Source: Patescibacteria group bacterium
GTDB taxonomy: Bacteria > Patescibacteriota > Minisyncoccia > Minisyncoccales > UBA10102
Reading direction: 5' to 3'
DNA length: 64,000 bases
Assembly: GCA_024239055.1 (NCBI GenBank)
Contig: JANBVJ010000002.1
Location: 67,874 to 131,873 of the forward strand
In this document: in pieces, positions 1-64,000 of the stretch
How the letters are laid out: every line of letters starts with the position of its first letter
Position numbering within the stretch: the first letter of the stretch is position 1
Program-made: the position numbers and the translations under genes
Notes under the pieces: generated by a model
Seen by the model: the letters and a program-made list of their open reading frames with translations, nothing else
Database searches by the model: none
Told to the model about the DNA's origin: nothing

Positions 1-167
1 TGGATTATTCCAAGTGGTTCTTCTGAATTTGGATGTCGCCTTGCATTTACTACGTATCTTACTCCAATGAATGCCAAAATTAGTAGCAATAATACTGAGA
101 ATAATGGAGCATAGTTTGGAATTATAATTGTACCACCTTCTGCTGTAGGTTGGATTGGGTTCAACAT
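1..167 (-). CDS. 3'-truncated CDS, small single-pass membrane protein (continues past window start)
   Basis: ATG at 165-167 reads MLNPIQPTAEGGTIIIPNYAPLFSVLLLLILAFIGVRYVVNARRHPNSEEPLGII and runs off position 1 without a stop. One hydrophobic helix. Absent from the ORF track because no stop lies in the window. Confidence 0.4.
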   Translation of the reverse strand, partial: MLNPIQPTAEGGTIIIPNYAPLFSVLLLLILAFIGVRYVVNARRHPNSEEPLGII

Positions 168-243
168 TGTCTGCCAAAAGTCCACAAATGGATTTCCTGT
201 TGCTCTAGATTGCAGGAAAACAGACTCTAGGAATAATAATATG

Positions 244-1695
244 CTATTTACCATTTCTTTTCCTCTGCTCCATTTTTGCGAATATTGCATAGTAGATTAC
301 CTTCTCGGCAATCTCTTGTTTTTTCATAAATTCTAACGGAATGTCTGCCCTGTTTCTTAGTGCCCACTTTCTGTATTTTACAATCCATCCGTATGACTCG
401 TTTAACTGGTTGTACTCGAACTCATCAAACATGTCATCCTTGAATCTTCTATTATCAAAGTCAATTGCTTGTAGAATTGTAAGGAAATCTTTTGGTCTTG
501 ACCTTAGAATTGTTCCTTCTTCAATTATTTCTTCTTCTTTTGGAGAGGGAGGTGTCGGAGGGAGAACCTTTTCTTCTTCTTCTTCTCCAATTACAAATCC
601 ACCTGATGGTTCTACTGCTTTTTCTATCAGTTCATCTAGTTCATCAGGTTTTCCTTCTGCACCTGATTGTAATTCTCTTAGTACCTCAACTGTAGTTTCT
701 GAATCTTCATGTTCAACTATTTCTACTTCTGCTTCTTCTGGATCTTCCTTTTTCTTTCTGAAAGAAATTATTTTTTTTAACTTTGATTCCCTTTGTTTTT
801 TTGGAATGTTATCTCTGATTACTGGAATGTTCATTATTGCTTTGAGATCTTGTTTTAACTGCTGTAATGGTTCGCTAACTGATCTTACTAGGTTGTCCAT
901 ACTCAGAGTCATTGTGTTAATTTGAACAAGTGAATCATCCAAGTCATTTACTTTTGAATCAAACTTTCTTTTTCCTGTAAACGAACTGATTAGAGTTACT
1001 AATGATAGAATTACAACTCCTAAAATTAACAACCACATGTAGGCAATTCCTGTTGCCTGTGTCTGTGTGTTTGTGTTAAATGCTGTAACCATTGCAGGAA
1101 TCTGTGCAATGAATGTTAATGACTCACCAAAAATTTCTTCCTTAGTTGGAACTGGTGTAGGTTTAATTGTATTAGCAAATAAAGTCATGCAGAATCTTTT
1201 AGTATCAAACTTTTCTTGTGTGCTTTGTACAATTGCATTGTTGGAAAGATATTCTATGTAGATTTGTCTTGGCTTTTCATCAGGATAATTTACTTCTATG
1301 TAGATTTCATACTGGTCTGCTTCATCTGTGTAAAATGTCATGACTTGGTTTGTTGTTTGTCTTACTGGAAATGATGTTCCTTGCTGTTTGAATTCTTGTT
1401 TTACATCTGTAGAAGTATCATAGAATATTTTGATGCTGAATGGAATCTGTGCTGAACCTCCCTGAACAACCTTCCTAGTACATTCCTCTGGATTTCTAAT
1501 CTGTTCTAACTGTTGTTCGAATGGAAGTATTTGTGCAAAAGCAGATGGAATAATTACAAACTCTATTTCATTTTCATCCATCCATTGAGTAAAAACTACA
1601 AACCAAACTGTATAGGTAATTCCAATTAAAACTCCAAGTCCAATACATGCTAACTGTGTTTTGATTGGTAGTGGTTTCTCACTTGACATCTTCAT
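244..1695 (-). CDS. Membrane protein (483 aa) with N-terminal and central TM helices and an acidic/Pro-rich C-terminal half
   Basis: Long ORF. Hydrophobic helices at LACIGLGVLIGITYTVWFVVF and GIAYMWLLILGVVILSLVTLISSF. The C-terminal half is E/K/P-rich low complexity. No recognisable catalytic motif. Confidence 0.7.
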   Translation of the reverse strand: MKMSSEKPLPIKTQLACIGLGVLIGITYTVWFVVFTQWMDENEIEFVIIPSAFAQILPFEQQLEQIRNPEECTRKVVQGGSAQIPFSIKIFYDTSTDVKQEFKQQGTSFPVRQTTNQVMTFYTDEADQYEIYIEVNYPDEKPRQIYIEYLSNNAIVQSTQEKFDTKRFCMTLFANTIKPTPVPTKEEIFGESLTFIAQIPAMVTAFNTNTQTQATGIAYMWLLILGVVILSLVTLISSFTGKRKFDSKVNDLDDSLVQINTMTLSMDNLVRSVSEPLQQLKQDLKAIMNIPVIRDNIPKKQRESKLKKIISFRKKKEDPEEAEVEIVEHEDSETTVEVLRELQSGAEGKPDELDELIEKAVEPSGGFVIGEEEEEKVLPPTPPSPKEEEIIEEGTILRSRPKDFLTILQAIDFDNRRFKDDMFDEFEYNQLNESYGWIVKYRKWALRNRADIPLEFMKKQEIAEKVIYYAIFAKMEQRKRNGK

Positions 1696-1963
1696 CTCTC
1701 ATCTCCCTTGAATTATGCAGAAAGTTTTTTCCTTCTGCATCTGACTGAATTATTTTGAGTTCCTCAATCATCAACTTTTTTTCTAGTGGCTTTGCTAGTT
1801 TGAAGTTCTCTATCCATTTGATAGAAGTCAGGGTAATGAGTTGATGGACACTCTTTATCGGAAAATCAGGATCGGAGACAATATGTTTTAGGTAATCTCT
1901 GAATGTTGGTACTACTTTTACGGTTGCTCTTTCCATGATGGGTAAATGTCTCCATGTCCCCAT
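1679..1963 (-). CDS. Hypothetical protein (94 aa)
   Basis: ORF overlaps the next gene by 17 nt, as is usual in this operon-like array. Start uncertain (an internal ATG at IMERATV is possible). Confidence 0.45.
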   Translation of the reverse strand: MGTWRHLPIMERATVKVVPTFRDYLKHIVSDPDFPIKSVHQLITLTSIKWIENFKLAKPLEKKLMIEELKIIQSDAEGKNFLHNSREMRDEDVK

Positions 1964-2023
1964 TCATCCATGTCTCCCTAAAGGGAATTGGAAAAGTAAG
2001 TTAGACTAATTAGTAAAAATTGT

Positions 2024-2137
2024 TTAAAGTCCAATCATTGCCATTATTGGATCACGTACTTCTGGAACTGATGCTACAATCAATCCAACTGTAACTACTA
2101 TTGCAAGACCGATTCCGGCTACAATTTTTTCACTCAA
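2024..2137 (-). CDS. Small single-pass membrane peptide (37 aa), below ORF-track cutoff
   Basis: The TTG start overlaps the TGA stop of the upstream gene (TTGA at 2134-2137). Reads (M)SEKIVAGIGLAIVVTVGLIVASVPEVRDPIMAMIGL. Fills an otherwise empty 170-nt gap. Confidence 0.35.
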   Translation of the reverse strand: MSEKIVAGIGLAIVVTVGLIVASVPEVRDPIMAMIGL

Positions 2138-2658
2138 GGAATACCAATAAGACCCATTTCTTGTAACTGACCAGTTCTGTCACCAAAACTTTGATCACCT
2201 ATGACATTGATTGTTACAAATAGATCTAACCCAACTTCGGTACGTTCTCCTAAAACCCACCACTTCTTATCAAATCTCCCATCATCTACACATAACAATA
2301 ATGGGTCAGGTGCAACTCCACCAAAACCATCACCTTGTAAGAAACATAATGTATTTTCTCCACGTATGATAATCACGCCTTCTCTTTCTTCGACTCTTAT
2401 AGGATTTTGTACATCATTTATTTGGAATGTACATGATCTTGTAGAATCAATCTGGAAACACGAATTTGGTATTTCAGTTCCTTCTGCAAAACAGTTTAAC
2501 TTGTTACAATCAGCAAGAAAACCACCACCAGTTAATAAAATATTTGTTGATCTTGCTGTACTAATTTGGAGTCTATCTGCCTCAATTAATACAACACTGC
2601 CAAATCCAATAATTATTAACGCAAGTCCTATTCCTATCAATGCCTTCCTTGAGACCAT
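2134..2658 (-). CDS. N-terminally anchored secreted protein (174 aa)
   Basis: N-terminal hydrophobic helix ALIGIGLALIIIGFGSVVLI followed by a Cys-containing soluble domain. An ATTTTAG-type element lies directly upstream of the ATG (2659-2672). Confidence 0.65.
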   Translation of the reverse strand: MVSRKALIGIGLALIIIGFGSVVLIEADRLQISTARSTNILLTGGGFLADCNKLNCFAEGTEIPNSCFQIDSTRSCTFQINDVQNPIRVEEREGVIIIRGENTLCFLQGDGFGGVAPDPLLLCVDDGRFDKKWWVLGERTEVGLDLFVTINVIGDQSFGDRTGQLQEMGLIGIP

Positions 2659-2714
2659 AATCTAAAATGTGAATGCGTTGTTTTTAATGATTTTTTGTAT
2701 TTTCATACAAACAC

Positions 2715-3023
2715 CTATGCTAGTCTCCTAATGTCATGCCAATGAGGATGCATCCAAACATGTCTACCATGAATTCCTCTCTGTAGGAATGCATTGCCAA
2801 TGATTATGATGAGGAATCCTAGAAATATTCTCAAAACCATGTGCCACCAGATGTGAGATGCAGGAACAAATGTTGTATCAACTAACATGCTTTCTAACTG
2901 GAATGTAACTACAATAAGATCTTCTGCTCTGAAAAACCCGAATATTCCTGTAAATACTGAAAACCAACCAACAATTAGTAATAGAAATCCTACAAAAGCA
3001 AATGGATAGTTATCGACTTTCAT
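2715..3023 (-). CDS. Multi-pass membrane protein (102 aa) with His-rich tail
   Basis: Two to three hydrophobic helices. C-terminal HGRHVWMHPHWHD. Stop/start overlap with the next gene (3020/3023). Confidence 0.6.
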   Translation of the reverse strand: MKVDNYPFAFVGFLLLIVGWFSVFTGIFGFFRAEDLIVVTFQLESMLVDTTFVPASHIWWHMVLRIFLGFLIIIIGNAFLQRGIHGRHVWMHPHWHDIRRLA

Positions 3024-3229
3024 TTTCTTTTCCTCTTCAATAATATAATAGCACCAACTATTATTCCTGATGCGAATAATGCTTCACCTAACAGTGTAAT
3101 TCTATCTACCATTTGAATATCAATAGGTGGGTATAATGTTCCAATGACAAAAAATACTATTCCTGCTCCAAACAAAGTCCAAATCATTAATGATGGCTTT
3201 TTCTTGTAAATTTTAACTAAGTCAGTCAT
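3020..3229 (-). CDS. Two-pass membrane protein (69 aa from the ATG at 3229; ORF track extends to 3286)
   Basis: The ATG at 3227-3229 (MTDLVKIYKKKPSLMIW...) lies 1 nt after the TGA of the upstream Kazal-like gene (3231-3233). The longer 88-aa version would overlap that gene by 56 nt. Confidence 0.55.
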   Translation of the reverse strand: MTDLVKIYKKKPSLMIWTLFGAGIVFFVIGTLYPPIDIQMVDRITLLGEALFASGIIVGAIILLKRKRK

Positions 3230-3230
3230 G

Positions 3231-3584
3231 TCATTGACACTGTGGGAATGTTGGATAGATCGTACAGAAGCCTGATGTTGGTTCACTGACTAACATTTCA
3301 CCAGTATTAGATCCAGCAACACATTCACCTTCATGTGCAATTTCAACTCCTTCTGCTTCTGCAAAGCAAGAGTTTGAAAATGTTTCACCATTAACTCCAC
3401 AGACCGGAGCAAATATCAATATGCAAGCAATTGGTTCTGGTTCTGGTTCTTGAGATGCTAATAAAATACTAACTAACGATCCATCTTCTGATACTGGAAC
3501 AAAAACTGCTACTGCTATTAAAGCAACAATCACTATTGAAATTGCAACTCTATTTCCAATTCCTTTTTTCTTTTTTTCTGCCAT
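3231..3584 (-). CDS. Membrane-anchored protein with atypical (4-Cys) Kazal-type inhibitor-like domain
   Basis: Start MAEKKKKGIG + TM helix (ATG at 3582-3584, TAATG overlap with the upstream stop). The domain ACILIFAPVCGVNGETFSNSCFAEAEGVEIAHEGEC matches the Kazal core PVCG-x-[DN]G-x-T[YF]-x-N-x-C ... G-x-C. The Cys pair C1/C5 is missing together. Confidence 0.65.
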   Translation of the reverse strand: MAEKKKKGIGNRVAISIVIVALIAVAVFVPVSEDGSLVSILLASQEPEPEPIACILIFAPVCGVNGETFSNSCFAEAEGVEIAHEGECVAGSNTGEMLVSEPTSGFCTIYPTFPQCQ

Positions 3585-3874
3585 TATGCACTCGCATTCC
3601 AAAACATCAAAGTCTCTTTACATGCTAAACATTTTTTATTGGTATATCTATAGAAAATAACTCCACCATATCCACCAACAAAAATCACTGCAAAAAGTAA
3701 CAACCAAGTAATAGGTTCCTGAATAAATGGAAATTGAAATGTTGGAAAACTATTCTGAACAAGTGCTAAATATCCAAAGTAAATCAAACCTGCAAAAGCA
3801 CCTGCTGTAATGAAACTTGTCTTTTCACAATGTCGCTTATCCAGAAACCCAAGACCACCAATTCCTTTCACCAT
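3584..3874 (-). CDS. Multi-pass membrane protein (96 aa) with C-terminal CxxC
   Basis: Three hydrophobic segments. C-terminal KKCLACKETL. An ATTTTAG-type element lies just upstream of the ATG. Confidence 0.6.
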   Translation of the reverse strand: MVKGIGGLGFLDKRHCEKTSFITAGAFAGLIYFGYLALVQNSFPTFQFPFIQEPITWLLLFAVIFVGGYGGVIFYRYTNKKCLACKETLMFWNASA

Positions 3875-3883
3875 ACTCTAAAA

Positions 3884-4318
3884 TCACTCCTTTGCTTTCT
3901 CATTGTTTTCTTGCTCTCTCATCTTGTCAATGTCCTCTTGAATGTCAAGTCCCTTATCTTCTGCAACCATTCTGTTTTGTTGTTCACGTAAGTCTATTCC
4001 TTTGTTAAGTTCTGATTCATCATGCAAGTGTGGAGAGTCCTCATCAACAAAAACATTATCTAACTCTGGATTGGATGGATGAAGTGATACTAATCTTCCT
4101 TCAATACTTTGTCCCTTTGCCTGTGCCATTTTGATTTCTTCTTCTGGAATTATTTCTTCTTTTTCAATTCTTCTTGAACGTAGAACTTTTGTAATTTCAG
4201 AAGCAGTGAGTGGTTCATCCTGTCTTTTGTTTAGCATTTGGGAAACTGACTTCCCACCTTTAGGTCTAATTACGAATGCTTTACCGTTATCCCTTCGCCT
4301 TCTCCAACTAAGACCCAT
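3884..4318 (-). CDS. Highly charged hypothetical protein (144 aa)
   Basis: Clean ORF, K/E/R/D-rich, no TM segment. Confidence 0.6.
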   Translation of the reverse strand: MGLSWRRRRDNGKAFVIRPKGGKSVSQMLNKRQDEPLTASEITKVLRSRRIEKEEIIPEEEIKMAQAKGQSIEGRLVSLHPSNPELDNVFVDEDSPHLHDESELNKGIDLREQQNRMVAEDKGLDIQEDIDKMREQENNEKAKE

Positions 4319-4336
4319 AATAGATCCTTAATGAAG

Positions 4337-5272
4337 TTAAGACCTCTTGAACTTTGGAATTGCTCTAAGAATCAGTTCCACTACGTTGTCTGCATTAAGA
4401 TTATTTTCTGCAATAAATTTACTAACATGTGTTGAATATTTTTTTTCAACCTCTGGTGATGCACCTTCAATTGATACCTTGCCTACAATTTTTCCTATCT
4501 CGTGATCATACTTTGCACATTGTTTTCTTGCAACTCTTCCCATCTGGTCTGTCTTGTCGTATGCAAGACCTTTTTTCTTTCCTTCGTTAGTGATAATTGA
4601 AATTGCATCCTTTGTTGTTGGAGAGTCACCAATGTCACCTTGCAATAACAAACCTTCTAAGACTCTTCTCTCTTTGTTTAGTCTAGTTGCTATCATCTTT
4701 GCCTCATAACTGGAAGGAATCATATCATATCTTTCTAACAATAACAACTTTACATCATCTTCATTCAAATCTCGAACCGTTCCATCTGCAAACAATCTCC
4801 AAACATATCCCCTGTTGAATCTGCCAACAAATCCTGCATTTTCACCAAGTCCTGAATTGTTGTGTGTTGCATGTGATGGTGCATGTGTTCCTTTCTCGTG
4901 GTCTTGGAAGGCTTTTCCCTCTTCTACTGTTACTAATCTACCAGAGATTCCTTGTTCTGCTTTTTCCATGTCATCTGCAATTGATTTTAGATCTTTTTTC
5001 CAATCATTAAATTCTGAAAGGTTTCCATTACAAAATATCATACATGCTGTTTTCTCACCAACTCTAGAAATGGCAAGTTGGAGTTCTTCATGTGAAACTT
5101 CTCCATTCATGTACATTTGCATATAATGAATTTCTTTAACTGTGGGTTTTCTGGTAACTACAACTCCTGAAAGATTAATTGCTTCATTAAGAGATTCTTC
5201 AAAATTTTCTCGATACTTATTTTTGAATTCCGACTCGTACCTTTCTAACGTTACTTCTGACATTGGCGACAT
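4337..5272 (-). CDS. Hypothetical soluble protein (311 aa)
   Basis: Long ORF with non-repetitive composition. No motif I can name. Confidence 0.75.
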   Translation of the reverse strand: MSPMSEVTLERYESEFKNKYRENFEESLNEAINLSGVVVTRKPTVKEIHYMQMYMNGEVSHEELQLAISRVGEKTACMIFCNGNLSEFNDWKKDLKSIADDMEKAEQGISGRLVTVEEGKAFQDHEKGTHAPSHATHNNSGLGENAGFVGRFNRGYVWRLFADGTVRDLNEDDVKLLLLERYDMIPSSYEAKMIATRLNKERRVLEGLLLQGDIGDSPTTKDAISIITNEGKKKGLAYDKTDQMGRVARKQCAKYDHEIGKIVGKVSIEGASPEVEKKYSTHVSKFIAENNLNADNVVELILRAIPKFKRS

Positions 5273-5381
5273 TTGAGTTTGATAGGTTCTAGGTATATCA
5301 AAGCAGAGATGTAAACTTTATTTGCTCTTTGATAAAATATTTAGATCCATTCTTAGGGAGACATGTATCCCTAACATGGTT

Positions 5382-5492
5382 TCAATTATAGACCTCTGGA
5401 CAACTACCACAAATCCATTTGAAAGGGCAATCAGGATTAATTTGTTTTATGGGCTTACCATATCCACACTTCGGACATTGGTTTTTACTCAT
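5382..5492 (-). CDS. Mini zinc-ribbon protein (36 aa), below ORF-track cutoff
   Basis: Reads MSKNQCPKCGYGKPIKQINPDCPFKWICGSCPEVYN (CPKC ... CGSC). The ATG overlaps the upstream TGA (ATGA at 5489-5492). Followed by a hairpin at 5353-5374. Confidence 0.45.
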   Translation of the reverse strand: MSKNQCPKCGYGKPIKQINPDCPFKWICGSCPEVYN

Positions 5493-5659
5493 TTTTTTAT
5501 CATTGTTGAAGAGTAGATTATGAAAATTCCGAAGAACACTCGAAGCACTCTTCCTGCCTCAAAGAGATTATTCTGGTCTGCAAATATGATGAATGAACCA
5601 ATTCCCTCGATAATTAAGTAAAGTCCTATCGCTATTAGTGCAATCCTTAATGGATTCAC
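5489..5659 (-). CDS. Two-pass membrane peptide (56 aa), below ORF-track cutoff
   Basis: The GTG start overlaps the TGA of the upstream gene (GTGA at 5656-5659). Reads (M)NPLRIALIAIGLYLIIEGIGSFIIFADQNNLFEAGRVLRVFFGIFIIYSSTMIKK. Confidence 0.45.
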   Translation of the reverse strand: MNPLRIALIAIGLYLIIEGIGSFIIFADQNNLFEAGRVLRVFFGIFIIYSSTMIKK

Positions 5660-6300
5660 TTTTTTCCACTTCTATTAATCATCACAAATACTATTACTGT
5701 AATTGAAAAGAGCAAAGTTAGCATTATAGTCACGAATACAAAGTTTTCAAAGAACTGGTTAACGAGTAAAATCCAGAATGGAACTTGAATCCAGTCTGTA
5801 AATGACAAATTATCTGGTTCTCCCACAAACAGACTGAACTTTCCTATAGCACCAAGATGGTAATTGAATAGTTCGTCATGTGCCCTAACAAAATAGATCC
5901 CATCATCCGGTAGTGTCATTCTTAATTCTGCTGTAACAAACCAATCTGTATTTGTCAAGTCCTCATGGAACCTTGTTTTTTGTGTTGGAGCAATCACCTT
6001 GCTCTCACCAATCAATAGATCAAAGGATGGTGTAAAGTCCCTTGAACTTTGGATGTCAGGTACATTTGTCCGAATTATGATCTCCTGTCCTTCCCTACCA
6101 GTAAATGAATACCAATGTGATTGTCCTTCCCTTTCAAAAACTTCTAATGTAAAGTAAGAGTTGTTGAATGGATCTGGAATATGGGTTGCAGTCTGGATCA
6201 TTGTGTTGTCTGGATAATATGCTAAAAGTTCTACTGCAAATGCCTGAGTTGTACCGAAAATTAAAACTGTGAAGATTGAAATGAGAAGTAATCTGTTCAA
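5656..6300 (-). CDS. Secreted protein with signal peptide and C-terminal TM anchor (214 aa), possible PPC-like beta-sandwich
   Basis: Signal peptide MNRLLLISIFTVLIFGTTQAFA/VE. HWYSFTGREGQEIIIRT ... DGIYFVRAHD resembles pre-peptidase C-terminal type domains (weak). C-terminal hydrophobic stretch plus RSGKK. Confidence 0.7.
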   Translation of the reverse strand: MNRLLLISIFTVLIFGTTQAFAVELLAYYPDNTMIQTATHIPDPFNNSYFTLEVFEREGQSHWYSFTGREGQEIIIRTNVPDIQSSRDFTPSFDLLIGESKVIAPTQKTRFHEDLTNTDWFVTAELRMTLPDDGIYFVRAHDELFNYHLGAIGKFSLFVGEPDNLSFTDWIQVPFWILLVNQFFENFVFVTIMLTLLFSITVIVFVMINRSGKK

Positions 6301-6783
6301 CTAACCACCGATCATATTCATTTCTTGGAACACATCAAAATTCGTTTTTACCAATTTAAAAATATTAATTCTTTGTTGGGTTTCTGAATTAAAATCAATC
6401 TCTCTATCATAATTATCCATTTCAAAAATTATTATGTTTATGCAGTCATCTAATGTATCAATTGCTGGTGGCAATGCTGATACAGTTGGATTTTCTTGCC
6501 CAAACTTTACAAAGTTATTCCCAACTGTTGTTACACATTCTCCTGTTAAAATCCAAGCAGAATTACTTTGTGTTACTTTTATTATTGTTCCATCTGGATC
6601 AGAAGTGTATGTACAAATTAATTTAATATCTCCACCACTTATGAATTCACATCCGTTTTCGTTTCCAAACCGATCAATTACAATATCGGCTTTAGTATAT
6701 TGGAAAAGAACTATTAATGGAATAATGAAAATTAATCCTACAATGAACGCTAACTGCCATTTTTTAAACTTACGTTCTACCAT
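6301..6783 (-). CDS. N-terminally anchored secreted protein (160 aa)
   Basis: N-terminal KFKKWQLAFIVGLIFIIPLIVLF helix, then a Cys-containing domain. Abuts the next gene with no gap. Confidence 0.65.
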   Translation of the reverse strand: MVERKFKKWQLAFIVGLIFIIPLIVLFQYTKADIVIDRFGNENGCEFISGGDIKLICTYTSDPDGTIIKVTQSNSAWILTGECVTTVGNNFVKFGQENPTVSALPPAIDTLDDCINIIIFEMDNYDREIDFNSETQQRINIFKLVKTNFDVFQEMNMIGG

Positions 6784-6799
6784 GTTCTAAAATGGGTTT

Positions 6800-6908
6800 A
6801 TCTGACTCTTGCTAATAACTAATTGGGCATTAGGGCTAACAGAGTCAGATTAAGGTGTGAATGTTGGTGCAAGAATGAAAACACTCGCATGTGAACAAGC
6901 ACCAACAT
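6800..6908. repeat. Two perfect 10-bp-stem hairpins (6800-6850 and 6861-6908)
   Basis: atctgactct...agagtcagat and atgttggtgc...gcaccaacat, with loops of 31 and 28 nt. They sit at the start of the 1.28-kb non-coding region. Confidence 0.7.
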
Positions 6909-7165
6909 CCAGAGTACCCATCAATATAAAATAGACAGATTGGCATCAAGCGAAATGAGATCGCATATTTACAATTGGACATTGAAATATACAAAAATTT
7001 CGTGTGGAGATTTCATCTTTTGCTAATTGGGCAATTTGGAGCATATCTATTATGCCATCAAATGCTACAAAAGAATCCCTTACCTCCATTCTAGCCAACC
7101 CGATCTAGACTAGATAATCTAGGTTTTAAAATCTTTTTTCGAGGCAATTCATACTTTTTGATTCA

Positions 7166-7191
7166 GTGGTAACACGTACATCTCTGATTCA
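7166..7191 (-). promoter_or_regulatory. Copy 1 of the recurrent ACGT-centred palindromic motif (degenerate)
   Basis: gtggtaacacgtacatctctgattca, flanked by tgattca direct repeats. Intergenic. Confidence 0.5.
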
Positions 7192-7744
7192 ATACTGTAC
7201 GGTCATACTGTACGGTTTAGAGTGTTTTAATATCTTTCATGCTAAGTCTACATCTTGCAAGCAATCATTGTGTTTAATGGGAAAAATCGGTTTTGTATTC
7301 CAATTCCTAATGTGAAAATTGAAGATGTTGATGTAAAAATTATCAAAGATATAATGAATTGGGATGGTGGAACTGATAAAGAAAAACTTTCTGTTGTTTA
7401 TTCATTTCTTAGATACTTGAAACGAAAACAATCTAAATGAAAAATTCTGGTTAGTACCGACACATCAGTACCAACACAGATACCCAACAAGTGGTCGAGT
7501 TGAAGCACATACTTCAATCTAAAATGGTTTGTTTTGTAATTAAAATTTTGGATCTGCCCGAATCTGAATTAGGGGAAGGAGTATGCTTGCTGAATCCTGA
7601 CAGATCCATACATCAATTATCCTGATCTCTGTATTTATGATTATTCTGTCAACTTCTATGGTCTTAATGGTTTACCTTTTGCTCTCTCTTCACGCTTCGA
7701 CACACACACACACATAGCCACCACCTCTCTATTTAAGCAACTTA

Positions 7745-7962
7745 TGGGTTGGGTTTTGGGACATGGCTACATCAAAACTATGTCCGACCCAACTCAATCT
7801 AAAATAACAAAGACATGGGTTGGGATCTGGACATGAAAATGTCAAGATAAACATGCCCAAAGAATGATGCAAGTATTTTGATCCCAACTCATTCTAAAAT
7901 AAGAAAGGCATGAGATCGGGGAGTAACCAGTGGCGAAACCAATTACTGTTTGATCCCATGCC
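7745..7962. repeat. Three consecutive imperfect stem-loops built from a ~95-bp repeated unit
   Basis: Arms are 7745-7766/7778-7796, 7815-7827/7880-7892 (12 of 13 paired) and 7907-7917/7952-7962 (10 of 11 paired). The unit cccaactca[at]tctaaaataa..catg.g.t.ggg is repeated at 7788-7825 and 7883-7920. Confidence 0.65.
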
Positions 7963-8062
7963 CGAATGTACCAAGCCTAACGACATTGCAGGAAGTTAGG
8001 ATTGACATAATAAAATGGGTCTAGCATCTTATATGCTTTCAAAAAAAGTTGCTATGTGTGTG

Positions 8063-8311
8063 TTAACATTTTTTTTGATTTAAGGTAAACTTTTCGTAGG
8101 TCAACCTTTTGTTTGGAGTAAACCTGTATTTGCAAAGTTTACAATAGCCTTTTGATCTCACAAAGCCCTTCTTACTGCATCTAGGACATATTGAATACTT
8201 TGTTTTGTCCTGTGTTGGTATCTTTGCTTTTTTTTGAATTATTCTATTGTCTTTCTTGCCTGTAGTTCTAATTGTGTCTAAAATGTAGTCTCTTTTTCTA
8301 AAAATACTCAT
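8063..8311 (-). CDS. Basic zinc-ribbon protein (82 aa)
   Basis: CPRCSKKG ... CKLCKYRF, two CxxC pairs, K/R-rich. Likely nucleic-acid binding. Confidence 0.6.
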   Translation of the reverse strand: MSIFRKRDYILDTIRTTGKKDNRIIQKKAKIPTQDKTKYSICPRCSKKGFVRSKGYCKLCKYRFTPNKRLTYEKFTLNQKKC

Positions 8312-8553
8312 GATAGATTAAACCATGACCTTTTACCTCTTTCTTTGGCTTTAGGATCTGGTTTGAGAACTGAACTACCCTCTCCAATAACCTGTTCTCC
8401 TTCTGATGAATCATTACATACTGGATCATCTTTTACTAGAGTTACTTTTTCTGGATCATTTTCAGGCGTAACTTTTTCCTCATCATTTACTACTGTTTGT
8501 GAGTCTGGATCGTTATCTTCTGTAATTACTTCTTCCTCTTCTTTATTCTCCAT
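8308..8553 (-). CDS. Acidic hypothetical protein (81 aa)
   Basis: E/D-rich ORF. ATGA-type overlap with the next gene. Confidence 0.5.
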   Translation of the reverse strand: MENKEEEEVITEDNDPDSQTVVNDEEKVTPENDPEKVTLVKDDPVCNDSSEGEQVIGEGSSVLKPDPKAKERGKRSWFNLS

Positions 8554-9032
8554 TTTCCACCTTGCTCCTTGTATTTTTCAAAGTCTGCTAATGATGCACA
8601 TTCCAGATCTAAAGCCCTGCTTGCTGTAATACTTGATCCATGTCCAACTACTTCCTTAACTTTGTAAGCAACATCATTTGCTGTATCTCTGAAATTTAAT
8701 GAATCTTCAACTGCTGGTTTACCTCCTACTCCAATCAATTTGTCAGTTAGAATTTCCTTTACAAATTTTAGATACAATTCATTTGTATCAATCTCTACGT
8801 TTGTCTCCTTATCTTCATCATTGTGTGCTGTTACTTCTTCGGCATATTGATGATATTTTTCATTATCAACAAGTTTTTGTTTTGATAGTAATTGCCAATC
8901 ATAATTTTTCTCACAAAGTCTATTACACTCTTCATGGGCAAAAACTAGGTTTTCTGGTCTGTTATCTTCTGTATTTTTATTGAGATGGTGATATGTTCTG
9001 TTCCACTTTAGAACTTCCTCTACAAACATCAT
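8526..9032 (-). CDS. HNH endonuclease (start uncertain, probably upstream of 9032)
   Basis: YHHLNKNTEDNRPENLVFAHEECN matches the HNH core (HH...N...N-L-x-x-x-H-x-x-C-N). A CFFC pair belonging to the zinc site lies in-frame just upstream of the first ATG. Confidence 0.75.
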   Translation of the reverse strand: MMFVEEVLKWNRTYHHLNKNTEDNRPENLVFAHEECNRLCEKNYDWQLLSKQKLVDNEKYHQYAEEVTAHNDEDKETNVEIDTNELYLKFVKEILTDKLIGVGGKPAVEDSLNFRDTANDVAYKVKEVVGHGSSITASRALDLECASLADFEKYKEQGGKWRIKKRKK

Positions 9033-9111
9033 TGAGCAAAAAAAGCAAATGTCTCCATCTCTTTTTTTAATGATTTTGAAGTAAATCCTCTTTAATTTTT
9101 GAGTTAATTTC

Positions 9112-9444
9112 TTAGGAATTGCAATACCACCTGTTTGTTAAATCTACAATACATTCATCAGGAACCATTTTCAAAAATTCTTCCATGTTATCCCTACCTC
9201 TTTCAATTCTTTCTATTTCCCCTTTAGTATCAAATCTAATTGATGAAGGGATAATTAAGGATTGATTTGATCGCTTATGCACTTTGAATATTCTAAACTT
9301 TATGAAAAAAACTGTATAATTGATCGGGAGTGCTATCTGCTCCCAATAGATTTTATTTATTAGAGTTTTTAGTTTGTTTACCCCAAATGTCAAAACCACA
9401 ACAAGACTGTCTCGCAAATAACTCAATTCTACTTTTATCTCCAC
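9112..9444 (-). CDS. Hypothetical protein; real start probably internal (GTG near 9282 or ATG near 9186)
   Basis: The ORF overlaps the 3' end of the methyltransferase gene by 92 nt, so the N-terminal third is doubtful. Only the C-terminal part (MEEFLKMVPDECIVDLTNRWYCNS) is clearly free. Confidence 0.3.
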   Translation of the reverse strand: MEIKVELSYLRDSLVVVLTFGVNKLKTLINKIYWEQIALPINYTVFFIKFRIFKVHKRSNQSLIIPSSIRFDTKGEIERIERGRDNMEEFLKMVPDECIVDLTNRWYCNS

Positions 9445-9985
9445 ACAGTTCTATTATTTTCTGTCTAAATAGATCAGGTTTTCGTGAATGTTCTTCAACC
9501 TTACAGAGTTGAACTTGTCTTACCGAATGGCTTTTAATTTTTGGTTTACCTCTAAGTCCAAAGTATAATTGTTCAGATCCGTTCCTAGTAGATCTTCCCA
9601 TACCAAAATGAAATTCACCTGTCTTTGTTAATTTTACCCAATCAAATCCTTCTTTTTTATATGTAAATCCCCATTCTTCAAATAGTGCAAGTGCTGGTGG
9701 TTTTTTCCAATGCCTGAACCAAAAATTCTCTTCTGAATAATCAGGAGTTTTCCTTTTCTGTGCAAAGATCAAACTATCAGGAATCCAAATAAAACAGAAT
9801 GCATTTTTCTTTGCTATCTTTTTTACAGGTAATTCAAATATTTGTTTTAAGGTCATTGTTTGATATTTGTTAGCACTTCCACTTTTTTGTGAACCACCTG
9901 TATTTTTATCATCAAATGTAAAAGGTGGATCTACATATACAATATCATATTTTTTCTTGGTGTTGAATATGTTAACCTGCCTCAT
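9353..9985 (-). CDS. MT-A70 family N6-adenine DNA methyltransferase
   Basis: YDIVYVDPPFTF (DPP[WF] catalytic motif), YQTMTL, FCFIWIP, EEWGF, GMGRSTRNGSEQLYFGLRG, EHSRKPD and IELFARQ..GFDIWG occur in the order typical of MT-A70. Confidence 0.85.
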   Translation of the reverse strand: MRQVNIFNTKKKYDIVYVDPPFTFDDKNTGGSQKSGSANKYQTMTLKQIFELPVKKIAKKNAFCFIWIPDSLIFAQKRKTPDYSEENFWFRHWKKPPALALFEEWGFTYKKEGFDWVKLTKTGEFHFGMGRSTRNGSEQLYFGLRGKPKIKSHSVRQVQLCKVEEHSRKPDLFRQKIIELCGDKSRIELFARQSCCGFDIWGKQTKNSNK

Positions 9986-10212
9986 TGGTACACGAATCCC
10001 TTTTTTTTTCGATAATTAACTGTACTGTTCTTTGAAGTTGATCGTGGTCTCCTTCTTAATCTTGCACTACAACAAGGACATGATATTCCTTCCCACTCAA
10101 TGAATATCGAACAACAAGAACAGAAACCATTCTCTGGTTTTTTATATTTCGAAGTAGTGTGGTAATCCTTACAGATTCCTTTACAAGTAAACTTGGTTGT
10201 TGTGCGACCCAT
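9982..10212 (-). CDS. Zinc-ribbon protein (76 aa from the ATG at 10212; ORF track extends to a TTG at 10263)
   Basis: MGRTTTKFTCKGICKDYH ... CSCCSIFIEWEGISCPCCSARLRRRPR. Paralog of 16253-16501 (MACKGICNNYE ... CSTC ... CPCCRLQLK). The ATG at 10212 overlaps the TAA of a small upstream ORF (TAATG). Confidence 0.6.
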   Translation of the reverse strand: MGRTTTKFTCKGICKDYHTTSKYKKPENGFCSCCSIFIEWEGISCPCCSARLRRRPRSTSKNSTVNYRKKKGFVYQ

Positions 10213-10331
10213 TACATAGGAGCAATTAGTTCTTTGCGTTCTCCACCTTGAATGTAGTGGCAATGATGGTTACAATTAGGATCATTACAGTCAATACATT
10301 TTTCGTTTCTACAACTGCTTGACTTGCTCAT
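10212..10331 (-). CDS. Cys/His-rich mini-protein (39 aa), below ORF-track cutoff
   Basis: MSKSSSCRNEKCIDCNDPNCNHHCHYIQGGERKELIAPM. ATG at 10329-10331. Its stop overlaps the next ATG. Confidence 0.4.
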   Translation of the reverse strand: MSKSSSCRNEKCIDCNDPNCNHHCHYIQGGERKELIAPM

Positions 10332-10521
10332 ATTCCTTATCATACTCCTTCACAATAAAAAATAGAGCAATTATTAGAAATGAACCTGATAGAACTGCTG
10401 TCATCCAAATCAGTTGAACCTGTTTTGCCCAAACTGCTGATGCAAAAAGAAATAGAAAACCTAAACCACATAGTATTGCTGAGTATCTTGTTTTAGTAAA
10501 AAAATGATTATTGGAAGTCAT
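10309..10521 (-). CDS. Two-pass membrane protein (70 aa)
   Basis: Two hydrophobic helices. ATGA-type overlap with the ParB-like gene stop (10518/10521). Confidence 0.5.
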   Translation of the reverse strand: MTSNNHFFTKTRYSAILCGLGFLFLFASAVWAKQVQLIWMTAVLSGSFLIIALFFIVKEYDKEYEQVKQL

Positions 10522-11477
10522 TTCTTCTGTGAAATGTTAACCTTCCCTGTACTTGCATCCACCTTAATCTCTGAGACTGTTCCACATTTTTTGCATAGAT
10601 GTTCTTGTTGGATATTGGCAACCAATCTTAGTTGTTGTTGAAGATCATCATTAATCTTCATGGTCTTAGAATTATCTTCTTTCAGTGCTAGGATTTCTTT
10701 TTGATATTGTGTGTTCTCTGTTTCTAATCTTAGTTTTTTTGCTTCCATCTCAACATACTTTTCTCCTGCAACTTTCTTTAGTTTCTTTATTTCTTTTGTG
10801 TCAATTCCTTTTGATTCGAATGTTTTGTCGAGTTTTCTTTTTGACATTTCTTTGTTCTTGAACTGTTCATCACAAACTTCTCGGATAGAGTTTTCATTTG
10901 ATATTCCTTGTGCGTTTGCTAATTGAACAACCCAATTACAACAGTCTGCTTTTGATATTCCGTTCTTCATTCCAAGTACACACATGTTTCTTGTCCATAC
11001 TGTTCGTTCTCCTTTAGTTGCTTTCTTCTGCATATCGAAGTGTCCCTTTGCAAGATGGTATTCAATTGCAGGAGCAAGTGGTTTGTCCTCAGTTGCAAAT
11101 CCAGCAAAGTCATAATACTCTCTTCTCCATGTTGGGTCTGCTCTGTGTCGATGTCTACCGTTGATGATTCTTCTGTGAATCCTTTCGTTAGAGTTTTGAC
11201 TATCTTTGTTTGGATCACCAAACCATATTGCAACTTCTAATGGTCTTAGTTGACCTACTTCTTCACTTGACTTTTTCAGGTCGTGACCTGAACCAGAAAT
11301 TATTTCTTGATCAAATGTTTCTTCGGTTTCGTTTGGTGCAATGTATAATACTTGTTCTCCTTTCTTGATTGCTTCCTCTTCTTCTGCTTTGATCTTTTCT
11401 AGAACTTTTGGATCTGTAATTAGAACGTATTTTGATTTTAGTGGCGAGTGTAGTTTTTGGTTTTGGTCGTTTGACAT
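10518..11477 (-). CDS. ParB/sulfiredoxin-like N-terminal domain protein with coiled-coil C-terminus
   Basis: LRPLEVAIW ... RIHRRIINGRHRHRA matches the ParB-N arginine motif (G-x-x-R-x-x-A). The C-terminal third is coiled-coil-like, plus CKKCG. Lies directly downstream of an iteron-like region. Confidence 0.7.
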   Translation of the reverse strand: MSNDQNQKLHSPLKSKYVLITDPKVLEKIKAEEEEAIKKGEQVLYIAPNETEETFDQEIISGSGHDLKKSSEEVGQLRPLEVAIWFGDPNKDSQNSNERIHRRIINGRHRHRADPTWRREYYDFAGFATEDKPLAPAIEYHLAKGHFDMQKKATKGERTVWTRNMCVLGMKNGISKADCCNWVVQLANAQGISNENSIREVCDEQFKNKEMSKRKLDKTFESKGIDTKEIKKLKKVAGEKYVEMEAKKLRLETENTQYQKEILALKEDNSKTMKINDDLQQQLRLVANIQQEHLCKKCGTVSEIKVDASTGKVNISQKK

Positions 11478-11541
11478 TGAAGAGTTCGTAAAACTAAAAC
11501 TCTTAAAATGAATAAGCCAAACTTAATTTACCTCTTGGCTT

Positions 11542-11580
11542 GAAAATTTCATGTTTCATGAGAGAGTTTTGTGTTATACA
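11542..11580 (-). promoter_or_regulatory. Conserved 39-bp promoter/leader element, copy a (upstream of the ParB-like gene)
   Basis: Minus strand reads TGTATAACACAAAACTCTCTCATGAAACATGAAATTTTC, identical at 38 of 39 positions to 55702-55740. TATA-like TGTATAA at its 5' end. Confidence 0.6.
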
Positions 11581-11730
11581 TTATGTAACTTAGAACAGTC
11601 TAACACTTCTTGATCGTTTGATGATCAATAAATAAAAATAATTATTATCTTAATTTTGTACACGCAGGTGCGATCGGATAAATAAGTCTGGATCATTAAT
11701 AGGAGAACTCTTTTTCGACTTTTTGTTAGT

Positions 11731-11850
11731 TGGACAATGGACATTGGACATAATCCGGTGTAAGTATAATGTGATCCTGTCCAGTGTCCATGTCGACCGA
11801 TCTATTCTGCCACTCAAAAAAAATGGACAACTAGACACGCCTGATGGACA
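11731..11850. repeat. Iteron-like TGGACA cluster
   Basis: TGGACA at 11731, 11738 and 11745 (7-nt spacing), inverted TGTCCA at 11778 and 11785 (7-nt spacing), and further TGGACA at 11824 and 11845. Confidence 0.7.
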
Positions 11851-11877
11851 TCTTTTCGAAGGGGAAATGTCGTATCG

Positions 11878-11902
11878 GTTATGACACGTACATCTTTCGA
11901 TA
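11878..11902 (-). promoter_or_regulatory. Copy 2 of the ACGT-centred palindromic motif
   Basis: gttatgacacgtacatctttcgata. Intergenic, between the TGGACA cluster and the GATC-rich repeats. Confidence 0.5.
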
Positions 11903-11907
11903 CAACA

Positions 11908-12062
11908 TTACTAAACATAAGATCAGTTCATGATCAGATCGTGATCAGATCAAGATCAATTTGTTGTTGATAACCTGTACAGTTTTAGTAAACATTAGAT
12001 CAGATCATGATCAGATCGTGATCAGATCAAGATCTTTTTGTTGTTGATGACAGTACAGTTTT
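11908..12062. repeat. Two tandem ~78-bp repeats, extremely GATC-dense
   Basis: Units 11908-11986 and 11987-12062 share ...gatcag.tcatgatcagatcgtgatcagatcaagatc..tttgttgttgat.ac..gtacagtttt. I count 6 + 7 = 13 GATC sites in 155 bp of an AT-rich genome. Confidence 0.85.
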
Positions 12063-12117
12063 CATGGAGAGTTTGTTTTTCCTTGAATGTTTTAGTGAAA
12101 TAGGTGGGTCTTTTGAA

Positions 12118-13740
12118 TTACTTTGTCACTCGTTTCTTTCTTTGTCGTTGAAACCATTTCTGATAGCCTGTAAATGACCAATCATCAGGAGCAAGACCCA
12201 ATGTTACAACATGATCAAATACATCCTTTTGTTTCATCTTTGATTTGGATTTGTCAGTAGGATTCATCATTGACATTGTTAAATCATATATCCTATCCAT
12301 GTTTGAATCCTTTACTTTCTTATCATCATTCAATACATCCTGTGCTGTATCAGTTAACTCTCCATCCTTCTTCTTTTCAATAAACCTCCATGTTGCTCTT
12401 TCTTTGTTTTTCTCAGTCTCTTTGATTATCCCTGTATCTTCTTCGAAATCATCATCTGCTGAATGGTGATGGAACTCCGGCATTCGTACATTGAATAGTT
12501 TGAATATGTTTCCTTTTTCGTTTTTCTTTGGATACAGAACATACATTTGGTCTGGTCTTAGATCTTCAAAGTTTGGATACATCTTTTGTGCATAACCTAT
12601 TCCCACTTTCTCAATAACTTTGTCTCTAAATTCTTTAATCATTTTCCTTAACCAATCATAATCTTCCGGTACAATGTCTATGTTAGATTGCTTCCAAATG
12701 AAGAAGTCCCTTTGGTCACGCACATTTTTTAGCACATCCCCACCACGTTGCATGTCTCCAACTAAACTTACGTGAAAATGTCTACAAATCTTTACCAATG
12801 CGAATACTGCTTTCTTTACAATTACTTGATTGCGTTCTTCTGTTAACATTGATGCAACGAGTGAACCGAATTCCCTCATCACTATTGTTACTCTATGTCT
12901 GTTCTTTTCTTGTACAGTCCATTTACTAAATGGTACAGGTTTATCTAATCCTCTTTGTTGAGCAATCGTTCTAGGTGTATTTGTCTTAAAGTTTGAACGT
13001 ATTATTTCTGGTATTTCTCTTAATGTTTTTTCAAGAATGATTAACTTGTGATTTACTTCTCTAAAGAAGATTGGATTCATAGTAATTATTCTTCTTTCAT
13101 TCTTACCCATTAGCATGATCTCAGTCAGGTCAGCAACGAATAGTTCTCTGTTCTTGTATCCCTTGTTTGGTACATGTATTTTCCTTACCTTAATCCATTG
13201 AATATAATCAGGTCTGATTGGTTTTTTCCTTTCCTTTTCACCATTTTCATGTGTAATTAGTGTTCCATATTCTATATGACCTAGATCTGCCCATTCTCTT
13301 TTTGAATAAAACTTTCCATTGAATTCATCTAGGGCTTGCTGATCAATTTCTACATAATCTGGTACTACTAGAACTATTTTGTATTTTGAATCACAATTAC
13401 AATGAAGTGGTTCTATTGTTCTTTCTCTTTCTGGTAGTTTTTCATTCTCAATATTCCACCTTTCCCAATATTTTTTACAATTTTTGTTAATTACCCAATA
13501 AAGTGACTCGTAATTACCTGCACTATGTAGGTCTAATACAGTATGTCCTGCCCTGAAATTTTCTTCTGCAATTACTTCATCAAGACTTGACTTTCCACTC
13601 CCACGATTGCCCATAATGAAATAGATGAATGCCTTGAATGGATTGATAAATGCGTTAGGGTTTTTTGGTTTCTGTTCTACTTGTCTTTGATGTACGAACT
13701 CTTCATGAGTTTCATTTGCTTCATCTTGTTCCTGTGCCAT
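12118..13740 (-). CDS. P-loop NTPase (540 aa), candidate genome-packaging ATPase / terminase-large-subunit-like
   Basis: Walker A FIMGNRGSGKSS resembles the GGRGSGKS-type loop of some terminase large subunits. Candidate Walker B is KIVLVVPD. A large C-terminal domain has unknown fold. No portal or capsid gene lies nearby, so the role is tentative. Confidence 0.75.
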   Translation of the reverse strand: MAQEQDEANETHEEFVHQRQVEQKPKNPNAFINPFKAFIYFIMGNRGSGKSSLDEVIAEENFRAGHTVLDLHSAGNYESLYWVINKNCKKYWERWNIENEKLPERERTIEPLHCNCDSKYKIVLVVPDYVEIDQQALDEFNGKFYSKREWADLGHIEYGTLITHENGEKERKKPIRPDYIQWIKVRKIHVPNKGYKNRELFVADLTEIMLMGKNERRIITMNPIFFREVNHKLIILEKTLREIPEIIRSNFKTNTPRTIAQQRGLDKPVPFSKWTVQEKNRHRVTIVMREFGSLVASMLTEERNQVIVKKAVFALVKICRHFHVSLVGDMQRGGDVLKNVRDQRDFFIWKQSNIDIVPEDYDWLRKMIKEFRDKVIEKVGIGYAQKMYPNFEDLRPDQMYVLYPKKNEKGNIFKLFNVRMPEFHHHSADDDFEEDTGIIKETEKNKERATWRFIEKKKDGELTDTAQDVLNDDKKVKDSNMDRIYDLTMSMMNPTDKSKSKMKQKDVFDHVVTLGLAPDDWSFTGYQKWFQRQRKKRVTK

Positions 13741-14540
13741 TAGTATTCAACTACGTAGGACTCTTCTCCTGTTTGGCTTTGGAGTTCTAACAAGTTGTTA
13801 ACCAATGAATATGTACCTAGACACTCTTCAATATCTGCTGTAAGTTCATAATACATTGGTAGAATTTCCATTACTAGAATCCTAATTAGTTTATGAAAAA
13901 CTTCTCTTGAGATCTCCATTACAAGTGCATCTGATGTCATAACTTCTGCATCAGAATTGAACATGTAGACCTCTCCATCCACATATTTGTATATGAAACC
14001 GAATACCTGTGCTAATTGATCTGGATCATAACCATCATACGCTACATCAAATCTAATTGCTTCTTGCAGTAGAACTCTTGGATCTGTATCATCCTTTGTT
14101 TTTGATCTTGGATTCATGTGCATGAGTGCAGGCATTTCACCTCTTCCGTTTACATCAAGAATTTCCTCATCAGTTTTTAATTCTTTATGACTGTAAACTA
14201 TTCTTTGATCAAGTATCTGTGAGTGTCTATCTCTTGTTTGTGTGAGAAAGACATTTCCATACCAAATTTGCTTTAATTTTGTTACAAAGTCTGGATTTAA
14301 CTCAGAAGGAATTTTGTAGTGTGTTCTAGGGTTTGGTGGTAGGTTTCTTTTGTGAATCCTTTTTAGCCATACGTTAAAGTGTCCAACTGTATTAATGAAA
14401 TTATTCATCATTAGAAAAAAGTGATCATAATCTTCGTTAAAATCTGTGACTCCCATTTTGATCTGGTATTTTAGAACCGGATCTAAATGGTGCATTATTA
14501 CTGACTTTGGTTGCTTTGCATCCCCATCTTCTACTGACAT
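13740..14540 (-). CDS. Hypothetical protein (266 aa)
   Basis: Clean ORF. TAATG overlaps at both ends (13740 and 14540) couple it to the ATPase gene. Confidence 0.75.
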   Translation of the reverse strand: MSVEDGDAKQPKSVIMHHLDPVLKYQIKMGVTDFNEDYDHFFLMMNNFINTVGHFNVWLKRIHKRNLPPNPRTHYKIPSELNPDFVTKLKQIWYGNVFLTQTRDRHSQILDQRIVYSHKELKTDEEILDVNGRGEMPALMHMNPRSKTKDDTDPRVLLQEAIRFDVAYDGYDPDQLAQVFGFIYKYVDGEVYMFNSDAEVMTSDALVMEISREVFHKLIRILVMEILPMYYELTADIEECLGTYSLVNNLLELQSQTGEESYVVEY

Positions 14541-15055
14541 TATAATCTGAACTTACCTTGCAATGTACCAGAAACATTATCTGAGTAATGATTTGTGTAA
14601 AATGAAACTCTTCCATCTCCTATTATTCCTTCGAACTTTCCTGTTGAATCAGTTGTACTAAAAGTTCCGAATACATAAGACATGTATCCATATTGACATT
14701 CCTTGCCATCAAAGTCTAGATAAATATTTGTCTCTTGACTTTCTAAAACAAGTTGTCCAATTATAGTGATGCAGTTAATGTTGTATGTCATATCTCTTCC
14801 ATCTTTAACAAAGTCTCCTGTTAAAGTAAACGTGTGTTCGTCATTACTAATTCTATAATCTCCTAATGCATTGATTGATTTGTGATCATACTTACCATGA
14901 AAATCTCCAACCACTGCTACATGATGATAAGTTGCTTCTGCATCTGGAACAAGAAATGATAATATTATTACTGTTGATATTAAAATTAAATTCACAACTG
15001 TAACACGTTGCAAAAATTTCCAATCCTTTTCTGATACTTGTTGTTTAGAACTCAT
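14540..15055 (-). CDS. N-terminally anchored/secreted protein (171 aa)
   Basis: VTVVNLILISTVIILSFLV helix followed by a beta-rich domain. ATGA overlap at 15052-15055. Confidence 0.7.
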   Translation of the reverse strand: MSSKQQVSEKDWKFLQRVTVVNLILISTVIILSFLVPDAEATYHHVAVVGDFHGKYDHKSINALGDYRISNDEHTFTLTGDFVKDGRDMTYNINCITIIGQLVLESQETNIYLDFDGKECQYGYMSYVFGTFSTTDSTGKFEGIIGDGRVSFYTNHYSDNVSGTLQGKFRL

Positions 15056-15765
15056 TTTAGTTTCGTTACAATTCTCCTTTTAGGAACTGCATACTCTTCT
15101 TCCTTGACAATTTGCATTACAGAGTTTACAACTTCCTGTGCAGAATAAAAGTCTCCACCTAATGCCTTCATTATTCTTCCTTTGAACCAGTTGTTATCAG
15201 TTTTTTTGCAGAACTGTGTCTTGTCATAGCCTTCAAAACTACAAAGTGCTTCAACTTTTAGATCAATTGAATTGATAAAGTCCTTGTAACCTGTAACTCT
15301 GAACAGTTCTCTTTCTTCATGGAATTTTTTTCTAGCCTTTCTTCCTGTTGGTATGTCTGGATCTAAATATTTTGTAAGTAATTTATCAAATCTTATTACA
15401 AGTTCTCGAAGTTTTTGAATTATAATTGATTGATCTTCTTCTTCTTCTTGACTGCCAAAACTAATTTCCTCTTGTAGTTGGTCTGATTCATCCTTTCTCC
15501 CACGAATGAATGAAATCTTTTCTTCTTCTTCTGATAATGATGGTTTTTTGTTTAATGGATTTTTAACATCCTCAAAGTTTTGAGGAAAAATTACTGCATC
15601 CTTGTTTACTATCTCATGTGGATTGTTTGCAATTGAAATTGCCGGAATCATTTTTTTGTTTATTGGCTTGAATTCCTGTTTTGGGTATCCGTAAAGTACA
15701 TCTGGAATCCCATCCTTAATTTGATGAATTATCACTTTTTTTGGTTTTTCAATCACTAATTCCAT
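15052..15765 (-). CDS. Hypothetical acidic protein (237 aa)
   Basis: Clean ORF with no TM. GGTGAGAC precedes the ATG. Confidence 0.7.
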   Translation of the reverse strand: MELVIEKPKKVIIHQIKDGIPDVLYGYPKQEFKPINKKMIPAISIANNPHEIVNKDAVIFPQNFEDVKNPLNKKPSLSEEEEKISFIRGRKDESDQLQEEISFGSQEEEEDQSIIIQKLRELVIRFDKLLTKYLDPDIPTGRKARKKFHEERELFRVTGYKDFINSIDLKVEALCSFEGYDKTQFCKKTDNNWFKGRIMKALGGDFYSAQEVVNSVMQIVKEEEYAVPKRRIVTKLK

Positions 15766-15905
15766 GTCTCACCACAGAATCCACAATTGTGTTCATTTGC
15801 ACTACAATGACAATGTGCCCTTGATTCATTATCTGGAAATTTTGGACATGGAGTATCATCAGGACTTTGATTTATTATACTAGAAGTAGGGATATTGGCT
15901 TTCAA
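15756..15905 (-). CDS. Possible Cys/His-rich mini-protein (49 aa, TTG start), below ORF-track cutoff
   Basis: (M)KANIPTSSIINQSPDDTPCPKFPDNESRAHCHCSANEHNCGFCGETWN. It overlaps the next ATG by 10 nt. Only a TTG start is available, so this call is tentative. Confidence 0.3.
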   Translation of the reverse strand: MKANIPTSSIINQSPDDTPCPKFPDNESRAHCHCSANEHNCGFCGETWN

Positions 15906-15986
15906 CAAGATAAGGGAGACTTGTATCCCTTTTAATCCTCAAAGGTAAACATTATTTTACGAATGGATTAGATTTTAGATCGTATT

Positions 15987-16253
15987 TTATGATACTTTTG
16001 ATAGATACGACTCAACTTTATTCAACTTTGTTAGGTAATTTCCCCATGAACGCTTGTAACCTTTAGGAATTGGGTAATCTCTACGCTTCCATTGTGCAAT
16101 ACTTAGTTGTGCTATCTCAGTTAAATCATAATCTTTGAAACCAACTTCTGAATATCTTTTAATTAGTGCATTTAACTTGCTTTTTTTACCTAAACTAACA
16201 CGAATGATTCCTTCTGGATATTCTTCATGAGGAAAGTCCTCTTTTTTGTACAT
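15987..16253 (-). CDS. Hypothetical basic protein (88 aa)
   Basis: Clean ORF. TAATG overlap with the upstream zinc-ribbon gene. Confidence 0.6.
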   Translation of the reverse strand: MYKKEDFPHEEYPEGIIRVSLGKKSKLNALIKRYSEVGFKDYDLTEIAQLSIAQWKRRDYPIPKGYKRSWGNYLTKLNKVESYLSKVS

Positions 16254-16501
16254 TATCTTGCCTCAATTCTTTTCCAATACTCTTGTTGCCTTCTTTCTCG
16301 TGCTCTTTTACCTCTAGAATTTGCCTTTAATTGTAGTCTACAACATGGACAAATTATTCTTCTAGCCTGAGTGATGACCCAATTATCTCTATTAATAATA
16401 ACATCACATGTAGAACACCTCATTAGATCTGGATCGTAATTCCAATCACGAATTGCAATGCCTAATACTTCATAGTTATTGCATATCCCTTTGCAAGCCA
16501 T
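16253..16501 (-). CDS. Zinc-ribbon protein (82 aa), paralog of 9982-10212
   Basis: MACKGICNNYE ... CSTCDVII ... CPCCRLQLKANSRGKRARERR. Same Cys spacing and basic tail as the 9982 gene. Confidence 0.65.
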   Translation of the reverse strand: MACKGICNNYEVLGIAIRDWNYDPDLMRCSTCDVIINRDNWVITQARRIICPCCRLQLKANSRGKRARERRQQEYWKRIEAR

Positions 16502-16695
16502 TCTACTAACTTGGCAATTTTGTTATTATCTAATTAATTATGTAATTGATATTATTGACCATTTAGCATGACAGTTTTGCCTACAAATGTAACCTCTTTT
16601 CTGTAATCTGGTTCCCATCTTCGATCAAGATAATCATAGGACTTTTTCATGAATGTTCTAAAACTATCCTTTATCTCTAGTTCGTGGTATGACAA

Positions 16696-17460
16696 TTAAG
16701 ATTCATGACCGTAGCAACTTCCTTCTAGAATCAAAGCCTTGTTTACATTAGTTGTTTGGGTTTCTACTTCAATTCCATTGATATAAACTTCTACGGTTAG
16801 GTTACTATCAATAACATTTCTAAATGTTGCAAAGTACGTACTTGTACCTTGAAATTCATCTGTAAAACATCTAAAGTTTATTTTCATTGATCCAGATTTT
16901 TCAATCTTGCTTGGAACTTTTCTAATATCTACAAAGTCACCATACCAGTCATCGGTAGTTGTAACCATGTAATAGCCGATTGGTTCTTTAGATTTGTCTA
17001 CTTCTACTTTGTCTGATGTTTGAGTTACATCCTTGAAAGGTTCATCGGGAGGTTTTGTTGTAGTACCTTCTTTTTCTCTTTCTAATTCTCTTTCAAGTAT
17101 CCTTTGTTTTGCATCTTCATTTACTTGATATTCTTCTTGTGTCATGCATCTTTCAGGTGTTAACATTGAACCTCCAACAATACCAAAGTTACATTGTGTT
17201 GGATCTAATGGTTCGAACCCTAGATTCTGTGCTACTAGAAAATATGCCATTATAATTATTACTCCAATTATAACTGCACCAACAATTCCTGCTGTTCTTT
17301 TTGGATGTTTTTTACCAATTCCATCATTAGATATTACAATCTTTTTTGGTTTTTTATCATCTGGTTCATCTGTTGGTGGTATTGGAGTGAATTCAGAATG
17401 TTCAATGTCATCTTTTTTCTGTTCAAATTTATCTGAAAAAATTTCCTCTTCCTTGCCCAT
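16696..17460 (-). CDS. Single-pass membrane protein (254 aa), acidic N-terminus inside, beta-rich domain outside
   Basis: TM helix TAGIVGAVIIGVIIIMAYFLVA after a 60-aa charged N-terminus. Preceded by palindromic motif copy 3. Confidence 0.7.
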   Translation of the reverse strand: MGKEEEIFSDKFEQKKDDIEHSEFTPIPPTDEPDDKKPKKIVISNDGIGKKHPKRTAGIVGAVIIGVIIIMAYFLVAQNLGFEPLDPTQCNFGIVGGSMLTPERCMTQEEYQVNEDAKQRILERELEREKEGTTTKPPDEPFKDVTQTSDKVEVDKSKEPIGYYMVTTTDDWYGDFVDIRKVPSKIEKSGSMKINFRCFTDEFQGTSTYFATFRNVIDSNLTVEVYINGIEVETQTTNVNKALILEGSCYGHES

Positions 17461-17510
17461 TAGTCAGTTCCTACATCATTTCTTTAAAAGAATATCGAAT
17501 ATCTATCAAG

Positions 17511-17534
17511 AGTGACACGTACACCTCTGATTCA
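17511..17534 (-). promoter_or_regulatory. Copy 3 of the ACGT-centred palindromic motif
   Basis: agtgacacgtacacctctgattca with a tatcaa arm upstream. It lies 50-75 nt upstream of the ATG at 17460, with a TTTAAA TATA-like box between. Confidence 0.55.
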
Positions 17535-17537
17535 AAA

Positions 17538-17966
17538 TTAATTTCCATCGTAAAATTCTTCTAGTTGGATTTCTCGTTGTTCCAGCAATGATTTTTCATA
17601 GTAAGTTTTCCAAGTGAATTCAATTCTGGTTTGGTTCTCAGTTTTTTCTACAATGTAGGTATTTTGACCTTCAAACAAATTAAGATAAACGTTAACTGCT
17701 CTTTCAACTCTCATGTCTGTCTCATCATTGTTTTCATAAGTTAACCGGAATTTCACAACATCAGCGTTTTTTTCTATCCCATCTCTATTTTGAAATTCTA
17801 ATTGACTTCTAATATCGTAATCCCAAATCATTCCGATTAACATTGTTGGAAAAATAATGTTATAGACTAATGATACAATAATGATTGTACCAATTATAAT
17901 TATTATTCTTGTTTTGGTATTTGTTTTTTTTCTCTTTTGCTCATTGTTTTCAAACTTTCTTTTCAT
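17538..17966 (-). CDS. N-terminally anchored protein (142 aa)
   Basis: Basic N-terminus + helix IIIIIGTIIIVSLVYNIIF. Preceded by palindromic motif copy 4. Confidence 0.65.
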   Translation of the reverse strand: MKRKFENNEQKRKKTNTKTRIIIIIGTIIIVSLVYNIIFPTMLIGMIWDYDIRSQLEFQNRDGIEKNADVVKFRLTYENNDETDMRVERAVNVYLNLFEGQNTYIVEKTENQTRIEFTWKTYYEKSLLEQREIQLEEFYDGN

Positions 17967-18013
17967 CTTTTGTTTTGTTTTTTAATTAATTAAAAAGTCT
18001 GCCTACCTATCGA

Positions 18014-18036
18014 ATGTGACACGTACACCTTTGATA
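18014..18036 (-). promoter_or_regulatory. Copy 4 of the ACGT-centred palindromic motif (best palindrome)
   Basis: In tatcgaatgtgacacgtacacctttgata, the arms TATCGAATGTG and CACCTTTGATA are complementary at 9 of 11 positions around ACACGTA. Overlaps a T7 run (18036-18042) just after the 1344-aa gene stop. Confidence 0.6.
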
Positions 18037-18044
18037 AAAAAATT

Positions 18045-21000
18045 CTATCTACCTTTGCCACGTTTGAACTTTCGTTTTGGTGTATTAGCATCAAATGAAG
18101 TAAAGCGATTCTTGTTTACTCTTCTTACTGTTCTAACTCCCCTCTTTGTAATTGCACCTCTCAAGAAGAACATCATCATAAACACAATCAAAATTCCAGC
18201 AAGCCACCAGTAGTTTTGAGTGATGAAATCAACTATCTGACATATTACATCACATGGTATTCGTTCAGTAGCATCAACTGTTACAATATGTTTCTCTTTG
18301 AACTCAACTCCACCTTTGGTTATTGAGAATATTATTGGTATTTCGTAAACAAGTGGATCAATACATGGAACTGGTGTTACAAATGGATCAAGTCCTTCAC
18401 ATGATATTAGTGGAACAGTAAGTACGAAACTCTCTAATGCAGTATTCTTAAACCTAGCCGGATCATTAATTGTCCTAGAACTATCTACTTCTGTATCAAA
18501 TCTTAATGTAGTTGGGAATGTTGAAAATGAAAACCATGTATTGAATTGTTGATCTGGTTCTATGTTTGAGATTTCTACTGCTGTATTCATCATACCAAAT
18601 GTAGAAATTACAAAGTCTGATGGAACATTATCTTTTGGTACTACATTGAATAGTTCTGATAATATTGATAATCCTACTAATCTTTCAAATGATGGTACAC
18701 CTCCACCAGTTGATGCACTTCCAGAACCACCAGCAGTCTGATTAGTGGCAATTGTAAAGAAGATACTTGGATCATTAACTGTTACTGTATCATTAATTGC
18801 TATATCTAGAATTCTAAGTAAGACAACATCATCCTGAATTGTTGATATATCCTGAATTAGTTTTGTTACATCAATTATAACATTATCTTGTGTAACTACT
18901 GGATCTGTTTCTGTTACATCTGAATCCTTACTACTTTGTACTGTATCTGATACTGATGTAGTATCAATGAATACCTTTGTTGGTACTAAGTCCAAGTTAT
19001 CAAATGCACTTGCTACATCTGATAATTGTCTAGTCACATCAAGAATTACCAAGTCATTTGCTGTGATTAGGTCAATTGGGTTTTCTCCCAAGTCTGTAGT
19101 AGAATCAATCAAGTCTGAAACACTTGCTGTATCTGCAAGAAGTTTGGTTAGGCTAAAGTTCAATTCATCTGAATTTGCAACTACATCTATTATTGCTTTG
19201 ATAATTTCTAATCTCACTTCATCGTTTGCTTGAACTGTATCTAACTCAAGAATTTGTGTTATTACGCCTGTATTAGTCTGGTCTATTATTGTTATAATGT
19301 CTGCAATAGTCTTTTCAATATTCTTATCTGGATCATCTAATACTGTAGATAAATCTGTAAGTGCCTTTGTGATTTCAAACTGTAATTCATCGTTTACATT
19401 TGTTGTATCAAGAAGTTCTACTGATCTGAATACACCTGTATCTACCAAGTCTAATATTGTCGCTGTATCTAAAAGACCCATTGAGATATTGAAGTTTGTT
19501 TCATCCAATGCAGTTACCGTATCTATGTTTAGTTTTGTAATGTTAAGTGATGTAACATCTAATACATCTCCTGTATCACTTAGTTCTATTACAAATACTG
19601 CATTAGTGTTTACTGTATCAGATGATGCTATTGTATCAGTTGCTAATTTTGTAACGTTCTTGTTTTGAGATAGATCTACTGCTGTTACCACATCTGAAAC
19701 ATCTTGATCAAATACCTGACCTGTCAAAAACTCCATAACCTGATAACCTAACTCCCATGATCCTGTTGATAATCCTCTTTCAAATCTTACAGTCGTTGCA
19801 TTTTCTAATGTGATTTTTCCATGTGCCTCACCAAAACTATCTGTATCCGATTTTGTTGCCTTACCGTTTGAAAATCCCATTGGTGACATTGAAGTTCCTA
19901 TTGCAATTGAATTGTTAAAGATCCCTACCGATGTAATTGTTGCAGTATCGTTTTCTGTTCCTGCTGTTTGGTTATGAATTAGATGTTGAATATTAGCAAA
20001 GTCAGAAGGGAATGTAATTAACTGCCAATTAATCAAGAGTGCTGGATCTGCACTATCAACTCTTTCAAATACCATGTCTGGTGGACTGCTACCATCCAAG
20101 TGTGCGAACAATGCTGAATCATCCGGTTCATCTTCAAATTCAGAATTTGAAGTCATGTGAGTAACTAAAAGTATAGTCTGGTTTCTAATTACGTCAGTTG
20201 GTGGACTAACAGACAATGTTGTGCCTGATAATGATGCCTGACCTCTTTGGACAGAAATATTATTTTGATTCCAATCTATGATGTTTACCACTGCTACTGA
20301 TTCTTGTGTGTCAGATGGTAATTCAACTTCGTATCCCCATGTCGTATCATTTAGTATTCTTATTCTAGCAAATTCTTCCTGCCCAATTGTTGTGTCACCA
20401 AAAGTAGATGACCATGAGTTGTATTGAATATGAGAACCACTTGCATTAACAGGACTCATGTGCATTACCAATTCATCAGTATCTATTCCATTTGGATATT
20501 GAACTTGATCTCTTTGAACAAATATTGGAGATGATTGATCAAACTCTACAATATATGCTGTAAAATTTATTGCATTATTTGTTGCTAGTGGATCATTTGA
20601 ACCATGAATTCTAAGTGTAGATGTATCAACTATTCCAAATCTTTTCAATCTCTCGCTTACATCTGCTGTATCTAGTGATGCATCTTCAATTGACATGAAA
20701 AGAATTGTATTATTAACAGTTAGAAGTGAAGGAGAAATTGAAAAATCTTGAAATACTGATGCACCTGTGTATGTATCCTCAACTTTTACAATCTGTCTTA
20801 ATGTGTTTGTTCCCTGTGCGTTTTCTGCTTCATCGGCTTCTAAAAATTCAATTAACTGCCATCCTATCTCTTGGAATGCAGTTGAATCTTCCCTGCTAAT
20901 CTGAACCCTAGTATTATTTATCACCTGTAATGTTGATTGTGATCTGTCTATTCCACCATCAATTTCACCATCATTAGAACCTGATCCAGTTGAATAACCA

Positions 21001-22079
21001 AATGGAGTACCACCATGACTCATTGCTATGGTTTTGTCATAATCTTGTATTTCTGGAACTATTACATCAATTGAAAGTTCAGTATCAAGTAAAGTTGAAT
21101 TGAAATGTTTAATCTTGATAAAGTCGGCAGGAAACTCGATTAACTGCCAAGCAACAAGTAATTCTGAATCATCATCATCTCTGAAAAATCTTATATCCCC
21201 ACCATCAGTTAATGATCCTCGTATCATTGAATCGTCATTTGGTTCTGTTGATGCTCCATCAGATGTGTATGTGAATAAGAACATTGTTCTGGTAGGATCA
21301 ATTGCTGTAAAGTCAGTTCCACCAATTAACTCACCTGTGAATGATGGATTTACCATTGTGAAAAGTCCTGATTGAACTGAAATATCCGTTTGATTCCAAT
21401 CTATTACTGAGACTAACGAACCTTGTGGTGTGTCTGGTGCTGTATCTATGTTAACTCTCCAAGTTGTAGAATCTAAAATATCTATTCTTAGAAAATCATT
21501 GTTACCCACAGCAGTTGCAGAAACGTTAAGATGCATTCCACGACTAACAATCATGCTGTTTGTTGTATTAACAGAACCCATTGTAAATGATTGACTACCT
21601 GCACTTGAAGCAAGAGATTCTTGTAAGTGTTGGACATCAATTTCTGATGTTCCATCATATTCAATGATATATGCAATAAATTCTACTGCATTATTTCCAG
21701 TAGCAGTATCTTCCCCTTTCAGTCTTAAAGTATTAACATCTAAAATCTCAACTGACTTGAATGTGTCACTTGCATCATTTTCTCCTGTATGTCTTACTGT
21801 GTAAATTACAAATGATTTGTCAATGTTTTGTAGTGGTGGATCTATTACAAAGTCAGCACTTGCAACATCAGCAGGGTAAAGACCTGCAATTTTTATGACC
21901 TGTCTTATCTCATTGTCTGCAAATGCTGGTTGAAATGTGAATGTAGGTGTTATTGCTACTAACAATAAGATGAAAAATCCAGCATAAAGTTTTTTTCTAT
22001 TAATTTCTATGTTCTCAGATTTTAAAAATATGTATCCAGCAATAGGAATTAGAATGACCAGAAAGAGAGGATTGATCAT
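18045..22079 (-). CDS. Giant secreted surface protein (1344 aa) with internal duplication, D/T/V-rich repeat region and C-terminal anchor module
   Basis: Signal-like N-terminus ending FQPAFA/DN. A ~400-aa module occurs twice (IRQVIKIAG... and LRQIVKVED...), with recurring WQLIEF-type strands. Periodic D/T/V-rich repeats span ~18775-19715. Gly-rich linker, ERLVGLSILS module, TM helix and K/R tail follow. ATGA overlap with the upstream gene. Confidence 0.9.
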   Translation of the reverse strand: MINPLFLVILIPIAGYIFLKSENIEINRKKLYAGFFILLLVAITPTFTFQPAFADNEIRQVIKIAGLYPADVASADFVIDPPLQNIDKSFVIYTVRHTGENDASDTFKSVEILDVNTLRLKGEDTATGNNAVEFIAYIIEYDGTSEIDVQHLQESLASSAGSQSFTMGSVNTTNSMIVSRGMHLNVSATAVGNNDFLRIDILDSTTWRVNIDTAPDTPQGSLVSVIDWNQTDISVQSGLFTMVNPSFTGELIGGTDFTAIDPTRTMFLFTYTSDGASTEPNDDSMIRGSLTDGGDIRFFRDDDDSELLVAWQLIEFPADFIKIKHFNSTLLDTELSIDVIVPEIQDYDKTIAMSHGGTPFGYSTGSGSNDGEIDGGIDRSQSTLQVINNTRVQISREDSTAFQEIGWQLIEFLEADEAENAQGTNTLRQIVKVEDTYTGASVFQDFSISPSLLTVNNTILFMSIEDASLDTADVSERLKRFGIVDTSTLRIHGSNDPLATNNAINFTAYIVEFDQSSPIFVQRDQVQYPNGIDTDELVMHMSPVNASGSHIQYNSWSSTFGDTTIGQEEFARIRILNDTTWGYEVELPSDTQESVAVVNIIDWNQNNISVQRGQASLSGTTLSVSPPTDVIRNQTILLVTHMTSNSEFEDEPDDSALFAHLDGSSPPDMVFERVDSADPALLINWQLITFPSDFANIQHLIHNQTAGTENDTATITSVGIFNNSIAIGTSMSPMGFSNGKATKSDTDSFGEAHGKITLENATTVRFERGLSTGSWELGYQVMEFLTGQVFDQDVSDVVTAVDLSQNKNVTKLATDTIASSDTVNTNAVFVIELSDTGDVLDVTSLNITKLNIDTVTALDETNFNISMGLLDTATILDLVDTGVFRSVELLDTTNVNDELQFEITKALTDLSTVLDDPDKNIEKTIADIITIIDQTNTGVITQILELDTVQANDEVRLEIIKAIIDVVANSDELNFSLTKLLADTASVSDLIDSTTDLGENPIDLITANDLVILDVTRQLSDVASAFDNLDLVPTKVFIDTTSVSDTVQSSKDSDVTETDPVVTQDNVIIDVTKLIQDISTIQDDVVLLRILDIAINDTVTVNDPSIFFTIATNQTAGGSGSASTGGGVPSFERLVGLSILSELFNVVPKDNVPSDFVISTFGMMNTAVEISNIEPDQQFNTWFSFSTFPTTLRFDTEVDSSRTINDPARFKNTALESFVLTVPLISCEGLDPFVTPVPCIDPLVYEIPIIFSITKGGVEFKEKHIVTVDATERIPCDVICQIVDFITQNYWWLAGILIVFMMMFFLRGAITKRGVRTVRRVNKNRFTSFDANTPKRKFKRGKGR
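18775..19715 (-). repeat. Coding low-complexity periodic repeats (D/T/V/L-rich) inside the 1344-aa gene
   Basis: Translation shows ~17-18 aa periodic units such as DTxxVxDxxxxxxxKxL. The antisense strand gives spurious S/V/F-rich ORFs (18967-19233, 19297-19668). Confidence 0.6.
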
Positions 22080-24150
22080 GTTGGTGGTTTTGGTACAGCG
22101 AAGTTTGGATTGTCACCAGTACCATTTGAACCTCCTAGTGCTAATATTACATCTGTAGTTACATTTCCAATAAAGTCGTTAATGTTTTGAATAATTAGAT
22201 ATTTTGTTCCATAAAATGCACCAGCATTTGTCATTTCTTGGGAAGATGAATATGATCCGTTATTCATCTTGTCAATTATCTGATACATGTTCAACTGGTT
22301 TGTATCAATGTCAGTAAAGATTGAATTAAGTTCAGATGTTGTAATGTTGTAATGTTGTATTGTGTTTACTAGAATTTGCTTTTCTAAAAGTGTGAAAGTA
22401 TTACTTGGGTTTGGTTCAATTATAGTTCCGTTCCCATTAATTTCTGCTGAACTTGGTGGAGTTGCACCACTGAATTCGTTTGATGGGATTGAAAATCCAC
22501 TGATTAACATTCCGGTCAGGCGATAAGTTACAATACTGTTTGAATCTAATCCAGTATCATCAAATGTTGATGTTACCGTAGTAACGTTTCCAACATTTAA
22601 GAAATCAGTTCCATTCTGTCTTTGAATAATTACATCTATTATCTCTGCATCAAGTTCATCTGCTTCCCATGTTAGCCTTAATGATGAAGAAGATAACGTA
22701 TCGATTAATGATATTGATCCAGTTGTTACCTGTTCAATCTCAAAAATTACAAATGAAACATTTACTTTTTCTCTTGCATTTGGTGAGTTTGAACAACTTG
22801 CATCACAACTTGCAGTTAAAGTTAATTCTAGATCTGTATAGTCTGTAATACTATCTGCTTGTGTTCCGGTTAGTTCTTGCTGGAAAATAACATAATTTGA
22901 TGTTAATCCTGTATGTGTGAATGATGCGATTTCTGTAACTCCTTGTCTTAGTTGTATTGTAAATTCAACTGGATTAGTCCCAACATCTGCTTTTCTAACT
23001 GTATATTTTAGAAAATGACTGTCAGATCTTTCTGGATCATCCATGTCACTCATTGTCATTATGTCAATATCGCTGTCAGAACTTCCTAACCCTAATGATT
23101 GAATGAAATCTCCATCATCCCTTTCAGATTCATTTACACACTCAAATGTAGTCAAGTCACCACATGGAGCATTCCCTAAACCATTTACCCATCTTACCGA
23201 AGGATTGCTATCTGGACTTGCAGAAAATAAGATTACAGTTGTTCTTTGTGAGATCTGGTTTGAAGGAAGGCTTTCAGCAGATGTACCTTTTGATACTACG
23301 TGATATGTGTAGAAAGTATCTGGAATTAACCCTGTATTAGTAAAAGTCGTGGTTCCGTTTAGAACATTTCCAACAGTATTGAAAGTTGTACCATTGAATC
23401 TTCTAATATCATAACTTAGAACATTTGAAAGGTCAACTGGTGCAGTCCAATCTAATTGCAAGGCAGTTGAATTTACAACTGTAACTGTATCAAGAGTTGG
23501 TGGTGGAATAATTGGTTGATCTAAAACTGCGAATTCTGCCCAAGAAACACTTACACTATCTCTATTTCCTCCTGCACTACATGTTCCTGAGTTACAAGAT
23601 GCTTCTAATCTTAATTCAAGGTCTGTATAATCTGTAATTGAATCTGCTTCTGTTGGTGTTAGTGCATATTCATATTGAGTAAAAGTTGTAGTAAGTGTTC
23701 CCTGTGTAATGTTTAAAACTGCAATGTCAGATGTCTGACCTTGTGATAAATATACAAGAAGGAAAGGTGCATTCACACCAAGCCCTTCTTCTCTTGCTTG
23801 TACTCTGATAACATGTCCGTCACTTTTTAATGGGTCTGTGACAGATGTAAGACCAATAAAATCAATATCTTGGTTACTTGTGGAAATTAATGAAGATGTA
23901 ATAAAATCTGTATCATCTGGTGTCACTTCATCTAAACAATCCCAATGCTGTAACCCTGTACAACCTGTCTCTCCTATCCAATCAACTCCTGTATCTGCAT
24001 CTGGTCTTGCAAAAACATCAACTGCAAAAGCACTATCTATTGAAATTAAAACTATTGTTGTTGTAAATAAAAATGGAAGTAATATAACTACAAAAAAATA
24101 TTTTTGTCTTTCAGTTACGCTTTTTTTTTGTGTAAAAAATTTAGGTTCAT
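22076..24150 (-). CDS. Secreted protein (~691 aa) with 2 x [~130-aa Cys/Asp domain + FN3]; reading frame interrupted at an A9 tract (24121-24129)
   Basis: The ORF track gives 22076-23926 (GTG start). The same frame stays open up to 24157 and encodes a signal peptide (KYFFVVILLPFLFTTTIVLISIDSAFA/VD), but it has no ATG/GTG/TTG. An ATG at 24148-24150 in the neighbouring frame reads MNLNFLHKKKA-stop through the A9 run. A -1 slip or a tenth A joins the two. Confidence 0.6.
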
Positions 24151-24169
24151 CGCTACTCTATTCACTCAC

Positions 24170-24745
24170 CTAAGTTACGGTTATAGTATAGTTGACGTTC
24201 AAAGTGTCTCCGGCAGAAATCGTAACGCTACCGAATGTTGAACGTGCAAACATTTGCCCACCTGCAATTCCGTTAAAAATTCCGGCTTCTGTGATCGCAC
24301 CAGCACACGTAGCACCATCGAAGGATGATATTACACTTGTTGATGTTTCACCAGATGTTCCTGAATTTGAATCAGGTGATGCATCTTGTATTCTTGCACA
24401 TGCACTTGTCTCAATCGTTGTATCTACTGCTGTAGGTGCAGTTGTTCCGGTTCCGATTTCTATGAAATCAAAGAACGTTGAACCTGCTCCACCAACTCCG
24501 AATGTTGCTTGACTCATCTCATCAAGTCCGACATCTACAACTAGGTTGTGGTTTTCAATCGTGTACTTTAGCATTCCAGTTTCAGTGTCAAAAACTTGTA
24601 AGATTACATGACCTGTAATCTGAGATGCATCTACTAGAGATGGTGTTTCTGAAAGTTCAGATTGGAATGAAGTTGAAAACGCAGACATTCCAAGAAGTAC
24701 AGCGACTAATGGAAGTGCGAAAAGTGCGTATTTTATGTTAGTCAA
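24170..24745 (-). CDS. Small secreted beta-rich protein (191 aa) with atypical G/C-richer codon usage; candidate abundant structural subunit
   Basis: TTG start (in-frame TGA 12 nt upstream). Signal peptide YALFALPLVAVLLGMSAFS. C-terminal ITEAGIFNGIAGGQMFARSTFGSVTISAGDTLNVNYTITV resembles fibre/jelly-roll-type strands. Many CpG-containing codons, unlike its neighbours. Confidence 0.85.
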   Translation of the reverse strand: MTNIKYALFALPLVAVLLGMSAFSTSFQSELSETPSLVDASQITGHVILQVFDTETGMLKYTIENHNLVVDVGLDEMSQATFGVGGAGSTFFDFIEIGTGTTAPTAVDTTIETSACARIQDASPDSNSGTSGETSTSVISSFDGATCAGAITEAGIFNGIAGGQMFARSTFGSVTISAGDTLNVNYTITVT

Positions 24746-24810
24746 TGATTGGATTCATGAATTTCATGTATTAATCTTGAATTAAGTAAATTATTTTAGA
24801 TAGTTGTCAA

Positions 24811-27800
24811 CTAACTTGAATCGAATTTCTTCTTGAATTTCTTCTTTACTCGTGTCTGTCTCCTTCTGCCTCCCTTGACCCTTCTTCTAATGAAGTTTCC
24901 AAACACTGCTGAGGCTATTAAGACCATGAATAGTAGGATTATCTGTAATTGGACTATATCTAGAGGAATAGGTCTGCCATCTACGAATACCTCAGTCGAA
25001 GCCACATATTCTTGATCACCAAGTCCGAACCTGAATTCTAATGGTAGAGTGTGTAGGATTGGGTCAAAGCAGTTTATTGTAATGCCTAAATCTGCATTAC
25101 ATTCTGATGGAGGCAAAACTATTGTATATGGAATATCAGCACTCGACATTGCAAATTCACCAGTTCCTTCAAGTCGCTGAACAAGTGGGAATGGTGGCAA
25201 GTCGAATCTTATATCTAGGTCTGAATCTGGAAGAGTTATTCCCTTTACTATGAGATTATCTTCTCCTTCCCATTGAACTGTGATAGATCCTTCAATGACC
25301 TGTCCTGCCTGAGCAAACTGATGAGTTCTTGAGAGTATTGAAAGTCCAGTTAACCTTTGTGCAAACACTACTTCTGGATCTGGAATCGTTATTTGTGGTG
25401 TTGGTTGTGAACCACTTCCTCCACCTCCACCACCTGCTGGTGCTCTTCCTAAGAATAGGTTGAAGTTGATTGTTACATCAGTCATGTTAACTACGTATGT
25501 TTCAGATGTGATTTTATTCAATCCTGAATTATATGAAGTTGGAACTACATCTGCACTTGCTAGGAATTGTTCTGCATTTGCCTTGAATATTGTAGAGATA
25601 AAGTCTGCAACCATTGTAGAAGTATCATTTACTGCACTTCCTTGCCATCTTGTACTCCAACTAACTTGATCGGTTGAATCACAAACTGGTGTTGATGGGA
25701 ATTCTGTAATGTCTTTTGCATCAGTATAGTTTACTTTGATTCTAATATCTGTGCCAGCACCATTCGTGGGACAATCAACGTCAAATACCAATGCATTTAT
25801 CGTAAATTCTGATGTATCATTGCCTGCTGGTGCAGGGAAGTTGAATGTCTTGTTTAGGATAAAGTCATCTGCATCTGTGAATGTAAAGTTAAAGTTTCCT
25901 ACAGCAAGATTATCAAATATTGCGTTTGAATTTACATCAAGACCTACAAGTAGATTGAATGTAGAGTTTACACCTTCAACAATTCCTCCACCTTTGAAGA
26001 ATGATCCATCCTGTTCTCTTACCTTGACGATTAGATGAGATCCAAATATTATATCTACAACATTACTTACAGTTCCCTCTCCTGCACTTGAAAGTGCCCT
26101 TATACGATAACCAAATGTATCAGGCTTTGTGACATTTGAATCGCTGAAATTCAAAACGTTTGGAGTCGTAGTATTGGCAATTAATGTAGTGAATCCTCCA
26201 AAGTTAATTCTTCTATCAATCTTGTAACCTGTAATTGGGTTTGCAGAAGCCGGAGTAGTCCATGAAATATCTATCTGATCTCCATTTTGTGCACCTGAAA
26301 GTAGAGGTGCATTAGGTGGACTAGCAGTTGTTATTGATCCTTCATTGCTGAATGCTCCTGTACCAAATGCATTGATTCCTGATATTCTATATGTGAATTG
26401 TGTAGCAGGAGTTGTTGTCGTATCAGTAAACGTAACGAGTGAATTACCAGTATTAGCAATTAGAACTAAAAATCCACCTGCTCCAACCTTTCTTTCAATT
26501 TTATATCCAGTTGGTGATCCTGCTGGTTCAGTCCAATCTATAGTTACATCACCATTTGGTTCTTCATTAACATCAACAAGTGATGGTGCATCTGGTACAC
26601 CTGAAATAACAGGCAAACAACTTTCAATGTTTGAAGTAACATTTGCGAATCCTAACCTACTTCCTGCACGTACATCATACTCGTACAAAATATTCATTAA
26701 AAGTCCAGTATCATTATGAGTTGTTATTATGTTTGTTGTATTTGAAATTAAGGTCGTGAATCCTCCACCATCTACCTGTCTAAATATTCTGTAACCGTTT
26801 ATTGCTGATGTAGTTACTGGTGCTGACCATGAAAGTTCACATGTATTTAGTACAGTTGATGCTGATAGATCAGTTATTCCTTCTGGAATTGTTGGTGGAG
26901 TGATAACTACTACATCATTTGATGATACCAAGTCACCTGTAAAGAATGTTAATGTTACATTTCCAGCACCACCATTTAGGAAAGTAATATCATCAATTGT
27001 TCCTTCATAAGTTGAATCTCCTGTACCATCTCTATTGCTTACCATTACTTTGAGATACCTAATTCCTGTAGTACCTGCTTCAATAACTTCTTCTACAGAT
27101 TCTATTGGAGATAAGAAGAGTGGATCTGAAAATATCGTTGCTGTAACTGCTGTACTGTTTGGAACTCCCCTTTGCACTTGAAGATAAACATCATTTATTC
27201 CTAAATCGTCTACATTCGTGGTAAATACTTCTCCTTGAGTTGCTCCTGTATTAATTACAGTTCCATCTGATGCAATAACTCTAATTATTCCATCAGGATT
27301 ATTATGACTTAATCTAAATCCTATAAAGTCCTGACCTTGATTTGGAAGGAGTGTGTTGCTATCACCAAATCCAATAAACAAGTCATTTCCTGTAGTATCT
27401 GATCCTGCTGATAATGCTGTAATATTCAATTTTGCTCTTAGTAACCAATCTTCTGTATCTAGAGTTGTTCCTATTGGGTCAACAAATTCACCTTGATTGT
27501 AGGTTCCTGTTCCACTTGAATCCCAATCCATGAATCTACTTACTGTATCTACTGAAACTCTTGTTCCAGACATTGTTGTAAAGTTGTCAGTTTCAAAGTT
27601 ATCAAAGAAGTCATACTCTACTAAGTAAATGTCATCAACTATTCCAATAATATCTCCGTTTGCAGTTCCATCACTATTTTTTACCATGACTTTGAGATAT
27701 TGTAAATCTGTTATTCCTGCTGGTATTGTTACTGTTTGTGATTCTAATAATGTGTTGAAACTTGCATCAGAAAATAGGTTTATTGTTAGACTTGTAGTTG

Positions 27801-30800
27801 AGTTTCTAATCATTTCTACATAAATTAATTCTTGAGTAAGATTTCTTGTAAATGTCGCTAATGTACTTGATCCACCTGATGGGAATCCTCCATCTGATGC
27901 TACCACTTGATAATCTTCTGTGTTACTTGCAGTTTGTAATCCCAAACCTATCCAATCTTGTATTGCACTTTGGACTACTGTTTCATCCGAATCGGATAAC
28001 CCAATGTGCATTTCCAGTGCAGTTGCATCACTGTTAATTGAATATGTTTGAATATCTAATTTGTATCGAAGTGCTAGTTTGCTATCTGCCTGTAATGCAA
28101 CTCCTAAATCAAAAGCAATTCCATCATTTGTTGTAACTGATGTTGGCACACTAAAGTCTAATTCATCATTGGATATGTTTACTCTAACTCTTGCTGTATC
28201 AGTTGTTGTCCAATTTCCATCTGCCTCTCCTTGAGTTGTATAAGAAGTGAAGTTATCAGCAAATATAGTTGCTCCACCTCCACCTGAAAATATCTCTACA
28301 TTTCTTATGACTTTATCAATAACGTTTCTTCTTTCATCTAGAACTGTTACAACATCAGTTTCAGTTTGAGTTGAATTAACTCCACCTACATCAGTAGTGG
28401 CATTTACAATTAAATCGAATGCACCAGTTGAAACTGCTGACTGACCTTTTGCCCTATATATGAAAGTGGTATTTTGAATTAACCCTGTATCATTAAATTC
28501 TGTAATCAATTCATCAACAGTTGTTACATTTATGAAATCACCAAAGACTTTAAGGCTTGTATCCATATCAAACTGGAAAATTTCATCATCTGCTACTTCG
28601 TCAACATAAACTGCTGAACCAGATTGTGGAATCCACAAACTTCTAGGTTCTGGTGCGAACAAACCTCCTTGACCTACATTAATTCCTACGCCTGTTGTAA
28701 TCATCGTAGTAATATCAAACGCAGTTGTCATGTTTCTACCATCAACTGAATCATTTAATCCTCCACCAATATCTAAAAGTCCTAAGAACTTTCCATCAGA
28801 TCTTACAGCAACGTCAAATACACCAGTAGAAGGTAGATAAGGAACATCTGCAACTTGTGATAAAGTTGTAATATCCCATGCAGTAGTTAAATCAAATTGA
28901 AATAGTCTGTCATTGTCTGATTTCGGAGCATACAATCTGCTTCCATCTTCTGTAATCCAAATTCCTTGTATGAAAGTAGGCAATGTTGTAAACTCTGCGT
29001 TGAATGCTAATGTGGATAAATCAAATGGTGTTGATAATGTATATTCATAAATGTCTGTATTACCACTTTCAAGAATAAACATCTTAGTTCCATCTAATTT
29101 GAAATGAACATCTGTTATTTGAGCAACTTTTGATCCTAATGTACTAGATAAGTCTGTACTATTTTGTGTAGATACTGCTGTTGATACCTCAAACGGAGTT
29201 GTTAAACTGAATTTGTTAACGGTATCTGTAAGTACGTCAGGAACAAACATTTCTGTACCATCTGGTGTGATGTATAATCCAGCACCAACATTGTATGAAC
29301 TTGTATGGTTTGTTGGGTTTTGATCATTTCCACTTGTTAGATTCCAAATTCCTATCTGCTGTGACCTTTGTATAATTACTCCTGTCAATGGATCTGATGG
29401 ATGAATTGTTCTTGCTTGATCCCAAGAAATATTTATTGCAGTTGAGTTAAGTGCTGTTGCATTTAGACCTGTAATTGGTTGAATTAGACCAAATTCAACT
29501 ATTGTAGAGTTTATACCAAATCCATTTGTATTGTTTGCACGAACTGTATAATTCAAAAGGTTAGTTATTGGACTAATTGTTGTATCTGTAAATTCGCTTG
29601 CAACTGGTGAACCAATTAATACAGTTCCATTTCCAATTACTACAGTACCATTTTGATTGTTTAGTGTTGCTTGAGGATTTCCAAATATACCAACTTCAAA
29701 CAAGTCTGTGAAGTTTATGTTTGGATTAGAAAAGTCATATATTGTTTCAGTTTGTCCTGCTGATGCGTTACCAATGAATAATCTGTAAATTTCATGCTGT
29801 GTAGAAACAGATACAGACTGGTCACTGTGACGAATTAAAACTGTAACAATATCATCTGCACTTGATAGATCTATTCCTGTTTCATCAAGAGTAACGTTTT
29901 GTATTCCGATTGAAGTTACTGGTACTACTGGTGCATTTGCTATTCCTAGTTGTGTAGCCACTCTTGGTAAATCTGTTGGAAATACAGTTGGTATGTTTGA
30001 TTCTACATCACCATTTAAAACTTCTATACTTAATCTTCCATGAACTAGACAATCAACATTACCACAATATGACTGGTGTTCAAGAATTATGTCCTTGTTT
30101 TCTATGAATGATTTTGTAAATGTTTTGAGGACATAACCTTCACCAAAAGATAATAAGCCCAAATTACCTTCTATTCCAGTTTCATCTGCATTGTTAGATA
30201 GTAATGTTCCGTTAGGGCTAATTGTATAACCATATCTTGCGTTGTTTGCACTTGTAGCAAAGGATGTGTGTTCTTTTATTGTCCATTGGCTTCCATCTGT
30301 TCTAAAGACCTGATAATTATCAGTATCAGGAATATCATCCCAATCCAATGTAGCATTGTTATTCATGTTTTGAACTACAGTGAGACCTGTAACTTGTGCT
30401 GGTGGTTGTGGAAGTGAGAAACTTGTTGTATTTACAAATCCTCTTTCAGCGATAAATCCTTTCTGTAGATCCATACAAGTTTTTGGACAGACATCACCTG
30501 CTCCTTGTCTATTTCCTTCAACTGTGTATATTATTTGTGGGTTCGTGAAGTTCCATGTTCCAATTTTTGAAACTGTAATATTTGCAATAAATAATTCGTA
30601 AGCACCAGCATTAGAACCAACTGGTGATGAATCTGGATCTCTCATTGATACTACTACTGTAGCGAAACTTGAATTGAAACTACCCCAATTTATGCTACTT
30701 GCATTTAGCGTTTGAATTGTCATATTGAAATCACCTATTCCAGCACCAACTGATGCACCTTCTATTCCAGACAAAGTTAATCCTGATAGACTTGTTCTAA

Positions 30801-33800
30801 CACCATCTACATTAGATAGAACAGGTATATCATGTGCAAAATTAAATCCAGAATCTTTGTTTATAATTCCGTCATAAACAGCGAGAGTTGCAACACTTGT
30901 TAATCCAACACTTTGAACACCACCATTTGCTTCTTGTTGCCATGCGATTTCAATTGATGAATCGGTTATCTCAGTTAAGTTGAATATTTTGAAGAAATGA
31001 ATTATACCTGCTCCCCTGTCATTATTCTCTGCATCCCCACCTGTTGCAGATAGACCTGTGTTGATGTTTAGTAAGTCAGTTGGTAATGGTTCACCATTGT
31101 CTGCTGTTGTTCTACCTTCCTGAGCACCAATTGATACGTTTGCATTTGGAAATTTGCCACCACTTCCACAATTGTTTAAACATCCTGCTCCACTTGCACC
31201 TTCAAGAATTGACTCTTCAAGGTCATGTTCTCTAAACTGCCATATTTTTGAAGTTGAATTAAACAAGTCACTTCCAGAAATTAGTGGTGCTGTTTGATTT
31301 ACAATTGATGATACATTACCCTCTGTACTTCCAGTTAATGATTGAACTTTATAGAAAAATAGATTTCCTTCATCTTCACTTGTTAACACATCTGTAAATG
31401 TATCAACATCACCAAGCGTTGCTATTTCTTCAAATTGATCCCCGATAAGATCAATTTGTAAGTTCAGAGTATTGAACCTAGTCCATGCAGTTAAATCTCC
31501 ACCATTTTCAGTAACTAATTCACCATTATCAAAATTTGTTGCGTATGATGTAAAGCCAAAACCTGTGTCATCTCTATACATCTGGATAGTACCAACTATT
31601 GATCCGTTTGTGTAAGCACCTACCATGTATGTTTTATTAGCCAATAATACAAAGTCGTCAAACTCAAAATCGTGGAAATTTCCAGATGGGAATGGATTTG
31701 ATCCTATTGTGCTAGTAAATATGTCTGTACTATTTTCTAATATCTCATTTAGAGATGCACTTGAACCATTGAATACTGCTACTTTAAGTACGCTGTTTCC
31801 ACCTGACCATGATGTACCTACTATCTTTAATCTTATTTTATCAAGAGTAAAATCTTGATTTCCCATAGTAAAGTTTTGTGCTCTACCACAAGGTTGAGCA
31901 CCACCACAAGTAAAGTCATTAAATGTTACAGTTCCTTGATTTCTAACACCTCCAATTTCTACATCTCCAACTGGTTTATCGTTTAGTTTAAGATAATCAT
32001 TTGGTAGATCTTCACCTTTAACTTTAGAAGTTGTATCATTTGTTGCTTTTCTTAAAATTTTATACCCATCGGCAGTTATCTCCTTTGTCCAGTTTATTGT
32101 AATGTCATTTCCAATTTGTACTGCTGTAACATTTGTTGGAGGTGGTGTTAATGTAGCGTTTACTGCTGTTGCATTTACAGTGTTTGAGAATCCACCTTGT
32201 TCTAGAAGTGCGTTCAATCCAACTATTCTGTAAAAGTATGTGTTTCCTACAACTGGTGATGCTTCATCTATATTTGTGTCTGAAAATGTAGTTGCAGTTG
32301 AACCAGTATCATCAACTTCTGGATCTGCTGAAAGTTTTGTGTTGTTAATTACTGCAATTGTGAATAACATGTCATTGTTTGCTACGTTTGAAGTCCAAAT
32401 TTGAGTTAAAAAGTCCCAAAATGAATTACCACCTTCTCCAACATTTGCTCTTGAATCACAGTTTAATGTACCACTTGTACCTTCCCACCATGAAATACCA
32501 ATACCTAGTTTTCTTGCATTATCAATATTTACTCCATTTGTAATGTTAAGCAGGTCTGAACCTCTGTAGTACCAAGTTAATGCATTATTTGTTCCCCAAT
32601 CTTCGGGTAAAATTATGGTAGTTGAGTTTGCTATAGTAGAGTTATCTGATGAAATTGTTAACATTCCATCATTAAACAATGAACCTGTTGTAAAACCACC
32701 AATTGCACTATTCTCAGAACATCTATTTCCTCCTGAACCTCCTTCAAATCTAGATATTACTAGACCTTCCCATCTGTCTACTATCCATCCATTAAAGAAA
32801 TCACCTCTCTGTAATATTGCATCGAAATCACCTGAACTTCCTTGCATTGAAATGTTTTGTGGAGTTCCACCTGCTGTTTCTTGATATTCTATTACTTCAT
32901 CTGCTGTTTCTGTTGAAGTTCTGAAAATTCTGTAAGAGTCTGCACCAGCACTTGCATTCCATGACAATTCTATACTTTGTGTTTCTTCATTAAATACTGC
33001 TGTAAGATCTGTAACTGGATCTGGTGGTGGTGGTGGTGAAAATCCTGCACCTGCTGTTATTATTCCTGAATCCTGTTGATTATTAAACAAATTATCATTA
33101 GATGAAAGATCATTATCATTCCATGTATTAGCACCAAATGGATCACCTGCTCCACCAGATCCAACTAATTGTTCAACAGGTGAATTTGTAAAGTTCCATG
33201 TGCCAATTTTTGAAATTGTAATATTATGTATTGTGTATAGGTGTTGATTTGATTGAGCATCCTCAAAGACAAAAAATACAGTTATCCAATCTGATTCGTT
33301 ATCAGCATAATCTATTGATCCTGCTGGTAAAGTGAATTGTGTTAGTACAGTAGAAGTTGGTGCATTTACACTTGCAAGAACTGAATCGCCTGTAATATCC
33401 TGTTCAATTACATCTCCACTACCTGACAATGGCAAAGAAGGTGCTGGTGGATAATCTGAACCAATATCATTATTTTGTAATCTGAAATAATCATCTGCTT
33501 GATAAAATCCTTCCATAACTCGTATGTTTAAATCAGTAGAACCTATTGGTGGATGTTTATAGAATGTTGAAATATCTGAACCATTAATCAAAGTCGCATT
33601 AAATGACTTGAACATCACACAACATCCTCTTGGATCTCCAAGTGATGCTCCTGCTTGACCTGATTGGAATTGTAATCCATCTGTATCATTTGCTATTCTC
33701 ATGTGAGGAACTACTAGCCTTCTTGTATCAAGTTCTCTGTATTGCCATACTGACGATGTTGAGTTTGCAATGTCGCTAGTACCCTCAACAATTGGTTCTT

Positions 33801-36800
33801 GTCCTATTGCAAAGTTAGATTCATCTGCTACGACTATACCATTCAATCCCCTTACATTATAATGACATGTAGTTCCATCAGGACAAGTTGTATCTGTGAA
33901 ATTTGTAATGAGACTGCCTGTATCAGCAACTAGAATATCAAAGTCAATAAATCCAACTCCCATAAACGCATCGTTTGTGGTTACGGTATTGTTAAATACA
34001 AATGGAACTGTATCTGAAAATACTTCAAACCCATCTACAGCAGTATTATGTCTTGAACCAACAAGCATTCTTACTTCCATATCTAATGCTGTACCGTTTT
34101 TTGTAATTCCTATAACATACTCACTACCAGATGCAATCTCTACTGGTGGATCAAAAGTAAATCTAAATGGTGGAAAACCTGAAAAAGTCGATACACTACA
34201 GGCATCAACTAAGTTAGTAGAGTTTGCTATCCATGCAGATGTATCATTATTGAAAATGCTACCCATAAGAGTTTGTTGTCCTATAGTACAAGGTAACGCA
34301 CTTTGTTCATATAACGTAGTCACAATACTTGTAATTTTTTCATCTGATGTTGCGTTGAAGGCTTGACCTACAATGTGCAATGGATCTTCTTTTGTAAATA
34401 TTGTAAATGAAGTTCCAGCAGGTAAACTAAATCCAGCACCATTTTCCCAATGTAAGGGGAAGAAGAAGTTTCCTTCTGATGTTTCACCATAATGGGTTTC
34501 ATTACTAAGTGCTCTTTCAATCCTATATCCTGTTACATTTCCTGTAGGAGTTGTCCAGTTCATGAAAATTGAATCTGATACTGGTGTTACTGTGAGGTCA
34601 TTAATTGGATCTGGTGCTATTATTGGTGGTGCAACTGCAAATGTTACCATTTCTCCATAGTTTAGAGTTCCAGCAGTTAGCGTTCCCTGTGCATTTTCTC
34701 GGAAGAAATCATTTTGAGGTACTCCCATTCCTACCATTGTTGTGTTTTGTGGATTATGCAATAGAGTTGGTGGATGGCTTACACCTGCATCATTAAATGC
34801 TAAGACTCGATATGCTTTTGTAGTATTTGTTGGTGGTGGTGAAGTATCTGTAAAGTTAAGATCCCCTGCTGTTGTAGTGCCAATTGTTTCCCATACTGTT
34901 TCTGCATAAATAGCCATAGCATAGTCCTTGTCTTTTGTTCCGTTGATTGGATTACTTGTGAAAATTCCACTGATTGTATCTTCACCAATTGCCCAACCAC
35001 TTGATCCTCCACCTACTCCTGTTTCTTCAAAATAGACTTTGAAACTTCTGTTAACAGATGTTGTACAATCTCCACTGTTACAGGTCTGTGCTCCTGCTTG
35101 CTGATAACCAAAGATATACTCATCTGGTTCTAAATGAATTGGTGGTGAGAAAACCCAATTTACAAATCCTTCATCTCCTAACGCACCTCCTAAATCATTC
35201 TCCATTGCAATTCTTGGGTTAATTGATCTTGTAATCTGTGTTCCATTGGCAAAATGAATTGAACCTGAAATATCTGGTTCTACGTTAAAAGAACCACATC
35301 CTGCACAACCAAGTTTTACTACAATTCTTGTGATGTTTACTGCCTGTGTTATGTTTAGTTGCTGTCCTGCATGTGTTCGATCAGATGAATCTTTTGGATT
35401 ATTGCTAGTGGTTAATCCAGTTCCATCTAGGAAAAATTCTTCAACATCGTGGCTAAGTCCATCATAAATTGTTGTTTCGTTTCCACCTGTTGCTCTTTGA
35501 ATGATGTATCCTTGAATTGGATCTTCTGAAAGTTCCCTTGATTTTTTGATTGGTGCTTCTGCCCATACTAAATCAACTGTTGCACCATTATCCGTTGCAT
35601 TCAAGTCTGGAACTCTTAATGGAGGTAGTGATAGTGTTCCATTTACTATACTTGAAGTTCCATTTTCACCTAGTATATTTTTTGGAATTATTCTGTAAAA
35701 GTAGGAATTATAATTATTTGTTGTAGTATCACTAAAGAAATTATTAGTTGTTGTTGTAATGTTTATGAAGGTTTGATTCATTACGTGTGATTTTATTTCT
35801 AAACCACTTGTAGTGAACCATTGAAATGTTGAATCTTGGAATCTCCAACCACTTCCACCACCAGCAAATGGTCTTAGAACTCTAAAACCTTCACCTGATG
35901 TAAACTCTTTTCTAAATGCTCCAATAATTTCTGCATTTGCTGTTTCTGCAACTGTCAAGTTCTTCAATTGAGTTCCTAGATACCTTTGTTCGACCTGACA
36001 GTTTCCATCAAACCATTTTCCTGTTGATCTTTGTGTCCAACCATCCTGTTCATAATCCGTTTGCATTCTTGAACAATCTCTTGCTAGTCTGGTTCCATGA
36101 GACATCATGAATCCTGTTTGATTCACTTCTCCTTGTACATCAGGTTCAAGTTGATTTACTCCACCACTGATTACATTAAGCCAGTATCCATAAACTACCT
36201 GACCACCAGTTGGATCATGGAAATCAAATCTTCCAGTTCTAAGTTCGCTTTGAGTAGGTATATCAAAAGTATCAAAGCCTGAATCATCACCTAAAATGTC
36301 ATTTGTACTTGATGTTGAAAGTGCAAAGTTTGATTCTGAACCAAATCCATCTGCCTCTACTTGCTGTCTTTCAGTTGATAATCTTTGAACTACATATTCA
36401 TCTGCATTTGGAGTTACATCCCAAGTAAGATCAAGTTCACCATTTATGTTATCATGTGATATTGCTAAGTTAACAACTTGATCTGGTGGTGATGTTACTG
36501 GTAATTGTGCTAGAACAGTGTCTACAGCAACAACAAAATCTAATGCTGTTTGATTTAGGTTAAATCCTTGTGTTCCGTTTAAGATTACAACTGTATCCCC
36601 TTCTATATCTCCGTTGAGAGGAACAATTCTGTAAAAGTATGTATTTTTTGCAATTGTAGTAGTATCAGTGAAGTTTGTATCAAGTGAACCTGTATCATTT
36701 ACAAAAGGAATTTCTGGACTGAAAAGTTTTGTTTGATTTACAACTGCAAATTCAGCACGTAAATCTTGTCCGTTAGTTGTTCCCCAAAAAGGAACTGAAA

Positions 36801-39800
36801 CATCTGCTCTAACTATTCTTGGGGTAAGTCCACCAATTCCATCACCTGATCTAAATGTAGTTGTTCCTGAATCACCAACTCTTGTTTTATCCCAACTTAC
36901 ACCAATACCAATATTATCTGCACCTTCGGTAGTAACACTTGAAGTTAGATTAATCAAATCTGTACCATAGAAATTGAACGTCAGAGGACTATCCGATGGA
37001 ATTGCCAATACTGATGGATCTCTGAATGTCGTTGAGTTTTTGATAATTGTAAAGTCACCATCACTACTTGCTTGATCAGCATCTAAGAAAATTGCACCTC
37101 TGAGAATTCCACTTGCACCTGTACTGTTGAAAACATGATTCATTGTAATCCTTGAAACTATTTCATTGACAAAAGTTGTTCCCCAACTTGTTTCTGCTGT
37201 GTAATCAGCAGGTAATTCAGATAAAATTTGTGTTTGTGGAGTTATTAAAGTTTCAAAAGAGTAAAGAATTTTTTCATCTCCTGATTCTGTTGAAGTCCTG
37301 TAAATTCTATAACCTGTTGTGTTGATTCCATCGTGAACCCAATCAATATCTAATGATTTTCCTAGTGTTACAGATCCAGATAACACAGCATTTTCTGGTA
37401 CTGGATTTGTTATTTCTGGAAATGATCCAATTGCTTGTGTTAAGTCAAAAGTCATATCAAGAACTTGGAATGATGCACCAATACCATCAGAAGATGCACC
37501 TGCACCTGAATTGTACATATTGTCTATATCTGTATCTGTTAAACTGTAACCATTCCAGATTGTTAGTTCGTCAACATTGAATGTATTTTCAATTATTAGG
37601 CTTGCAACATTATTGTGTGTATTATCACCTATTGTTAATGGGTCTGGTGGAGTTGAACCAGTTCCAGTATGTAAAGCAAGTCCAATTTCAATGTCACAAT
37701 TTCCAGAACCATCTACACAAACTCTTGCATATCCTATGGTATCAGTCTTGTTAAGTAACAATGTAACCATGTGCCATTGTCCATCATCAGCAGGTATAAT
37801 TCCATTAAAAGCACCTCCATTTACAATATTCGTTCCTGCTTCTTTTACCAATAATCGTATATCACCTGATTGAGTGTAAAGTAAAAATGAATTTGCATCG
37901 GTATTTGATCCACTTGAAATTAATGGGTATTGAGTAGCACCAACAACATCACCATTCAACCAAAAGTTAATACTCGTTAAGTTTGATCCAGAATTTCCAA
38001 TTGTTAGGAAATCCCACAATGAAGCATCTGATCCTAAATGGATTTCTCCTTGAGTATCACCACTTGATGTTCCATTTTGAATTACTGCTTCATTAATTAT
38101 TCCAGAAGCATTTACTACGAAAGTTGATAGACTACCACCTTCAAAATATTCTGCATCAGCACTAGATCCTAAAGAACCTGTGTTTGGTGCTGTGCTGTTA
38201 TCAACACCATTTAGTGAGTTTCCTAATCCTAGTGGTAGTGTTACATTTAGACTAAGAAATCCGTAATCTGCAATTTTTTTAAGTGGAGTTGGGTTTCCAT
38301 CATTTATTGGATGTTCATAGAACCAAACAACAGGTTGAGTGAAATTGTATAATTCATTATCGTCAATTTGTACCGAAGTAATATTCATCGAGATAGATCC
38401 ATCTGTTGAATTATCTTTCAAACCTACGTAAATTGTAATTTCTGATTCAGAACTAGCAAAGTAAAGTGGGTCTACCTGAATATCCCCTGTAAATGGAAGA
38501 TCTACTTCCATTATTCCAAGCCTATGATTTTGACCAGTACCCAAATCAGACCGTAAAGCATTTTCTGGATGGTCTGTTTTTGTAATTGCTAATACTCCTG
38601 TTCCACCTGCATAGATAGTTTCCATATCCATTCTTCCATCAATAACATCAATGAAAGCCCTCATAGAACCAGTTCCACCAGACTTTGTTGCACTAATTGT
38701 TGTCTTGAATTGTTTTCCCTCTATTGCAGTCTTGTTTATTGTCTTAAAGACCATACATTGTCCTTGATCTGCATCTGATGTTGCTGTGTTAATGTTAAAC
38801 GCATCACCAAGTCTTTGAAACTTACAGTCATCCATTAAACCAGTTGGAAACTGTGTGTGTTCTTTCATCTGCCAAAATCCTTGTGAATTATTAACTGGAA
38901 TGTTTATTGTGTATCTAGTATATTCTCCATCTGCTACTGCAAATCTATTTACTCCTGCTCTAAATGGGAAACCATTCCAGTTTACTACTGTTGAAACAAT
39001 TCCATCTGGTTGTGAAAAATCAGATGCAGAAACTTTTTCTCCATCTGGATGTAGGTTTGTTCTAACTCTGTTTTTAAAATCTGCTAATGCACTTCCACTT
39101 GCTGTAAAACCTATATCATTTGGAACTGTAAATAGTGTTTGTCCACGACAAATTCCACCATTTAAATTTGTAGTCCAAAGTGGTGCACCACCAGTTGCAT
39201 TATGCCAAACATCACCAGCAGTCATTAAACCACCTTGAGTAGAAGGAATTCCATCTAATCTTCTCACTCCACAATCATGATTACTTGCACCAGAAGTTAT
39301 TTTGAATCTTAGAAGTATTGATGTTAATTCATCAATAAGTTCTGGTGGAAATAATGGACTCTGGTTATAAATTGCAACTCTACATGGAGTTGTAGTGATG
39401 TCTGCTTGATTATTAGCAAGTAATGTTCCACCTGCACCAGAAATTGCTCCACCATCTGGATATGGATCAGCAATACATTCTGCACCAGCACCACTTAGAG
39501 CACCTAGTATATCTTTGTCCATTGGAACATAAATTATTGTTGCCTCTGCTTCCTGAATAAAACCTATATCACCTAAAAAACCTAAATTAAAATCATTTTC
39601 TTCATTAAATTTATCGTAAACTGATTTCTCAACTTCAAAAACTTCTTCTTCCCATGCTATGGGAACCCAACTTCCTACTTGATGTAGTAGATTAACTGCT
39701 TTCAGACTGATCATTTCTGGTTTTTCAGTCTCAACGAAACCTGATTCAAGAGATATTGGTTGTCCGTACTTTAATGCAAAGTATTGATCTGGATCTGGTG

Positions 39801-40080
39801 GTGGATTGTCTATAGTGGTAGGTATTACAAGGAAAGCAGAAGTAACAATTGGATTGAAGTTGTAAGTTGCAAGTGTTAGCATTAGTTCTTGTTCTTGGTA
39901 GTATTCTGCATAAGCCGATGTAATAGGAGTCCATTCAACTCCTTCATATCCAAAAGTTACATTCGTATTCAGTAAAGTTGGAAAACCAACTGCTACGAAA
40001 AATATTATCAAAGTTAAACCGACAAAAATATTGATCTCACGAAGATCCGATCCTAGATCTCGTTTGATAATCCTCTTCAA
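24811..40080 (-). CDS. Giant mosaic surface protein (5089 aa): N-terminal anchor, LamG-like, eight insertion-bearing FN3 domains, propeller-like repeats, 3 x FN3, C-terminal anchor module
   Basis: Uninterrupted 15,270-nt ORF. The TTG at 40078-40080 is the first possible start after an in-frame TGA. TM helix INIFVGLTLIIFFVAVGFPTLL. LamG/ConA-like signature ...DELTIWNGYSLTDTDIDNMYNSG at ~37501-38163. FN3 signatures (LSWNASAGADSYRIFR ... YFYRIV). Five ~50-aa repeats at ~28550-29300. Gly-rich linker, TM helix and KKKFKKKF tail. Confidence 0.95.
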   Translation of the reverse strand: MKRIIKRDLGSDLREINIFVGLTLIIFFVAVGFPTLLNTNVTFGYEGVEWTPITSAYAEYYQEQELMLTLATYNFNPIVTSAFLVIPTTIDNPPPDPDQYFALKYGQPISLESGFVETEKPEMISLKAVNLLHQVGSWVPIAWEEEVFEVEKSVYDKFNEENDFNLGFLGDIGFIQEAEATIIYVPMDKDILGALSGAGAECIADPYPDGGAISGAGGTLLANNQADITTTPCRVAIYNQSPLFPPELIDELTSILLRFKITSGASNHDCGVRRLDGIPSTQGGLMTAGDVWHNATGGAPLWTTNLNGGICRGQTLFTVPNDIGFTASGSALADFKNRVRTNLHPDGEKVSASDFSQPDGIVSTVVNWNGFPFRAGVNRFAVADGEYTRYTINIPVNNSQGFWQMKEHTQFPTGLMDDCKFQRLGDAFNINTATSDADQGQCMVFKTINKTAIEGKQFKTTISATKSGGTGSMRAFIDVIDGRMDMETIYAGGTGVLAITKTDHPENALRSDLGTGQNHRLGIMEVDLPFTGDIQVDPLYFASSESEITIYVGLKDNSTDGSISMNITSVQIDDNELYNFTQPVVWFYEHPINDGNPTPLKKIADYGFLSLNVTLPLGLGNSLNGVDNSTAPNTGSLGSSADAEYFEGGSLSTFVVNASGIINEAVIQNGTSSGDTQGEIHLGSDASLWDFLTIGNSGSNLTSINFWLNGDVVGATQYPLISSGSNTDANSFLLYTQSGDIRLLVKEAGTNIVNGGAFNGIIPADDGQWHMVTLLLNKTDTIGYARVCVDGSGNCDIEIGLALHTGTGSTPPDPLTIGDNTHNNVASLIIENTFNVDELTIWNGYSLTDTDIDNMYNSGAGASSDGIGASFQVLDMTFDLTQAIGSFPEITNPVPENAVLSGSVTLGKSLDIDWVHDGINTTGYRIYRTSTESGDEKILYSFETLITPQTQILSELPADYTAETSWGTTFVNEIVSRITMNHVFNSTGASGILRGAIFLDADQASSDGDFTIIKNSTTFRDPSVLAIPSDSPLTFNFYGTDLINLTSSVTTEGADNIGIGVSWDKTRVGDSGTTTFRSGDGIGGLTPRIVRADVSVPFWGTTNGQDLRAEFAVVNQTKLFSPEIPFVNDTGSLDTNFTDTTTIAKNTYFYRIVPLNGDIEGDTVVILNGTQGFNLNQTALDFVVAVDTVLAQLPVTSPPDQVVNLAISHDNINGELDLTWDVTPNADEYVVQRLSTERQQVEADGFGSESNFALSTSSTNDILGDDSGFDTFDIPTQSELRTGRFDFHDPTGGQVVYGYWLNVISGGVNQLEPDVQGEVNQTGFMMSHGTRLARDCSRMQTDYEQDGWTQRSTGKWFDGNCQVEQRYLGTQLKNLTVAETANAEIIGAFRKEFTSGEGFRVLRPFAGGGSGWRFQDSTFQWFTTSGLEIKSHVMNQTFINITTTTNNFFSDTTTNNYNSYFYRIIPKNILGENGTSSIVNGTLSLPPLRVPDLNATDNGATVDLVWAEAPIKKSRELSEDPIQGYIIQRATGGNETTIYDGLSHDVEEFFLDGTGLTTSNNPKDSSDRTHAGQQLNITQAVNITRIVVKLGCAGCGSFNVEPDISGSIHFANGTQITRSINPRIAMENDLGGALGDEGFVNWVFSPPIHLEPDEYIFGYQQAGAQTCNSGDCTTSVNRSFKVYFEETGVGGGSSGWAIGEDTISGIFTSNPINGTKDKDYAMAIYAETVWETIGTTTAGDLNFTDTSPPPTNTTKAYRVLAFNDAGVSHPPTLLHNPQNTTMVGMGVPQNDFFRENAQGTLTAGTLNYGEMVTFAVAPPIIAPDPINDLTVTPVSDSIFMNWTTPTGNVTGYRIERALSNETHYGETSEGNFFFPLHWENGAGFSLPAGTSFTIFTKEDPLHIVGQAFNATSDEKITSIVTTLYEQSALPCTIGQQTLMGSIFNNDTSAWIANSTNLVDACSVSTFSGFPPFRFTFDPPVEIASGSEYVIGITKNGTALDMEVRMLVGSRHNTAVDGFEVFSDTVPFVFNNTVTTNDAFMGVGFIDFDILVADTGSLITNFTDTTCPDGTTCHYNVRGLNGIVVADESNFAIGQEPIVEGTSDIANSTSSVWQYRELDTRRLVVPHMRIANDTDGLQFQSGQAGASLGDPRGCCVMFKSFNATLINGSDISTFYKHPPIGSTDLNIRVMEGFYQADDYFRLQNNDIGSDYPPAPSLPLSGSGDVIEQDITGDSVLASVNAPTSTVLTQFTLPAGSIDYADNESDWITVFFVFEDAQSNQHLYTIHNITISKIGTWNFTNSPVEQLVGSGGAGDPFGANTWNDNDLSSNDNLFNNQQDSGIITAGAGFSPPPPPDPVTDLTAVFNEETQSIELSWNASAGADSYRIFRTSTETADEVIEYQETAGGTPQNISMQGSSGDFDAILQRGDFFNGWIVDRWEGLVISRFEGGSGGNRCSENSAIGGFTTGSLFNDGMLTISSDNSTIANSTTIILPEDWGTNNALTWYYRGSDLLNITNGVNIDNARKLGIGISWWEGTSGTLNCDSRANVGEGGNSFWDFLTQIWTSNVANNDMLFTIAVINNTKLSADPEVDDTGSTATTFSDTNIDEASPVVGNTYFYRIVGLNALLEQGGFSNTVNATAVNATLTPPPTNVTAVQIGNDITINWTKEITADGYKILRKATNDTTSKVKGEDLPNDYLKLNDKPVGDVEIGGVRNQGTVTFNDFTCGGAQPCGRAQNFTMGNQDFTLDKIRLKIVGTSWSGGNSVLKVAVFNGSSASLNEILENSTDIFTSTIGSNPFPSGNFHDFEFDDFVLLANKTYMVGAYTNGSIVGTIQMYRDDTGFGFTSYATNFDNGELVTENGGDLTAWTRFNTLNLQIDLIGDQFEEIATLGDVDTFTDVLTSEDEGNLFFYKVQSLTGSTEGNVSSIVNQTAPLISGSDLFNSTSKIWQFREHDLEESILEGASGAGCLNNCGSGGKFPNANVSIGAQEGRTTADNGEPLPTDLLNINTGLSATGGDAENNDRGAGIIHFFKIFNLTEITDSSIEIAWQQEANGGVQSVGLTSVATLAVYDGIINKDSGFNFAHDIPVLSNVDGVRTSLSGLTLSGIEGASVGAGIGDFNMTIQTLNASSINWGSFNSSFATVVVSMRDPDSSPVGSNAGAYELFIANITVSKIGTWNFTNPQIIYTVEGNRQGAGDVCPKTCMDLQKGFIAERGFVNTTSFSLPQPPAQVTGLTVVQNMNNNATLDWDDIPDTDNYQVFRTDGSQWTIKEHTSFATSANNARYGYTISPNGTLLSNNADETGIEGNLGLLSFGEGYVLKTFTKSFIENKDIILEHQSYCGNVDCLVHGRLSIEVLNGDVESNIPTVFPTDLPRVATQLGIANAPVVPVTSIGIQNVTLDETGIDLSSADDIVTVLIRHSDQSVSVSTQHEIYRLFIGNASAGQTETIYDFSNPNINFTDLFEVGIFGNPQATLNNQNGTVVIGNGTVLIGSPVASEFTDTTISPITNLLNYTVRANNTNGFGINSTIVEFGLIQPITGLNATALNSTAINISWDQARTIHPSDPLTGVIIQRSQQIGIWNLTSGNDQNPTNHTSSYNVGAGLYITPDGTEMFVPDVLTDTVNKFSLTTPFEVSTAVSTQNSTDLSSTLGSKVAQITDVHFKLDGTKMFILESGNTDIYEYTLSTPFDLSTLAFNAEFTTLPTFIQGIWITEDGSRLYAPKSDNDRLFQFDLTTAWDITTLSQVADVPYLPSTGVFDVAVRSDGKFLGLLDIGGGLNDSVDGRNMTTAFDITTMITTGVGINVGQGGLFAPEPRSLWIPQSGSAVYVDEVADDEIFQFDMDTSLKVFGDFINVTTVDELITEFNDTGLIQNTTFIYRAKGQSAVSTGAFDLIVNATTDVGGVNSTQTETDVVTVLDERRNVIDKVIRNVEIFSGGGGATIFADNFTSYTTQGEADGNWTTTDTARVRVNISNDELDFSVPTSVTTNDGIAFDLGVALQADSKLALRYKLDIQTYSINSDATALEMHIGLSDSDETVVQSAIQDWIGLGLQTASNTEDYQVVASDGGFPSGGSSTLATFTRNLTQELIYVEMIRNSTTSLTINLFSDASFNTLLESQTVTIPAGITDLQYLKVMVKNSDGTANGDIIGIVDDIYLVEYDFFDNFETDNFTTMSGTRVSVDTVSRFMDWDSSGTGTYNQGEFVDPIGTTLDTEDWLLRAKLNITALSAGSDTTGNDLFIGFGDSNTLLPNQGQDFIGFRLSHNNPDGIIRVIASDGTVINTGATQGEVFTTNVDDLGINDVYLQVQRGVPNSTAVTATIFSDPLFLSPIESVEEVIEAGTTGIRYLKVMVSNRDGTGDSTYEGTIDDITFLNGGAGNVTLTFFTGDLVSSNDVVVITPPTIPEGITDLSASTVLNTCELSWSAPVTTSAINGYRIFRQVDGGGFTTLISNTTNIITTHNDTGLLMNILYEYDVRAGSRLGFANVTSNIESCLPVISGVPDAPSLVDVNEEPNGDVTIDWTEPAGSPTGYKIERKVGAGGFLVLIANTGNSLVTFTDTTTTPATQFTYRISGINAFGTGAFSNEGSITTASPPNAPLLSGAQNGDQIDISWTTPASANPITGYKIDRRINFGGFTTLIANTTTPNVLNFSDSNVTKPDTFGYRIRALSSAGEGTVSNVVDIIFGSHLIVKVREQDGSFFKGGGIVEGVNSTFNLLVGLDVNSNAIFDNLAVGNFNFTFTDADDFILNKTFNFPAPAGNDTSEFTINALVFDVDCPTNGAGTDIRIKVNYTDAKDITEFPSTPVCDSTDQVSWSTRWQGSAVNDTSTMVADFISTIFKANAEQFLASADVVPTSYNSGLNKITSETYVVNMTDVTINFNLFLGRAPAGGGGGGSGSQPTPQITIPDPEVVFAQRLTGLSILSRTHQFAQAGQVIEGSITVQWEGEDNLIVKGITLPDSDLDIRFDLPPFPLVQRLEGTGEFAMSSADIPYTIVLPPSECNADLGITINCFDPILHTLPLEFRFGLGDQEYVASTEVFVDGRPIPLDIVQLQIILLFMVLIASAVFGNFIRRRVKGGRRRQTRVKKKFKKKFDSS

Positions 40081-40175
40081 GTTATCAAATATTCAACGAA
40101 TCAGGTTGATTTACGCTTAGTATCTTAATAGTTTACCAAGTTGTTAAGATCCGGTAATGATCTCAGGCATGGATT

Positions 40176-40421
40176 TTAGGATCTTGCTCGCTTACGTTTC
40201 TCTTTGTATAAAAACACGAATGCAATAAACGAAATTACCATGATTGTTAATAGAGGAATCGTTGCTGGTGAATTTGGGAATTCAGATTCAGTCTGAACTA
40301 GATTTGCTGGTATTTCTGTTATTCCTGATTCTAAGACTCCTGCCCAAATTGGGATAATTATGATTAGAAATATTAGGAATAGTCCTGCTCCACCAAAAAA
40401 TCTTGCGTTAAATTTTGCCAT
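40176..40421 (-). CDS. Two-pass membrane protein (81 aa) with basic tail
   Basis: MAKFNARFFGGAGLFLIFLIIIIPIW ... LLTIMVISFIAFVFLYKEKRKRARS. Sits between the paralog array and the giant gene. Confidence 0.6.
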   Translation of the reverse strand: MAKFNARFFGGAGLFLIFLIIIIPIWAGVLESGITEIPANLVQTESEFPNSPATIPLLTIMVISFIAFVFLYKEKRKRARS

Positions 40422-40427
40422 TTATCA

Positions 40428-41849
40428 TCACTTTGGGAAATTGCATACTATGAAAGTTGAACCTGTCACAAATGGAACATAGAAATCCCATGCTACAGGT
40501 CTTATTGTATTAGTTACTGAACCTGTTACTCTATTATAATCAACTGCCTGATCAAGAAAACATGAGTATGCATAATTCTTTTGTGATTTTGGTGTCATAA
40601 ATCCAAAGTCTCCGTAAGGACTTGTTAATGAATAGTTTGCGTTTCTAAACAATAATTCATCTATTACAACTCCTGTACCTGCTCCTGCATTAATTATCAA
40701 ATCGTTTGCATCAAATAATTTTATTGAACTTACTGATGGTGCTGGATGACTTGCAATAGTAATGGAACCTAAATTACAACCTGTTCCTCTATATCCAGTT
40801 CTTCCCGATAAAGTAGGACATGTTGGACATGTAGGATCAACACAAGTATATGATGCTGATTGAAATCTTGCAATTGATGTTACTTTGAATGAATCATCTT
40901 GTGGATAAGATCTAATTTGGTTTCCTTCTGTGTCTGTTATGAATATTTGAATGTCATCACGAAATATATCAACTGAGAATAATGTTTGGTTAGTTAATCC
41001 ATTTCTTTGTAATTCTTGACCAACACATGGAGATGTTATACATACAATATTTTCTTTAACTGATAAATCCAAACTTTTAACAATAAATGATACTTTTGTG
41101 ATCGCTTCATTAACAAATTTATCAAAGTGTGCATTAAAATCAAATGTTAAATTATCTGAAAGTATTTCAAGTGGAAGTGGTGTGAATTGTAATTTTAATT
41201 CACCATTTTGATCTGTTAATCCGTTTCCAGAAATTCTTGCATCAGTTGGAAATATTTCTAAGTCACCAACTTTTATGTTAAATGTTCCATCAGCATTGAT
41301 CTGTGTGTCTGGATCTGTTTTTAAATTCAAATCAAGTTCAATAAATCCATTTCTGAAATCAATATCTGTTGTTTCTTCAACAAAAAGTGATGCAAATGGT
41401 ATATCAAAAGCAAATGTTTCATTGAATCTTTGTAATGTGCTGTCAATTTTAACTACATCTGCTTCAACTTGAATTACTTTTGCTGTTCCACAAAATAAGT
41501 TTAGTTCATCACAAATTTGTTCAATTGGTGGATCATCTGATGTTTCTGTCATGTTAATCATTGGATCATTAACTGGATCAACTACTGGTGGTTCATCTGG
41601 TAGACAGTTTATTCTTGGTGGATTATTTGTACCATCTTCTATTACATCATCAATACAATCTGGATCTGTTGGATCAATAATTGGTGGTACTGGTATTGGT
41701 ACTTCAAACGGATCTGTATCAATTTCTTGTGGTGCAATATTATCCAAGTCAACATTAAAAACAAATAACATAACCGGAACAATCACTGCGATCAATACTC
41801 CAATTCCAAATACTGCAATTACAATTCTGCTGATTCCTTTTTTAGCCAT
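40428..41849 (-). CDS. N-anchored secreted protein, paralog family member 1 (473 aa, ends CNFPK)
   Basis: MAKKG + TM, Pro/Asp-rich linker, FVEETTDIDFRNGF, DQNGELKLQF, FSVDIFRDD, PKSQKNYAYSC, C-terminal CNFPK. All are shared with 41856-43307 and 43314-44975. Confidence 0.9.
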   Translation of the reverse strand: MAKKGISRIVIAVFGIGVLIAVIVPVMLFVFNVDLDNIAPQEIDTDPFEVPIPVPPIIDPTDPDCIDDVIEDGTNNPPRINCLPDEPPVVDPVNDPMINMTETSDDPPIEQICDELNLFCGTAKVIQVEADVVKIDSTLQRFNETFAFDIPFASLFVEETTDIDFRNGFIELDLNLKTDPDTQINADGTFNIKVGDLEIFPTDARISGNGLTDQNGELKLQFTPLPLEILSDNLTFDFNAHFDKFVNEAITKVSFIVKSLDLSVKENIVCITSPCVGQELQRNGLTNQTLFSVDIFRDDIQIFITDTEGNQIRSYPQDDSFKVTSIARFQSASYTCVDPTCPTCPTLSGRTGYRGTGCNLGSITIASHPAPSVSSIKLFDANDLIINAGAGTGVVIDELLFRNANYSLTSPYGDFGFMTPKSQKNYAYSCFLDQAVDYNRVTGSVTNTIRPVAWDFYVPFVTGSTFIVCNFPK

Positions 41850-41855
41850 TAATCA

Positions 41856-43307
41856 TCACTTTGGGAAATTACATGTCAAATATGGAAGTCCTGATGGTCT
41901 TAGACATTTACTACAAAATCCTGATCCTACTGGTGCTGATGCTTGTGCTATAGTACAGCGATAAGAGAAATTTTTTTGTTCTTCTGGTGCAGTAAATGTA
42001 AATGATCCGGCAGGTAAACTTCCTGCTGTACTTGTTACTTTACCATAATTTACTGTGTAAGTATCATTTCTTGTTATCAAATCCTTTACTATAAAATTTG
42101 TAAATGGTGCTAGATTTTGTAAAACTAAATCTCCGTTTGAATTTTTTACTTCAAGACTTGCAATTGTTGGTGATCCCAAAGAAAAATAACTAACTCTTGT
42201 CATCCAACACGCATATCTCATGTGTTTATAGCATGAACTAACTCTTACAGATCCACTTTGAGCACCAATATTCAATTGATCATCAGTAGGAAATACTCTA
42301 ACAGGTAGACCTTCTTGGTTTACTATTAGAATTAGGTTTTGATCTCTAAAGAAATCAAAGGTAAATACAGGTAGACCTTGTGCAGAATAGTCTACCTCAA
42401 ATGCTTTTGCATTTAGTTCAAGAATTCTGAATTCCAGTGGTGTTATTCCAGTAGTTTGAATCATTGGAGTTAATGGTGGAACGTTTAGTAGAAAATCTTG
42501 TGATGTTGCACCAGTTGGACTAACGAAATTAATTATTAATTCACCATTTTGATCGGTTGTTCCTGAAAATGAAAGTGTAATTGGTGATTGATTTAATGTT
42601 TGATTATCTAGAAAAACATCATAAAGTCCATCCCCTTCAACAAAGATGTTTGGGTCTGTTTTTATTTTTAATACTGTTACAAATCTACCTTCACTGAAAT
42701 CCTTGTTTGATGTATCTTCAACAAATAATGCTAATGGGAGTAATTGAAACTCGCTTGTCACAGTTTCTTCTGTTAGATCGGTAAAAATTTTTGTAACTTC
42801 TGTTATTACTGCCATATCAACTAACATCGGAGTTAATTCTTCTGGATCTTCTTCTGGTGGTAAAATTTCAGTTACATTATCTCCTATTAATGGATCAGTT
42901 GTATCTGTTTGATTTTGCAACATTTCTAATTCCATGAATTGATCTTCATCGATTAGAATATCATCTGGATCACCAAGTCCAATCTCACCATTTGGATCTT
43001 CTATTACAAGTTCTTGTATCGGTTCATCAAAAGGAATTGTAAATAAATCTGCACCTTCAACTGGTTCTGTTCCACCAAAAATATATTCATCTACAAGAAC
43101 TCCTAAACCTTCACTATCATTTAGATCTATTATTGTACAAAAAAGTGGTGTCAATTCACCATAAAGAAAATCATTTACATTTGTTGTATCCATTGGAACT
43201 CCTTGTTTTAGAGTACAACTGTAAAAATCAATTATCGTAAACCCACCTAATGCTATTAATGCTATAACTACAATCTTTTTCATTGTTAAAAATTTTTTCT
43301 TAGCCAT
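41856..43307 (-). CDS. N-anchored secreted protein, paralog family member 2 (483 aa, ends CNFPK)
   Basis: MAKKK + TM, acidic linker, FVEDTSNKDFSEGR, DQNGELIINF, FTFDFFRDQ, PEEQKNFSYRC, CNFPK. Confidence 0.9.
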   Translation of the reverse strand: MAKKKFLTMKKIVVIALIALGGFTIIDFYSCTLKQGVPMDTTNVNDFLYGELTPLFCTIIDLNDSEGLGVLVDEYIFGGTEPVEGADLFTIPFDEPIQELVIEDPNGEIGLGDPDDILIDEDQFMELEMLQNQTDTTDPLIGDNVTEILPPEEDPEELTPMLVDMAVITEVTKIFTDLTEETVTSEFQLLPLALFVEDTSNKDFSEGRFVTVLKIKTDPNIFVEGDGLYDVFLDNQTLNQSPITLSFSGTTDQNGELIINFVSPTGATSQDFLLNVPPLTPMIQTTGITPLEFRILELNAKAFEVDYSAQGLPVFTFDFFRDQNLILIVNQEGLPVRVFPTDDQLNIGAQSGSVRVSSCYKHMRYACWMTRVSYFSLGSPTIASLEVKNSNGDLVLQNLAPFTNFIVKDLITRNDTYTVNYGKVTSTAGSLPAGSFTFTAPEEQKNFSYRCTIAQASAPVGSGFCSKCLRPSGLPYLTCNFPK

Positions 43308-43313
43308 TAATCA

Positions 43314-44975
43314 TCAATTCGGGAAATCACATGTTACCTTTGTTACAATAAATGAATCTGGTACTAGAGTATGTCTAAAATATATACCATCTGATGTACA
43401 TTTCACACAGATTTCACCACTTTCATATTCCACTCTTTTGTAAGTCACTTTGTATTCGTTTGTACAAGTATAAGATTGAGTTTGTTGGGACTTTGGGAAT
43501 GAAAGATCAGTTGATAGTGAAGGTGAAGCAATTGTTAATGTGTAATTAGTATTTCTTGGTAATAGTTCATTAAGTACCTCTCCTTGACCACCAGCAAATG
43601 ATTGTAGCAGATTTCCACTATCATCTAATAGATTTAACCCAATCACTCTTGCTGTATCAGTATCAAAAGTAATAGTCGTAATATTTGCGATACAACTATC
43701 TGGATTATTAGGTGAAGAGTTACTTCCTCTATTGAGTGTTACTTTACAATCTGGACAATCAGAAATTTTTTTTTCATATAAGAGACACGTTGTTCCTGTA
43801 ACTGCTGTTGTAGCACCAGTGACTTTTAAGACTGAATCTGTTGGAAATATCCTTTCTGTTCCACCACTTTCATCATCAATTATTATTAGATTTGGATCTT
43901 TTGCAATGTCCATACTAAACAAAACATTTTTTGTTCCTTGAAAATTTTGAACTGAATCTACTGTAAAGTCTGAATTAATTAAAACAAACTCCAAAGTTGA
44001 TATTCCATCTGGAAATTTGTCAAAGTTTTCTTCAAATGAGAATGTAAATGATGGTGATCTAAGCCCTATGCTTGAAACAAACTCTGCACCTACACCTGTA
44101 TTAAAATGAGTAAAAGAACATCCTGTATCATCACCACAAAAAATTGCTGGAACTGGACAAATAGTTGTGCATTCTACTCCATCTACGTCAAAAGTTATTT
44201 GATCTGTAAGAACAGATTCACCATTTATTAAAATATCAAAGTCTGCTGTACCAATAATTTGTGGATCATCTGATCTAAAAGATGCTTTAGTTTGAATTTC
44301 TAGAAAACCTTTAGAGAAATCAATGTTAGACACATCTTCAACAAAAAATGATAATGCAGGAATTTGTGAAATTTCAGTTGTAAAAGTTTTGTTGCCTTGA
44401 GTATCAATTTTAGTAATTAGTGATGAAAGTACAACTGTATTGGTTCCTATTGGTGGTACAATAATTATGTCAATACAATCTATTTCATCACATATTTGTA
44501 CAGGTGGTGGATCAATTGATGTATCTGTATTATTAAGATCAGGTGGTGGTAATATTTCTTCAATTTCCTTTTCTAATGCTTCAATTCTTTCTATTGCATT
44601 TTGTAATAATTGCTCAGTAAGAACTCCTTTTTGAGCATCTTGTAATAATTCATCACAAACCCCAACAAAGTCTGGATCAAGTTCGAGTTCTAAACATATT
44701 CGTGCAAATTCTAAATCTTCGGTTGATATTTTTCTAATTTCATCTATTATCTTTTGAATTTGTTGTATTTCACTTTGAGTTATAACAGGTACAGGTATTT
44801 CAAAGCCATCAGGAACTTGTGGTACAATATCAATTCCTAATGCATTTGCATACACTTCTCCAACTATTGGTACTTCAATTCCTGCAAAGAGAAGTAACAA
44901 TGGAGTTAGTATAACAATTGTTAACCCAACTCCTGCTATTAGAGGAGTTTTAATTGCAGATTTTTTTTTAGCCAT
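43314..44975 (-). CDS. N-anchored secreted protein, paralog family member 3 (553 aa, ends CDFPN)
   Basis: MAKKK + TM, helical/acidic linker, FVEDVSNIDFSKGF, FSMDIAKDP, PKSQQTQSYTC, CDFPN. Confidence 0.9.
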   Translation of the reverse strand: MAKKKSAIKTPLIAGVGLTIVILTPLLLLFAGIEVPIVGEVYANALGIDIVPQVPDGFEIPVPVITQSEIQQIQKIIDEIRKISTEDLEFARICLELELDPDFVGVCDELLQDAQKGVLTEQLLQNAIERIEALEKEIEEILPPPDLNNTDTSIDPPPVQICDEIDCIDIIIVPPIGTNTVVLSSLITKIDTQGNKTFTTEISQIPALSFFVEDVSNIDFSKGFLEIQTKASFRSDDPQIIGTADFDILINGESVLTDQITFDVDGVECTTICPVPAIFCGDDTGCSFTHFNTGVGAEFVSSIGLRSPSFTFSFEENFDKFPDGISTLEFVLINSDFTVDSVQNFQGTKNVLFSMDIAKDPNLIIIDDESGGTERIFPTDSVLKVTGATTAVTGTTCLLYEKKISDCPDCKVTLNRGSNSSPNNPDSCIANITTITFDTDTARVIGLNLLDDSGNLLQSFAGGQGEVLNELLPRNTNYTLTIASPSLSTDLSFPKSQQTQSYTCTNEYKVTYKRVEYESGEICVKCTSDGIYFRHTLVPDSFIVTKVTCDFPN

Positions 44976-46555
44976 TAGAATCCTCTCCTGTAAATTCCTC
45001 TAAACACAAATCCACCAAACGAAACTAATAATATTCCAAGTCCTGCAACTGTTAGGAAATTAGTTGGTGCTCCTGTTGCTTGGAACTGTGGTAACTGTGG
45101 TACTATCTGTACACATACATTTTGTTGTGTAACTGTTCCAGCAGGACATTCAAGTGGCTTTGGTTGACATTGGTTTCCTACAAGTTCTTCTGTTGATAGA
45201 CAGTTAATTGGTAGACACTCACTTCCAATTAGTTCATTTCCTGTTTCACATACAATTAATTCACAATTATTACCAAGCAATCTTTCTCCTATTTGGCATT
45301 GAACTGGTTTACAAATATCACCAATTAGAACCTCACCTGTTTCACAGGTAATTTGTATGCAATTATTTCCCTCAAGAAAGTTTCCTGTCGGACATGAAAT
45401 AGCGTTACAGTCATTACCTTGCAGGAATGTTCCTAACGGACATGTAATCTGTCGGCAAGAACTACCAACCAATTCGTTTCCAACTGGACATACAATTGGA
45501 GTACATTCATTACCACTTAGAGTAAATCCATCCTGACAAATTATTGCATCACAATCATTACCAATTAAGGTTGTTCCAGCAGGACAGATGATTTGTTGGC
45601 AAAGGTTTCCAACTAATTTTTCTCCCACACTGCATTGTATAGGCGTACAAATTGAACCGATTAATTCACTACCAATAGCACATTGAATTGGTGAACAAAT
45701 ATTTCCATTTACTTCTTCGCCTACATCACAAACTAATGCTTCACACTTGAATCCTACCTGATGTTCTCCAACTTCACACTGAATTGGTTCTGCAAATCCA
45801 TTAATGACCCATGAACCTTCTGTTGCCCAAAAAGTGTTACTTGCTTCCCAACAACAACCAGTTCCCTTTGCAAGAGTTGACATTGCAAAAGATAAAGTCA
45901 TTTTGTCATCTCCTTTTAATGCACGTTCAAATGAATCTATTACCACTTGGTTTACTATGAAACTTTTTTCTCCACTTGTAGTACACCAATCTCCATCTTG
46001 TAAAATAAAGTCAGGTGCATTGAATTTCTGGAATAATTGTGTTCTAGTAATAGTTTGAACTGGTTGCTCAATAATACCAATTTTGCAATTTCTGTTTGAT
46101 GGTTCTGTCAGGAATGGAAACCATCTTTGATCTTTAAGTTTGAAAACCATTGAAGTTATTGTCAAGTCATCTGGTAGTTCTGATAAATCCCATTCAGCAT
46201 AACCAGCAGTACATCCACCACTGAATGAACCTGTACCAAATGATGTAGGTGCATTTCCTAATTGTTGCTGAGAAAATGATGATGTTCTAAGTGGGCATGT
46301 ACTTCCAGTTGCTCCATCAGTACCAGTAAATGTTACACCTGATGATTCTGGTCTGCCTAATACAACATTGCCACGAATTTCACCTGTCACTGGATCTTGA
46401 TCAACAGATAAAATTTCAAATCCTGTTAGTTGTGCATCTATTGAAAAACCAAAGTCTCCTACTTCTCCAAGTGCAATTATTCCAAATCCTAATGCCATTC
46501 CAACAATGAGAAAGTTTCTCACTCTCGGATTTGATTTAGTTGCCAAATTAATCAC
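44975..46555 (-). CDS. Surface protein (526 aa) with 14 tandem 16-aa Cys repeats and C-terminal TM anchor
   Basis: GTG start overlapping the upstream TGA (GTGA). N-terminal helix, ~230-aa globular domain, then 14 x C-x2-G-x2-L-x-G-x2-C-x4. C-terminal LTVAGLGILLVSFGGFVF + RGIYRRGF. Confidence 0.9.
   Translation of the reverse strand: MINLATKSNPRVRNFLIVGMALGFGIIALGEVGDFGFSIDAQLTGFEILSVDQDPVTGEIRGNVVLGRPESSGVTFTGTDGATGSTCPLRTSSFSQQQLGNAPTSFGTGSFSGGCTAGYAEWDLSELPDDLTITSMVFKLKDQRWFPFLTEPSNRNCKIGIIEQPVQTITRTQLFQKFNAPDFILQDGDWCTTSGEKSFIVNQVVIDSFERALKGDDKMTLSFAMSTLAKGTGCCWEASNTFWATEGSWVINGFAEPIQCEVGEHQVGFKCEALVCDVGEEVNGNICSPIQCAIGSELIGSICTPIQCSVGEKLVGNLCQQIICPAGTTLIGNDCDAIICQDGFTLSGNECTPIVCPVGNELVGSSCRQITCPLGTFLQGNDCNAISCPTGNFLEGNNCIQITCETGEVLIGDICKPVQCQIGERLLGNNCELIVCETGNELIGSECLPINCLSTEELVGNQCQPKPLECPAGTVTQQNVCVQIVPQLPQFQATGAPTNFLTVAGLGILLVSFGGFVFRGIYRRGF
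45101..45778 (-). repeat. Coding tandem repeat: 14 x 48 bp (16 aa, two Cys each)
   Basis: Residues 260-485 read CEVGEHQVGFKCEALV / CDVGEEVNGNICSPIQ / CAIGSELIGSICTPIQ / CSVGEKLVGNLCQQII ... CPAGTVTQQNVCVQIV. Confidence 0.85.
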
Positions 46556-47745
46556 CTATAGAACTTTTTACCACAGAATGGATCTACAATTTCTGTTACA
46601 TCATCAACTGTTGCCTTTGCAATGAAGCACCATGTTATTTCTTGTCCTGAACATGTACCTGTACCTGAAAGACAATCTACGTTTCCATCAAATGGTAATG
46701 AAGCGAATGGTTGTGTACTGTTTGTTGTAACTAAGAATTCTTCTATATCAGATTTTAATATTTCACCATTAACTCTTTGCCATTGTGATCCTACTGCTAA
46801 AGTTAAGTCACAATTTCTATTGTTACGAATGTCTACATTGATAATATCAAAGCCTTCTGGTGTTTTATCCCATAGGTCACTTGTTCCTGAAACACCAATT
46901 GATGGAAATAGAATTGAAATTGAATCTGCTTTAACTGGTAGTGGACATGGAACAAATGGTATATCTTCTGTTACATCTGCTACAATTTCTATTCCTGATC
47001 CATTTACAATTTGTTCTTCAACCAAAATTGCTTGAGCATTGTTAAATGTTACATTGTAAATTACAACTGGATTTGATAAACCAAAGTCAGGAATTAAAAG
47101 TGGTGAAAGTTGTACTATTTGTGGAATATCAGGTTGTCTAAAAATTACGTTAAGATTTTTTAATACATATCCTATTTTATTTTCTCCATCCTCTATTGCA
47201 ACTTGATCAACCCTTACATCATAAATCTGGATAGTTGCTATTCCATCAACTGTTTGTGTTTGAGTTAATGAAGTCCTAGCAAAAAATCCTACCGGATCAA
47301 CTTGAAGGAAATAAGTTCCACTGATAAGTATTGGTTCAGTAGTATCAGTTTCAAATTCCAAGTCTATTTGGATTCTACCGTTGTCATAAGTTGCATTTGT
47401 TCCTGCTCTAGTTATTTCTAAACCTGTAAACTGTGATAAGAAAGTTGTTTCGCCTCTAGTGACATCTTTGTTTCCTAAATCATCAATCAATGTTACAATT
47501 GGAGTAACAGAAAGTGTTTCTGGTTCAAATGTTGGAATTGGAACTCCAAAATCTGGTGGGAAAGTAGGTATTGTAATTACTACTTCTTCATCTTCTGGTG
47601 TCATTGGATTATTAGGTATAATTACTATCTGTGTCGGTTCTGATAAGAAAACAAGTCCAAATATTAGAAAACCCATAACTAAAATTAATCCAAGTCCTAC
47701 AATTCTTGCCCTTCTAAGCCTTAGAACATTTCTTTGATCTGCCAT
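46552..47745 (-). CDS. N-anchored secreted protein (397 aa), distant member of the paralog family
   Basis: MADQRNVLRLRRARIVGLGLILVMGF anchor, Pro-rich linker, and a segment (GRIQIDLEFETDTTEPILISGTYFLQVD) analogous to the FVE..DF..G module of the neighbours. The Cys-rich C-terminus differs. Confidence 0.85.
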   Translation of the reverse strand: MADQRNVLRLRRARIVGLGLILVMGFLIFGLVFLSEPTQIVIIPNNPMTPEDEEVVITIPTFPPDFGVPIPTFEPETLSVTPIVTLIDDLGNKDVTRGETTFLSQFTGLEITRAGTNATYDNGRIQIDLEFETDTTEPILISGTYFLQVDPVGFFARTSLTQTQTVDGIATIQIYDVRVDQVAIEDGENKIGYVLKNLNVIFRQPDIPQIVQLSPLLIPDFGLSNPVVIYNVTFNNAQAILVEEQIVNGSGIEIVADVTEDIPFVPCPLPVKADSISILFPSIGVSGTSDLWDKTPEGFDIINVDIRNNRNCDLTLAVGSQWQRVNGEILKSDIEEFLVTTNSTQPFASLPFDGNVDCLSGTGTCSGQEITWCFIAKATVDDVTEIVDPFCGKKFYR

Positions 47746-49515
47746 CTATGGACTCACGAATCCTATGTTACTTGTACAACCCGATCTATCACAATTAACA
47801 AAATAGTTCTTTTGTGTTATTGGAACTGACACCTCTAGGAATGAATTTTCTATCTTGAATGTTAGATCTGTGCCTGTTGGAAGATTTGGAATTGTACTGC
47901 AAAACTGTGTGTTTGGAATTATTTGCCCTGTGAATGGATCTGTTGCCTGTATTTTTCCTGCCTCTGGATTTGTGGTCGCAATGGTGAAGCCATTTTGAAT
48001 TATACTAACTACAGGTGGCAAGACCTCTGGTTCGTTTACTGGATCATCACCACTGCTAAGACCACAAGTATTAAAGATCGTTTCACTTTTTGCTACTGAG
48101 ATTGCACGATCTACAGCACTAAAGGCTACAATCTCATCTGTTTTTACATTCAACTCTAATGAATAAACTAGAAAAGGAGTATGATATTCGAATGTTCTTT
48201 GTTGTTCTCCTTCACCTATGTTTACAACAAAGTCATTTAGAAGAAAATTCAATGTATGAAAGGTATTTTCGTCAAAAAACTGCTTGCTTAACTCAAAAAT
48301 AAAATTATTTTGTCCTTCAATTCTTAATGGAAGTTGTTTCATTACTGTGACTCCGTTTCCTGTTACTTTATGAGTGGTTATTGTTTTATCATCTATTCTT
48401 ACTTCTAGAACTCCGTTAGCAACTACTTTTTCATTATCTTCTAGTGTTAATCCTATTAGTGAAACATCGATAAAACCAAGATCTAATATTCTATCTTCAT
48501 CTTCGTTTTGAACTATTGAAAATGATTCTAATGTTTCAATTGCCTGTCTTTTTAAAACTGAGTTTCCACTTAGCATTGCGTTATTGAATTCTAGACTAAT
48601 GTTGAATCTGTCTACATTGGTCACTCTTCCTCCAAATTCTATTTTAATTTCATTAGAATTTTCAACAAAGTCTTTTACGTTTTTAGTAAAATGTTGATTT
48701 AAAGCACAAGGAACAAAGAATGTGTCACCAAAATCACTTTTTATTGTAATTAGAATTTGACTGCTTCTTTGAAGTGCTGGATTACAACTATAATCCAAGT
48801 CAAAAATTAGATCTCCTTCTTTTGTCCAATCAGAAATATCAATTGTTTTTTGAAGTCCATGTATAATTGAATTATTTCCAACATCATCATCATCATTTTT
48901 TTGACCAGTAACAAGAATACACAATCCTGTATTTTTAACGGTACATGACTTTGTGGTGGTAATTACAATTGGTACTGGACAGTTGAAAGAAAATCCTCCT
49001 GATGAACTACAACTTCTTGGTTCATTTACAACATCCCATCCACTGAATTTGTGATAGTTTCTTCCATTGTCTGCAAGTTGTGTTGAAAAGTCTGTATTAA
49101 TGAAAAACCTGCTTGGATCAATATCCTGTTCAGGTGCTACTATTACTTCTCTAGGATCAAGTGGTTGTACTTTGAGAAATGCCCTTTCAATCTGTTCTTC
49201 AAGATTTGAATCAACAAGTCTTATGTTTGCATCTATACCAAATGTTTCTACAGTTATTACTCCAATACTTCTAAGAAACTGATCTATTAATTCCTCAGTT
49301 GTTGGTGGTTCAATCGGAATTGGATCTTCTGTTCCATCATCAGGTGGTACAACTGGAATTTCTGCTATTGGTAATACATCAGTGAATCCTAAATCAAGAA
49401 TTCCTACTTGACTTAGAAATGTTCCAATTGTTACTACTGCACCTATGGTAATTACAACTGTTAATGCAACTACTACATTTCTTAATGGATTTTTTTTTGG
49501 TCTACCATTAGCCAA
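47746..49515 (-). CDS. N-anchored secreted protein (589 aa), divergent member of the paralog family
   Basis: The TTG start is the only option (TGA immediately upstream in frame). MANGRPKKNPLRNVVVALTVVITIGAVV anchor, Pro-rich linker. The C-terminal PITQKNYFVNC motif is shared with the 473/483/553-aa proteins. Confidence 0.9.
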   Translation of the reverse strand: MANGRPKKNPLRNVVVALTVVITIGAVVTIGTFLSQVGILDLGFTDVLPIAEIPVVPPDDGTEDPIPIEPPTTEELIDQFLRSIGVITVETFGIDANIRLVDSNLEEQIERAFLKVQPLDPREVIVAPEQDIDPSRFFINTDFSTQLADNGRNYHKFSGWDVVNEPRSCSSSGGFSFNCPVPIVITTTKSCTVKNTGLCILVTGQKNDDDDVGNNSIIHGLQKTIDISDWTKEGDLIFDLDYSCNPALQRSSQILITIKSDFGDTFFVPCALNQHFTKNVKDFVENSNEIKIEFGGRVTNVDRFNISLEFNNAMLSGNSVLKRQAIETLESFSIVQNEDEDRILDLGFIDVSLIGLTLEDNEKVVANGVLEVRIDDKTITTHKVTGNGVTVMKQLPLRIEGQNNFIFELSKQFFDENTFHTLNFLLNDFVVNIGEGEQQRTFEYHTPFLVYSLELNVKTDEIVAFSAVDRAISVAKSETIFNTCGLSSGDDPVNEPEVLPPVVSIIQNGFTIATTNPEAGKIQATDPFTGQIIPNTQFCSTIPNLPTGTDLTFKIENSFLEVSVPITQKNYFVNCDRSGCTSNIGFVSP

Positions 49516-49524
49516 TCATACCAC

Positions 49525-52488
49525 CTAAACGCTAATTCCTCCACCACTTCTTCTCCTAACTACAACTGTAACAACTGCTATTGCTATTGTTCCAACAGCA
49601 ACTACAATTATTAGAGTTCCTAATGGAATTCCACCTATCTGTGCTGGTGGTGCAGTTCCACTACCAAACAATGATGCAAAGCATTGTAGTAAATTAAATG
49701 AAGCATCTAACTTACAAAAGTCTCTTTCACACTGCATTGTTTCCTTGTTGAGTGTTTCTCCATCTTTACACTGTGTACCTTCTGGTGGAGGTGGTGGTGG
49801 TATAGTTATCTTTTCACATTCGTTTTGACTGTTTCTTCTCTCATCATCTGGACACATATCATCAGGATTTACTTTTACACAAACATCAAACTTGTCTCTG
49901 AACTCATCTTCATTTGGACATGTATTATCTGGTGGTGTTGGTGGTATTATTGGTGGATCTAGATTTGGATCTTTAATGCAAACTATTTTGAAGTCTCCAC
50001 AATGATCTTTCTCAGTGGTTGATATATCATGAACTTCATCTGCAAGACAAATTGGAACCTCTTCATTTGCTTGACATACTGTTGTTACACAATCTTCTAA
50101 ATTATATGGTGAAAAGTCTGGTGGACTTGTACCAGATGGACATATTGGATCATCAGGTGGAATACAAATTCCAAGAATCAATGTATTTGGTGGAACCTGA
50201 CAATCTGGTTTGTCTGGTGGGTCTGGTGCTTGGCATTGCCCATTTTCATCTAACATTGATGGTGATAAACAAGGTGCATCTGTTGGATCTACGAATTCGA
50301 AGTTTTGAACATAGGTCATTGGTTGAAAGTCCCGAAAGAATGCTACTGAGTTATCTGTTCCTCTTATCTTTCCCCAAATCAAATACATTAGTGAAAGTTC
50401 ATCACCTTCACTCAACCCTATTCCTTTGGCTTTTACTTTGTTAAGTAATGATGACTCTTTTATAATTACTTCTAGAATTTGATATTCGCCTCTTGTTTCT
50501 CTATCAATAAATCTTTTTAGTGTTGCACTTTCGTCAGGAGTTAATGACACTGCTGGAATTCCACTGTTTGCAATGACGTAATTTGTTATAGCACAAGTAC
50601 CTATATTTGATGAAGTTGAACCTGTGCATCCAATAGTTGGTTTTGATGGGAAAGGATTATTCTTTGCAAGGAAAATTTCTTGCCTAAATGTAACATCTTG
50701 AATTGTAATTTCTTTTACTCTGTCACCAAAGTCTAAAGTTGGTGTTAATTGAATTGAACCTAACTTAAAACCTTCACATGTCACTCCAAATAATTGAAAT
50801 CCTATTATTGGCAATCCTTCTTGTGGAACTTGACCTTTCTGATTTGGACAAGTACCAATACCTTCTATATCAGTAAAAAAATTCTCATAACTAATGAAAC
50901 TTACTGGTGATGTCCCTGTTGGTGGTACAATTCCAGTACCTTCTTCTGGATCAATACCTCTTCTGTCAAATTCTGCTTGTACAATTATCCATGAATTTGT
51001 TTCACATTGATCTAATGTTCCTGCATCGGCTTTTGGTTTCAAAACATTATACACTGATTGTATTTCTTGAAGAGTTGCATCACGAAACTCAATTTGTAAA
51101 TCTATTACTGATTTACATACTGGTTTATCTATACAAATTGTTCCTGTTACATCTGGAATTTTACCACTAGGACAAGTTATGGTTGGTGGATCAACACATG
51201 CTGTGTTACTTGAATTAGGAATTTTAGGAGAAATACAAGTTATTGTTGTTGGTGGATCAACACATGCTGTTCCACTTGAATTAGGAACTAGGGGAAGTGT
51301 ACAATTTAGTGTTGTTGGTACTGTATTTCTTGCATCATTTACTGCAAATGTTTTGGTATCAGTCAATGTACCTTGACCACTTACAGTCATTTTCATTTTT
51401 GCAAACCAAATTCCATCGAATGTGCTAATGTTAGAATCTCTAAAAGTAATTCGTGAAACTTCAAACGTTCCTGTATTAAATGATGTTTTTGTTGATCCAA
51501 TACTTCCTAATCGTTGCATAACAACATTTCCTTCACTTATTTGCCCTGTAGGGTCAAAAATATCTACTCTAGGAAGTGGATCTCCACTTTTGTAATTTTC
51601 TACATTTCCTATTACTCTAATGTTTATTTTTTCTCCACTTGATATTTGATTTGTCTTTACTGTTGTTGGAGTAAGTGATCCAATGTAATCGAACTCACTT
51701 GGAGTAATACTTGAAATATTTGGAATCCTTTGTGTTGAAGGTGGTGGAGGTACAGATTCATTAAGTATTTTTACAGATGCACCTGTTGAAATCATTATTT
51801 TTCCGGTATTAGTTAGTGAACCAGTTGCAGATGTTCTAAAAACAAGAGTAAGATCCGTATGTACTGTTACTGGAACAAATTTTGATGAAAGAGTACCCAA
51901 TCCTCCTACTGCACTTTCAATTTGTGAGGCAGTAACAGAATCTTTTGGAATTGAAACTATAAGTGTCGTTGCTGATGGTTTTGCTAGAATTCCTTTACTT
52001 GTTGTCTTGATTGTTTTAATATTGTTGTTAGCATCAATTGTTTGCCACGTATATTTAACAGTACCAGTAACTACTTCTGCTGTTCCAAAGAGTGGAATAC
52101 AAACTGTTGCAGTTGAAACTTCAATTTTACTTATTGGTACTGTACTATCTATTGGAACCACACTAAAGAATGTTGTAACTGGTAATGCTTTTATTGCACT
52201 TCTTGAAAATACTACAGTTTGTCCTGATGTAGATGTTAATCTTGTTAACGTTGATGAAGCACAATCTATGTTTGTATTTGGTGCTGTTAATGCAAACCTA
52301 ACTAACTCGTCACCAAAAGTCCAACCACTGTAAGCATCTTGTACATTTTGTGTATCAAATTCAATTCCTAAAGAACTAAGATCAAGTACACCAGCAGACA
52401 GGGCAACTACTATTCCAATTCCAACAATTGCAACGATGGCTACAAACGCAAGTTTTGAAACTCCACCTTTTCTTCTTCTTCTTGCCAT
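49525..52488 (-). CDS. Surface protein (987 aa), N- and C-terminally anchored, Ig-like domains plus Cys/Pro-rich stalks
   Basis: MARRRRKGG + TM. Beta-rich domains. Tandem CxxPxxPNSSxTACVDPPT repeats. Long C/P/D-rich region. C-terminal LGTLIIVVAVGTIAIAVVTVVV + RRRSGG. Confidence 0.9.
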   Translation of the reverse strand: MARRRRKGGVSKLAFVAIVAIVGIGIVVALSAGVLDLSSLGIEFDTQNVQDAYSGWTFGDELVRFALTAPNTNIDCASSTLTRLTSTSGQTVVFSRSAIKALPVTTFFSVVPIDSTVPISKIEVSTATVCIPLFGTAEVVTGTVKYTWQTIDANNNIKTIKTTSKGILAKPSATTLIVSIPKDSVTASQIESAVGGLGTLSSKFVPVTVHTDLTLVFRTSATGSLTNTGKIMISTGASVKILNESVPPPPSTQRIPNISSITPSEFDYIGSLTPTTVKTNQISSGEKINIRVIGNVENYKSGDPLPRVDIFDPTGQISEGNVVMQRLGSIGSTKTSFNTGTFEVSRITFRDSNISTFDGIWFAKMKMTVSGQGTLTDTKTFAVNDARNTVPTTLNCTLPLVPNSSGTACVDPPTTITCISPKIPNSSNTACVDPPTITCPSGKIPDVTGTICIDKPVCKSVIDLQIEFRDATLQEIQSVYNVLKPKADAGTLDQCETNSWIIVQAEFDRRGIDPEEGTGIVPPTGTSPVSFISYENFFTDIEGIGTCPNQKGQVPQEGLPIIGFQLFGVTCEGFKLGSIQLTPTLDFGDRVKEITIQDVTFRQEIFLAKNNPFPSKPTIGCTGSTSSNIGTCAITNYVIANSGIPAVSLTPDESATLKRFIDRETRGEYQILEVIIKESSLLNKVKAKGIGLSEGDELSLMYLIWGKIRGTDNSVAFFRDFQPMTYVQNFEFVDPTDAPCLSPSMLDENGQCQAPDPPDKPDCQVPPNTLILGICIPPDDPICPSGTSPPDFSPYNLEDCVTTVCQANEEVPICLADEVHDISTTEKDHCGDFKIVCIKDPNLDPPIIPPTPPDNTCPNEDEFRDKFDVCVKVNPDDMCPDDERRNSQNECEKITIPPPPPPEGTQCKDGETLNKETMQCERDFCKLDASFNLLQCFASLFGSGTAPPAQIGGIPLGTLIIVVAVGTIAIAVVTVVVRRRSGGGISV
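51120..51315 (-). repeat. Coding tandem repeat (~63-66 bp, about 3 copies) in the 987-aa gene
   Basis: gttggtggatcaacacatgctgt occurs at 51182 and 51248. It encodes CTLPLVPNSSGTACVDPPTTIT / CISPKIPNSSNTACVDPPTIT / CPSGKIPDVTGTICIDKPV. Confidence 0.7.
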
Positions 52489-52490
52489 GT

Positions 52491-54209
52491 TTATCCCTGC
52501 AAGAAAACTCCTGATCTTTGTCTGTTAATTCCTTTTGCTATCAATGCTAGAATTATTATGAAAACAATGAAACCTAATCCAACCCATAAGAAGTTAAGTC
52601 CTGTAAACAAGAAAAGTAGAATTGGTGGTACACAAATCTCTCCTGCTTCTGGATCTGCATCTCTTCCTTCTGCTTCACAGTCAAGGAACGTTGGGAATAA
52701 TCCCAAGCCATTACCATTTCCACCACCATTTCTGTCACAAGTGAAACCATCTACTGTTTTAGTTGCTGGTTTACCATCTGATCTACAAATTGGTGTATCA
52801 ACTGTTGTAGTACCACCTGTACATTGTAATATTGGACACATATCAGCAATTGGTACTGTTCTAAACACTTTAGATTCTGGTGGACATGAATAGCATGGTT
52901 TTGTAGTTGGATCTTCACCATTAGTTGGTGGTGGTGTAGGATCATCATCTTTTACACAGATTTGTAATCTTGTATCAAACTTTTCACCACTTCCACATGC
53001 AGGTGTATTCCTTGTTACTTCAAATGTTGATGTTGCTGATGGTCTGTTACTTGCATTAGTTTTTGCTGTTACATGGTAAGTTCCCAATGGAATATCTTCA
53101 CTTAATTTTAATGTGCAAAGGTAGAAACTATCTACTCCACTTGTTCTTTGGAATGTTGAAGTTGTTTGAGCAATTGGTATATCACCTACTATTGCTCCAC
53201 TTCTGTCTCTGCCTCCCTTAAAGACAGTACAAATTGGGTTTATTTCATTTGAACCTAAATCGTTTAGCCTAACTGTTACCTTTAATAATTTTATTCTGTC
53301 TCTTCCAGATGTATCAAATACACTTGGATCGATGTTTGTTATTGCTAATGTAGGATCACCACCTACTGTAGTTGGTGGTGGTGTAACCGGAATTACGATT
53401 GATAATGAATTGTGAACTAATTCGTCACTTATTGCATGTGTAGTTCTAAATGTCTCTCCTGCTTGCTGACTTAGGAATGGAATTTCAATCAACAAATTTC
53501 CAGTAAGTCGGAATTCAACTCTTGTGCTTATTGTTGAAGAAGGATCTAATTTATTTTCAATAGATGATGCCTGAGTTACAAGTGGCTTTCCTATTACTCT
53601 TTCACTTCCTATGAAAATTCCTTTTACATTGTTTAATGAATCAAAGTCATCTGGTCTATCATTGTATATCACTGGTGATGAAAGTCCGTTAAATCTTGAT
53701 TCTATAAGTACCCTATTTCCACCTTGATCAAAAGAATAGACATTCAACTTCAAATTTTGGGTTGTTATCTTATATTCTAATCTTGTACCATCTAATGCCT
53801 CTATTACATCACATCCTACTCTTGGTTCACTTGTCATTGTTTCTACTGTACTCCCTGACCTTGTTTGTACTGAAAACGGATTAAGTATCGGACTTATTCT
53901 TTGGAACTGTGTGTTTAAATCGAATTCTGGTTGACCTGATATTTTAACAAGTGTATTCATTTTTAGATTACAATTGTAATTAAACCCACCACCAGATTGA
54001 GGTTTAATGTGATCTGCAAGTATTACACTTGCACCAGTAATATCCAAAGCCGGAAACACAGAATCAATCTCTAAAAAATCAAAGTCCTCAAATGGGTTTG
54101 CTAGGAACAGACTTTCTCCTGAACTTCCAATTACAAAGAAGAACATTATGAAAATTAGTGCACCAATAATCGCTACGCTAGCCTTTGTTGGTTTTCTTCT
54201 TCTTGCCAC
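52491..54209 (-). CDS. Surface protein (572 aa), N- and C-terminally anchored; first gene of the block
   Basis: GTG start (MARRRKPTKASVAIIGALIFIMFFFVIG). Beta-rich domains, Cys/Pro-rich stalk, C-terminal FLWVGLGFIVFIIILALIA + KGINRQRSG. Preceded by palindromic motif copy 5. Confidence 0.9.
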   Translation of the reverse strand: MARRRKPTKASVAIIGALIFIMFFFVIGSSGESLFLANPFEDFDFLEIDSVFPALDITGASVILADHIKPQSGGGFNYNCNLKMNTLVKISGQPEFDLNTQFQRISPILNPFSVQTRSGSTVETMTSEPRVGCDVIEALDGTRLEYKITTQNLKLNVYSFDQGGNRVLIESRFNGLSSPVIYNDRPDDFDSLNNVKGIFIGSERVIGKPLVTQASSIENKLDPSSTISTRVEFRLTGNLLIEIPFLSQQAGETFRTTHAISDELVHNSLSIVIPVTPPPTTVGGDPTLAITNIDPSVFDTSGRDRIKLLKVTVRLNDLGSNEINPICTVFKGGRDRSGAIVGDIPIAQTTSTFQRTSGVDSFYLCTLKLSEDIPLGTYHVTAKTNASNRPSATSTFEVTRNTPACGSGEKFDTRLQICVKDDDPTPPPTNGEDPTTKPCYSCPPESKVFRTVPIADMCPILQCTGGTTTVDTPICRSDGKPATKTVDGFTCDRNGGGNGNGLGLFPTFLDCEAEGRDADPEAGEICVPPILLFLFTGLNFLWVGLGFIVFIIILALIAKGINRQRSGVFLQG

Positions 54210-54255
54210 AAATTAAAATGTAAAAAATTTCTTAATTTACGCCTGTTGTATCAAC

Positions 54256-54278
54256 TGTGACACGTACACATTTAAATC
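54256..54278 (-). promoter_or_regulatory. Copy 5 of the ACGT-centred palindromic motif, at the head of the surface-protein block
   Basis: ctgtgacacgtacacatttaaatc with a tatcaa arm at 54249-54254. It lies 47-69 nt upstream of the GTG at 54209. TTTAAAT is available as a TATA-like box. Confidence 0.55.
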
Positions 54279-55060
54279 GCAGAAACGAGATGCAAACTTG
54301 ACCAAAATAGGATTGCCACGCCTGCTCCCACTAGAACAGAAAGTCCGGTTGACTTGAAGAAGCCATTTATCAATATTACAACGAAAACTAGGATTGCAAG
54401 TTTTAGAAATTCCTCTGCTGTTGCAACAAGTGTGAATTGCCAAATGAATTCTGAAAAAATATTTGACACTCCTTGAAAACCAATTCCTATCTCGTTTACA
54501 CCAAGTAGTACACGTTCATCCCCTACTGATGAGAATTGTTCAATACCACCAATGATTGCAAATTGTGTTTGTTCCAAGTAAACGACTAGACTGTTGTATG
54601 TTCCATGAATTATTATTGGTACTAATAGTGCGTTTGTTTTTAAGAATGCGATCATCATGATCACACCACCAATGAAGATTCCTACAAACTGTGCATTCCT
54701 TATTGTATCTGCATCTGCACCAGAAATAGAAAATAGTATAGCAAAAATTGATGCAACCACTGTGAAAATTCCTATTGTGATCCATACAAGTCCGTTGATG
54801 TCGATGTCATTAGTCCAAAATATTCTTAGATCTTTAGCACGATCACCTGTCCCTCCCAAGTTAGACTGTGCAAATAATATTCCCATTCCAGATCCAAGAT
54901 AAAGAAAGAAGAATGTTTGCAGTGTTCTAAACTCTGTTTCATTTTGTATGTTTGATAATGCAAAAAAGCCAAGTATCATTGGAAGTGCCAGTACCCAAAT
55001 TACTGTAGAAACTCTAGTAACATTTCTTGCGTTAAGTGTAGTTCCTGATCTTTGACTCAT
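54272..55060 (-). CDS. Polytopic membrane protein (262 aa, ~7 TM), function unknown
   Basis: Seven or so hydrophobic helices and no Cys. Contains HGTYN, AEEFLK and WSSLH, which resemble CPBP/Abi protease motifs but in a non-canonical order. Confidence 0.8.
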   Translation of the reverse strand: MSQRSGTTLNARNVTRVSTVIWVLALPMILGFFALSNIQNETEFRTLQTFFFLYLGSGMGILFAQSNLGGTGDRAKDLRIFWTNDIDINGLVWITIGIFTVVASIFAILFSISGADADTIRNAQFVGIFIGGVIMMIAFLKTNALLVPIIIHGTYNSLVVYLEQTQFAIIGGIEQFSSVGDERVLLGVNEIGIGFQGVSNIFSEFIWQFTLVATAEEFLKLAILVFVVILINGFFKSTGLSVLVGAGVAILFWSSLHLVSAI

Positions 55061-55155
55061 GCTGGACTCACCACATTAATAATTATTAAAGCCATCACTG
55101 TTAATCCAATCACAACTGCAAAAAACCCTTTAGGTGTCTTTAGTACATTTGCCAT
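55057..55155 (-). CDS. Single-pass membrane peptide (32 aa), below ORF-track cutoff
   Basis: MANVLKTPKGFFAVVIGLTVMALIIINVVSPA. ATGA overlap with the next gene (55057-55060). ATTTTAG element 7 nt upstream of the ATG. Confidence 0.5.
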   Translation of the reverse strand: MANVLKTPKGFFAVVIGLTVMALIIINVVSPA

Positions 55156-55176
55156 TACTACACTAAAATTGAAAGT

Positions 55177-55404
55177 TTATGTTAAGAGTGCGAATGGTGA
55201 AACAATCAGTCCTGCATCTACTGAACCTGCAATAGAAAATATAATAACATACGGAATAATTGTTACTGCCAAACCAACAAAAAATAAGTTTCGTGCTTTA
55301 TTTTCATCTCTACCTCTTACAGCAAAGAATCCAACTACTCCACCAAGCCAACCAAACATGATCGGCACTAGATACCAAAAGTGACTTACTTTGCTCTTAG
55401 CCAT
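55177..55404 (-). CDS. Two-pass membrane protein (75 aa)
   Basis: MAKSKVSHFWYLVPIMFGWLGGVVGFFAV ... FFVGLAVTIIPYVIIFSIAG. ATTTTAA element directly upstream of the ATG. Confidence 0.6.
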   Translation of the reverse strand: MAKSKVSHFWYLVPIMFGWLGGVVGFFAVRGRDENKARNLFFVGLAVTIIPYVIIFSIAGSVDAGLIVSPFALLT

Positions 55405-55419
55405 TGATTTAAAATGTAA

Positions 55420-55689
55420 TTATTTTCTTTTGCTGAACCTTTGTACTTGTTGTCCACCTGTTCTTACTTTGTTTCCGATCCATAACCAAAGTGCTCCCCA
55501 AAGAAATCCTACAATATTAAGAATTAATAAAAGATTTGGATCTATAGTAAGTCCTTGAATATCAACAAAGTCAGTAGGATTCGTAAATTGAAGAGCACTC
55601 ACGCCTAAAATACCAATAGTATTTCCAATTAACACGTATGCTCCATACAAAATGAAGATCCAACCAAAGATGAATCTTATTGCTCCCAT
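55420..55689 (-). CDS. Two-pass membrane protein (89 aa)
   Basis: Two long hydrophobic helices and a basic tail. Directly downstream of conserved promoter element copy b. Confidence 0.65.
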   Translation of the reverse strand: MGAIRFIFGWIFILYGAYVLIGNTIGILGVSALQFTNPTDFVDIQGLTIDPNLLLILNIVGFLWGALWLWIGNKVRTGGQQVQRFSKRK

Positions 55690-55701
55690 AATTAAAAATT
55701 A

Positions 55702-55740
55702 GAAAATTTCATGTTTCAAGAGAGAGTTTTGTGTTATACA
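55702..55740 (-). promoter_or_regulatory. Conserved 39-bp promoter/leader element, copy b
   Basis: Minus strand reads TGTATAACACAAAACTCTCTCTTGAAACATGAAATTTTC, 13-51 nt upstream of the ATG at 55689. Confidence 0.6.
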
Positions 55741-55753
55741 AAAATGTGTTTCT

Positions 55754-55770
55754 AAAAAAATAAAAAAAAA
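55754..55770 (-). terminator. Oligo-T terminator (T9-A-T7 on the coding strand) after paralog 1
   Basis: The plus strand shows a7-t-a9, about 25 nt downstream of the stop at 55795-55797. Archaeal-type oligo-T termination signal. Confidence 0.65.
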
Positions 55771-55794
55771 GGGGTTTGTTGAATTCGACTAAGA

Positions 55795-56826
55795 CTATTC
55801 TTGTACTTGTACTGTGTCAGATACGGATACAGTTCCTTGTGATGGTGTTAGTGACTTTAGAGTTAATGTAACTCCCAAATCATCTGCACCTGCTAAGTTC
55901 GTTACGAACTTCATTGGTATTGGATGTACAGTGTTTCCGTTCTGTGCAGTGGTTACGTAGTTAGCATTATCGAGAGTTGCAGTAGTACCTACTTTGAATC
56001 GATACAGAATTGAACTGGTTTGAATTTGTTCATCAAATTCTGTTAGTGATACGAGACCAATGTTTGGAATATCCAAGTTGGTTTGTCCTCTATCCCACTT
56101 CTCTTCTGATGCGTTGTCTATGCTGATTGTGTATTCATACACTGGATCGGCAGATTTCTGTGCTACGTTTTGCTCCCATCTAATGAAGTTTTGTACTCCT
56201 GATGCAGTTCCAACTCCTGTGATATTTGCTGGTGCATTCAGTGTGCTCGCACCATAATCGTAGGAATTTATGAATAGACTAAGTGTTGATGCTGTTTGTC
56301 CGGCTACCGGATTTGGCATGTCTCTTAAATCTATTTTGAACCACCATTCACGAGATCCATCTGAGTTGACATCCATAAATCCAAAGTCCATGATACGTGG
56401 ATTCAAGTTCTGGTCTGCTGTGCTACTAGGTGCTACAAAGAAGTCTTGTCCCGATGGTACTGTTGATGTTGCATACAAGATACTGTCTTGTGCTGAGTCT
56501 ATTGAGATTGTGTTACCTGTACCACTACCAATTGTGAAGAAGTTTACTCCATCAAATGATTTGTAGTATGTGGTTACAAGATTTGTTCCCTCGATTCTAG
56601 CCTCTGCGTTATCTAGTGCGTTTCTGTGCACTACATTGACGGTTAGTTGTCCTGCGAATTCATTGCCTGTGGATGGTACGCCAGCAGGTGGAACTTGTAC
56701 TCCACCGTTTCCGGCAGGTTGTCCAATGTTCAGACTTTGTGGTGATATTGCACCTGTTCCAAAGCCTATAAGCACTGCTACAACCACTATCCCTAAGACA
56801 ATTAATGGTGTGTTTGATTTTGCCAT
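55795..56826 (-). CDS. N-anchored ~345-aa protein, tandem paralog 1 (G/C-richer codon usage); candidate major structural/surface subunit
   Basis: MAKSNTPLIVLGIVVVAVLIGFGTGAI anchor. NIGQPAGNGG, TTYYKS.DGV.F, REWWFK.DLRD.P.P.AGQ.ASTLSLFINSYD, FIRWEQ and LDIPNIG.VSLT.FDEQ are conserved with paralog 2. Flanked by a strong terminator. Confidence 0.9.
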   Translation of the reverse strand: MAKSNTPLIVLGIVVVAVLIGFGTGAISPQSLNIGQPAGNGGVQVPPAGVPSTGNEFAGQLTVNVVHRNALDNAEARIEGTNLVTTYYKSFDGVNFFTIGSGTGNTISIDSAQDSILYATSTVPSGQDFFVAPSSTADQNLNPRIMDFGFMDVNSDGSREWWFKIDLRDMPNPVAGQTASTLSLFINSYDYGASTLNAPANITGVGTASGVQNFIRWEQNVAQKSADPVYEYTISIDNASEEKWDRGQTNLDIPNIGLVSLTEFDEQIQTSSILYRFKVGTTATLDNANYVTTAQNGNTVHPIPMKFVTNLAGADDLGVTLTLKSLTPSQGTVSVSDTVQVQE

Positions 56827-56936
56827 GTTTATTCTTCCTTATACTAAAATAGCACATTTTGTGTCTGTGAATTTAGGCACGAAATAGGTGTAAAATATGA
56901 CCTGAAATTGATAGAAATCAAGAAAAAATGAGTTTT

Positions 56937-57986
56937 CTAAGATTCATCTAATCTAACTGTGTCAGAAACAGTTGTTGTTCCTTGATTAGATGTAACTGAT
57001 TTGAGTGTCAATGTTACATCAAGATTATCGTTTGTTGCGTTATCTTGTAGGCTAAGAACAATCTTGAGTGGGATTGGTTTGACTTCATTTCCATTTTGGG
57101 CAGTAGTTACATAATTTGCGTTATCTAATGTCGCTGTCTCACCTACTTTGTATCTGTATAGTGTATCTGTGGAACTAAGTAATTGTTCATCAAAGTCAGT
57201 TAGTGATACTATACCAATATTTGGAATGTCCAAAGATGATAGACCTCTATCCCAAAACTCTGTTCCTCCTGCACCACTGACCTTCACAATTTGAACTGTA
57301 TATTCATAGACTGCATCGGCAGTTTCTTGTAATACTGATTGTTCCCATCTGATGAAGATAACTGTTCCTGATGCTTGTCCAATATTTAGAATGTTTGCTG
57401 GTGAATTTAATGTGCTCGCACCATCATCATAAGAATTAATGAATAGACTAAGTGTTGATGCTACCTGTCCGGCAATCGGAGCAGGAATATCTCTTAAATC
57501 AGTTTTAAACCACCATTCACGAACTCCATCCAAATTAACATCCATAAATCCAAAGTCTATGATTCTTGGATTTGGGAGTGACATGCTAGATGGTGCTACG
57601 TAGAAAGGATCTAATGGTACAACTGTGAAATACAAGATACTGTTCATTGAAGAATCAATTGAGATAGTAGTTGCACCATTACCTAATGAACTAAATGAAA
57701 CTCCATCTACTGATTTGTAATATGTGGTTCTCAAATCAATACCCTCATCCCTAGTTTCACTATTATCCAGTGCATCTCTGTGCTGTGGATCAACTATTAA
57801 TTCGCCTGTAAAACCTGTTCCTGTTGATGGTGTTCCATCAGGTGATGTTTGAATTCCACCGTTTCCGGCAGGTTGACCAATGTTTAAATTTTGAAGATTA
57901 ATAACTCCTGTACCCATTCCTACTACTAATGCTACTATAATTACTCCTAAAATAACAACGCCTGCTCTGACCATTTTCTTTCTCAT
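56937..57986 (-). CDS. N-anchored ~345-aa protein, tandem paralog 2 (likely start at 57974)
   Basis: The ORF track start MRKKMVRAG is at 57986. The ATG at 57972-57974 (MVRAGVVILG...) aligns with the start of paralog 3, and the 76 bp at 57907-57982 are identical to 59002-59077. Confidence 0.9.
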   Translation of the reverse strand: MRKKMVRAGVVILGVIIVALVVGMGTGVINLQNLNIGQPAGNGGIQTSPDGTPSTGTGFTGELIVDPQHRDALDNSETRDEGIDLRTTYYKSVDGVSFSSLGNGATTISIDSSMNSILYFTVVPLDPFYVAPSSMSLPNPRIIDFGFMDVNLDGVREWWFKTDLRDIPAPIAGQVASTLSLFINSYDDGASTLNSPANILNIGQASGTVIFIRWEQSVLQETADAVYEYTVQIVKVSGAGGTEFWDRGLSSLDIPNIGIVSLTDFDEQLLSSTDTLYRYKVGETATLDNANYVTTAQNGNEVKPIPLKIVLSLQDNATNDNLDVTLTLKSVTSNQGTTTVSDTVRLDES

Positions 57987-58007
57987 ATTAAAATAGGAAA
58001 AATTTGG

Positions 58008-59069
58008 TTATGTTACTCGTACCTGAACTATATCACTCAAAACTGTGTTACTTCCACCAGTTTTACTTAAACTCTTAATGCTCAATGTTACATCATGTGT
58101 CTCACCAAGTACACCTCCATCATAGTTTGTAACGAATTTGAATGGTATTGGATGTACATTATTGCCATTTTTAGCACTTGTTACATAATTTGCATTTGCG
58201 AAATCTGATGTATCACCAATTTTGAATCGATATAAAATATTATTTGGATTTATAAATTCTTCAAAGTCTGATAAAGATACCAATCCAATATTTGGAATGT
58301 CTAAGTTACTTTCACCTATATTCCAATCTTCTGTTTGAGCATCATCATCAGTACCAACTATACGAATTGAATATTCAGTTTGTGGTGTTGCAGTACCTTG
58401 TGGTACTGTCATTTCCCATCTGATGAAGTTTACTATTCCTGTACTTTGTGGAACTGATGTTATGTTTGCAGGTGCATTGAGTGTTATTGGAAATCCTACA
58501 TTCCATGAATTTGTAAGAAATGATAGTGTACTTGCACCTTGTCCAGCAATAGGAGCAGTAATACCACGTAAATCTATTTTGTAAAGCCATTCTTTAGATC
58601 CATCATTCGTGACATCTCTAAATGAAAAATCTGTTACTCTATCGTTGACTAATTGTGTACCTTCTGGATTAGAATAAATTTGTGTAGGAGTTGGTGCTAC
58701 TCCTGATGTTGCATATAGAATACTGTTCATGTCTGATGTAATTGTAACTCTGGATGCACCACCTAATCCTTGTACTCCTTGTCCTATTGAACTAAATTGT
58801 TCTCCGTTACTTGATTTGTAGAAAATTGTTAGTATATCTCTCGCTACTCCTTCTTGGTATTGAAAGGAATTATCTAACGTATCAAAATGTTGTAATATAA
58901 CATCTAATTCTCCTGAAAATTCTGTCCCTGTTACAGTAGTAGGTTGTGGTTGTGGAATCCCACCTGATGATTGTCCAATAAGATTTTGTAGGTTAATTAC
59001 GCCTGTACCCATTCCTACTACTAATGCTACTATAATTACTCCTAAAATAACAACGCCTGCTCTGACCAT
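58008..59069 (-). CDS. N-anchored ~350-aa protein, tandem paralog 3
   Basis: MVRAGVVILGVIIVALVVGMGTGVINLQNL anchor. KEWLYKIDLRGITAPIAGQGASTLSF, FIRWEM and LDIPNIGLVSLSDFEE are conserved with paralogs 1 and 2. Confidence 0.9.
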   Translation of the reverse strand: MVRAGVVILGVIIVALVVGMGTGVINLQNLIGQSSGGIPQPQPTTVTGTEFSGELDVILQHFDTLDNSFQYQEGVARDILTIFYKSSNGEQFSSIGQGVQGLGGASRVTITSDMNSILYATSGVAPTPTQIYSNPEGTQLVNDRVTDFSFRDVTNDGSKEWLYKIDLRGITAPIAGQGASTLSFLTNSWNVGFPITLNAPANITSVPQSTGIVNFIRWEMTVPQGTATPQTEYSIRIVGTDDDAQTEDWNIGESNLDIPNIGLVSLSDFEEFINPNNILYRFKIGDTSDFANANYVTSAKNGNNVHPIPFKFVTNYDGGVLGETHDVTLSIKSLSKTGGSNTVLSDIVQVRVT

Positions 59070-59144
59070 TTTCTTTCCTTATAGTAAAATGGAAAATAAC
59101 AAATTGATAAACTAACAAAATATGAGCATGTGATCTAGTAAATT

Positions 59145-59176
59145 ATGTATTTCATGAGAGAGTTTTGTGTTATACA
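59145..59176 (-). promoter_or_regulatory. Conserved promoter/leader element, copy c (upstream of paralog 3)
   Basis: Minus strand reads TGTATAACACAAAACTCTCTCATGAAATACATA, 76-107 nt upstream of the ATG at 59069. Confidence 0.6.
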
Positions 59177-59206
59177 AAAAAAAATGGAATAAGGCAGTTA
59201 AAAAAA
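59176..59206 (-). terminator. Oligo-T terminators (T7 and T9) after the 60-aa gene
   Basis: Plus-strand a7 (59200-59206) and a9 (59176-59184) lie just downstream of the stop at 59214-59216 and abut the promoter element. Confidence 0.6.
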
Positions 59207-59213
59207 CTACTAC

Positions 59214-59396
59214 CTATGCTTTCATTTCTCTTAATTTGAAACCTATACCAATCACAACAAGTCCTAGTAATAATTCAATTCCGTTTGTGAATGTCACTGT
59301 TGCTCCTGTGAACATGTTCTGAATTACTAGGAAGGAATCTAGGACTAAAATGAATCCTATTATCATAGTGATTGTAGGTAGATGTGTTCCTGCCAT
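59214..59396 (-). CDS. Two-pass hydrophobic mini-protein (60 aa)
   Basis: MAGTHLPTITMIIGFILVLDSFLVIQNMF...GIELLLGLVVIGIGFKLREMKA. Own ATTTTAG element, own terminators. Size and topology recall small hydrophobic virion/membrane proteins (inference only). Confidence 0.6.
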   Translation of the reverse strand: MAGTHLPTITMIIGFILVLDSFLVIQNMFTGATVTFTNGIELLLGLVVIGIGFKLREMKA

Positions 59397-59434
59397 ATTC
59401 TAAAATGTAAGTAATGACACTAGGTAATTCAAAT

Positions 59435-59450
59435 AAAAAAAAAAGAAAAA
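59435..59450 (-). terminator. Oligo-T terminator (T5-C-T10) after the 192-aa membrane protein gene
   Basis: Plus-strand a10-g-a5, 7 nt downstream of the stop at 59457-59459. Confidence 0.6.
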
Positions 59451-59456
59451 TTGTGG

Positions 59457-60035
59457 CTATACTTTTGGTAAGCCTACATCTTCTTCGGCTTTTTGGAATT
59501 TAGCAGTTCTATTGACTACCCAAATTATTATGGTTCCTGCAATTAGAGCAAAGATCAATCCAACAAACAATGTGTTAAAGTCTCCTTCAACTAATGCCTG
59601 ACCAATTCTTCCAATGTCAACTGCTGATAATTCTGTACCAAAGAAACCTAAGAACTGATTTGTTAACCAGAACAGGAACGAAATTATCGCACCAAGAATT
59701 ATGAACGTTATGATGAATGTTCTTTTTGGTATGTCTGGTTCTTTTTCTACGCTTTTGAATGGTACAAGTAATTTGAGTTTTACTACAACCAAAATTGCTA
59801 TTCCTGCAATTAATAGTGTAGATACTGCAAACCACAATATCGTTCCTAAGCCTGTAGCAAGATTTTCGTCAATTGCTTCAATACCTGTTGCCAAATCTCT
59901 TATGTCACCAGTTAATGGAACTCCAAGTAAGAAGATTGCTAGACCTCCAACCAGTCCAAAGATTATCATGAAGAGTATTCCAACAACAATCCTATTGACT
60001 GCTTTCTTTCCTATCCTCGTTACTTCCTTTGACAT
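59457..60035 (-). CDS. Polytopic membrane protein (192 aa, ~4 TM)
   Basis: Four long hydrophobic helices. ATTTTAG element directly upstream of the ATG. Confidence 0.8.
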   Translation of the reverse strand: MSKEVTRIGKKAVNRIVVGILFMIIFGLVGGLAIFLLGVPLTGDIRDLATGIEAIDENLATGLGTILWFAVSTLLIAGIAILVVVKLKLLVPFKSVEKEPDIPKRTFIITFIILGAIISFLFWLTNQFLGFFGTELSAVDIGRIGQALVEGDFNTLFVGLIFALIAGTIIIWVVNRTAKFQKAEEDVGLPKV

Positions 60036-60071
60036 TATACTAAAATGTAAATATTTTTACGAATAAAAATT

Positions 60072-60395
60072 CTATCGCAAAGAATCTTTGTCTGGAAGGT
60101 CATCTTTATCATCATGATGTTCTACGTGTTTTAGGAGATAAACTCCATAAATCATTAGTAATGCATCAAATATCATCACTCCTGCCATAAGTGGTAATTG
60201 AAATGTTGACTCTAGACCCAAACTCTGGAAAATTCCCCAATTGTATTGCTCTATGTATCTTAAATCAATGAATGCAGATGCTAATACCATAAAGTGAATC
60301 ATTCCAACTAAAATCATTGTGTATGCAGTTTGTGGAGGTACATTTTGAAAATTTGCATCCTTTATCCTGAAATTTCTAAGTTTCTTCCAGAACAA
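60072..60395 (-). CDS. Three-pass membrane protein (107 aa) with acidic His/Asp tail
   Basis: TTG start preceded by AAGGAGAC. Tail is HVEHHDDKDDLPDKD. Confidence 0.65.
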   Translation of the reverse strand: MFWKKLRNFRIKDANFQNVPPQTAYTMILVGMIHFMVLASAFIDLRYIEQYNWGIFQSLGLESTFQLPLMAGVMIFDALLMIYGVYLLKHVEHHDDKDDLPDKDSLR

Positions 60396-60412
60396 ATGTC
60401 TCCTTGTCTCCC

Positions 60413-60865
60413 TTAGTTGAATTGTTCACAGTTAATATCAAAGTCTGGATTTGTTTGCTCTAGACATTTAAAATAAGCATCGACTCCGAGACTAGGATTA
60501 AAAATAGCAGGTGCTTCTAATCTTGAATCTATGTGTGGACATTCTACAACAAGATAATCTACAACTCCTTGATCTTCATAGAATGTAGATGCAGTAAAAT
60601 CTAAATTATTTTCACCAAGTTTTTCAGCAATTTCTATTAATGATTCTTGATATACAATTTGAAATCCATGCTGACCAAACCAGTTAACATTGTAACAAAG
60701 TACATCAATTTCAGAAACTAAATCAACATAAGTTGGTTCTTCAAAATTAAACACTCCTAATGCAAGTAAACCTGCTATCAAGAATAGAATTGGTGCAATA
60801 ACAAATGCCATTATTTTTTTTGTTTTTTGTTGTTTGCGATCAAAATTTTTCTTTTCTTTGCTCAT
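60413..60865 (-). CDS. N-anchored secreted protein (150 aa)
   Basis: Basic N-terminus + IMAFVIAPILFLIAGLLALGVF helix, then a Cys-containing domain. Confidence 0.7.
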   Translation of the reverse strand: MSKEKKNFDRKQQKTKKIMAFVIAPILFLIAGLLALGVFNFEEPTYVDLVSEIDVLCYNVNWFGQHGFQIVYQESLIEIAEKLGENNLDFTASTFYEDQGVVDYLVVECPHIDSRLEAPAIFNPSLGVDAYFKCLEQTNPDFDINCEQFN

Positions 60866-61596
60866 CAGTCTGGTGGAGCAAGGAGTTTGAAGTTATAAAA
60901 ATGTTTTATGATTTTGTTATCATCTCCTATTGTACTCAGAGTCACAGTCCAGTCTCCAAGTGGGAACTGACCGTTAGTTGCAAATTTTACAACAAAGTTT
61001 CCATAGGAATCAGTTTCGTATGCTGAGAGTGCTCTAAATGTATCCATTTCACAGCAAGTAATATGAACATTGTAGAAATATGGTGCTGGTCTTTGCATCT
61101 CAATCTTTCCTGCCATCTTTACTATAGATCCACGAATGTAGACATTCCCTTCTGTATAACTTTCAATTAGATCTGCTGATGTTCTACTTGCTGTTAGTTC
61201 AGATGTTTTTACACCAGTTATTTCTTTTACTTGTTGTGCCTGATCTGATTGAATTTGTAATTCAGTTAGGTTTCCTGTCTGTTGAACAGTTGCATTTTGT
61301 TCTGCAAGCAAATCTCTTTGTCCAAGTAATTGATTTTGTTCAGTTGCTTTTTCTTGATAATCATCTGGAAAATCACTCTGGAAAAATTCTACAAGTGCGT
61401 ACAGTTCCATTGCTTTTATTTCCTCAGCAGTGAGAAGATTTGGAGTTTCGTAGATTGTAATTCTTTCTCCAAGATCAAACTCTCTTACATTTTTTACTAC
61501 CTGAGATGCAGTTACCTTAGTTTCTTCTTGAACCATAGAGAAAGCCATCACTACAATGGTAATCAGTAGTAATACACCAATCAATTGCTTGTTCAT
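60865..61596 (-). CDS. Secreted protein (243 aa) with signal peptide
   Basis: MNKQLIGVLLLITIVVMAFSMV. Q/E-rich middle, beta-rich C-terminal domain. TAATG and ATGA overlaps with neighbours. Confidence 0.75.
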   Translation of the reverse strand: MNKQLIGVLLLITIVVMAFSMVQEETKVTASQVVKNVREFDLGERITIYETPNLLTAEEIKAMELYALVEFFQSDFPDDYQEKATEQNQLLGQRDLLAEQNATVQQTGNLTELQIQSDQAQQVKEITGVKTSELTASRTSADLIESYTEGNVYIRGSIVKMAGKIEMQRPAPYFYNVHITCCEMDTFRALSAYETDSYGNFVVKFATNGQFPLGDWTVTLSTIGDDNKIIKHFYNFKLLAPPD

Positions 61597-61844
61597 TTTT
61601 GCTTCCCCATTAGTAATACGAATGCAGGAATAGTAATTCTATCTCCATTTCCCTTAGTAAGATAAGGTGCAATATTGACGAGTTTTTCACAAATTTCAAC
61701 CTCTTCCTGCTTTAACATTTTCTTTATTTCATCAGAGTTTGATTTATTCCATTCACTCCTTACTATTTTCAATCTATTCCATAGTTTCTTGTAGGAAGTC
61801 CACTTTGAATTATCGATCTGATGACCTGATGAGGGTACTGACAA
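61593..61844 (-). CDS. Hypothetical soluble protein (83 aa)
   Basis: Clean ORF. ATGA overlap with the next gene. Confidence 0.55.
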   Translation of the reverse strand: MSVPSSGHQIDNSKWTSYKKLWNRLKIVRSEWNKSNSDEIKKMLKQEEVEICEKLVNIAPYLTKGNGDRITIPAFVLLMGKQK

Positions 61845-61896
61845 CTATTTTTGTAATGATTACGTGAATAAGAAAGAATTGGATAAAAAAATTAAA

Positions 61897-62403
61897 CTAA
61901 AATCCAAAAAATTCTGGTATTTGAATTATTCCCATCAAAGCAATCATTCCAAGTGAAAACCTAACGAAATGACCAATTAGTACGTATGGCAGTAATCTTC
62001 TAAATCCTAGCCTCTCAAGTCCTGCAACAAAAACTATCGTATCACCAATAATTCCTAGAAATGGTGTTACGAGAAAGATGAATCTGTATTTGTGTAAAAG
62101 ATGATCTGCCTTTGCAAGTTCTTTACTTTTTCTTTTGACAACATGAAAAACACCTCTTCCTGCTAAATACAAAATGTAATCACCTGCAACTGCTCCTAAC
62201 CATGCCACTAAGACTAAAGCAATAGGTGAAACTCCTGACTGTAATAATGGAAATGATAAAATTTCTACTGGAATTGATTTTACAGAAGGTATTATTGTCC
62301 ATACAAATACAAAAAATGTTCCAAATGTTGCGAATAATGGATGTAATATTATTTGATTTATTAATTCCTGAAAGACTACCAACACTTGATCATGGAAAGT
62401 CAA
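61897..62403 (-). CDS. DedA/VTT (SNARE-associated) family membrane protein
   Basis: GAVAGDYILYLAGRG and FLVTPFLGIIGDTIVFVAGLERLGFRRLLPYVLIGHFVR match the DedA core motifs. TTG start overlaps the upstream TGA (TTGA). Confidence 0.7.
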   Translation of the reverse strand: MTFHDQVLVVFQELINQIILHPLFATFGTFFVFVWTIIPSVKSIPVEILSFPLLQSGVSPIALVLVAWLGAVAGDYILYLAGRGVFHVVKRKSKELAKADHLLHKYRFIFLVTPFLGIIGDTIVFVAGLERLGFRRLLPYVLIGHFVRFSLGMIALMGIIQIPEFFGF

Positions 62404-62519
62404 AACGGAAAGTCAATTCCCAAATCTCTAAAAAATAATATTGCTTTTATCAACTCAAATAACTCTGCAAACCTCATCTGTAATTCCATGAAAAGTCCTG
62501 AAATACTTTCTGCTCCCAT
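62400..62519 (-). CDS. Possible mini-protein (39 aa), below ORF-track cutoff
   Basis: MGAESISGLFMELQMRFAELFELIKAILFFRDLGIDFPF. TAATG overlap upstream and TTGA overlap downstream, so it bridges two genes exactly. Confidence 0.35.
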   Translation of the reverse strand: MGAESISGLFMELQMRFAELFELIKAILFFRDLGIDFPF

Positions 62520-62746
62520 TACAATCGCCTAAGCCAACCCATTCCTTTTTTGTTCCTGAAACTCCAATAGGAACCAACAAGTCCAACTAATACTAGAATA
62601 ATTCCAATAAGTGTTATCATGCGATCAGTTTGCTGAGCACCAAACCAAATTACTGCCAAGCCTACCAATGCAATTATAATCAGTATTCTTGTCTGCATAT
62701 TATAAAATTGGAAGGGGTTTGTTCCCCAACCAAGTTGTGTTGCCAA
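62519..62746 (-). CDS. Two-pass membrane protein (75 aa)
   Basis: TTG start. Two hydrophobic helices. An ATTTTAG element lies 35 nt upstream. Confidence 0.55.
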   Translation of the reverse strand: MATQLGWGTNPFQFYNMQTRILIIIALVGLAVIWFGAQQTDRMITLIGIILVLVGLVGSYWSFRNKKGMGWLRRL

Positions 62747-62793
62747 TATCCCTACCAGTTTTTAATTGGAAGGTTACTCTAAAATAGTAAAAA

Positions 62794-63012
62794 TTATCGA
62801 AGGTCATCAGAAGTTGATATACCATCGTGCATTGATGCTCGATATAGTTTTGATCCATCTTGATAATGAACAATTTCTACACCATCACTTCTGAATTCTG
62901 AAACTCCTTGATTTTGATCAGTTTCATCTGTTTGTGCAGACACGAGATCAAGTGCGTATAAACTACCAAGTCCAATGACTGCTACTGCCAATAGAATCAT
63001 TAATGATCTCAT
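62794..63012 (-). CDS. Small secreted protein (72 aa)
   Basis: Signal peptide MRSLMILLAVAVIGLGSLYALDLVSA/QT. Confidence 0.55.
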   Translation of the reverse strand: MRSLMILLAVAVIGLGSLYALDLVSAQTDETDQNQGVSEFRSDGVEIVHYQDGSKLYRASMHDGISTSDDLR

Positions 63013-63018
63013 GCCCGA

Positions 63019-63231
63019 CTACGAATTGGTTATTTTATTAATAAACTTGGCTACAGATCCGTTAAATTCAGCGAGTAAACCCAAGAATGCAAAGCCAAAT
63101 CCTGTTACTACGAATGGATTAATCTGACTGTTGAAAAATTCAATTTTCAGACCTTCAAAAACTACGAATCCCAAGAAGAAGAAAAACACTGACACTCCAA
63201 AAAATATTCTGGAAGTAGTGATTTTTGCCAA
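63019..63231 (-). CDS. Two-pass membrane protein (70 aa)
   Basis: MAKITTSRIFFGVSVFFFFLGFVVF ... FVVTGFGFAFLGLLA. Abuts the upstream gene. Confidence 0.55.
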   Translation of the reverse strand: MAKITTSRIFFGVSVFFFFLGFVVFEGLKIEFFNSQINPFVVTGFGFAFLGLLAEFNGSVAKFINKITNS

Positions 63232-64000
63232 TCAGTTTCCACCATTAATTACATCTCTAACCATTTCAGTATTAAATGGTCTGAGAATTGGACACTGTTC
63301 TTGTAGATTTTGAACTGGATCATCTGCTCGTGCCAATAATAATGTGTCAACAAATCCAAAACACGTTATGCTTATGATTGGATTGTTTACTTGGTCATCT
63401 AGTCTATCTGCTAATATTACTTGTCTTTCTGGATCAGTTTCACCTCTTAGTTCAGCGAACCTTGCTCGAATCTCTGTAACTTCTGATGTTGAAAATGAAT
63501 TTTCCAACCTTTGTCTTAGTTTTGTAAGAATTGTTCTCTGGTCATCATCATCTTCTATGTCTGTTACTGGTACAACCACTATTGGAACATCTGATACTCT
63601 AATAGTATTAGGTTCAATCAATCCCATTCCTAACTTTGGTTCAATTAACACTCTACCTTCTGCAAGTTCTCTTGCTCTCTGTTGCATTTGAATTGAAATT
63701 CTTTCTTGCTCATTAGTTGCCTGAGCAAGTTCCCTTCTTTCATCTGCATTCTGTTGTGTTTGATCAATAATATTTTGTGCTCTTTCTAATCTTTGAATTA
63801 TTACTTCTGCCTGTCTTAATTTTTGTCCCTGAATTTCTTTCAGTCTTTCAATAGGTATCATTTTTCCCTGACTCTCTAACACTTCTGCCTCTCGATCTCG
63901 TTCTTCTGAATGTTTTAGAATCAATTCTGCTTTACGTTCATCTTGAAATGTGAATGCTTCTTGTAAATTCTCAATTGCTAATTTGATACCGTAGAAAGGT
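63232..64000 (-). CDS. 5'-truncated CDS, coiled-coil/acidic protein (continues past window end)
   Basis: The ORF track starts at a TTG (63924), but the frame stays open to position 64000 (..PFYGIKLAIENLQEAFTFQDERKAELILKHSEE..). Q/E/R-rich helical N-part, acidic middle. Confidence 0.7.
   Translation of the reverse strand, partial: PFYGIKLAIENLQEAFTFQDERKAELILKHSEERDREAEVLESQGKMIPIERLKEIQGQKLRQAEVIIQRLERAQNIIDQTQQNADERRELAQATNEQERISIQMQQRARELAEGRVLIEPKLGMGLIEPNTIRVSDVPIVVVPVTDIEDDDDQRTILTKLRQRLENSFSTSEVTEIRARFAELRGETDPERQVILADRLDDQVNNPIISITCFGFVDTLLLARADDPVQNLQEQCPILRPFNTEMVRDVINGGN

Follow-up and report, generated by a model that had tools for sequence, protein, structure and literature searches.

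A bipartite sequence element of 39 nt occurs three times in the 64-kb stretch of DNA that was analyzed (hereafter the window), always between genes and always in the orientation of the gene that follows. The same element precedes several unrelated gene families in related contigs. Most likely it acts as a shared signal for transcription control that a dedicated factor recognizes, rather than as a simple TATA-box promoter. More specifically, it is on balance probably a class-specific promoter, or a promoter-proximal recognition module, that heads a small set of operons. The element is described here from deep-sea sediment, in virus- or plasmid-like DNA.

Three copies of the element in the window

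The three copies lie at 11580-11542 (copy 1), 55740-55702 (copy 2) and 59176-59138 (copy 3), all on the minus strand. The initial annotation is borne out for copies 1 and 2, which agree at 38 of 39 positions. That annotation also listed a 32-bp third copy at 59176; a copy is found there, but the stretch it shares exactly with copy 1 is 27 nt rather than 32, with 34 of 39 positions matching in the 39-nt register, and its second box reads ATTTAC where the others have ATTTTC. The 27-mer, TGTATAACACAAAACTCTCTCATGAAA, is found on the minus strand at 11580-11554 (0 mismatches), 55740-55714 (1 mismatch) and 59176-59150 (0 mismatches) and nowhere else on either strand of the window when up to three mismatches are allowed, and its chance expectation from 100 shuffles is 0 versus the 3 copies present. 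A relaxed 16-mer, on the other hand, was not enriched in the window (6 found versus 4.2 expected). When a sequence profile was made from 17 element variants and run against the window, it matched the three copies only, with E values of 1e-15 to 1e-12 (52.8 bits and E 2.5e-15 for copy 1, 48.6 bits for copy 2, and 44.7 bits for copy 3). Two degenerate relatives proposed earlier did not survive this analysis. For the one at about 12056-12090, the profile assigns E=0.2 to the segment 12074-12053, and L036, a diverged ortholog, shows no conservation of this site; the other, at about 24755-24775 upstream of a 191-aa gene, was undetected by the profile at E<=10.

Genes headed by the element

Copy 1 is separated by 64 nt from the start codon of a 319-aa gene (10518-11477, minus strand). 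The C-terminal half of its product is coiled-coil, and an IEVA...INGRHR motif recognized by eye, of ParB/Srx-like appearance, was the sole basis for calling it ParB-like. Sequence searches of Pfam, PHROGs, NCBIfam and the PDB returned no ParB/Srx N-terminal domain, even with a five-sequence ortholog profile. Copy 2 lies between the last of three paralogous genes and a gene for an 89-aa membrane protein (55420-55689, minus strand), 12 nt upstream of the latter. The 89-aa gene is present in the window, L026 and L035 and absent from L003, L005 and L032, in which copy 2 heads a 75-aa gene (55177-55404 in the window) and a CPBP/Rce1-like operon. Copy 3 is found 68 nt upstream of the first of the three paralogs (353, 349 and 343 aa; 55795-59069, minus strand). 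Each paralog has an N-terminal hydrophobic helix and tandem Ig-like beta-sandwiches (pLDDT 86) and resembles pilins or adhesins; the array contains one extra paralog in L001. Nearly all proteins of the window are without a match in Pfam, PHROGs and NCBIfam.

Conservation and anatomy of the element

Relatives of the window were collected in two ways. One set of loci was fetched by protein homology, independently of the element, and has the element at the same positions as the window. A pattern scan of metagenomes gave 25 loci, the selection of which favors conservation of box 1 by construction. All 35 distinct flanked copies (from the scan, the earlier loci and the window) have a co-oriented ORF 12 to ~110 nt downstream. 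In related metagenome contigs, the element occupies the three positions known from the window and also precedes at least two other gene families. Five gene contexts are represented: the pilin-like array, the small-TM/CPBP operon, the 319-aa gene and the genes of two further proteins, one secreted (145 aa) and one Cys-rich (47 aa). Orthologs of copy 1 are found upstream of the counterparts of the 319-aa gene in L024, L016 and L036/L038, with a partial one in L010. Those of copy 2 are in L001, L003, L005, L007, L012, L013, L026, L028 and L031-L035, and those of copy 3 are in L003/L004, L005/L006, L007-L009, L012 and L032. Absence of the element from homologous loci, which was raised initially as an outcome that would speak against it, was thus not seen: every close lineage examined has it at the orthologous positions. 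The genomes concerned are mosaic, with neighboring proteins 67-100% identical between the window and L024. They appear to be members of one family of virus- or plasmid-like elements, large (64 kb to over 115 kb), uncultivated and possibly associated with Nitrosopumilales. A DUF5679 protein of the relatives is 75-78% identical to Nitrosopumilales proteins, and an archaeal host is plausible.

The element consists of box 1, TGTRTMR-CACAAAACTCYCTC-NN-GAAA, followed by six variable bases and box 2, ATTTTC. The spacing of box 2 is constant across loci even though the scan pattern left box 2 out. Between lineages, identity is ~94% over positions 1-21 of box 1, 90-100% over the GAAA and 83-89% over box 2 (positions 34-39), versus 29-53% (ungapped) or 44-65% (gapped) for the flanks and 50-85% for the adjacent proteins. 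These alignments show that the element is under strong purifying selection across lineages and gene contexts, and its conservation extends well past what a TATA box would need, as initially proposed. C-rich sequence (CACAAAACTCYCTC) makes up the invariant bases, the TTGAAA seen in copy 2 generalizes to NNGAAA when variants are compared, and all copies have a pyrimidine-purine step at C39-A40 or T40-A41. Positions 4-7 are the most variable part. Instead of TGTATAA, TGTGTCA is found in L007 (both copies), L013, L014/L029/L030 and L036/L038, and TGTATAG or TGTATCA in further lineages. In the distant relatives L042 and L043, only the 3' two-thirds of the element is retained (CTCTC-NN-GAAA-N6-ATTTTCA), with a differing 5' part that is common to both, and in L010 box 2 remains with most of box 1 gone. 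This modular decay, together with the concerted occurrence of a GTGTCAC variant in both copies of contig L007, suggests that the 5' part may be a lineage-specific specificity region. L007 is the single informative contig for the concerted variant.

Oligo-T runs and leader sequences

Oligo-T terminators had been placed before two of the copies, and T-runs do precede copies 2 and 3, but no intrinsic hairpin terminator was called on the gene strand in the 52-64 kb region. A T9-A-T7 run without a hairpin (55754-55770, minus strand) follows the third paralog 13 nt before copy 2 and is the probable terminator of the paralog operon. After a 60-aa ORF, a hairpin (59214-59209 pairing with 59198-59193) and a T-run (59184-59177) adjoin copy 3 (together 59177-59214, minus strand). 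The stem has 5-6 bp, ends 8 nt ahead of the T-run, and is preserved in relatives through compensatory changes (GGTAGT/ACTGCC in the window, GGCAG/CTGCC in L005 and GGTAGT/ACTACC in L012). Gene-strand T-runs of at least 7 are intergenic in 12 of 14 cases, compared with 3 of 27 A-runs. The ParB-type, L014 and L017 contexts have no T-run upstream of the element.

Sequences downstream of the element are also shared to some extent. An alignment of five lineages revealed conserved leader blocks GGTAAATTAAGTTTGGCTT and CATTTTAAG downstream of copy 1 (11502-11532, minus strand). Between copy 3 and the start of the first paralog lies a generic proximal box, TTCCATTTTAC (59084-59094, minus strand), of a class that is found before many genes. 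In nearly every element-bearing context, such a YATTTTA box is located 4-6 nt before the start codon, or 16-22 nt before it when an AAGGAA stretch intervenes. It also precedes many element-free genes (56 non-redundant instances, distant relatives included), and its distance from the element is ~0 to 50 nt and unphased. A second, unrelated upstream motif (the class-B motif, TGTACGTGTCAC) occupies similar positions before other genes.

A probable class-specific promoter or recognition module

The association with promoters put forward in the initial annotation agrees with these observations in that the element is always intergenic, co-oriented and often just after an oligo-T run. Of the ideas advanced there, the best fit is that a dedicated factor binds the element. 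We infer that the element directs transcription from a start near its 3' end and does so through such a factor rather than plain TBP/TFB or sigma-70. In the mechanism we favor, a sequence-specific DNA-binding factor, encoded by the mobile element itself or by its host, would read box 1, that is CACAAAACTCYCTC-NN-GAAA plus the lineage-variable 5' part. Box 2 (ATTTTC and then A or TA), six bases further on, resembles the generic YATTTTA box and would probably coincide with or immediately precede the transcription start, which is placed at about element positions 40-46. The oligo-T runs before two copies would end the preceding operon, and, within a new family of large elements, the element would define a small regulon. 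A variable distance to the start codon (12 to ~70 nt) combined with constant internal spacing is what is expected of a self-contained promoter with variable leaders. Weighing against this reading, none of the canonical core promoters fits the copies, the window yielded no candidate gene for a cognate factor or RNA polymerase, and the generic YATTTTA box seen in most contexts could be the real core promoter, in which case the element would be an upstream operator or activator site.

This last possibility, that the element is purely an operator or activator site switching a regulon while transcription starts at the downstream YATTTTA box or another core promoter, is unlikely in our judgment but is the strongest of the alternatives. 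It accounts for the YATTTTA box near the start codon in nearly all element contexts and before element-free genes, and the class-B motif suggests that several regulator-defined classes could feed one core signal. Arguing against it, the unphased distance between element and proximal box would be unusual for one fixed core promoter, and the element is asymmetric, strictly oriented and equipped with its own YATTTT-like motif in box 2 at constant spacing.

A more radical form of the promoter reading is that the element belongs to a transcription system without canonical archaeal TATA/BRE or sigma-70 signals, with box 1 recognized by a factor or RNA polymerase subunit encoded by the family and its 5' part co-evolving by lineage. 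We regard this as distinctly unlikely; if true, the element, the class-B motif and the YATTTTA box would make up a three-tier virus-specific transcription program in an archaeal mobile element. As regards promoters of phage single-subunit RNA polymerases, a conserved multi-copy sequence is present, whereas Pfam, PHROGs and NCBIfam searches of the window detected no polymerase domain; most proteins are unannotatable, and the genome extends past the window. Bacterial promoters were considered as well: a consensus scan for sigma-70 -35/-10 sites (TTGACA/TATAAT-like, 16-18 nt apart) found none at the three copies, and sigma-70-like sites are rarer than in shuffles (40 versus 48.7, and 55 versus 72.9).

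We consider it very unlikely that TGTATAA and the preceding T-run form the TATA box of a canonical archaeal BRE/TATA promoter, the rest being initiator and 5' leader. TGTATAA does open all three window copies, T-runs precede two of them, a start ~27 nt downstream (element positions ~28-32) would be upstream of every start codon, and the host may be archaeal, judging from the bare oligo-T runs after operons and the DUF5679 protein. In archaeal promoters, an 8-bp A/T-rich TATA box is centered ~26-27 nt upstream of the transcription start (PMC5316973). No conserved A/T-rich 8-mer lies ~27 nt upstream of a permitted start at the element, and box 2 was rejected as a TATA box on the grounds that genes begin 11-12 nt after it in copy 2 of the window and of L012. 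The TGTATAA that was initially taken to be TATA-like falls in the least conserved part, where TGTGTCA replaces it in the lineages named above, and it is lost along with the whole 5' part in L042 and L043. Moreover, the three contexts without a T-run run counter to this reading, and the invariant C-rich bases are not TBP-like.

An RNA signal in the 5' leader that acts single-stranded, whether by enhancing translation, as a site for stability or processing, or as the target of an sRNA or RNA-binding protein, is slightly less probable still. The element is always on the sense strand upstream of the start codon, and its unstructured, CU- and A-rich sequence is of a type often seen in single-stranded protein-binding leaders. 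However, two copies directly follow oligo-T runs, leaving no room for a promoter that would transcribe them, the start-codon distance varies about six-fold, no complementary sequence was found elsewhere in the window, and there is no Rfam family or covarying structure. A structured cis-regulatory RNA was rejected separately (MFE -0.1 to -3.4 kcal/mol, z-scores -0.8 to +1.0, no Rfam match in the window). Because no stable fold is predicted and no Rfam match exists, the constraint appears to act on the primary sequence.

Least probable of all is a recombination or module-boundary sequence (a linker for cassette exchange, gain and loss, or a site-specific recombinase site). In its favor, the paralog array is flanked by copies 2 and 3 as direct repeats, gene content shifts beside the element (the 89-aa indel, the extra paralog in L001) and the genomes are mosaic. 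Arguing otherwise, the element is strictly oriented to genes and occurs in single-copy contexts as well, the vicinity contains no recombinase, the copies share neither terminal inverted repeats nor target duplications, and a regulatory sequence would act as an incidental patch of homology anyway. A miniature mobile element was likewise rejected, the flanks of the three copies being unrelated.

Significance and comparison with known systems

Should the class-specific reading hold, the element would identify a set of co-regulated genes in a family with almost no annotatable protein. The set would comprise the pilin-like surface proteins, the small membrane proteins and CPBP protease operon, the ParB-motif protein, the secreted protein and the small zinc-ribbon-like protein. 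The element could then serve as a handle for sorting dark genes into expression classes and as a bait sequence for the cognate regulator. Conserved promoter and operator motifs are in themselves commonplace in viral genomes, and what is unusual here is the genome itself. Because the conserved bases fit neither TBP/TFB nor sigma-70 rules, the element may offer early insight into how transcription is redirected by such elements.

Among known systems, lambdoid phages have boundary or linker sequences at the module junctions of their mosaic genomes. The element resembles these as a short conserved intergenic sequence at the edges of exchangeable modules with indels alongside, but differs in its strict gene orientation, its bipartite structure with fixed spacing and its occurrence upstream of single genes that are unrelated. 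Archaeal BRE/TATA promoters with overlapping regulator sites, such as the early/late promoters of fusellovirus SSV, are likewise intergenic, oriented and located after oligo-T terminators, and the pyrimidine-purine step of the element after an A/T-rich stretch is suggestive of an archaeal initiator (pyrimidine at -1, purine at +1) preceded by a promoter-proximal element (PPE). Unlike those promoters, the element has no conserved TATA box at the required distance, its best-conserved bases are C-rich, and its TATA-like heptamer is dispensable in several lineages. The remaining comparison is with the class-specific promoters of phages, which include the 23-bp promoters of T7, T3 and SP6, the T4 middle promoters (MotA box plus -10 element) and the gp28-dependent promoters of SPO1. 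The element is unrelated to these in sequence, its host is possibly archaeal, and searches of the window turned up no gene for a phage-type RNA polymerase, a sigma factor or a MotA-like protein. Like them, however, it is a long, near-identical sequence present in few copies per genome, each heading an operon in one orientation, with an invariant core, a lineage-specific 'specificity' part and a variable distance to the start codon.

Three copies of the element in the window

The element core, TGTATAACACAAAACTCTCTC[A/T]TGAAA, lies on the minus strand of the window at 11580–11554, 55740–55714 and 59176–59150 (copies 1, 2 and 3). At up to three mismatches, no further site was found on either strand of the window, and none occurred in dinucleotide-preserving shuffles. 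The initial annotation had described three near-identical copies accompanied by degenerate relatives. The three copies are present, and copies 1 and 2 match at 38 of 39 positions, with identity extending through CATGAAATTTTC; copy 3 is exact over only 27 nt and then continues as TACATAATTTAC, giving 34 of 39 matches in the same register. The degenerate relatives did not hold up: a sequence-only profile built from 17 variants returned the three sites and no others. The candidate near 12.07 kb (12074–12053) scored a non-significant E = 0.2, and that at about 24.76 kb went undetected. A relaxed 16-mer of the element was likewise not enriched in the window. The copies share no similarity in their flanking sequence and so are not remnants of a duplicated segment.

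Every long ORF in the window is encoded on the minus strand, and each copy is intergenic and oriented toward the next gene. Copy 1 is located 64 nt upstream of a 319-aa gene, copy 2 lies 12 nt upstream of an 89-aa membrane-protein gene, and copy 3 lies 68 nt upstream of the first of three ~350-aa paralogous genes (all minus strand). A T9-A-T7 run is found upstream of copy 2, and a hairpin plus T-run upstream of copy 3. Pairing in the hairpin 3′ of the 60-aa gene (59193–59214) is kept by compensatory changes in the orthologs of related metagenome loci L005 and L012, with stem variants GGTAGT/ACTGCC, GGCAG/CTGCC and GGTAGT/ACTACC and a T-run a few bases on. The 89-aa gene (55420–55689) is an insertion relative to loci L003, L005 and L032.

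Conservation of the element in related contigs

Searches with the three paralogs yielded 95 homologs, every one of them metagenomic. The contigs retrieved through these proteins, a choice made without reference to the DNA element, share synteny with the window. In them the element recurs at two matching places: one separates the 192-aa/60-aa genes from the first paralog, and the other follows the last paralog. Within these protein-anchored loci only, mean pairwise identity was 94% over element positions 1–21, 90–100% over the GAAA at positions 24–27 and 83–89% over positions 34–39 (box 2). It was 37–59% over positions 28–33, and 29–53% (ungapped) or 44–65% (gapped) in the flanks. The proteins adjoining the element are just 50–85% identical. 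A scan of metagenome contigs with a degenerate pattern identified 25 loci, including orthologs of the copy-1 context (319-aa gene, 71–94% amino acid identity) and two contexts that the window lacks, upstream of a 145-aa secreted protein and a 47-aa Cys-rich protein. Since box 2 was absent from the search pattern, the conservation seen there counts as independent evidence. Each distinct copy is followed, 12 to ~110 nt downstream, by the start of a co-oriented ORF, and the information profile of 35 distinct flanked copies displays a sharply bounded block of ~41 nt. On this evidence the element exists, has a definite anatomy, orientation and position, and is under selection.

The related contigs originate from Loki's Castle deep-sea sediment assemblies (samples SDBS–SDBV) and from other sediment and groundwater samples; the source sediments also include JGI 3300037459. 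Among these contigs are ERZ23486233 scaffold_124 (115 kb), SDBS01000613.1 and SDBU01001509.1. Exact and degenerate element searches of IMG/VR viral contigs gave no match, nor did a protein-anchored search of viral contigs; the exact 21-mer of the element was absent from GTDB genomes, and known phages had no similarity at the DNA or protein level. A protein-anchored genome search returned one short contig alone, in an Anaerolineaceae MAG bin.

Anatomy and modular decay

The 5′ part of the element, box 1, can be written TGT[A/G]T[A/C][A/G/C]-CACAAAACTC[T/C]CTC-NN-GAAA, with variants TGTATAAC, TGTGTCAC and CCAAGAATC among lineages. It is followed by six variable bases and then, always at this spacing, by box 2, (A)TTT(T/A)C, which continues as A or TA. 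The initial heptamer, TGTATAA in the window, had been read as a TATA box; it turned out to be the least constrained part of the element, being TGTGTCA in L007 (both copies of one contig), L013, L014/L029/L030 and L036/L038, and TGTATAG or TGTATCA in other lineages.

With rising divergence the element decays in a modular fashion. In L010, where the 319-aa ortholog is 59% identical, TGAAACATGAAATTTTCAAG is kept and CACACAAAATCCGTCAG replaces box 1. In the L001 lineage box 1 is missing before the first paralog and ATCATTTTCAG is kept. L042 and L043, with paralogs ~47–50% identical, keep CTCTC-NN-GAAA-N6-ATTTTCA just 5′ of genes, and share a 5′ part that differs from other lineages (CCAAGAATC and CCAAAGATC). 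No recognisable copy was found in L041 (31% identity) or the Woesebacteria-binned L039.

Other signals upstream of genes

Immediately before many start codons lies a generic box, (T)TACATTTTAG or CTATTTTA, a pattern that holds in the window and throughout its relatives, the distant ones too. It lies 4–6 nt before the start codon, or 16–22 nt where an AAGGAA stretch intervenes, and its 56 non-redundant instances extend to relatives with ~30% protein identity. Examples in the window are at 2662–2672, 54213–54223, 55409–55419, 59400–59410, 60040–60050 and 59084–59094, and others occur in L001–L043. Genes with this box have only a weak W-W signal 26–27 nt before the ATG. Across the family, the box may act as the core signal for the gene starts of leaderless or short-leader mRNAs. 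Two small minus-strand ORFs below the 80-aa listing threshold, of 75 aa (55177–55404) and 60 aa (59214–59396), are each preceded by it and each conserved in relatives.

A second motif class, TGTACGTGTCAC with inverted ATCA...TGAT flanks, occurs five times, on the gene strand only (minus; 7169–7180, 11881–11892, 17512–17523, 18016–18027 and 54257–54268), and is conserved in relatives. It lies 58–64 nt before three start codons (genes 16696–17460, 17538–17966 and 52491–54209). Taken together, the generic box, the element and this class appear to represent one general gene-start signal with at least two classes of long upstream element. In L017-type loci a motif of the TGTACGTGTCAC class falls within the signal-peptide coding part of the 145-aa ORF.

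Gene content and host

The window is nearly blank to Pfam, PHROGs and NCBIfam, and contains no tRNA genes. Annotated products are an MT-A70 methyltransferase (9353–9985), a CPBP/Rce1-like protease, a VTT/DedA-like protein, and fn3 domains in a 616-aa and a 5089-aa protein. A 540-aa protein (12118–13740) has a weak terminase-large-subunit match (phrog_2666, E 8e-6); among its homologs (proteins P0139, P0143 and P0159) some are ~900 aa with a LAGLIDADG-type (intein-like) domain, and a homolog with 41% identity is encoded on a 61-kb contig from a Woesebacteria bin, on which all genes are unknown and on one strand. The 640-nt gap between this terminase-like gene and the 319-aa gene (11478–12117) is densely structured, with two 77-nt tandem repeats (11901–12051) packed with GATC/TGATCA, five TGTCCA iterons (TGTCCC in L036) and a block, ATTAATGATCCAGACTTATTTATCCGATCGCACCTGCGTGT, that five lineages retain. 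The gap may act as a site for packaging, replication or partition; the methyltransferase gene is nearby.

The three tandem paralogs (343, 349 and 353 aa; 55795–59069) gave a confident model (pLDDT 86) with a hydrophobic helix at the N terminus and, after it, tandem Ig-like sandwiches. Pilins and adhesins match this structure best, and a capsid identity was rejected. A 95-nt 5′ segment is 96% identical between paralogs 1 and 2 (57888–57982 and 58983–59077), whose proteins are just 55% identical overall, suggesting gene conversion or a shared leader plus signal sequence. The single 5089-aa ORF (24811–40080) has internal repeats and is probably a giant fibre or adhesin; a virion RNA polymerase was rejected, fn3 domains being the sole detection. 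A 39-nt junction repeat (40410–40448, 41838–41876 and 43296–43334) at the paralogous 473-, 483- and 553-aa genes runs from the conserved end of one gene across a gap of 6 nt into the ATGGC with which the next gene begins.

Evidence on the host is conflicting. Three contigs fall in Patescibacteria, Woesebacteria or Anaerolineaceae bins, whereas the DUF5679 zinc-ribbon protein of the relatives is 75–78% identical to proteins named from Nitrosopumilales MAGs. Sense-strand T-runs of at least 7 are intergenic in 12 of 14 cases versus 3 of 27 for A-runs, and, being mostly without hairpins, they resemble archaeal termination. A putative archaeal (Nitrosopumilales) host is somewhat more likely.

Function of the element

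The most economical reading, toward which we lean with moderate confidence, takes the element for a class-specific promoter or for a promoter-proximal recognition module. We infer a function in transcription, a start site and a factor: a putative sequence-specific factor would read box 1, box 2 would lie at or just upstream of the transcription start (about element positions 40–46), variable-length leaders would follow, and the T-runs ahead of the element would end the upstream operon. The main rival, which we regard as rather unlikely, casts the element purely as an operator or activator site that acts on the proximal generic box. That box lies ~0 to 50 nt from the element, and box 2 itself resembles it.

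The TATA/BRE promoter originally proposed is very improbable. In canonical archaeal promoters (PMC5316973) the TATA box is centred around −27 and the BRE lies around −33, with an A/T-rich PPE around −10 and transcription starting at a pyrimidine-purine step; here no conserved A/T-rich 8-mer is present at a workable distance, and the heptamer at the 5′ end can be dispensed with. Nor can box 2 serve as the TATA box, because translation begins 11–12 nt past it in two contexts (window copy 2 and L012 copy 2). A sigma-70 promoter was rejected: a consensus scan found no site at any copy, such sites being under-represented in general. Reading copy 2 as TTGAAA-17-TTTAAT would place the start within the ORF, and conservation does not extend to the TT.

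A signal acting in the RNA leader is more improbable still. Copy 1 offers a long-range pairing of AAAACTCT with AGAGTTTT 59 nt downstream that is not kept in L036. A structured RNA was rejected: folding energies are −0.1 to −3.4 kcal/mol (z-scores −0.8 to +1.0), Rfam gave no match, and a 5′ mini-hairpin, TGT-NNN-ACA, of just 3 bp is not credible. Least probable of all is a recombination linker. A mobile element was rejected, as the copies have no inverted repeats in common and terminal inverted repeats are absent.

As a probable promoter or operator shared among operons of a virus or mobile element, it is of a known kind, in a previously undescribed element family. That it is read by an element-encoded, non-canonical transcription factor or polymerase we consider distinctly unlikely; if true, the significance of the element would rise sharply. 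The features that define the TATA/BRE and sigma-70 families were looked for and are absent from it, and it cannot be filed under either. A place in the T7-type family would be tentative at most: the conserved multi-copy sequence is present, and Pfam, PHROGs and NCBIfam searches of the window found no polymerase domain. In function the promoter reading has its likenesses in regulator-controlled archaeal virus promoters and in class-specific phage promoters, whose sequences are likewise long, nearly identical, oriented and present in several copies, with one part conferring a lineage-specific specificity.

Follow-up and report, generated by a model that had tools for sequence, protein, structure and literature searches.

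How can a gene of about 680 codons be expressed when the only canonical start codon able to serve it lies in a neighbouring frame? This question is raised by a locus on the minus strand of the window, by which we mean the whole 64,000-nucleotide (64 kb) stretch of DNA analysed here; all features below are given on that strand. The start codon in question, the ATG at 24150..24148, opens a leader ORF in the 0 frame (24115..24150) that reads ATG AAC CTA AAT TTT TTA CAC AAA AAA AAA GCG TAA, namely 11 codons (MNLNFLHKKKA) followed by the TAA at 24117..24115, and without a shift its product is a dead end. The long frame, -1 relative to that of the ATG, is the upstream extension of the annotated ORF 22076..23926; it is open to 24157, directly after the TAG at 24160..24158, and encodes SSDEPKFFTQKKSVTERQKYFFVVILLPFLFTTTIVLISIDSAFA/VDVFARPD..., and a scan of it upstream of the GTG at 23926 found no ATG, GTG or TTG. 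The candidate recoding or slippage site is the run of nine adenines (A9) at 24129..24121, where the leader would be joined to the long frame if the mRNA gained one A or the ribosome slipped by -1; translated with a tenth A, or with a -1 shift within the run, the locus gives MNLNFLHKKKSVTERQKYFF.... An earlier sequence-only reading of this DNA had described the short frame, the run, the TAA stop and the startless long frame, and the minus-strand sequence bears out each of these positions. Its predicted fused product with a signal peptide was right as well, as follows from the translation and from a pattern kept in all lineages.

The product and its neighbouring genes

The putative signal peptide is encoded in the -1 frame at 24023..24127 and comprises, by translation, the n-region KK-SVTERQK, the h-region YFFVVILLPFLFTTTIVLISI and the c-region DSAFA, with predicted cleavage after AFA and before VDVFARPD. 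Sec-type signal peptides were recognized by a positive n-region, a hydrophobic h-region of 15-25 residues and a small-x-small c-region, and inspection found a charged KKK..R.K, the h-region just given and S-A-F-A|V. Across all lineages this region keeps an open frame and the same pattern, with substitutions of 0.35/0.20/0.41 at the three codon positions, and relatives with an in-frame start carry an equivalent signal peptide ending ...YA|DSFARPD.

The mature protein (22076..24022, stop at 22078..22076) has about 650 aa and consists of two modules, each a beta-sandwich plus FN3, and a C-terminal helical bundle. It matches Pfam fn3 at 1.1e-09 and has 58 strong homologues; its AF2 model reaches a pLDDT of 78, with residues 1-45 disordered, and the Foldseek matches in the PDB are generic, being multi-domain FN3 and MAM/Eph ectodomains, so that this fold search indicated no specific function. 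These features suggest a fibronectin-like protein that would be secreted or displayed at the surface. The beta-sandwich domain begins at FARPD, spans about 165 aa and lies N-terminal in many other proteins (FARPD...W...C...C), and the region between the A9 run and the internal starts called by gene finders is conserved as protein and forms part of this folded domain. The GTG at 23924..23926, which the ORF list and mechanical gene calling take as the start, is an artefact of the frame break, since the gene calls of homologues begin at assorted codons (MTPDD, LDEVIP, MNEVIP and others) within the same conserved and folded beta-sandwich domain.

Upstream, at 24170..24745, lies a tail-fibre-like gene of 191 aa that matches phrog_5417 (1.1e-18) and phrog_4176, 'tail fiber protein' (1.8e-11); its TAG stop (24172..24170) is 19 nt before the leader ATG, and such a gene also precedes the recoded gene in homologous loci. 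Downstream, the ATG of a 1344-aa gene (18045..22079) overlaps the TGA of the recoded gene (ACATGATC), a 4-nt overlap of the ATGA type that is also found in L194, L199, L201 and L204. The downstream gene is probably translationally coupled to the recoded gene and, therefore, probably throttled by the same A9 site.

Conservation of the A9 run among relatives

Close relatives were obtained solely from a metagenome scan and exact-protein look-ups; nucleotide and protein BLAST against the phage collection gave no match, and scans of IMG/VR and GTDB genomes yielded nothing closer than distant carriers of the ~165-aa beta-sandwich domain, all lacking the A9 layout. In all 17 distinct homologous loci, which share 44-99% aa identity and come from several independent assemblies and projects, the run has exactly nine A's, is preceded at 2-9 codons by a canonical start (ATG, TTG or GTG) in the same offset frame, and is followed by an open signal-peptide frame that lacks a start. 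Together with the next base (G in 16/17, C in L205), the run is the sole invariant block in alignment A2 (150 nt, mean identity 59%). The codon preceding the run varies freely among the lineages, and elsewhere in these genes only 72% of the Lys codons are AAA. The stops of both frames bracket the run: a 0-frame stop stands one codon past it in 14 of the 17 lineages, and in six lineages a long-frame TAA overlaps its 5′ edge, so that the window for the shift is the run itself. Judged on the aligned loci, the joint conservation of A9, offset start and startless frame is far beyond chance.

Relatives with an in-frame start carry A5, A7 or A8 at the same position, and their n-regions vary (LKK, LKR, RLR, KK), none having KKK; the fused product aligns with these proteins (P0029, P0034, P0048 and P0053-57) in its start, signal peptide and FARPD. 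The A9 state is not monophyletic but scattered over the family tree. Copies of one lineage from different samples (L122=L123=L129; L119=L196=L197=L198) all have A9, and in the consensus assemblies no in-frame allele, A10 or A7, was seen across the offset-start lineages and samples. Likewise, no full-length in-frame call occurs among the close homologue clusters, all of which are called from internal starts. A sequencing or assembly error, which the sequence-only reading had considered, is excluded, since the identical A9 is found in 17 distinct sequences from independent assemblies and in near-identical copies from different samples.

Two other ways of starting the long frame were considered. 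The long-frame ATG of L204 was rejected as a start, as it is followed by the TAA that overlaps the run, and a 0-frame TTG can serve. Non-canonical initiation in the long frame was also rejected, no near-cognate codon being conserved after the run; at the second codon past the KK pair, the window has GTA and relatives have ATA or TTA.

Taken alone, an A9 run is not unusual in the window, whose coding strand has five A9 runs against about five runs of at least nine A's expected in 64 kb under a first-order model; four of the five are in frame, a small sample. The A9 at 10009..10001 was examined as a second recoding site that would fuse a Zn-ribbon ORF to an MT-A70 methyltransferase, and is probably not one: the two genes overlap by an ordinary ATGA, and the methyltransferase has a normal start shortly ahead of its DPPF motif.

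Candidate mechanisms of frame restoration

Based on this comparison, we consider it very probable that recoding occurs at the A9 run, and we lean towards a selected, programmed site that acts by transcriptional slippage. Standard decoding would give nothing but the 11-residue peptide, and in a minority of expression events the frame would move -1 within the run: the RNA polymerase would realign on the nine-base A:T hybrid and add one non-templated A, and a fixed fraction of the mRNAs would consequently be A10 and in frame. Through the shift, the remainder of the signal peptide (its h- and c-regions) and then the ~650-aa body would be linked to the initiator and KKK n-region. We infer that the purpose is the setting of protein ratios, whereby the protein would be kept scarce, in a fixed proportion to the products of the upstream genes, and the ATGA-coupled 1344-aa protein would probably be limited likewise.

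This proposal builds on the observed anatomy of the break, on its strict conservation and on the absence of conserved RNA structure. A run of at least about nine A's is present in the sense strand, it lies in the overlap of two ORFs, and the break is conserved, as is expected of transcriptional slippage sites. In the account of PMC1088944, many bacterial genomes begin to show evident slippage once a run reaches nine bases, the length that Thermus dnaX also uses. At A/T runs, the errors made in transcription are mostly insertions (PMC5574713), which is the direction required here and is counted in favour of transcriptional slippage, and the proven poly-A slippage of Citrobacter tssM restores the frame at ~20-25% with no other signals (PMC4256274). 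Avoidance of slippage-prone run lengths, a criterion of PMC1088944, was not observed in the small sample of runs in the window, which would suggest that the polymerase concerned does not slip strongly at A9.

The same product (...HKKKS...) would arise by programmed -1 ribosomal frameshifting, in which the mRNA is a faithful A9 copy and the P- and A-site tRNA-Lys re-pair one base back on AAA AAA AAA. Such a mechanism had been named first in the sequence-only reading, and several features agree with it: A AAA AAA, within CAC AAA AAA AAA GCG, is an X XXY YYZ heptamer in the 0 frame, and some 680 codons stay open in the -1 frame; -1 shifting on A-rich heptamers is established in bacteria (dnaX) and in one archaeal case, fucA1 with A-AAA-AAT (PMC8211752); and in-frame A9 runs, which are not avoided, are easier to tolerate if slippage needs a ribosomal context. 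The 0-frame stop one codon downstream, found in 14/17 lineages, is the sole candidate ribosomal pause and could help the shift. However, RNAalifold over -40 to +100 in 15 lineages gave 0 conserved pairs, upstream or downstream, the fold of the window's own sequence is no better than shuffles (z = +0.87), a search of Rfam gave no match, and no conserved stimulator, whether a downstream hairpin or pseudoknot or an upstream SD-like element, was found at a fixed spacing. Moreover, a heptamer needs seven A's, yet the first two A's of the run, dispensable for it, are invariant in the 17 lineages, and in E. coli systems the ribosome slides weakly at A9-A10 and needs A11 to do so robustly (PMC4363877). 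The lack of conserved RNA structure and the invariance of all nine A's therefore favour transcriptional slippage over classical -1 ribosomal frameshifting, which we regard as unlikely. Of the earlier proposal, the programmed nature of the site is upheld by its conservation, whereas a ribosomal A AAA AAA mechanism as in dnaX and fucA1 is not the best fit; transcriptional slippage, which that reading had named solely as a point for testing, fits better.

Phase variation at the DNA level, also raised before, supposes that replication slippage produces rare A10 (ON) genomes among a majority of A9 (OFF) ones. Such switches classically place a homopolymer near the 5′ end of the coding sequence for a surface or secreted protein (PMC9187656), and a minority of ON genomes would be invisible in consensus assemblies. 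However, A9 is found throughout, in the 17 lineages and in every multi-sample copy, with no ON consensus and no other run length; the close homologue clusters are all called from internal starts; and the length of a hypermutable run would be expected to differ from lineage to lineage, as it does in the in-frame relatives (A5-A8). An ON genome would also be stably inherited and, were full expression favoured, would displace the rest, and we hold this explanation to be quite improbable.

That there is no recoding, the locus being translated without a signal peptide from GTG 23926 or its equivalent, or being a pseudogene or an assembly artefact, is hardly credible: gene callers do pick internal starts, and many homologues could start at an L/M codon in the [LM][DN]EV position, but the window has TTA there and the position is not kept as a start, the ~75 upstream codons are open in all lineages, conserved as protein and include the start of the FARPD domain, and the ORF of ~680 codons is intact in all lineages.

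Carrier, significance and known systems

The carrier is a dark, virus-like genome of ~115 kb. A tRNA search found none, sigma-70 promoters and hairpin terminators are not enriched, and SD-like motifs precede only 10/36 genes. Oligo-T terminators without hairpins lie beside a repeated TATA-like motif in intergenic DNA. MAGs of Nitrosopumilaceae and Nitrosotenuis contain the homologous domain, but two MAG labels read Patescibacteria and Woesebacteria. The terminators beside the TATA-like motif, the few SD motifs and the domain homologues in Nitrosopumilaceae and Nitrosotenuis are hints from which we tentatively raise the possibility, in itself doubtful, that the carrier is an archaeal virus. Programmed transcriptional slippage has no documented case in archaea (PMC8211752), and the A9 site would then be the first described for an archaeal-type RNA polymerase, an obligatory and deeply conserved 'expression resistor' inside a signal peptide, which would have been gained or lost several times in one protein family, given that the A9 loci do not form a single clade in the tree. 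With an archaeal host, the site would offer a direct handle on the slippage of archaeal RNA polymerase, in a domain where recoding is almost undocumented.

For this protein family, the gene calls in public databases (~50 protein clusters) are all truncated at the N-terminus and miss the signal peptide; therefore, the protein would be misread as cytoplasmic. The comparison validates the locus as a case where the sole functional product would depend on slippage at A9, and in which the defect is under purifying selection across 44-99% protein identity. It suggests a role for homopolymer slippage as a long-lived, hard-wired attenuator in a polycistronic block of a virus-like genome. The site is also compact (a start codon, 2-9 codons and A9) and easily moved to reporters, with the natural in-frame relatives as paired controls.

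Compared with known ribosomal sites, the locus resembles E. coli dnaX (A AAA AAG) and Saccharolobus fucA1 (A-AAA-AAT), in which a -1 shift on lysine codons likewise joins two ORFs, and, as in fucA1, the sole functional product would need the shift. However, E. coli dnaX has an upstream SD-like element and a downstream hairpin, whereas the A9 locus has no conserved stimulator, and its conserved element is nine A's, not seven. Poly(A) tracts in AT-rich endosymbionts, as Tamas et al. reportedly described in 2008, rescue frameshifted genes through RNA polymerase infidelity. Such rescue is commonly seen as decay that single lineages tolerate, whereas the A9 site is under purifying selection across deep divergence and its state is scattered over the family tree.

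Among phase-variable genes, the closest layout is that of the sortase-pilus genes of Bifidobacterium breve, in which a G-tract lies between the Sec-signal ORF and the body of the surface protein, as A9 does here, and replication slippage switches the gene ON or OFF at the DNA level, ON being selected in vivo (PMC9187656). Unlike in B. breve, the length of the A9 run is invariant in 17 lineages, which points to slippage at the level of decoding.

The same motif, nine A's in the sense strand, is present in Thermus thermophilus dnaX (Larsen et al. 2000), for which the summary in PMC1088944 describes mRNAs with a variable number of A's that are read in different frames, a stop near the run, and no need for RNA structure. 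In Thermus dnaX the long product comes from the standard frame and a shorter one from slippage, whereas at the A9 locus standard decoding would give the 11-aa peptide, the sole functional product would need the shift, and the site lies at codons 8-10. In this respect the locus is closer to Shigella flexneri mxiE, where a run of U's allows two overlapping ORFs to be fused by one non-templated nucleotide (PMC1088944), and to Citrobacter rodentium tssM1 with its A11 run, in both of which a longer functional protein from overlapping ORFs requires added nucleotides (PMC1088944, PMC4256274). However, mxiE and tssM1 are cellular bacterial genes with T9 or A11 runs, whose upstream ORF encodes a substantial part of the protein, whereas the leader here gives the initiator and n-region only, and the carrier is an uncultivated virus-like element.

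The proposed recoding site and its conservation

The recoded gene lies on the minus strand, as does every ORF of substantial size in the 64-kb window. The upstream gene, encoding 191 aa, ends with the TAG at 24172..24170, and 19 bases past it an ATG (24150..24148) opens a leader frame, ATG AAC CTA AAT TTT TTA CAC AAA AAA AAA GCG TAA, which runs through nine A's (24129..24121) and stops at the TAA at 24117..24115. The mechanically listed ORF 22076..23926 (616 aa, GTG start) belongs to a long frame that is -1 relative to the leader ATG; upon translation, this frame is open upstream as far as 24157, reads SSDEPKFFTQKKSVTERQKYFFVVILLPFLFTTTIVLISIDSAFAVDVFARPD... upstream of 23926, and holds no ATG, GTG or TTG in the stretch 24157..23926 of the window. 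The sequence-only reading had described just this arrangement of start, A9, stop and startless long frame, and the window sequence and its translation confirm it in every detail.

By itself the A9 run is unremarkable in this 35%-GC window, because five occur on the coding strand, and about 5 runs of nine or more A's are expected under a first-order model. Two others, also on the minus strand, lie in frame within the N-terminal codons of neighbouring genes for secreted or membrane proteins and encode n-regions of signal or transmembrane segments: 44969..44961 in gene 44975..43314 (ATG GCT AAA AAA AAA TCT, MAKKKS..., MAKKKSAIKTPLIAGVGL...), and 49498..49490 in gene 49515..47746, which opens TTG GCT AAT GGT AGA CCA AAA AAA AAT (MANGRPKKN..., MANGRPKKNPLRNVVVALTVV...). 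Slippage at these two runs would reduce the yield, not enable a product. A further run (10009..10001, minus) lies in the overlap of a small Zn-ribbon-like ORF, ...CSCCSIFIEWEGISCPCCSARL...NYRKKKGFVYQ*, with the frame of an MT-A70 methyltransferase (ATG 9985), to which a -1 shift would fuse it; as a second recoding site it is probably a coincidence, the overlap being an ordinary ATGA and the methyltransferase start normal.

Searching with the conceptual fused protein returned 58 strong homologues. For almost all of the close ones (60-98% identity), the gene calls begin at various internal codons and miss the signal peptide; more distant ones have a normal Met or Val start followed by a signal peptide ending ...YA/DSFARPD. 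The DNA of close relatives was fetched, giving 17 distinct sequences with 44-99% amino acid identity to the window (the window itself as L120, and loci L115-L119, L121, L122, L124, L131, L199 and L201-L206). All 17 have exactly nine A's, a canonical start 2-9 codons upstream of the run (mostly ATG, otherwise TTG or GTG), and a startless -1 frame that is open through the signal peptide and the entire ~680-codon ORF, and in 14 of them the 0-frame stop comes one codon past the run. Examples are ATG AGC CTA AAC TTT TTC CAT A9 GTA TAA (L121), ATG TTC A9 GTT... (L117), TTG TTT TTT AAT CTG ATT A9 GTA TAA (L118), ATG GAA AAC CAA TAC CTC A9 GAA TAA (L201) and GTG AAA AAA CTG TTC CTT A9 CGA TAA (L205). 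In six lineages a T precedes the run and, together with the first two A's, forms a TAA in the long frame, and therefore the shift is confined to the run itself. The only invariant block in an alignment of 15 sequences from -40 to +100 (mean column identity 59%) is A9 plus G, and among all 17 the base after the run is G except for the C of L205. The three invariant AAA codons are not neutral, because lysine elsewhere in these genes is encoded by AAA in only 72% of cases and by AAG in 28%. The in-frame relatives L125, L126 and L127, which have an ordinary start and no frame break, carry A8, A7 or A5 at the equivalent place, and in-frame n-regions vary (LKK, LKR, RLR, KK).

Judging from the substitution pattern and the predicted fold, the long frame appears to be translated in its upstream portion. 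Substitutions in the signal-peptide segment are distributed as 0.35/0.20/0.41 over codon positions 1/2/3, and the n-h-c pattern is kept across lineages with small-x-small ends (AFA, VFA, AYG, VYA, AHA). FARPD..W...C...C after the signal peptide opens a beta-sandwich domain of ~165 aa, for which no Pfam family was found and which is widespread (loci L001-L193); in many viral contigs it directly follows the initiator (MAQ...), and in cellular MAGs it is preceded by a signal peptide. The AF2 model of the product (pLDDT 78) is disordered over residues 1-45, folded from about residue 48, and comprises two beta-sandwich + FN3 modules and then a helical C-terminal domain; its PDB matches are multi-domain extracellular ectodomains. 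The internal 'starts' chosen by gene callers fall inside the beta-sandwich fold and are not conserved.

Mechanism and alternatives

Based on these findings, we propose that recoding of some kind very probably occurs at the A9 run. Transcriptional slippage and a ribosomal -1 shift would give the same protein, ...HKKKSVTER..., and we incline, if only slightly, towards slippage. All nine A's are invariant, whereas programmed -1 ribosomal frameshifting needs only A AAA AAA, and the codon preceding the run varies freely (CAC, CAT, TAT, TTC, ATT, CTT, CTC, TTT). Nine A/T is the length at which selection against slippage shows in many bacterial genomes, and the Thermus dnaX slippage run also has nine A's (PMC1088944). 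Transcription indels at A/T runs are mostly insertions, the direction required here (PMC5574713), and ribosome sliding on poly(A) in E. coli systems is weak at A9-A10 (PMC4363877). Against slippage, the window shows no avoidance of A9, with four other A9 runs in frame. The sequence-only reading had suggested a programmed -1 frameshift, of which the recoding and the fused product are supported and the ribosomal route now ranks below slippage. Such a ribosomal shift seems rather unlikely: the conserved 0-frame stop right past the run could act as a ribosomal pause, but the stimulator of classical frameshifting is missing, with 0 conserved pairs by RNAalifold in the -40 to +100 region and a window fold z of +0.87.

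Heterogeneity in the DNA, e.g., minority A10 genomes within populations, is very improbable. Classical ON/OFF phase variation, also raised by the sequence-only reading, is disfavoured, as a hypermutable switch should show different lengths in different lineages and samples and should occasionally be ON; instead A9 is constant, near-identical copies from different samples all carry it (L122=L123=L129 and L119=L196=L197=L198), and the polymorphism expected of phase variation is not seen at the site. The out-of-frame length is the state under selection. Because many independent assemblies share the identical run, the homopolymer sequencing or assembly error also considered in that reading is excluded; intact ~680-codon ORFs in all lineages exclude pseudogenisation.

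The A9 site probably serves as a fixed attenuator, because unshifted decoding would yield only an 11-residue peptide, and a small, constant fraction of initiations would lead to the secreted protein. Translation of the downstream gene (1344 aa, hydrophobic N-terminus) is probably coupled to that of the recoded gene and limited likewise, because its ATG overlaps the TGA of the recoded gene, an overlap also present in L194, L199, L201 and L204.

Genomic setting, evolution and host

We read the window as part of the roughly 115-kb genome of an uncultivated virus-like element. Related contigs, three of them 112-116 kb each, conserve the order giant protein, ~190-aa tail-fibre-like protein, recoded gene and 1100-1340-aa protein. 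The giant protein, a single 5089-aa ORF in the window (24811..40080, minus), is always two genes upstream of the recoded gene, and its homologues (2600-5800 aa) have faint FN3 and Laminin_G_3 matches. Several proteins near it end in a hydrophobic C-terminal anchor and then basic residues, e.g., ...IAIAVVTVVVRRRSGGGISV and ...LGILLVSFGGFVFRGIYRRGF. The 191-aa protein has PHROG tail-fibre matches, and a 540-aa ORF (12118..13740, minus) matches large terminases weakly; its homologues of ~900 aa (proteins P0099, P0103, P0119) contain LAGLIDADG (PF14528) insertions, probable inteins, and one homologue, 41% identical, is labelled Candidatus Woesebacteria. Family assignments are otherwise nearly absent, the methyltransferase being joined by an HNH motif, a Kazal-like domain and a VTT domain. 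The 123-aa ORF 3231..3602 (minus) matches Kazal-type serine protease inhibitor domains (Pfam E about 1e-5), which is unusual in a prokaryotic virus-like element. No tRNAs, Rfam families or similarity to deposited phages were found for the window.

The A9 state is not monophyletic in a crude neighbour-joining protein tree: L122 and L131, both A9, share 79% identity with the in-frame L125 and protein P0029 and only 49% with the window, and L205 (A9) forms a separate deep branch. On this tree, the recoded state is either ancestral with several losses or was gained at least three times. Recombination at the 5′-end is possible in this family, because the in-frame L125-L127 group has a different upstream gene; the scattered A9 state suggests repeated gain or loss, or such recombination.

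Some hints lean towards an archaeon as a possible host. Hairpin-less oligo-T runs are followed by an intergenic motif, (T)TGTATAACACAAAACTCTCTC[A/T]TGAAA..ATGAAATTTTC, present in three copies (59177..59156, 55741..55720 and 11581..11560, minus; 0 expected from shuffles), two of them directly after hairpin-less T7/T9 runs past gene ends, and these pairs look like archaeal-style terminator-plus-promoter modules. Bacterial promoter and terminator patterns are not enriched in the window, and an SD-like 4-mer at -16..-7 precedes only 10 of the 36 ORFs. Several genes without an SD-like motif carry CATTTTA(G/A), the end of which lies about 3-6 nt upstream of the start codon (starts 2658, 6783, 54209, 57986 and 60035, minus). 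The homologous domain also occurs in Nitrosopumilaceae and Nitrosotenuis MAGs; contrary to an archaeal host, two MAG labels point to Patescibacteria.

Comparison with known slippage systems

The A9 site resembles the homopolymer slippage sites of Thermus dnaX, Shigella mxiE, where one non-templated nucleotide is required for fusing two ORFs (PMC1088944), and Citrobacter tssM1, where poly-A slippage restores the frame at about 20-25% without other signals (PMC4256274), and it displays the sequence-level features of this class. New are the carrier, a dark virus-like lineage, and the position at codons 8-10, which parts the initiator and n-region from the remaining signal peptide; the apparently obligatory shift and the depth of conservation would be new as well. 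In archaea, recoding has been described only in fucA1 and a few halovirus tail genes (PMC8211752), which would lend the A9 site greater weight if the host is archaeal.

Follow-up and report, generated by a model that had tools for sequence, protein, structure and literature searches.

The window analysed here, a stretch of 64,000 nucleotides, belongs to a 135-kb contig that GenBank labels 'MAG: Patescibacteria group bacterium', and it harbors a gene for a giant protein (NCBI MCP6727159.1) together with a P-loop ATPase gene and conserved blocks of genes for anchored and secreted proteins (Table 1). As stated in the initial annotation, the giant gene consists of a single uninterrupted ORF, which starts with TTG, encodes 5,089 amino acids and is devoid of internal stops. 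The same frame is found in a second, independent ENA assembly, where a separately assembled scaffold of 107.8 kb agrees at 99.88% identity, with 6 substitutions and no gaps over 5,066 aa. Because DNA repeats within the gene reach 54 nt at most and the ENA scaffold agrees without gaps, an assembly chimera is unlikely; at the protein level, its internal repeats are 27-40% identical. The TTG at 40080 had been regarded as the only possible start, which does not apply, since TTG 40011 and ATG 39882 lie in the same frame and the ENA gene call begins at the former. Nevertheless, residues 1-23 are kept in all homologues, which start at the corresponding position with TTG (three loci) or GTG (one locus), and TTG 40080 is therefore the best-supported start. 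No Shine-Dalgarno-like sequence precedes it, and the overall frequency of an upstream CATTTTAR motif is no higher than chance.

Table 1. Features of the giant gene and its surroundings, with nucleotide positions in the window.
Feature	Position	Strand	Remarks
Upstream block, eight proteins of 397-987 aa	40428..54209	-	syntenic in L002, L004, L005, L006
81-aa two-TM ORF	40176..40421	-	directly upstream of giant gene; kept in 5/5 related loci, 49-98% identity
Giant gene	24811..40080	-	5,089 codons + stop
TTG start codon	40078..40080	-	homologous position TTG in L002, L004, L005; GTG in L003
N-terminal anchor module, aa 1-124	39709..40080	-	basic stretch, invariant SDLREINIF, TM aa 16-36, AFLVIPTTxDNPPPDPxQYFxLKY
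N-region A, aa 125-402	38875..39708	-	contains Cys; no domain recognised
M-module copy 0, aa 403-582	38335..38874	-	WQMKEH ... LYNFTQ
LamG/ConA-like domain, aa 640-863	37492..38163	-	transitive, via P0092 (Pfam Laminin_G_3)
Split FN3 #1, aa 893-1172	36565..37404	-	N-half 893-936, insert ~185 aa, C-half 1122-1172
Split FN3 #2, aa 1195-1484	35629..36498	-	
Split FN3 #3, aa 1486-1776	34753..35625	-	
Split FN3 #4, aa 1822-2096	33793..34617	-	
M-module copy 1, aa 2112-2299	33184..33747	-	WQYREL ... NITISKIGTWNFTN; contains 35-bp stretch 33191-33225
Split FN3 #5, aa 2350-2642	32155..33033	-	68%-identical copy in L004 and L005
Split FN3 #6, aa 2643-2932	31285..32154	-	AF2: halves pLDDT 70-87, insert <40
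M-module copy 2, aa 2947-3180	30541..31242	-	WQFREH ... NITVSKIGTWNFTN; contains 35-bp stretch 30548-30582
Split FN3 #7, aa 3226-3534	29479..30405	-	insert = M-module copy 3
M-module copy 3, aa 3266-3452	29725..30285	-	nested within split FN3 #7
Split FN3 #8, aa 3534-3896	28393..29481	-	propeller-like insert, aa ~3590-3845
Duplicated domain 1, aa 3940-4157	27610..28263	-	begins F-x-D-N-F; no Pfam or PDB relative found
Duplicated domain 2, aa 4158-4375	26956..27609	-	
Three canonical FN3 domains, aa 4395-4679	26044..26898	-	Pfam PF00041
Conserved C-terminal region, aa 4680-5089	24814..26043	-	beta domains, GGGGGGSGS linker, membrane-proximal domain, TM
End of C-terminal region		-	TM aa 5040-5063, then basic tail RRRVKGGRRRQTRVKKKFKKKFDSS
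Downstream conserved genes	18045..24745	-	secreted 191-aa, 616-aa FN3 and 1,344-aa (anchored at both ends) proteins; syntenic in L013
FtsK/HerA-fold P-loop ATPase	12118..13740	-	Walker A GNRGSGKS

The ectodomain of the giant protein strings together about 30 beta-rich modules. Pfam scans with E values up to 5, covering the whole protein and 19 segments of it, found fn3 as the sole family, and neither an enzymatic domain nor a helix-rich segment was detected; a tape-measure or coiled-coil fibre was ruled out, as no window of the protein is rich in helix. The domain map of the initial annotation largely held at its coordinates, including the N-terminal TM anchor, the Gly-rich linker (aa 4883) and the C-terminal anchor with its basic tail, though the start as well as the size and copy number of its recurrent module had to be corrected and eight split FN3 domains had been missed. 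The three canonical FN3 domains, which had been placed at ~26045-26905, were recovered: PF00041 scores 68.6 bits on the whole protein against a cut-off of 25 (E 5.5e-19), and a local HMM resolves three full-length copies. The eight further FN3 domains, which bring the total to eleven, are split in the C-C' loop by inserts of 180-270 aa, with N- and C-terminal halves that match in order. With an HMM derived from the canonical triplet, the spliced halves gave one full-length FN3 (HMM positions ~2-91) in all eight cases at 21-52 bits, compared with a maximum of 9.7 bits among 400 shuffles; the Pfam model itself stayed below threshold on the spliced copies, at 15.8-22.9 bits in four of the eight. 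The two halves of each split copy are hence predicted to form a single FN3 domain. Measured against PF00041, three copies pass as they stand and eight more become recognisable upon removal of the insert; measured against a typical FN3 domain, eight of eleven are interrupted by a whole domain, of which one is an M module and one propeller-like. The latter, in split FN3 #8, comprises five repeats of ~50 aa with the motif [ST][TAP][FW][DE][ILV][ST]T and gives a sub-threshold match to Pfam SGL (E 2e-4), consistent with a five-blade propeller-like unit. We know of no description of serial nesting of whole domains in FN3, within the limits of a literature search that was not exhaustive. The sole structure prediction for modules of the giant protein covers aa 2640-3190 (AF2, seven paralogous rows) and reached a pLDDT of 46, the halves of split FN3 #6 being confident and its insert not; since none of its Foldseek matches attained E <=1e-3, those to adhesin-like proteins were discounted.

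Among the remaining modules, the M module (W-x-x-[KR]-E...NFT) had been described as a unit of ~330 aa, opening with W-Q-x-R/K-E-H/L and recurring at least three times. The recurrence stands, with four copies, whereas the size amounts to 180-235 aa. The near-identical 35-bp stretch reported for two copies is likewise real and its exact positions are given in Table 1, against a chance expectation of 0 matches. For aa 640-863, the assignment as a LamG/ConA-like domain, formerly at ~37501-38163, has transitive support: aa 641-863 are 41% identical to P0092 (E 9e-43), whose aligned stretch passes PF13385 Laminin_G_3 at 30.5 bits with a cut-off of 27.6, and the orthologous segments in L005 and L006 show sub-threshold Laminin_G_2 matches. 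A direct Pfam search with aa 600-890 at E up to 5 yielded no LamG match, and the region is thus designated LamG-like via P0092. The two adjacent duplicated domains, anticipated at ~220 aa each, measure 218 aa and are 37% identical to one another (E 2e-20). Profile searches with the M-module and the duplicated-domain alignments against PDB sequences gave no match; for these two types as well as for the inserts no Pfam or PDB relative was found, and no binding domain with known specificity was identified in the protein by the Pfam and PDB profile searches.

Several features point to an exposed location. The giant protein contains 108 N-x-T sequons where 40 are expected (2.7-fold, z = +11.7), while N-x-S, T-x-N, N-x-x-T and D-x-T all occur at chance level. 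The same excess is seen in P0051 (z = +10.1) and P0054 (z = +8.2) and is absent from window proteins without a TM segment. As some of the sites fall in conserved motifs, e.g. NFTD and WNFTN, not all of them need reflect glycosylation; even so, the giant protein is probably an N-glycosylated surface protein. Its 36 cysteines fall into 18 close pairs. The C-terminal tail contains 13 Lys/Arg and has a net charge of +12, and judging by charge and hydrophobicity both termini would face the cytoplasm or the interior of a particle, which would consequently leave about 5,000 residues outside. Substrates of PGF-CTERM/archaeosortase or LPXTG sortase were considered and rejected: no PGF motif occurs anywhere in the protein, its two LPxTG strings (aa 528 and 3749) lie far from the C-terminus, and the anchor is a plain TM segment with a basic tail. 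A type IV pilin-like N-terminus was discarded as well: class III signal peptides have a [KR]-[GA] cleavage site with an unbroken hydrophobic helix right after it, whereas in KRDLG/SDLREINIF charged D, R and E follow the candidate site. Homologues have L, I or V ahead of the G, and family scans revealed no prepilin peptidase among the window proteins.

Relatives of the giant protein range in length from 1,840 aa to over 5,000 aa and have in common the N-terminal ~120 and the C-terminal ~700 aa, between which the middle is shuffled. The N-terminal anchor (aa 1-124) is 61-85% identical across relatives; in P0054 (1,840 aa) it is retained at 46%, and the FN3 triplet with the C-terminal region (aa 4383-5089) at 65% over 713 aa. 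The relative at L002 jumps from giant aa 120 to aa 1199, and those at L004 and L005 have modules extra or missing. By this comparison, middle modules have evidently been exchanged, duplicated and deleted while the ends were kept. At L005, neighbouring genes are 93-98% and the small upstream ORF 95% identical to those of the window, compared with 77% for the N-terminal anchor and only ~45% for aa 1-1198 of the giant protein, which is thus, as judged from these alignments, the fastest-evolving gene of its element. Such divergence with conserved ends would be expected if the protein recognises a host or partner, although binding is only predicted. Among 1.84 billion representative proteins, the family has 4 strong and 35 weak matches; no relative was detected in IMG/VR, GTDB species genomes, 50,697 phage and archaeal-virus records or 72,556 plasmid records, where the ATPase has two distant relatives only. 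Size alone, which the initial annotation had taken as a mark of rarity, is not exceptional, as surface proteins of nanohaloarchaea reach 9,409 aa (PMC10266531); the rare thing here is the protein family, not its length.

The carrier is an unclassified mobile genetic element from deep-sea sediment. All of its large ORFs lie on one strand, and its core genes turn up in several projects, on numerous metagenome contigs that are short and unlinked. Samples under the WGS prefixes SDBS and SDBU presumably represent Loki's Castle sediment. Both prefixes belong to a study of deep-sea sediment viruses (PMC6401483). Some 50 ORFs in the window with a length of 60 aa or more, together with 15 just beyond its low end (L015), gave five Pfam families above cut-offs and a few weaker matches; in these ~65 ORFs over ~74 kb, tRNA, rRNA and housekeeping families are absent. 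The window encodes an MT-A70 methylase, an HNH-like protein and a 319-aa protein (10518-11477) with a ParB-like GRHRHR motif, which was read by eye and not confirmed by Pfam, whereas no capsid, portal, VirB4, VirD4 or integrase was recognised in the window, nor any capsid in 10 kb beyond. All eight proteins of the upstream block possess a basic N-terminus followed by a TM segment, and three of them also a C-terminal one. PHROGs and NCBIfam searches with the neighbouring proteins returned nothing solid, a match to a PHROG 'major tail protein' being explained by an FN3 domain. A Borg-like element was ruled out, since pervasive perfect tandem repeats are lacking.

Within the element family, no gene is more conserved than that of the ATPase (540 aa), some homologues of which carry LAGLIDADG inteins. 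By sequence, the ATPase has no match in Pfam, NCBIfam or PDB. Its AF2 model (pLDDT 86.8), on the other hand, matches HerA hexamers and viral packaging ATPases with a Foldseek probability of 1.0, at 10-14% identity and a global TM score of ~0.3. The PDB search designates it HerA-like (TM ~0.32), and the best matches in a viral structure library are ASFV B354L, a Corticoviridae NTPase, the ATPase of Haloarcula virus PH1 (TM 0.65 on target) and an STIV protein. According to this model, the ATPase folds like FtsK/HerA and not like a terminase. A PHROG terminase match (E 8e-6) was accordingly dismissed, and no TerL figures in the top 50 matches listed for either library. For the same reason, and with no portal or capsid family in the window, the context of a Caudoviricetes tail fibre (TerL, portal, HK97 capsid) does not apply.

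With respect to the host, one related contig is filed in a Woesebacteria MAG, in line with the GenBank label. Distant ATPase homologues, in contrast, adjoin MCM or D5-like helicases beside cellular genes, and one of their contigs belongs to a Nitrosopumilus MAG; these homologues link the element to archaea at 27-29% identity only. N-glycosylation is not known in Patescibacteria-group bacteria, and the enrichment, specific as it is to N-x-T, speaks instead for a host that N-glycosylates, i.e. an archaeal one. Elements of low G+C content are, moreover, commonly misbinned into MAGs of low G+C content. A marine-sediment archaeon is the probable host; the evidence thus points to archaea while GenBank files the element under Patescibacteria, a discrepancy that matters for users of that MAG.

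Taken together, we favour, with moderate confidence, the reading that an unclassified mobile element, whose host is probably archaeal, encodes in the giant protein an adhesin or receptor-recognition protein that is anchored in a membrane, exposed and N-glycosylated, its function in adhesion or recognition being inferred. The long, modular, partner-binding fibre of the initial annotation survives in part, in that a long, modular, all-beta mosaic does lie on a mobile-element-like stretch and combines conserved ends with a shuffled middle; in shape it may be a fibre or, with both of its ends anchored, a loop. Mechanistically, the conserved ends would dock the protein in a membrane, beside the co-conserved membrane proteins encoded next door, while the variable displayed domains may bind glycans or proteins on the surface of a target cell. 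The FN3 domains make up the scaffold, eight of them with an inserted domain, and module shuffling could change specificity. With its weak codon, TTG or GTG, and no Shine-Dalgarno-like sequence, the conserved start may keep the copy number low. As a more speculative and rather unlikely extension, the protein would be the host-range determinant of an undescribed lineage of membrane-containing archaeal viruses of marine sediments, with genomes above 100 kb and an FtsK/HerA-type packaging ATPase, in which domains in FN3 loops are swapped by recombination for retargeting; if true, host range would be varied by a cassette system that relies on nested domain insertion.

The favoured reading exists in two versions, which differ in where the protein is displayed. 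It is possible, though we rather doubt it, that a membrane-containing archaeal virus uses the giant protein as its spike or fibre for host recognition, with the protein's C-terminal TM segment and tail in the virion membrane, the neighbouring TM-anchored proteins as virion membrane or vertex proteins and the ATPase packaging the genome as in PRD1-, STIV- and SH1-like viruses. Receptor-binding proteins classically combine hypervariability with conserved anchoring ends, A32-like and PRD1-like packaging ATPases are the best viral-library matches of the ATPase model, and inteins, as found in its homologues, are common in viral packaging enzymes; the single coding strand as well as the methylase and HNH-like genes fit, too. 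Against a virion speak the missing capsid protein, the lack of relatives in IMG/VR and in the phage and archaeal-virus records, the HerA-like ATPase of 540 aa where known packaging ATPases of this class have ~200-350 aa, and a terminase match that is weak and contradicted by the fold. Alternatively, and in our view unlikely, the protein may be an adhesin on the surface of the cell that carries a plasmid-like or integrative element, mediating cell-cell contact for DNA transfer or surface exclusion, with the ATPase as a translocase like Streptomyces TraB. This is consistent with the FtsK/HerA fold, the adjoining long block of membrane-anchored proteins, the ParB-like motif and the distant relatives of the ATPase module that are integrated by cellular genes with an MCM/D5-like helicase but no recognised virion gene, and giant membrane-anchored proteins of nanohaloarchaea have been proposed to act with VirB4/TraG-type ATPases (PMC10266531). 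It is opposed by the absence of VirB4, VirD4, VirB6, pilin and prepilin peptidase from the window proteins in Pfam and NCBIfam scans, of matches among the plasmid records and of an integrase from the window.

Ultra-small episymbionts feature low G+C content, many hypothetical proteins and giant surface proteins, and a further reading is an ordinary chromosomal adhesin by which such an organism (Patescibacteria or a DPANN archaeon) attaches to its host, outside any mobile element. Besides the taxonomic labels of the two contigs, giant surface proteins documented in nanohaloarchaea (PMC10266531) favour this view. It is nonetheless improbable, as ~74 kb of DNA with its large ORFs on one strand lacks housekeeping genes, the core genes are scattered over unlinked contigs of several projects, and distant module relatives sit as insertions by cellular operons; for Patescibacteria in particular, the N-x-T enrichment and the ease of misbinning count against it. 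Least credible of all is an artefact, i.e. a chimera of modules or an unexpressed, pseudogene-like frame. Related genes are indeed often broken at contig ends or split (two gene calls at L013, an early stop at L002), but two assemblies agree without indels, the internal repeats are too divergent, a 15.3-kb open frame at 35% G+C cannot be chance, and homologous frames stay open over more than 2,873 and 2,162 codons, with complete relatives of 1,840 and 4,708 aa.

Giant modular adhesins are already known, and size alone is not new. What is new is a very rare protein family with several domain types lacking Pfam or PDB relatives, eight serial FN3 domains each hosting a whole inserted domain, evidence of exposure that combines the fastest evolution in the element with a clean N-x-T signature, and a carrier whose family of large mobile elements, as yet unclassified, occurs in groundwater and in sediments of the Arctic mid-ocean ridge. 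Should the element be a virus that infects sediment archaea, ammonia-oxidising or other, the giant gene offers a handle on host and receptor.

Among known systems, thaumarchaeal ICEs are marked by VirB4, VirD4, VirB6, pilin and prepilin peptidase (PMC6563490), none of which was found in the scanned window proteins, so that this class was rejected. The ATPase shares the P-loop of the FtsK-HerA superfamily, from which it differs by its low identity of 10-14% and an extra conserved Cys/His cluster (C88, H113, C114, C116). Viral tail fibres and spikes resemble the giant protein in their conserved terminal module, shuffled middle, FN3 and lectin-like modules and divergence beyond that of neighbouring genes; the giant protein differs by lacking a tailed-virus context, its ATPase being FtsK/HerA-like and not TerL, by the absence of trimerisation, coiled-coil and beta-helix segments, by TM segments at both ends, and by the lack of sequence matches among phage records. 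The membrane-anchored, extracellular SPEARE proteins of Nanohaloarchaeota (5,385-9,409 aa; PMC10266531) are encoded on the chromosome and include a VirB4/TraG-like ATPase domain, whereas the protein described here lies on a mobile-element-like contig and shows no ATPase family in Pfam scans, its sole Walker-A-like string (aa 902) being located inside an FN3 strand; no search revealed a sequence relationship between the two. Like SPEARE, however, it is an archaeal-type giant composed of Ig-like/FN3 arrays whose neighbouring proteins contain LamG-type lectin domains, and both are membrane-bound, strain-specific and proposed to bind another cell.

The giant gene is an open frame of 5,089 codons with a TTG start, lying in a 64-kb window of 32-38% G+C in which every large ORF occupies the minus strand and tRNA and Rfam searches gave no match. 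The gene is intact. Its GenBank entry, MCP6727159.1, derives from a 134.9-kb contig and bears the name 'MAG: hypothetical protein, Patescibacteria group bacterium', and the same gene recurs on the 107.8-kb scaffold_78 of ENA assembly ERZ23499938 with 6 substitutions and 0 gaps over 5,066 aa, where the gene call begins at the second TTG. Since direct DNA repeats within the gene reach at most 54 nt and 88% identity, repeat collapse or expansion is unlikely. The initial annotation took TTG 40078-40080 for the only possible start; it is the first in-frame start after the stop, and is followed by TTG 40011 (codon 24) and ATG 39882 (codon 67), either of which would truncate or omit the hydrophobic helix at the N-terminus (aa 16-36). 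Because residues 1-23 are kept in every homologue, with S11-F19 invariant, and because the homologous start is TTG in the related metagenome loci L002, L004 and L005 and GTG in L003, TTG 40080 is the supported start and the weak start codon is shared across the family. Several neighbouring genes have a Shine-Dalgarno-like sequence ahead of the start; the giant gene has none.

The encoded protein is a beta-modular ectodomain between two hydrophobic ends, the FN3 domains of which carry inserted domains. Pfam recognised a single family, FN3, in one C-terminal stretch. A local HMM built from the three copies located there detected N-halves (model positions 3-43) and C-halves (46-91) in order and 180-270 aa apart; upon splicing, each of the eight pairs yielded a single near-full-length match of 21-52 bits, compared with 9.7 bits for the best of 400 shuffles, from which eight split FN3 domains are deduced. 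Four of these spliced domains score slightly below threshold with the Pfam fn3 model, and AF2 modelling of split FN3 #6 gave pLDDT 70-87 for both halves and <40 for the insert. Each of the eight accommodates a complete inserted domain behind its C strand (see table). Domain parsing thus recovered the three FN3 domains and the duplicated pair noted initially, the latter as two 218-aa copies of 37% identity without known relative; the eight split FN3 domains had been missed. The recurrent W-Q-x-R/K-E-H ... NIT[IV]SKIGTWNFTN module (M module) is real, measuring 180-235 aa rather than the proposed ~330 aa, and the 35-bp near-identical stretch is likewise present. Among 13 copies from seven proteins, W and E of the opening W-x-x-x-E are invariant, near-invariance extends to F-K, a single Ile and the Phe in the closing N-F-T, and D-G and F-P are consensus positions only; a profile search of PDB sequences returned no relative. 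The LamG-like assignment is supported only transitively, Pfam giving no direct match. In the C-terminal 410 aa, additional beta domains occur together with a GGGGGGSGS linker, a TM segment and a 26-residue basic tail. The 36 cysteines form 18 close pairs, and neither a helix-rich stretch, PGF-CTERM, a C-terminal LPXTG nor an ATPase motif outside an FN3 strand was found in the protein.

Coordinates of features in the window (nt) and in the giant protein (aa)
Feature	nt	aa	Remark
Giant gene	24811..40080 (-)		5,089 aa
LamG-like domain		640-863	
Split FN3 #1		893-1172	
Split FN3 #2		1195-1484	
Split FN3 #3		1486-1776	
Split FN3 #4		1822-2096	
Split FN3 #5		2350-2642	
Split FN3 #6		2643-2932	
Split FN3 #7		3226-3534	insert is an M module copy
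Split FN3 #8		3534-3896	insert has five ~50-aa repeats (T-P-F-D-L-S-T-like motif) and a sub-threshold match to the SGL propeller family
M module, four copies		403-582, 2112-2299, 2947-3180, 3266-3452	
Three FN3 copies		4395-4679	
35-bp stretch	30548-30582, 33191-33225		
77-bp unit, twice	11908-12062		89% match
P-loop ATPase gene	12118-13740		540 aa
81-aa ORF	40176-40421		two hydrophobic helices (TM)
66-bp tandem repeat	51182-51319		2.1 copies, 83% match; in the 987-aa gene
CPBP/Rce1-like protein	54272-55060		four TM
Three tandem paralogues	55795-59069		343-353 aa

The family is very rare in sequence searches. Against 5.8 billion clustered proteins, aa 1-1000 retrieved four fragments and the C-terminal 410 aa eight matches, mostly fragments; 1.84 billion representatives, scanned in full by HMMER with aa 2640-3289, gave 35 matches at E <=1e-3 and 4 at 1e-10, most of which cover just an FN3 half. 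A complete 1,840-aa relative (P0054) is 46% identical to the giant in the N-anchor and 65% in the C-terminal 713 aa, and a 4,708-aa relative (P0051) is built of the same kinds of module, though its C-terminus has three TM segments. L004 and L005 stem from the WGS sets SDBS and SDBU, sediment that is presumably Loki's Castle material, and their giant frames stay open up to the contig end (>2,873 and >2,162 codons). These accessions occur in deep-sea sediment metagenome literature (PMC6401483).

All relatives share the first 100-120 aa with the giant, after which module order and number differ: L002 jumps to aa 1199 at 76% identity, L006 continues at the LamG region, and L004 and L005 contain additional LamG and FN3 units. 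Identity of L005 to the window is 93-98% across the four genes upstream and 95% in the small ORF there, as opposed to 77% in the giant's anchor and ~45% over aa 1-1198, and in L013 the C-terminus (87%) and the following downstream genes (69-91%) match. From these identities and module orders, the middle of the giant is a mosaic, fast-diverging hotspot of module exchange between conserved ends. In L013 (3-4678) gene calling splits the giant into two genes (1,137 + 376 aa) ~130 nt apart, and the L002 frame terminates early, close to the contig end; these breaks may be genuine or may reflect sequencing errors in the relatives.

N-x-T occurs 108 times in the giant versus 40 expected from shuffling (z = +11.7), whereas N-x-S (19 versus 29 expected), T-x-N, N-x-x-T, N-T, D-x-T and Q-x-T are all at chance. 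The excess recurs in P0051 (z = +10.1) and P0054 (z = +8.2), is weak in the downstream 1,344-aa and 616-aa proteins, and is absent from the upstream TM-anchored proteins and from proteins lacking TM segments. Part of the sites fall in conserved motifs. We infer that such a threonine-specific excess is what selection for N-glycosylation would be expected to produce.

The giant gene sits inside a series of membrane-protein genes, and this synteny is conserved. Upstream, eight proteins of 397-987 aa each have a basic N-terminus and a TM segment, three of them also a C-terminal TM; downstream, genes for a secreted protein (191 aa) and an FN3 protein (616 aa) precede that for a 1,344-aa protein with an anchor at either end. 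Proteins of 526, 572, 987 and 1,344 aa, within 40428-54209 and 18045-22079, show the giant's topology, with N-terminal and C-terminal TM, and those at 40428, 41856 and 43314 are paralogues of 24-27% identity. The block is headed by a protein above the Pfam cut-off for Rce1-like/CPBP intramembrane proteases (26 versus 22.4 bits), which could be the processing enzyme of the anchored proteins. Further upstream, the three tandem paralogues (48-63% identity) each combine a beta-rich body with an N-terminal TM and a Gly/Pro linker, and gave no family match. The 81-aa ORF directly upstream of the giant is present in all five related loci (49-98% identity) and may be its membrane partner; alternatively, its size and shape would fit a spindle-virus major capsid protein.

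Beyond the downstream anchored proteins lie small genes, the ATPase gene, which is the most conserved of the element, a ParB-like-motif protein, an MT-A70 methylase and an HNH-like gene. At least 49 ATPase relatives are listed, three with LAGLIDADG inteins, which together with the ATPase make up a family of about 50 proteins in metagenomes of sediment and groundwater. In its Cys/His cluster C88, H113 and C116 are invariant and C114 nearly so. In the PDB the confident AF2 model (pLDDT 86.8) resembles hexameric HerA translocases (E 2e-9, probability 1.0, but TM about 0.32), and in a viral structure library A32/PRD1-type packaging ATPases. Since the 50 best matches listed for each library include no terminase, a weak PHROG terminase match was rejected in favour of an FtsK/HerA-like fold. 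Immediately downstream of this gene, with the methylase gene 2 kb on, the intergenic 77-bp repeat, composed of GATCAGATCAT iterons, may serve as an origin, a partition site or a packaging site. Five start codons (2662, 6787, 11503, 54213 and 60040, minus strand) are preceded at 4-30 nt by CATTTTAR, a motif that is on the coding strand in 12 of 13 occurrences; with 15 expected its frequency is at chance level, and it is not established as a signal. Across ~50 window ORFs of >=60 aa and 15 in the 10 kb past the low end, five Pfam families exceeded the cut-off, additional matches being few and weaker.

The carrier is a mobile element of unclassified type: IMG/VR, phage records and plasmid records gave nothing related, and a tailed virus, the known thaumarchaeal ICE (PMC6563490) and a Borg-like element were each rejected. 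GenBank bins the source contig with a Patescibacteria MAG (locus tags KJI69_039xx-040xx) and a related contig with a Woesebacteria MAG. Distant ATPase homologues (27-29% identity) occur alongside an MCM helicase on a 181-kb cellular contig, and another on a contig labelled Nitrosopumilus sp., straight after the Trp operon, CTP synthase and NAD kinase and adjoining a D5-like primase-helicase. Together with the N-x-T signature, these contexts favour an archaeal over a patescibacterial host without settling it, and this signature and the mobile-element-like gene content make misbinning of the source contig likely. The distant ATPase modules of loci L012 (9911-14741) and L009 (8557-14737), at the edges of cellular gene blocks and next to a D5-like primase-helicase (Nitrosopumilus MAG) or MCM helicase, suggest integrated elements sharing the ATPase module.

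By the positive-inside rule both giant termini would face inward; the ectodomain is probably exposed and glycosylated. With the conserved ends docked among the membrane proteins encoded alongside, the M modules, the LamG domain and the displayed inserts would bind structures on another cell, and module exchange would alter specificity. The evidence does not discriminate between the two candidate membranes, that of a virion and that of the carrier cell; each is a possible reading of rather low probability, the virion slightly the likelier. Both are likelier than a purely chromosomal adhesin of an episymbiont, which is improbable, and than an artefactual ORF, which is very improbable.

In its presumed role as an exposed binding protein, the giant has its closest parallels in the receptor-binding proteins of phages and viruses and in the nanohaloarchaeal giant surface proteins (PMC10266531). 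It belongs to neither, lacking the tailed-virus context of the former and the embedded ATPase of the latter. Length, initially put forward as a rarity, is by itself unremarkable beside the nanohaloarchaeal proteins (PMC10266531). The giant is a new family within a known kind, the giant modular adhesin, and is set apart by serial domain nesting in FN3 and by its unclassified carrier element.
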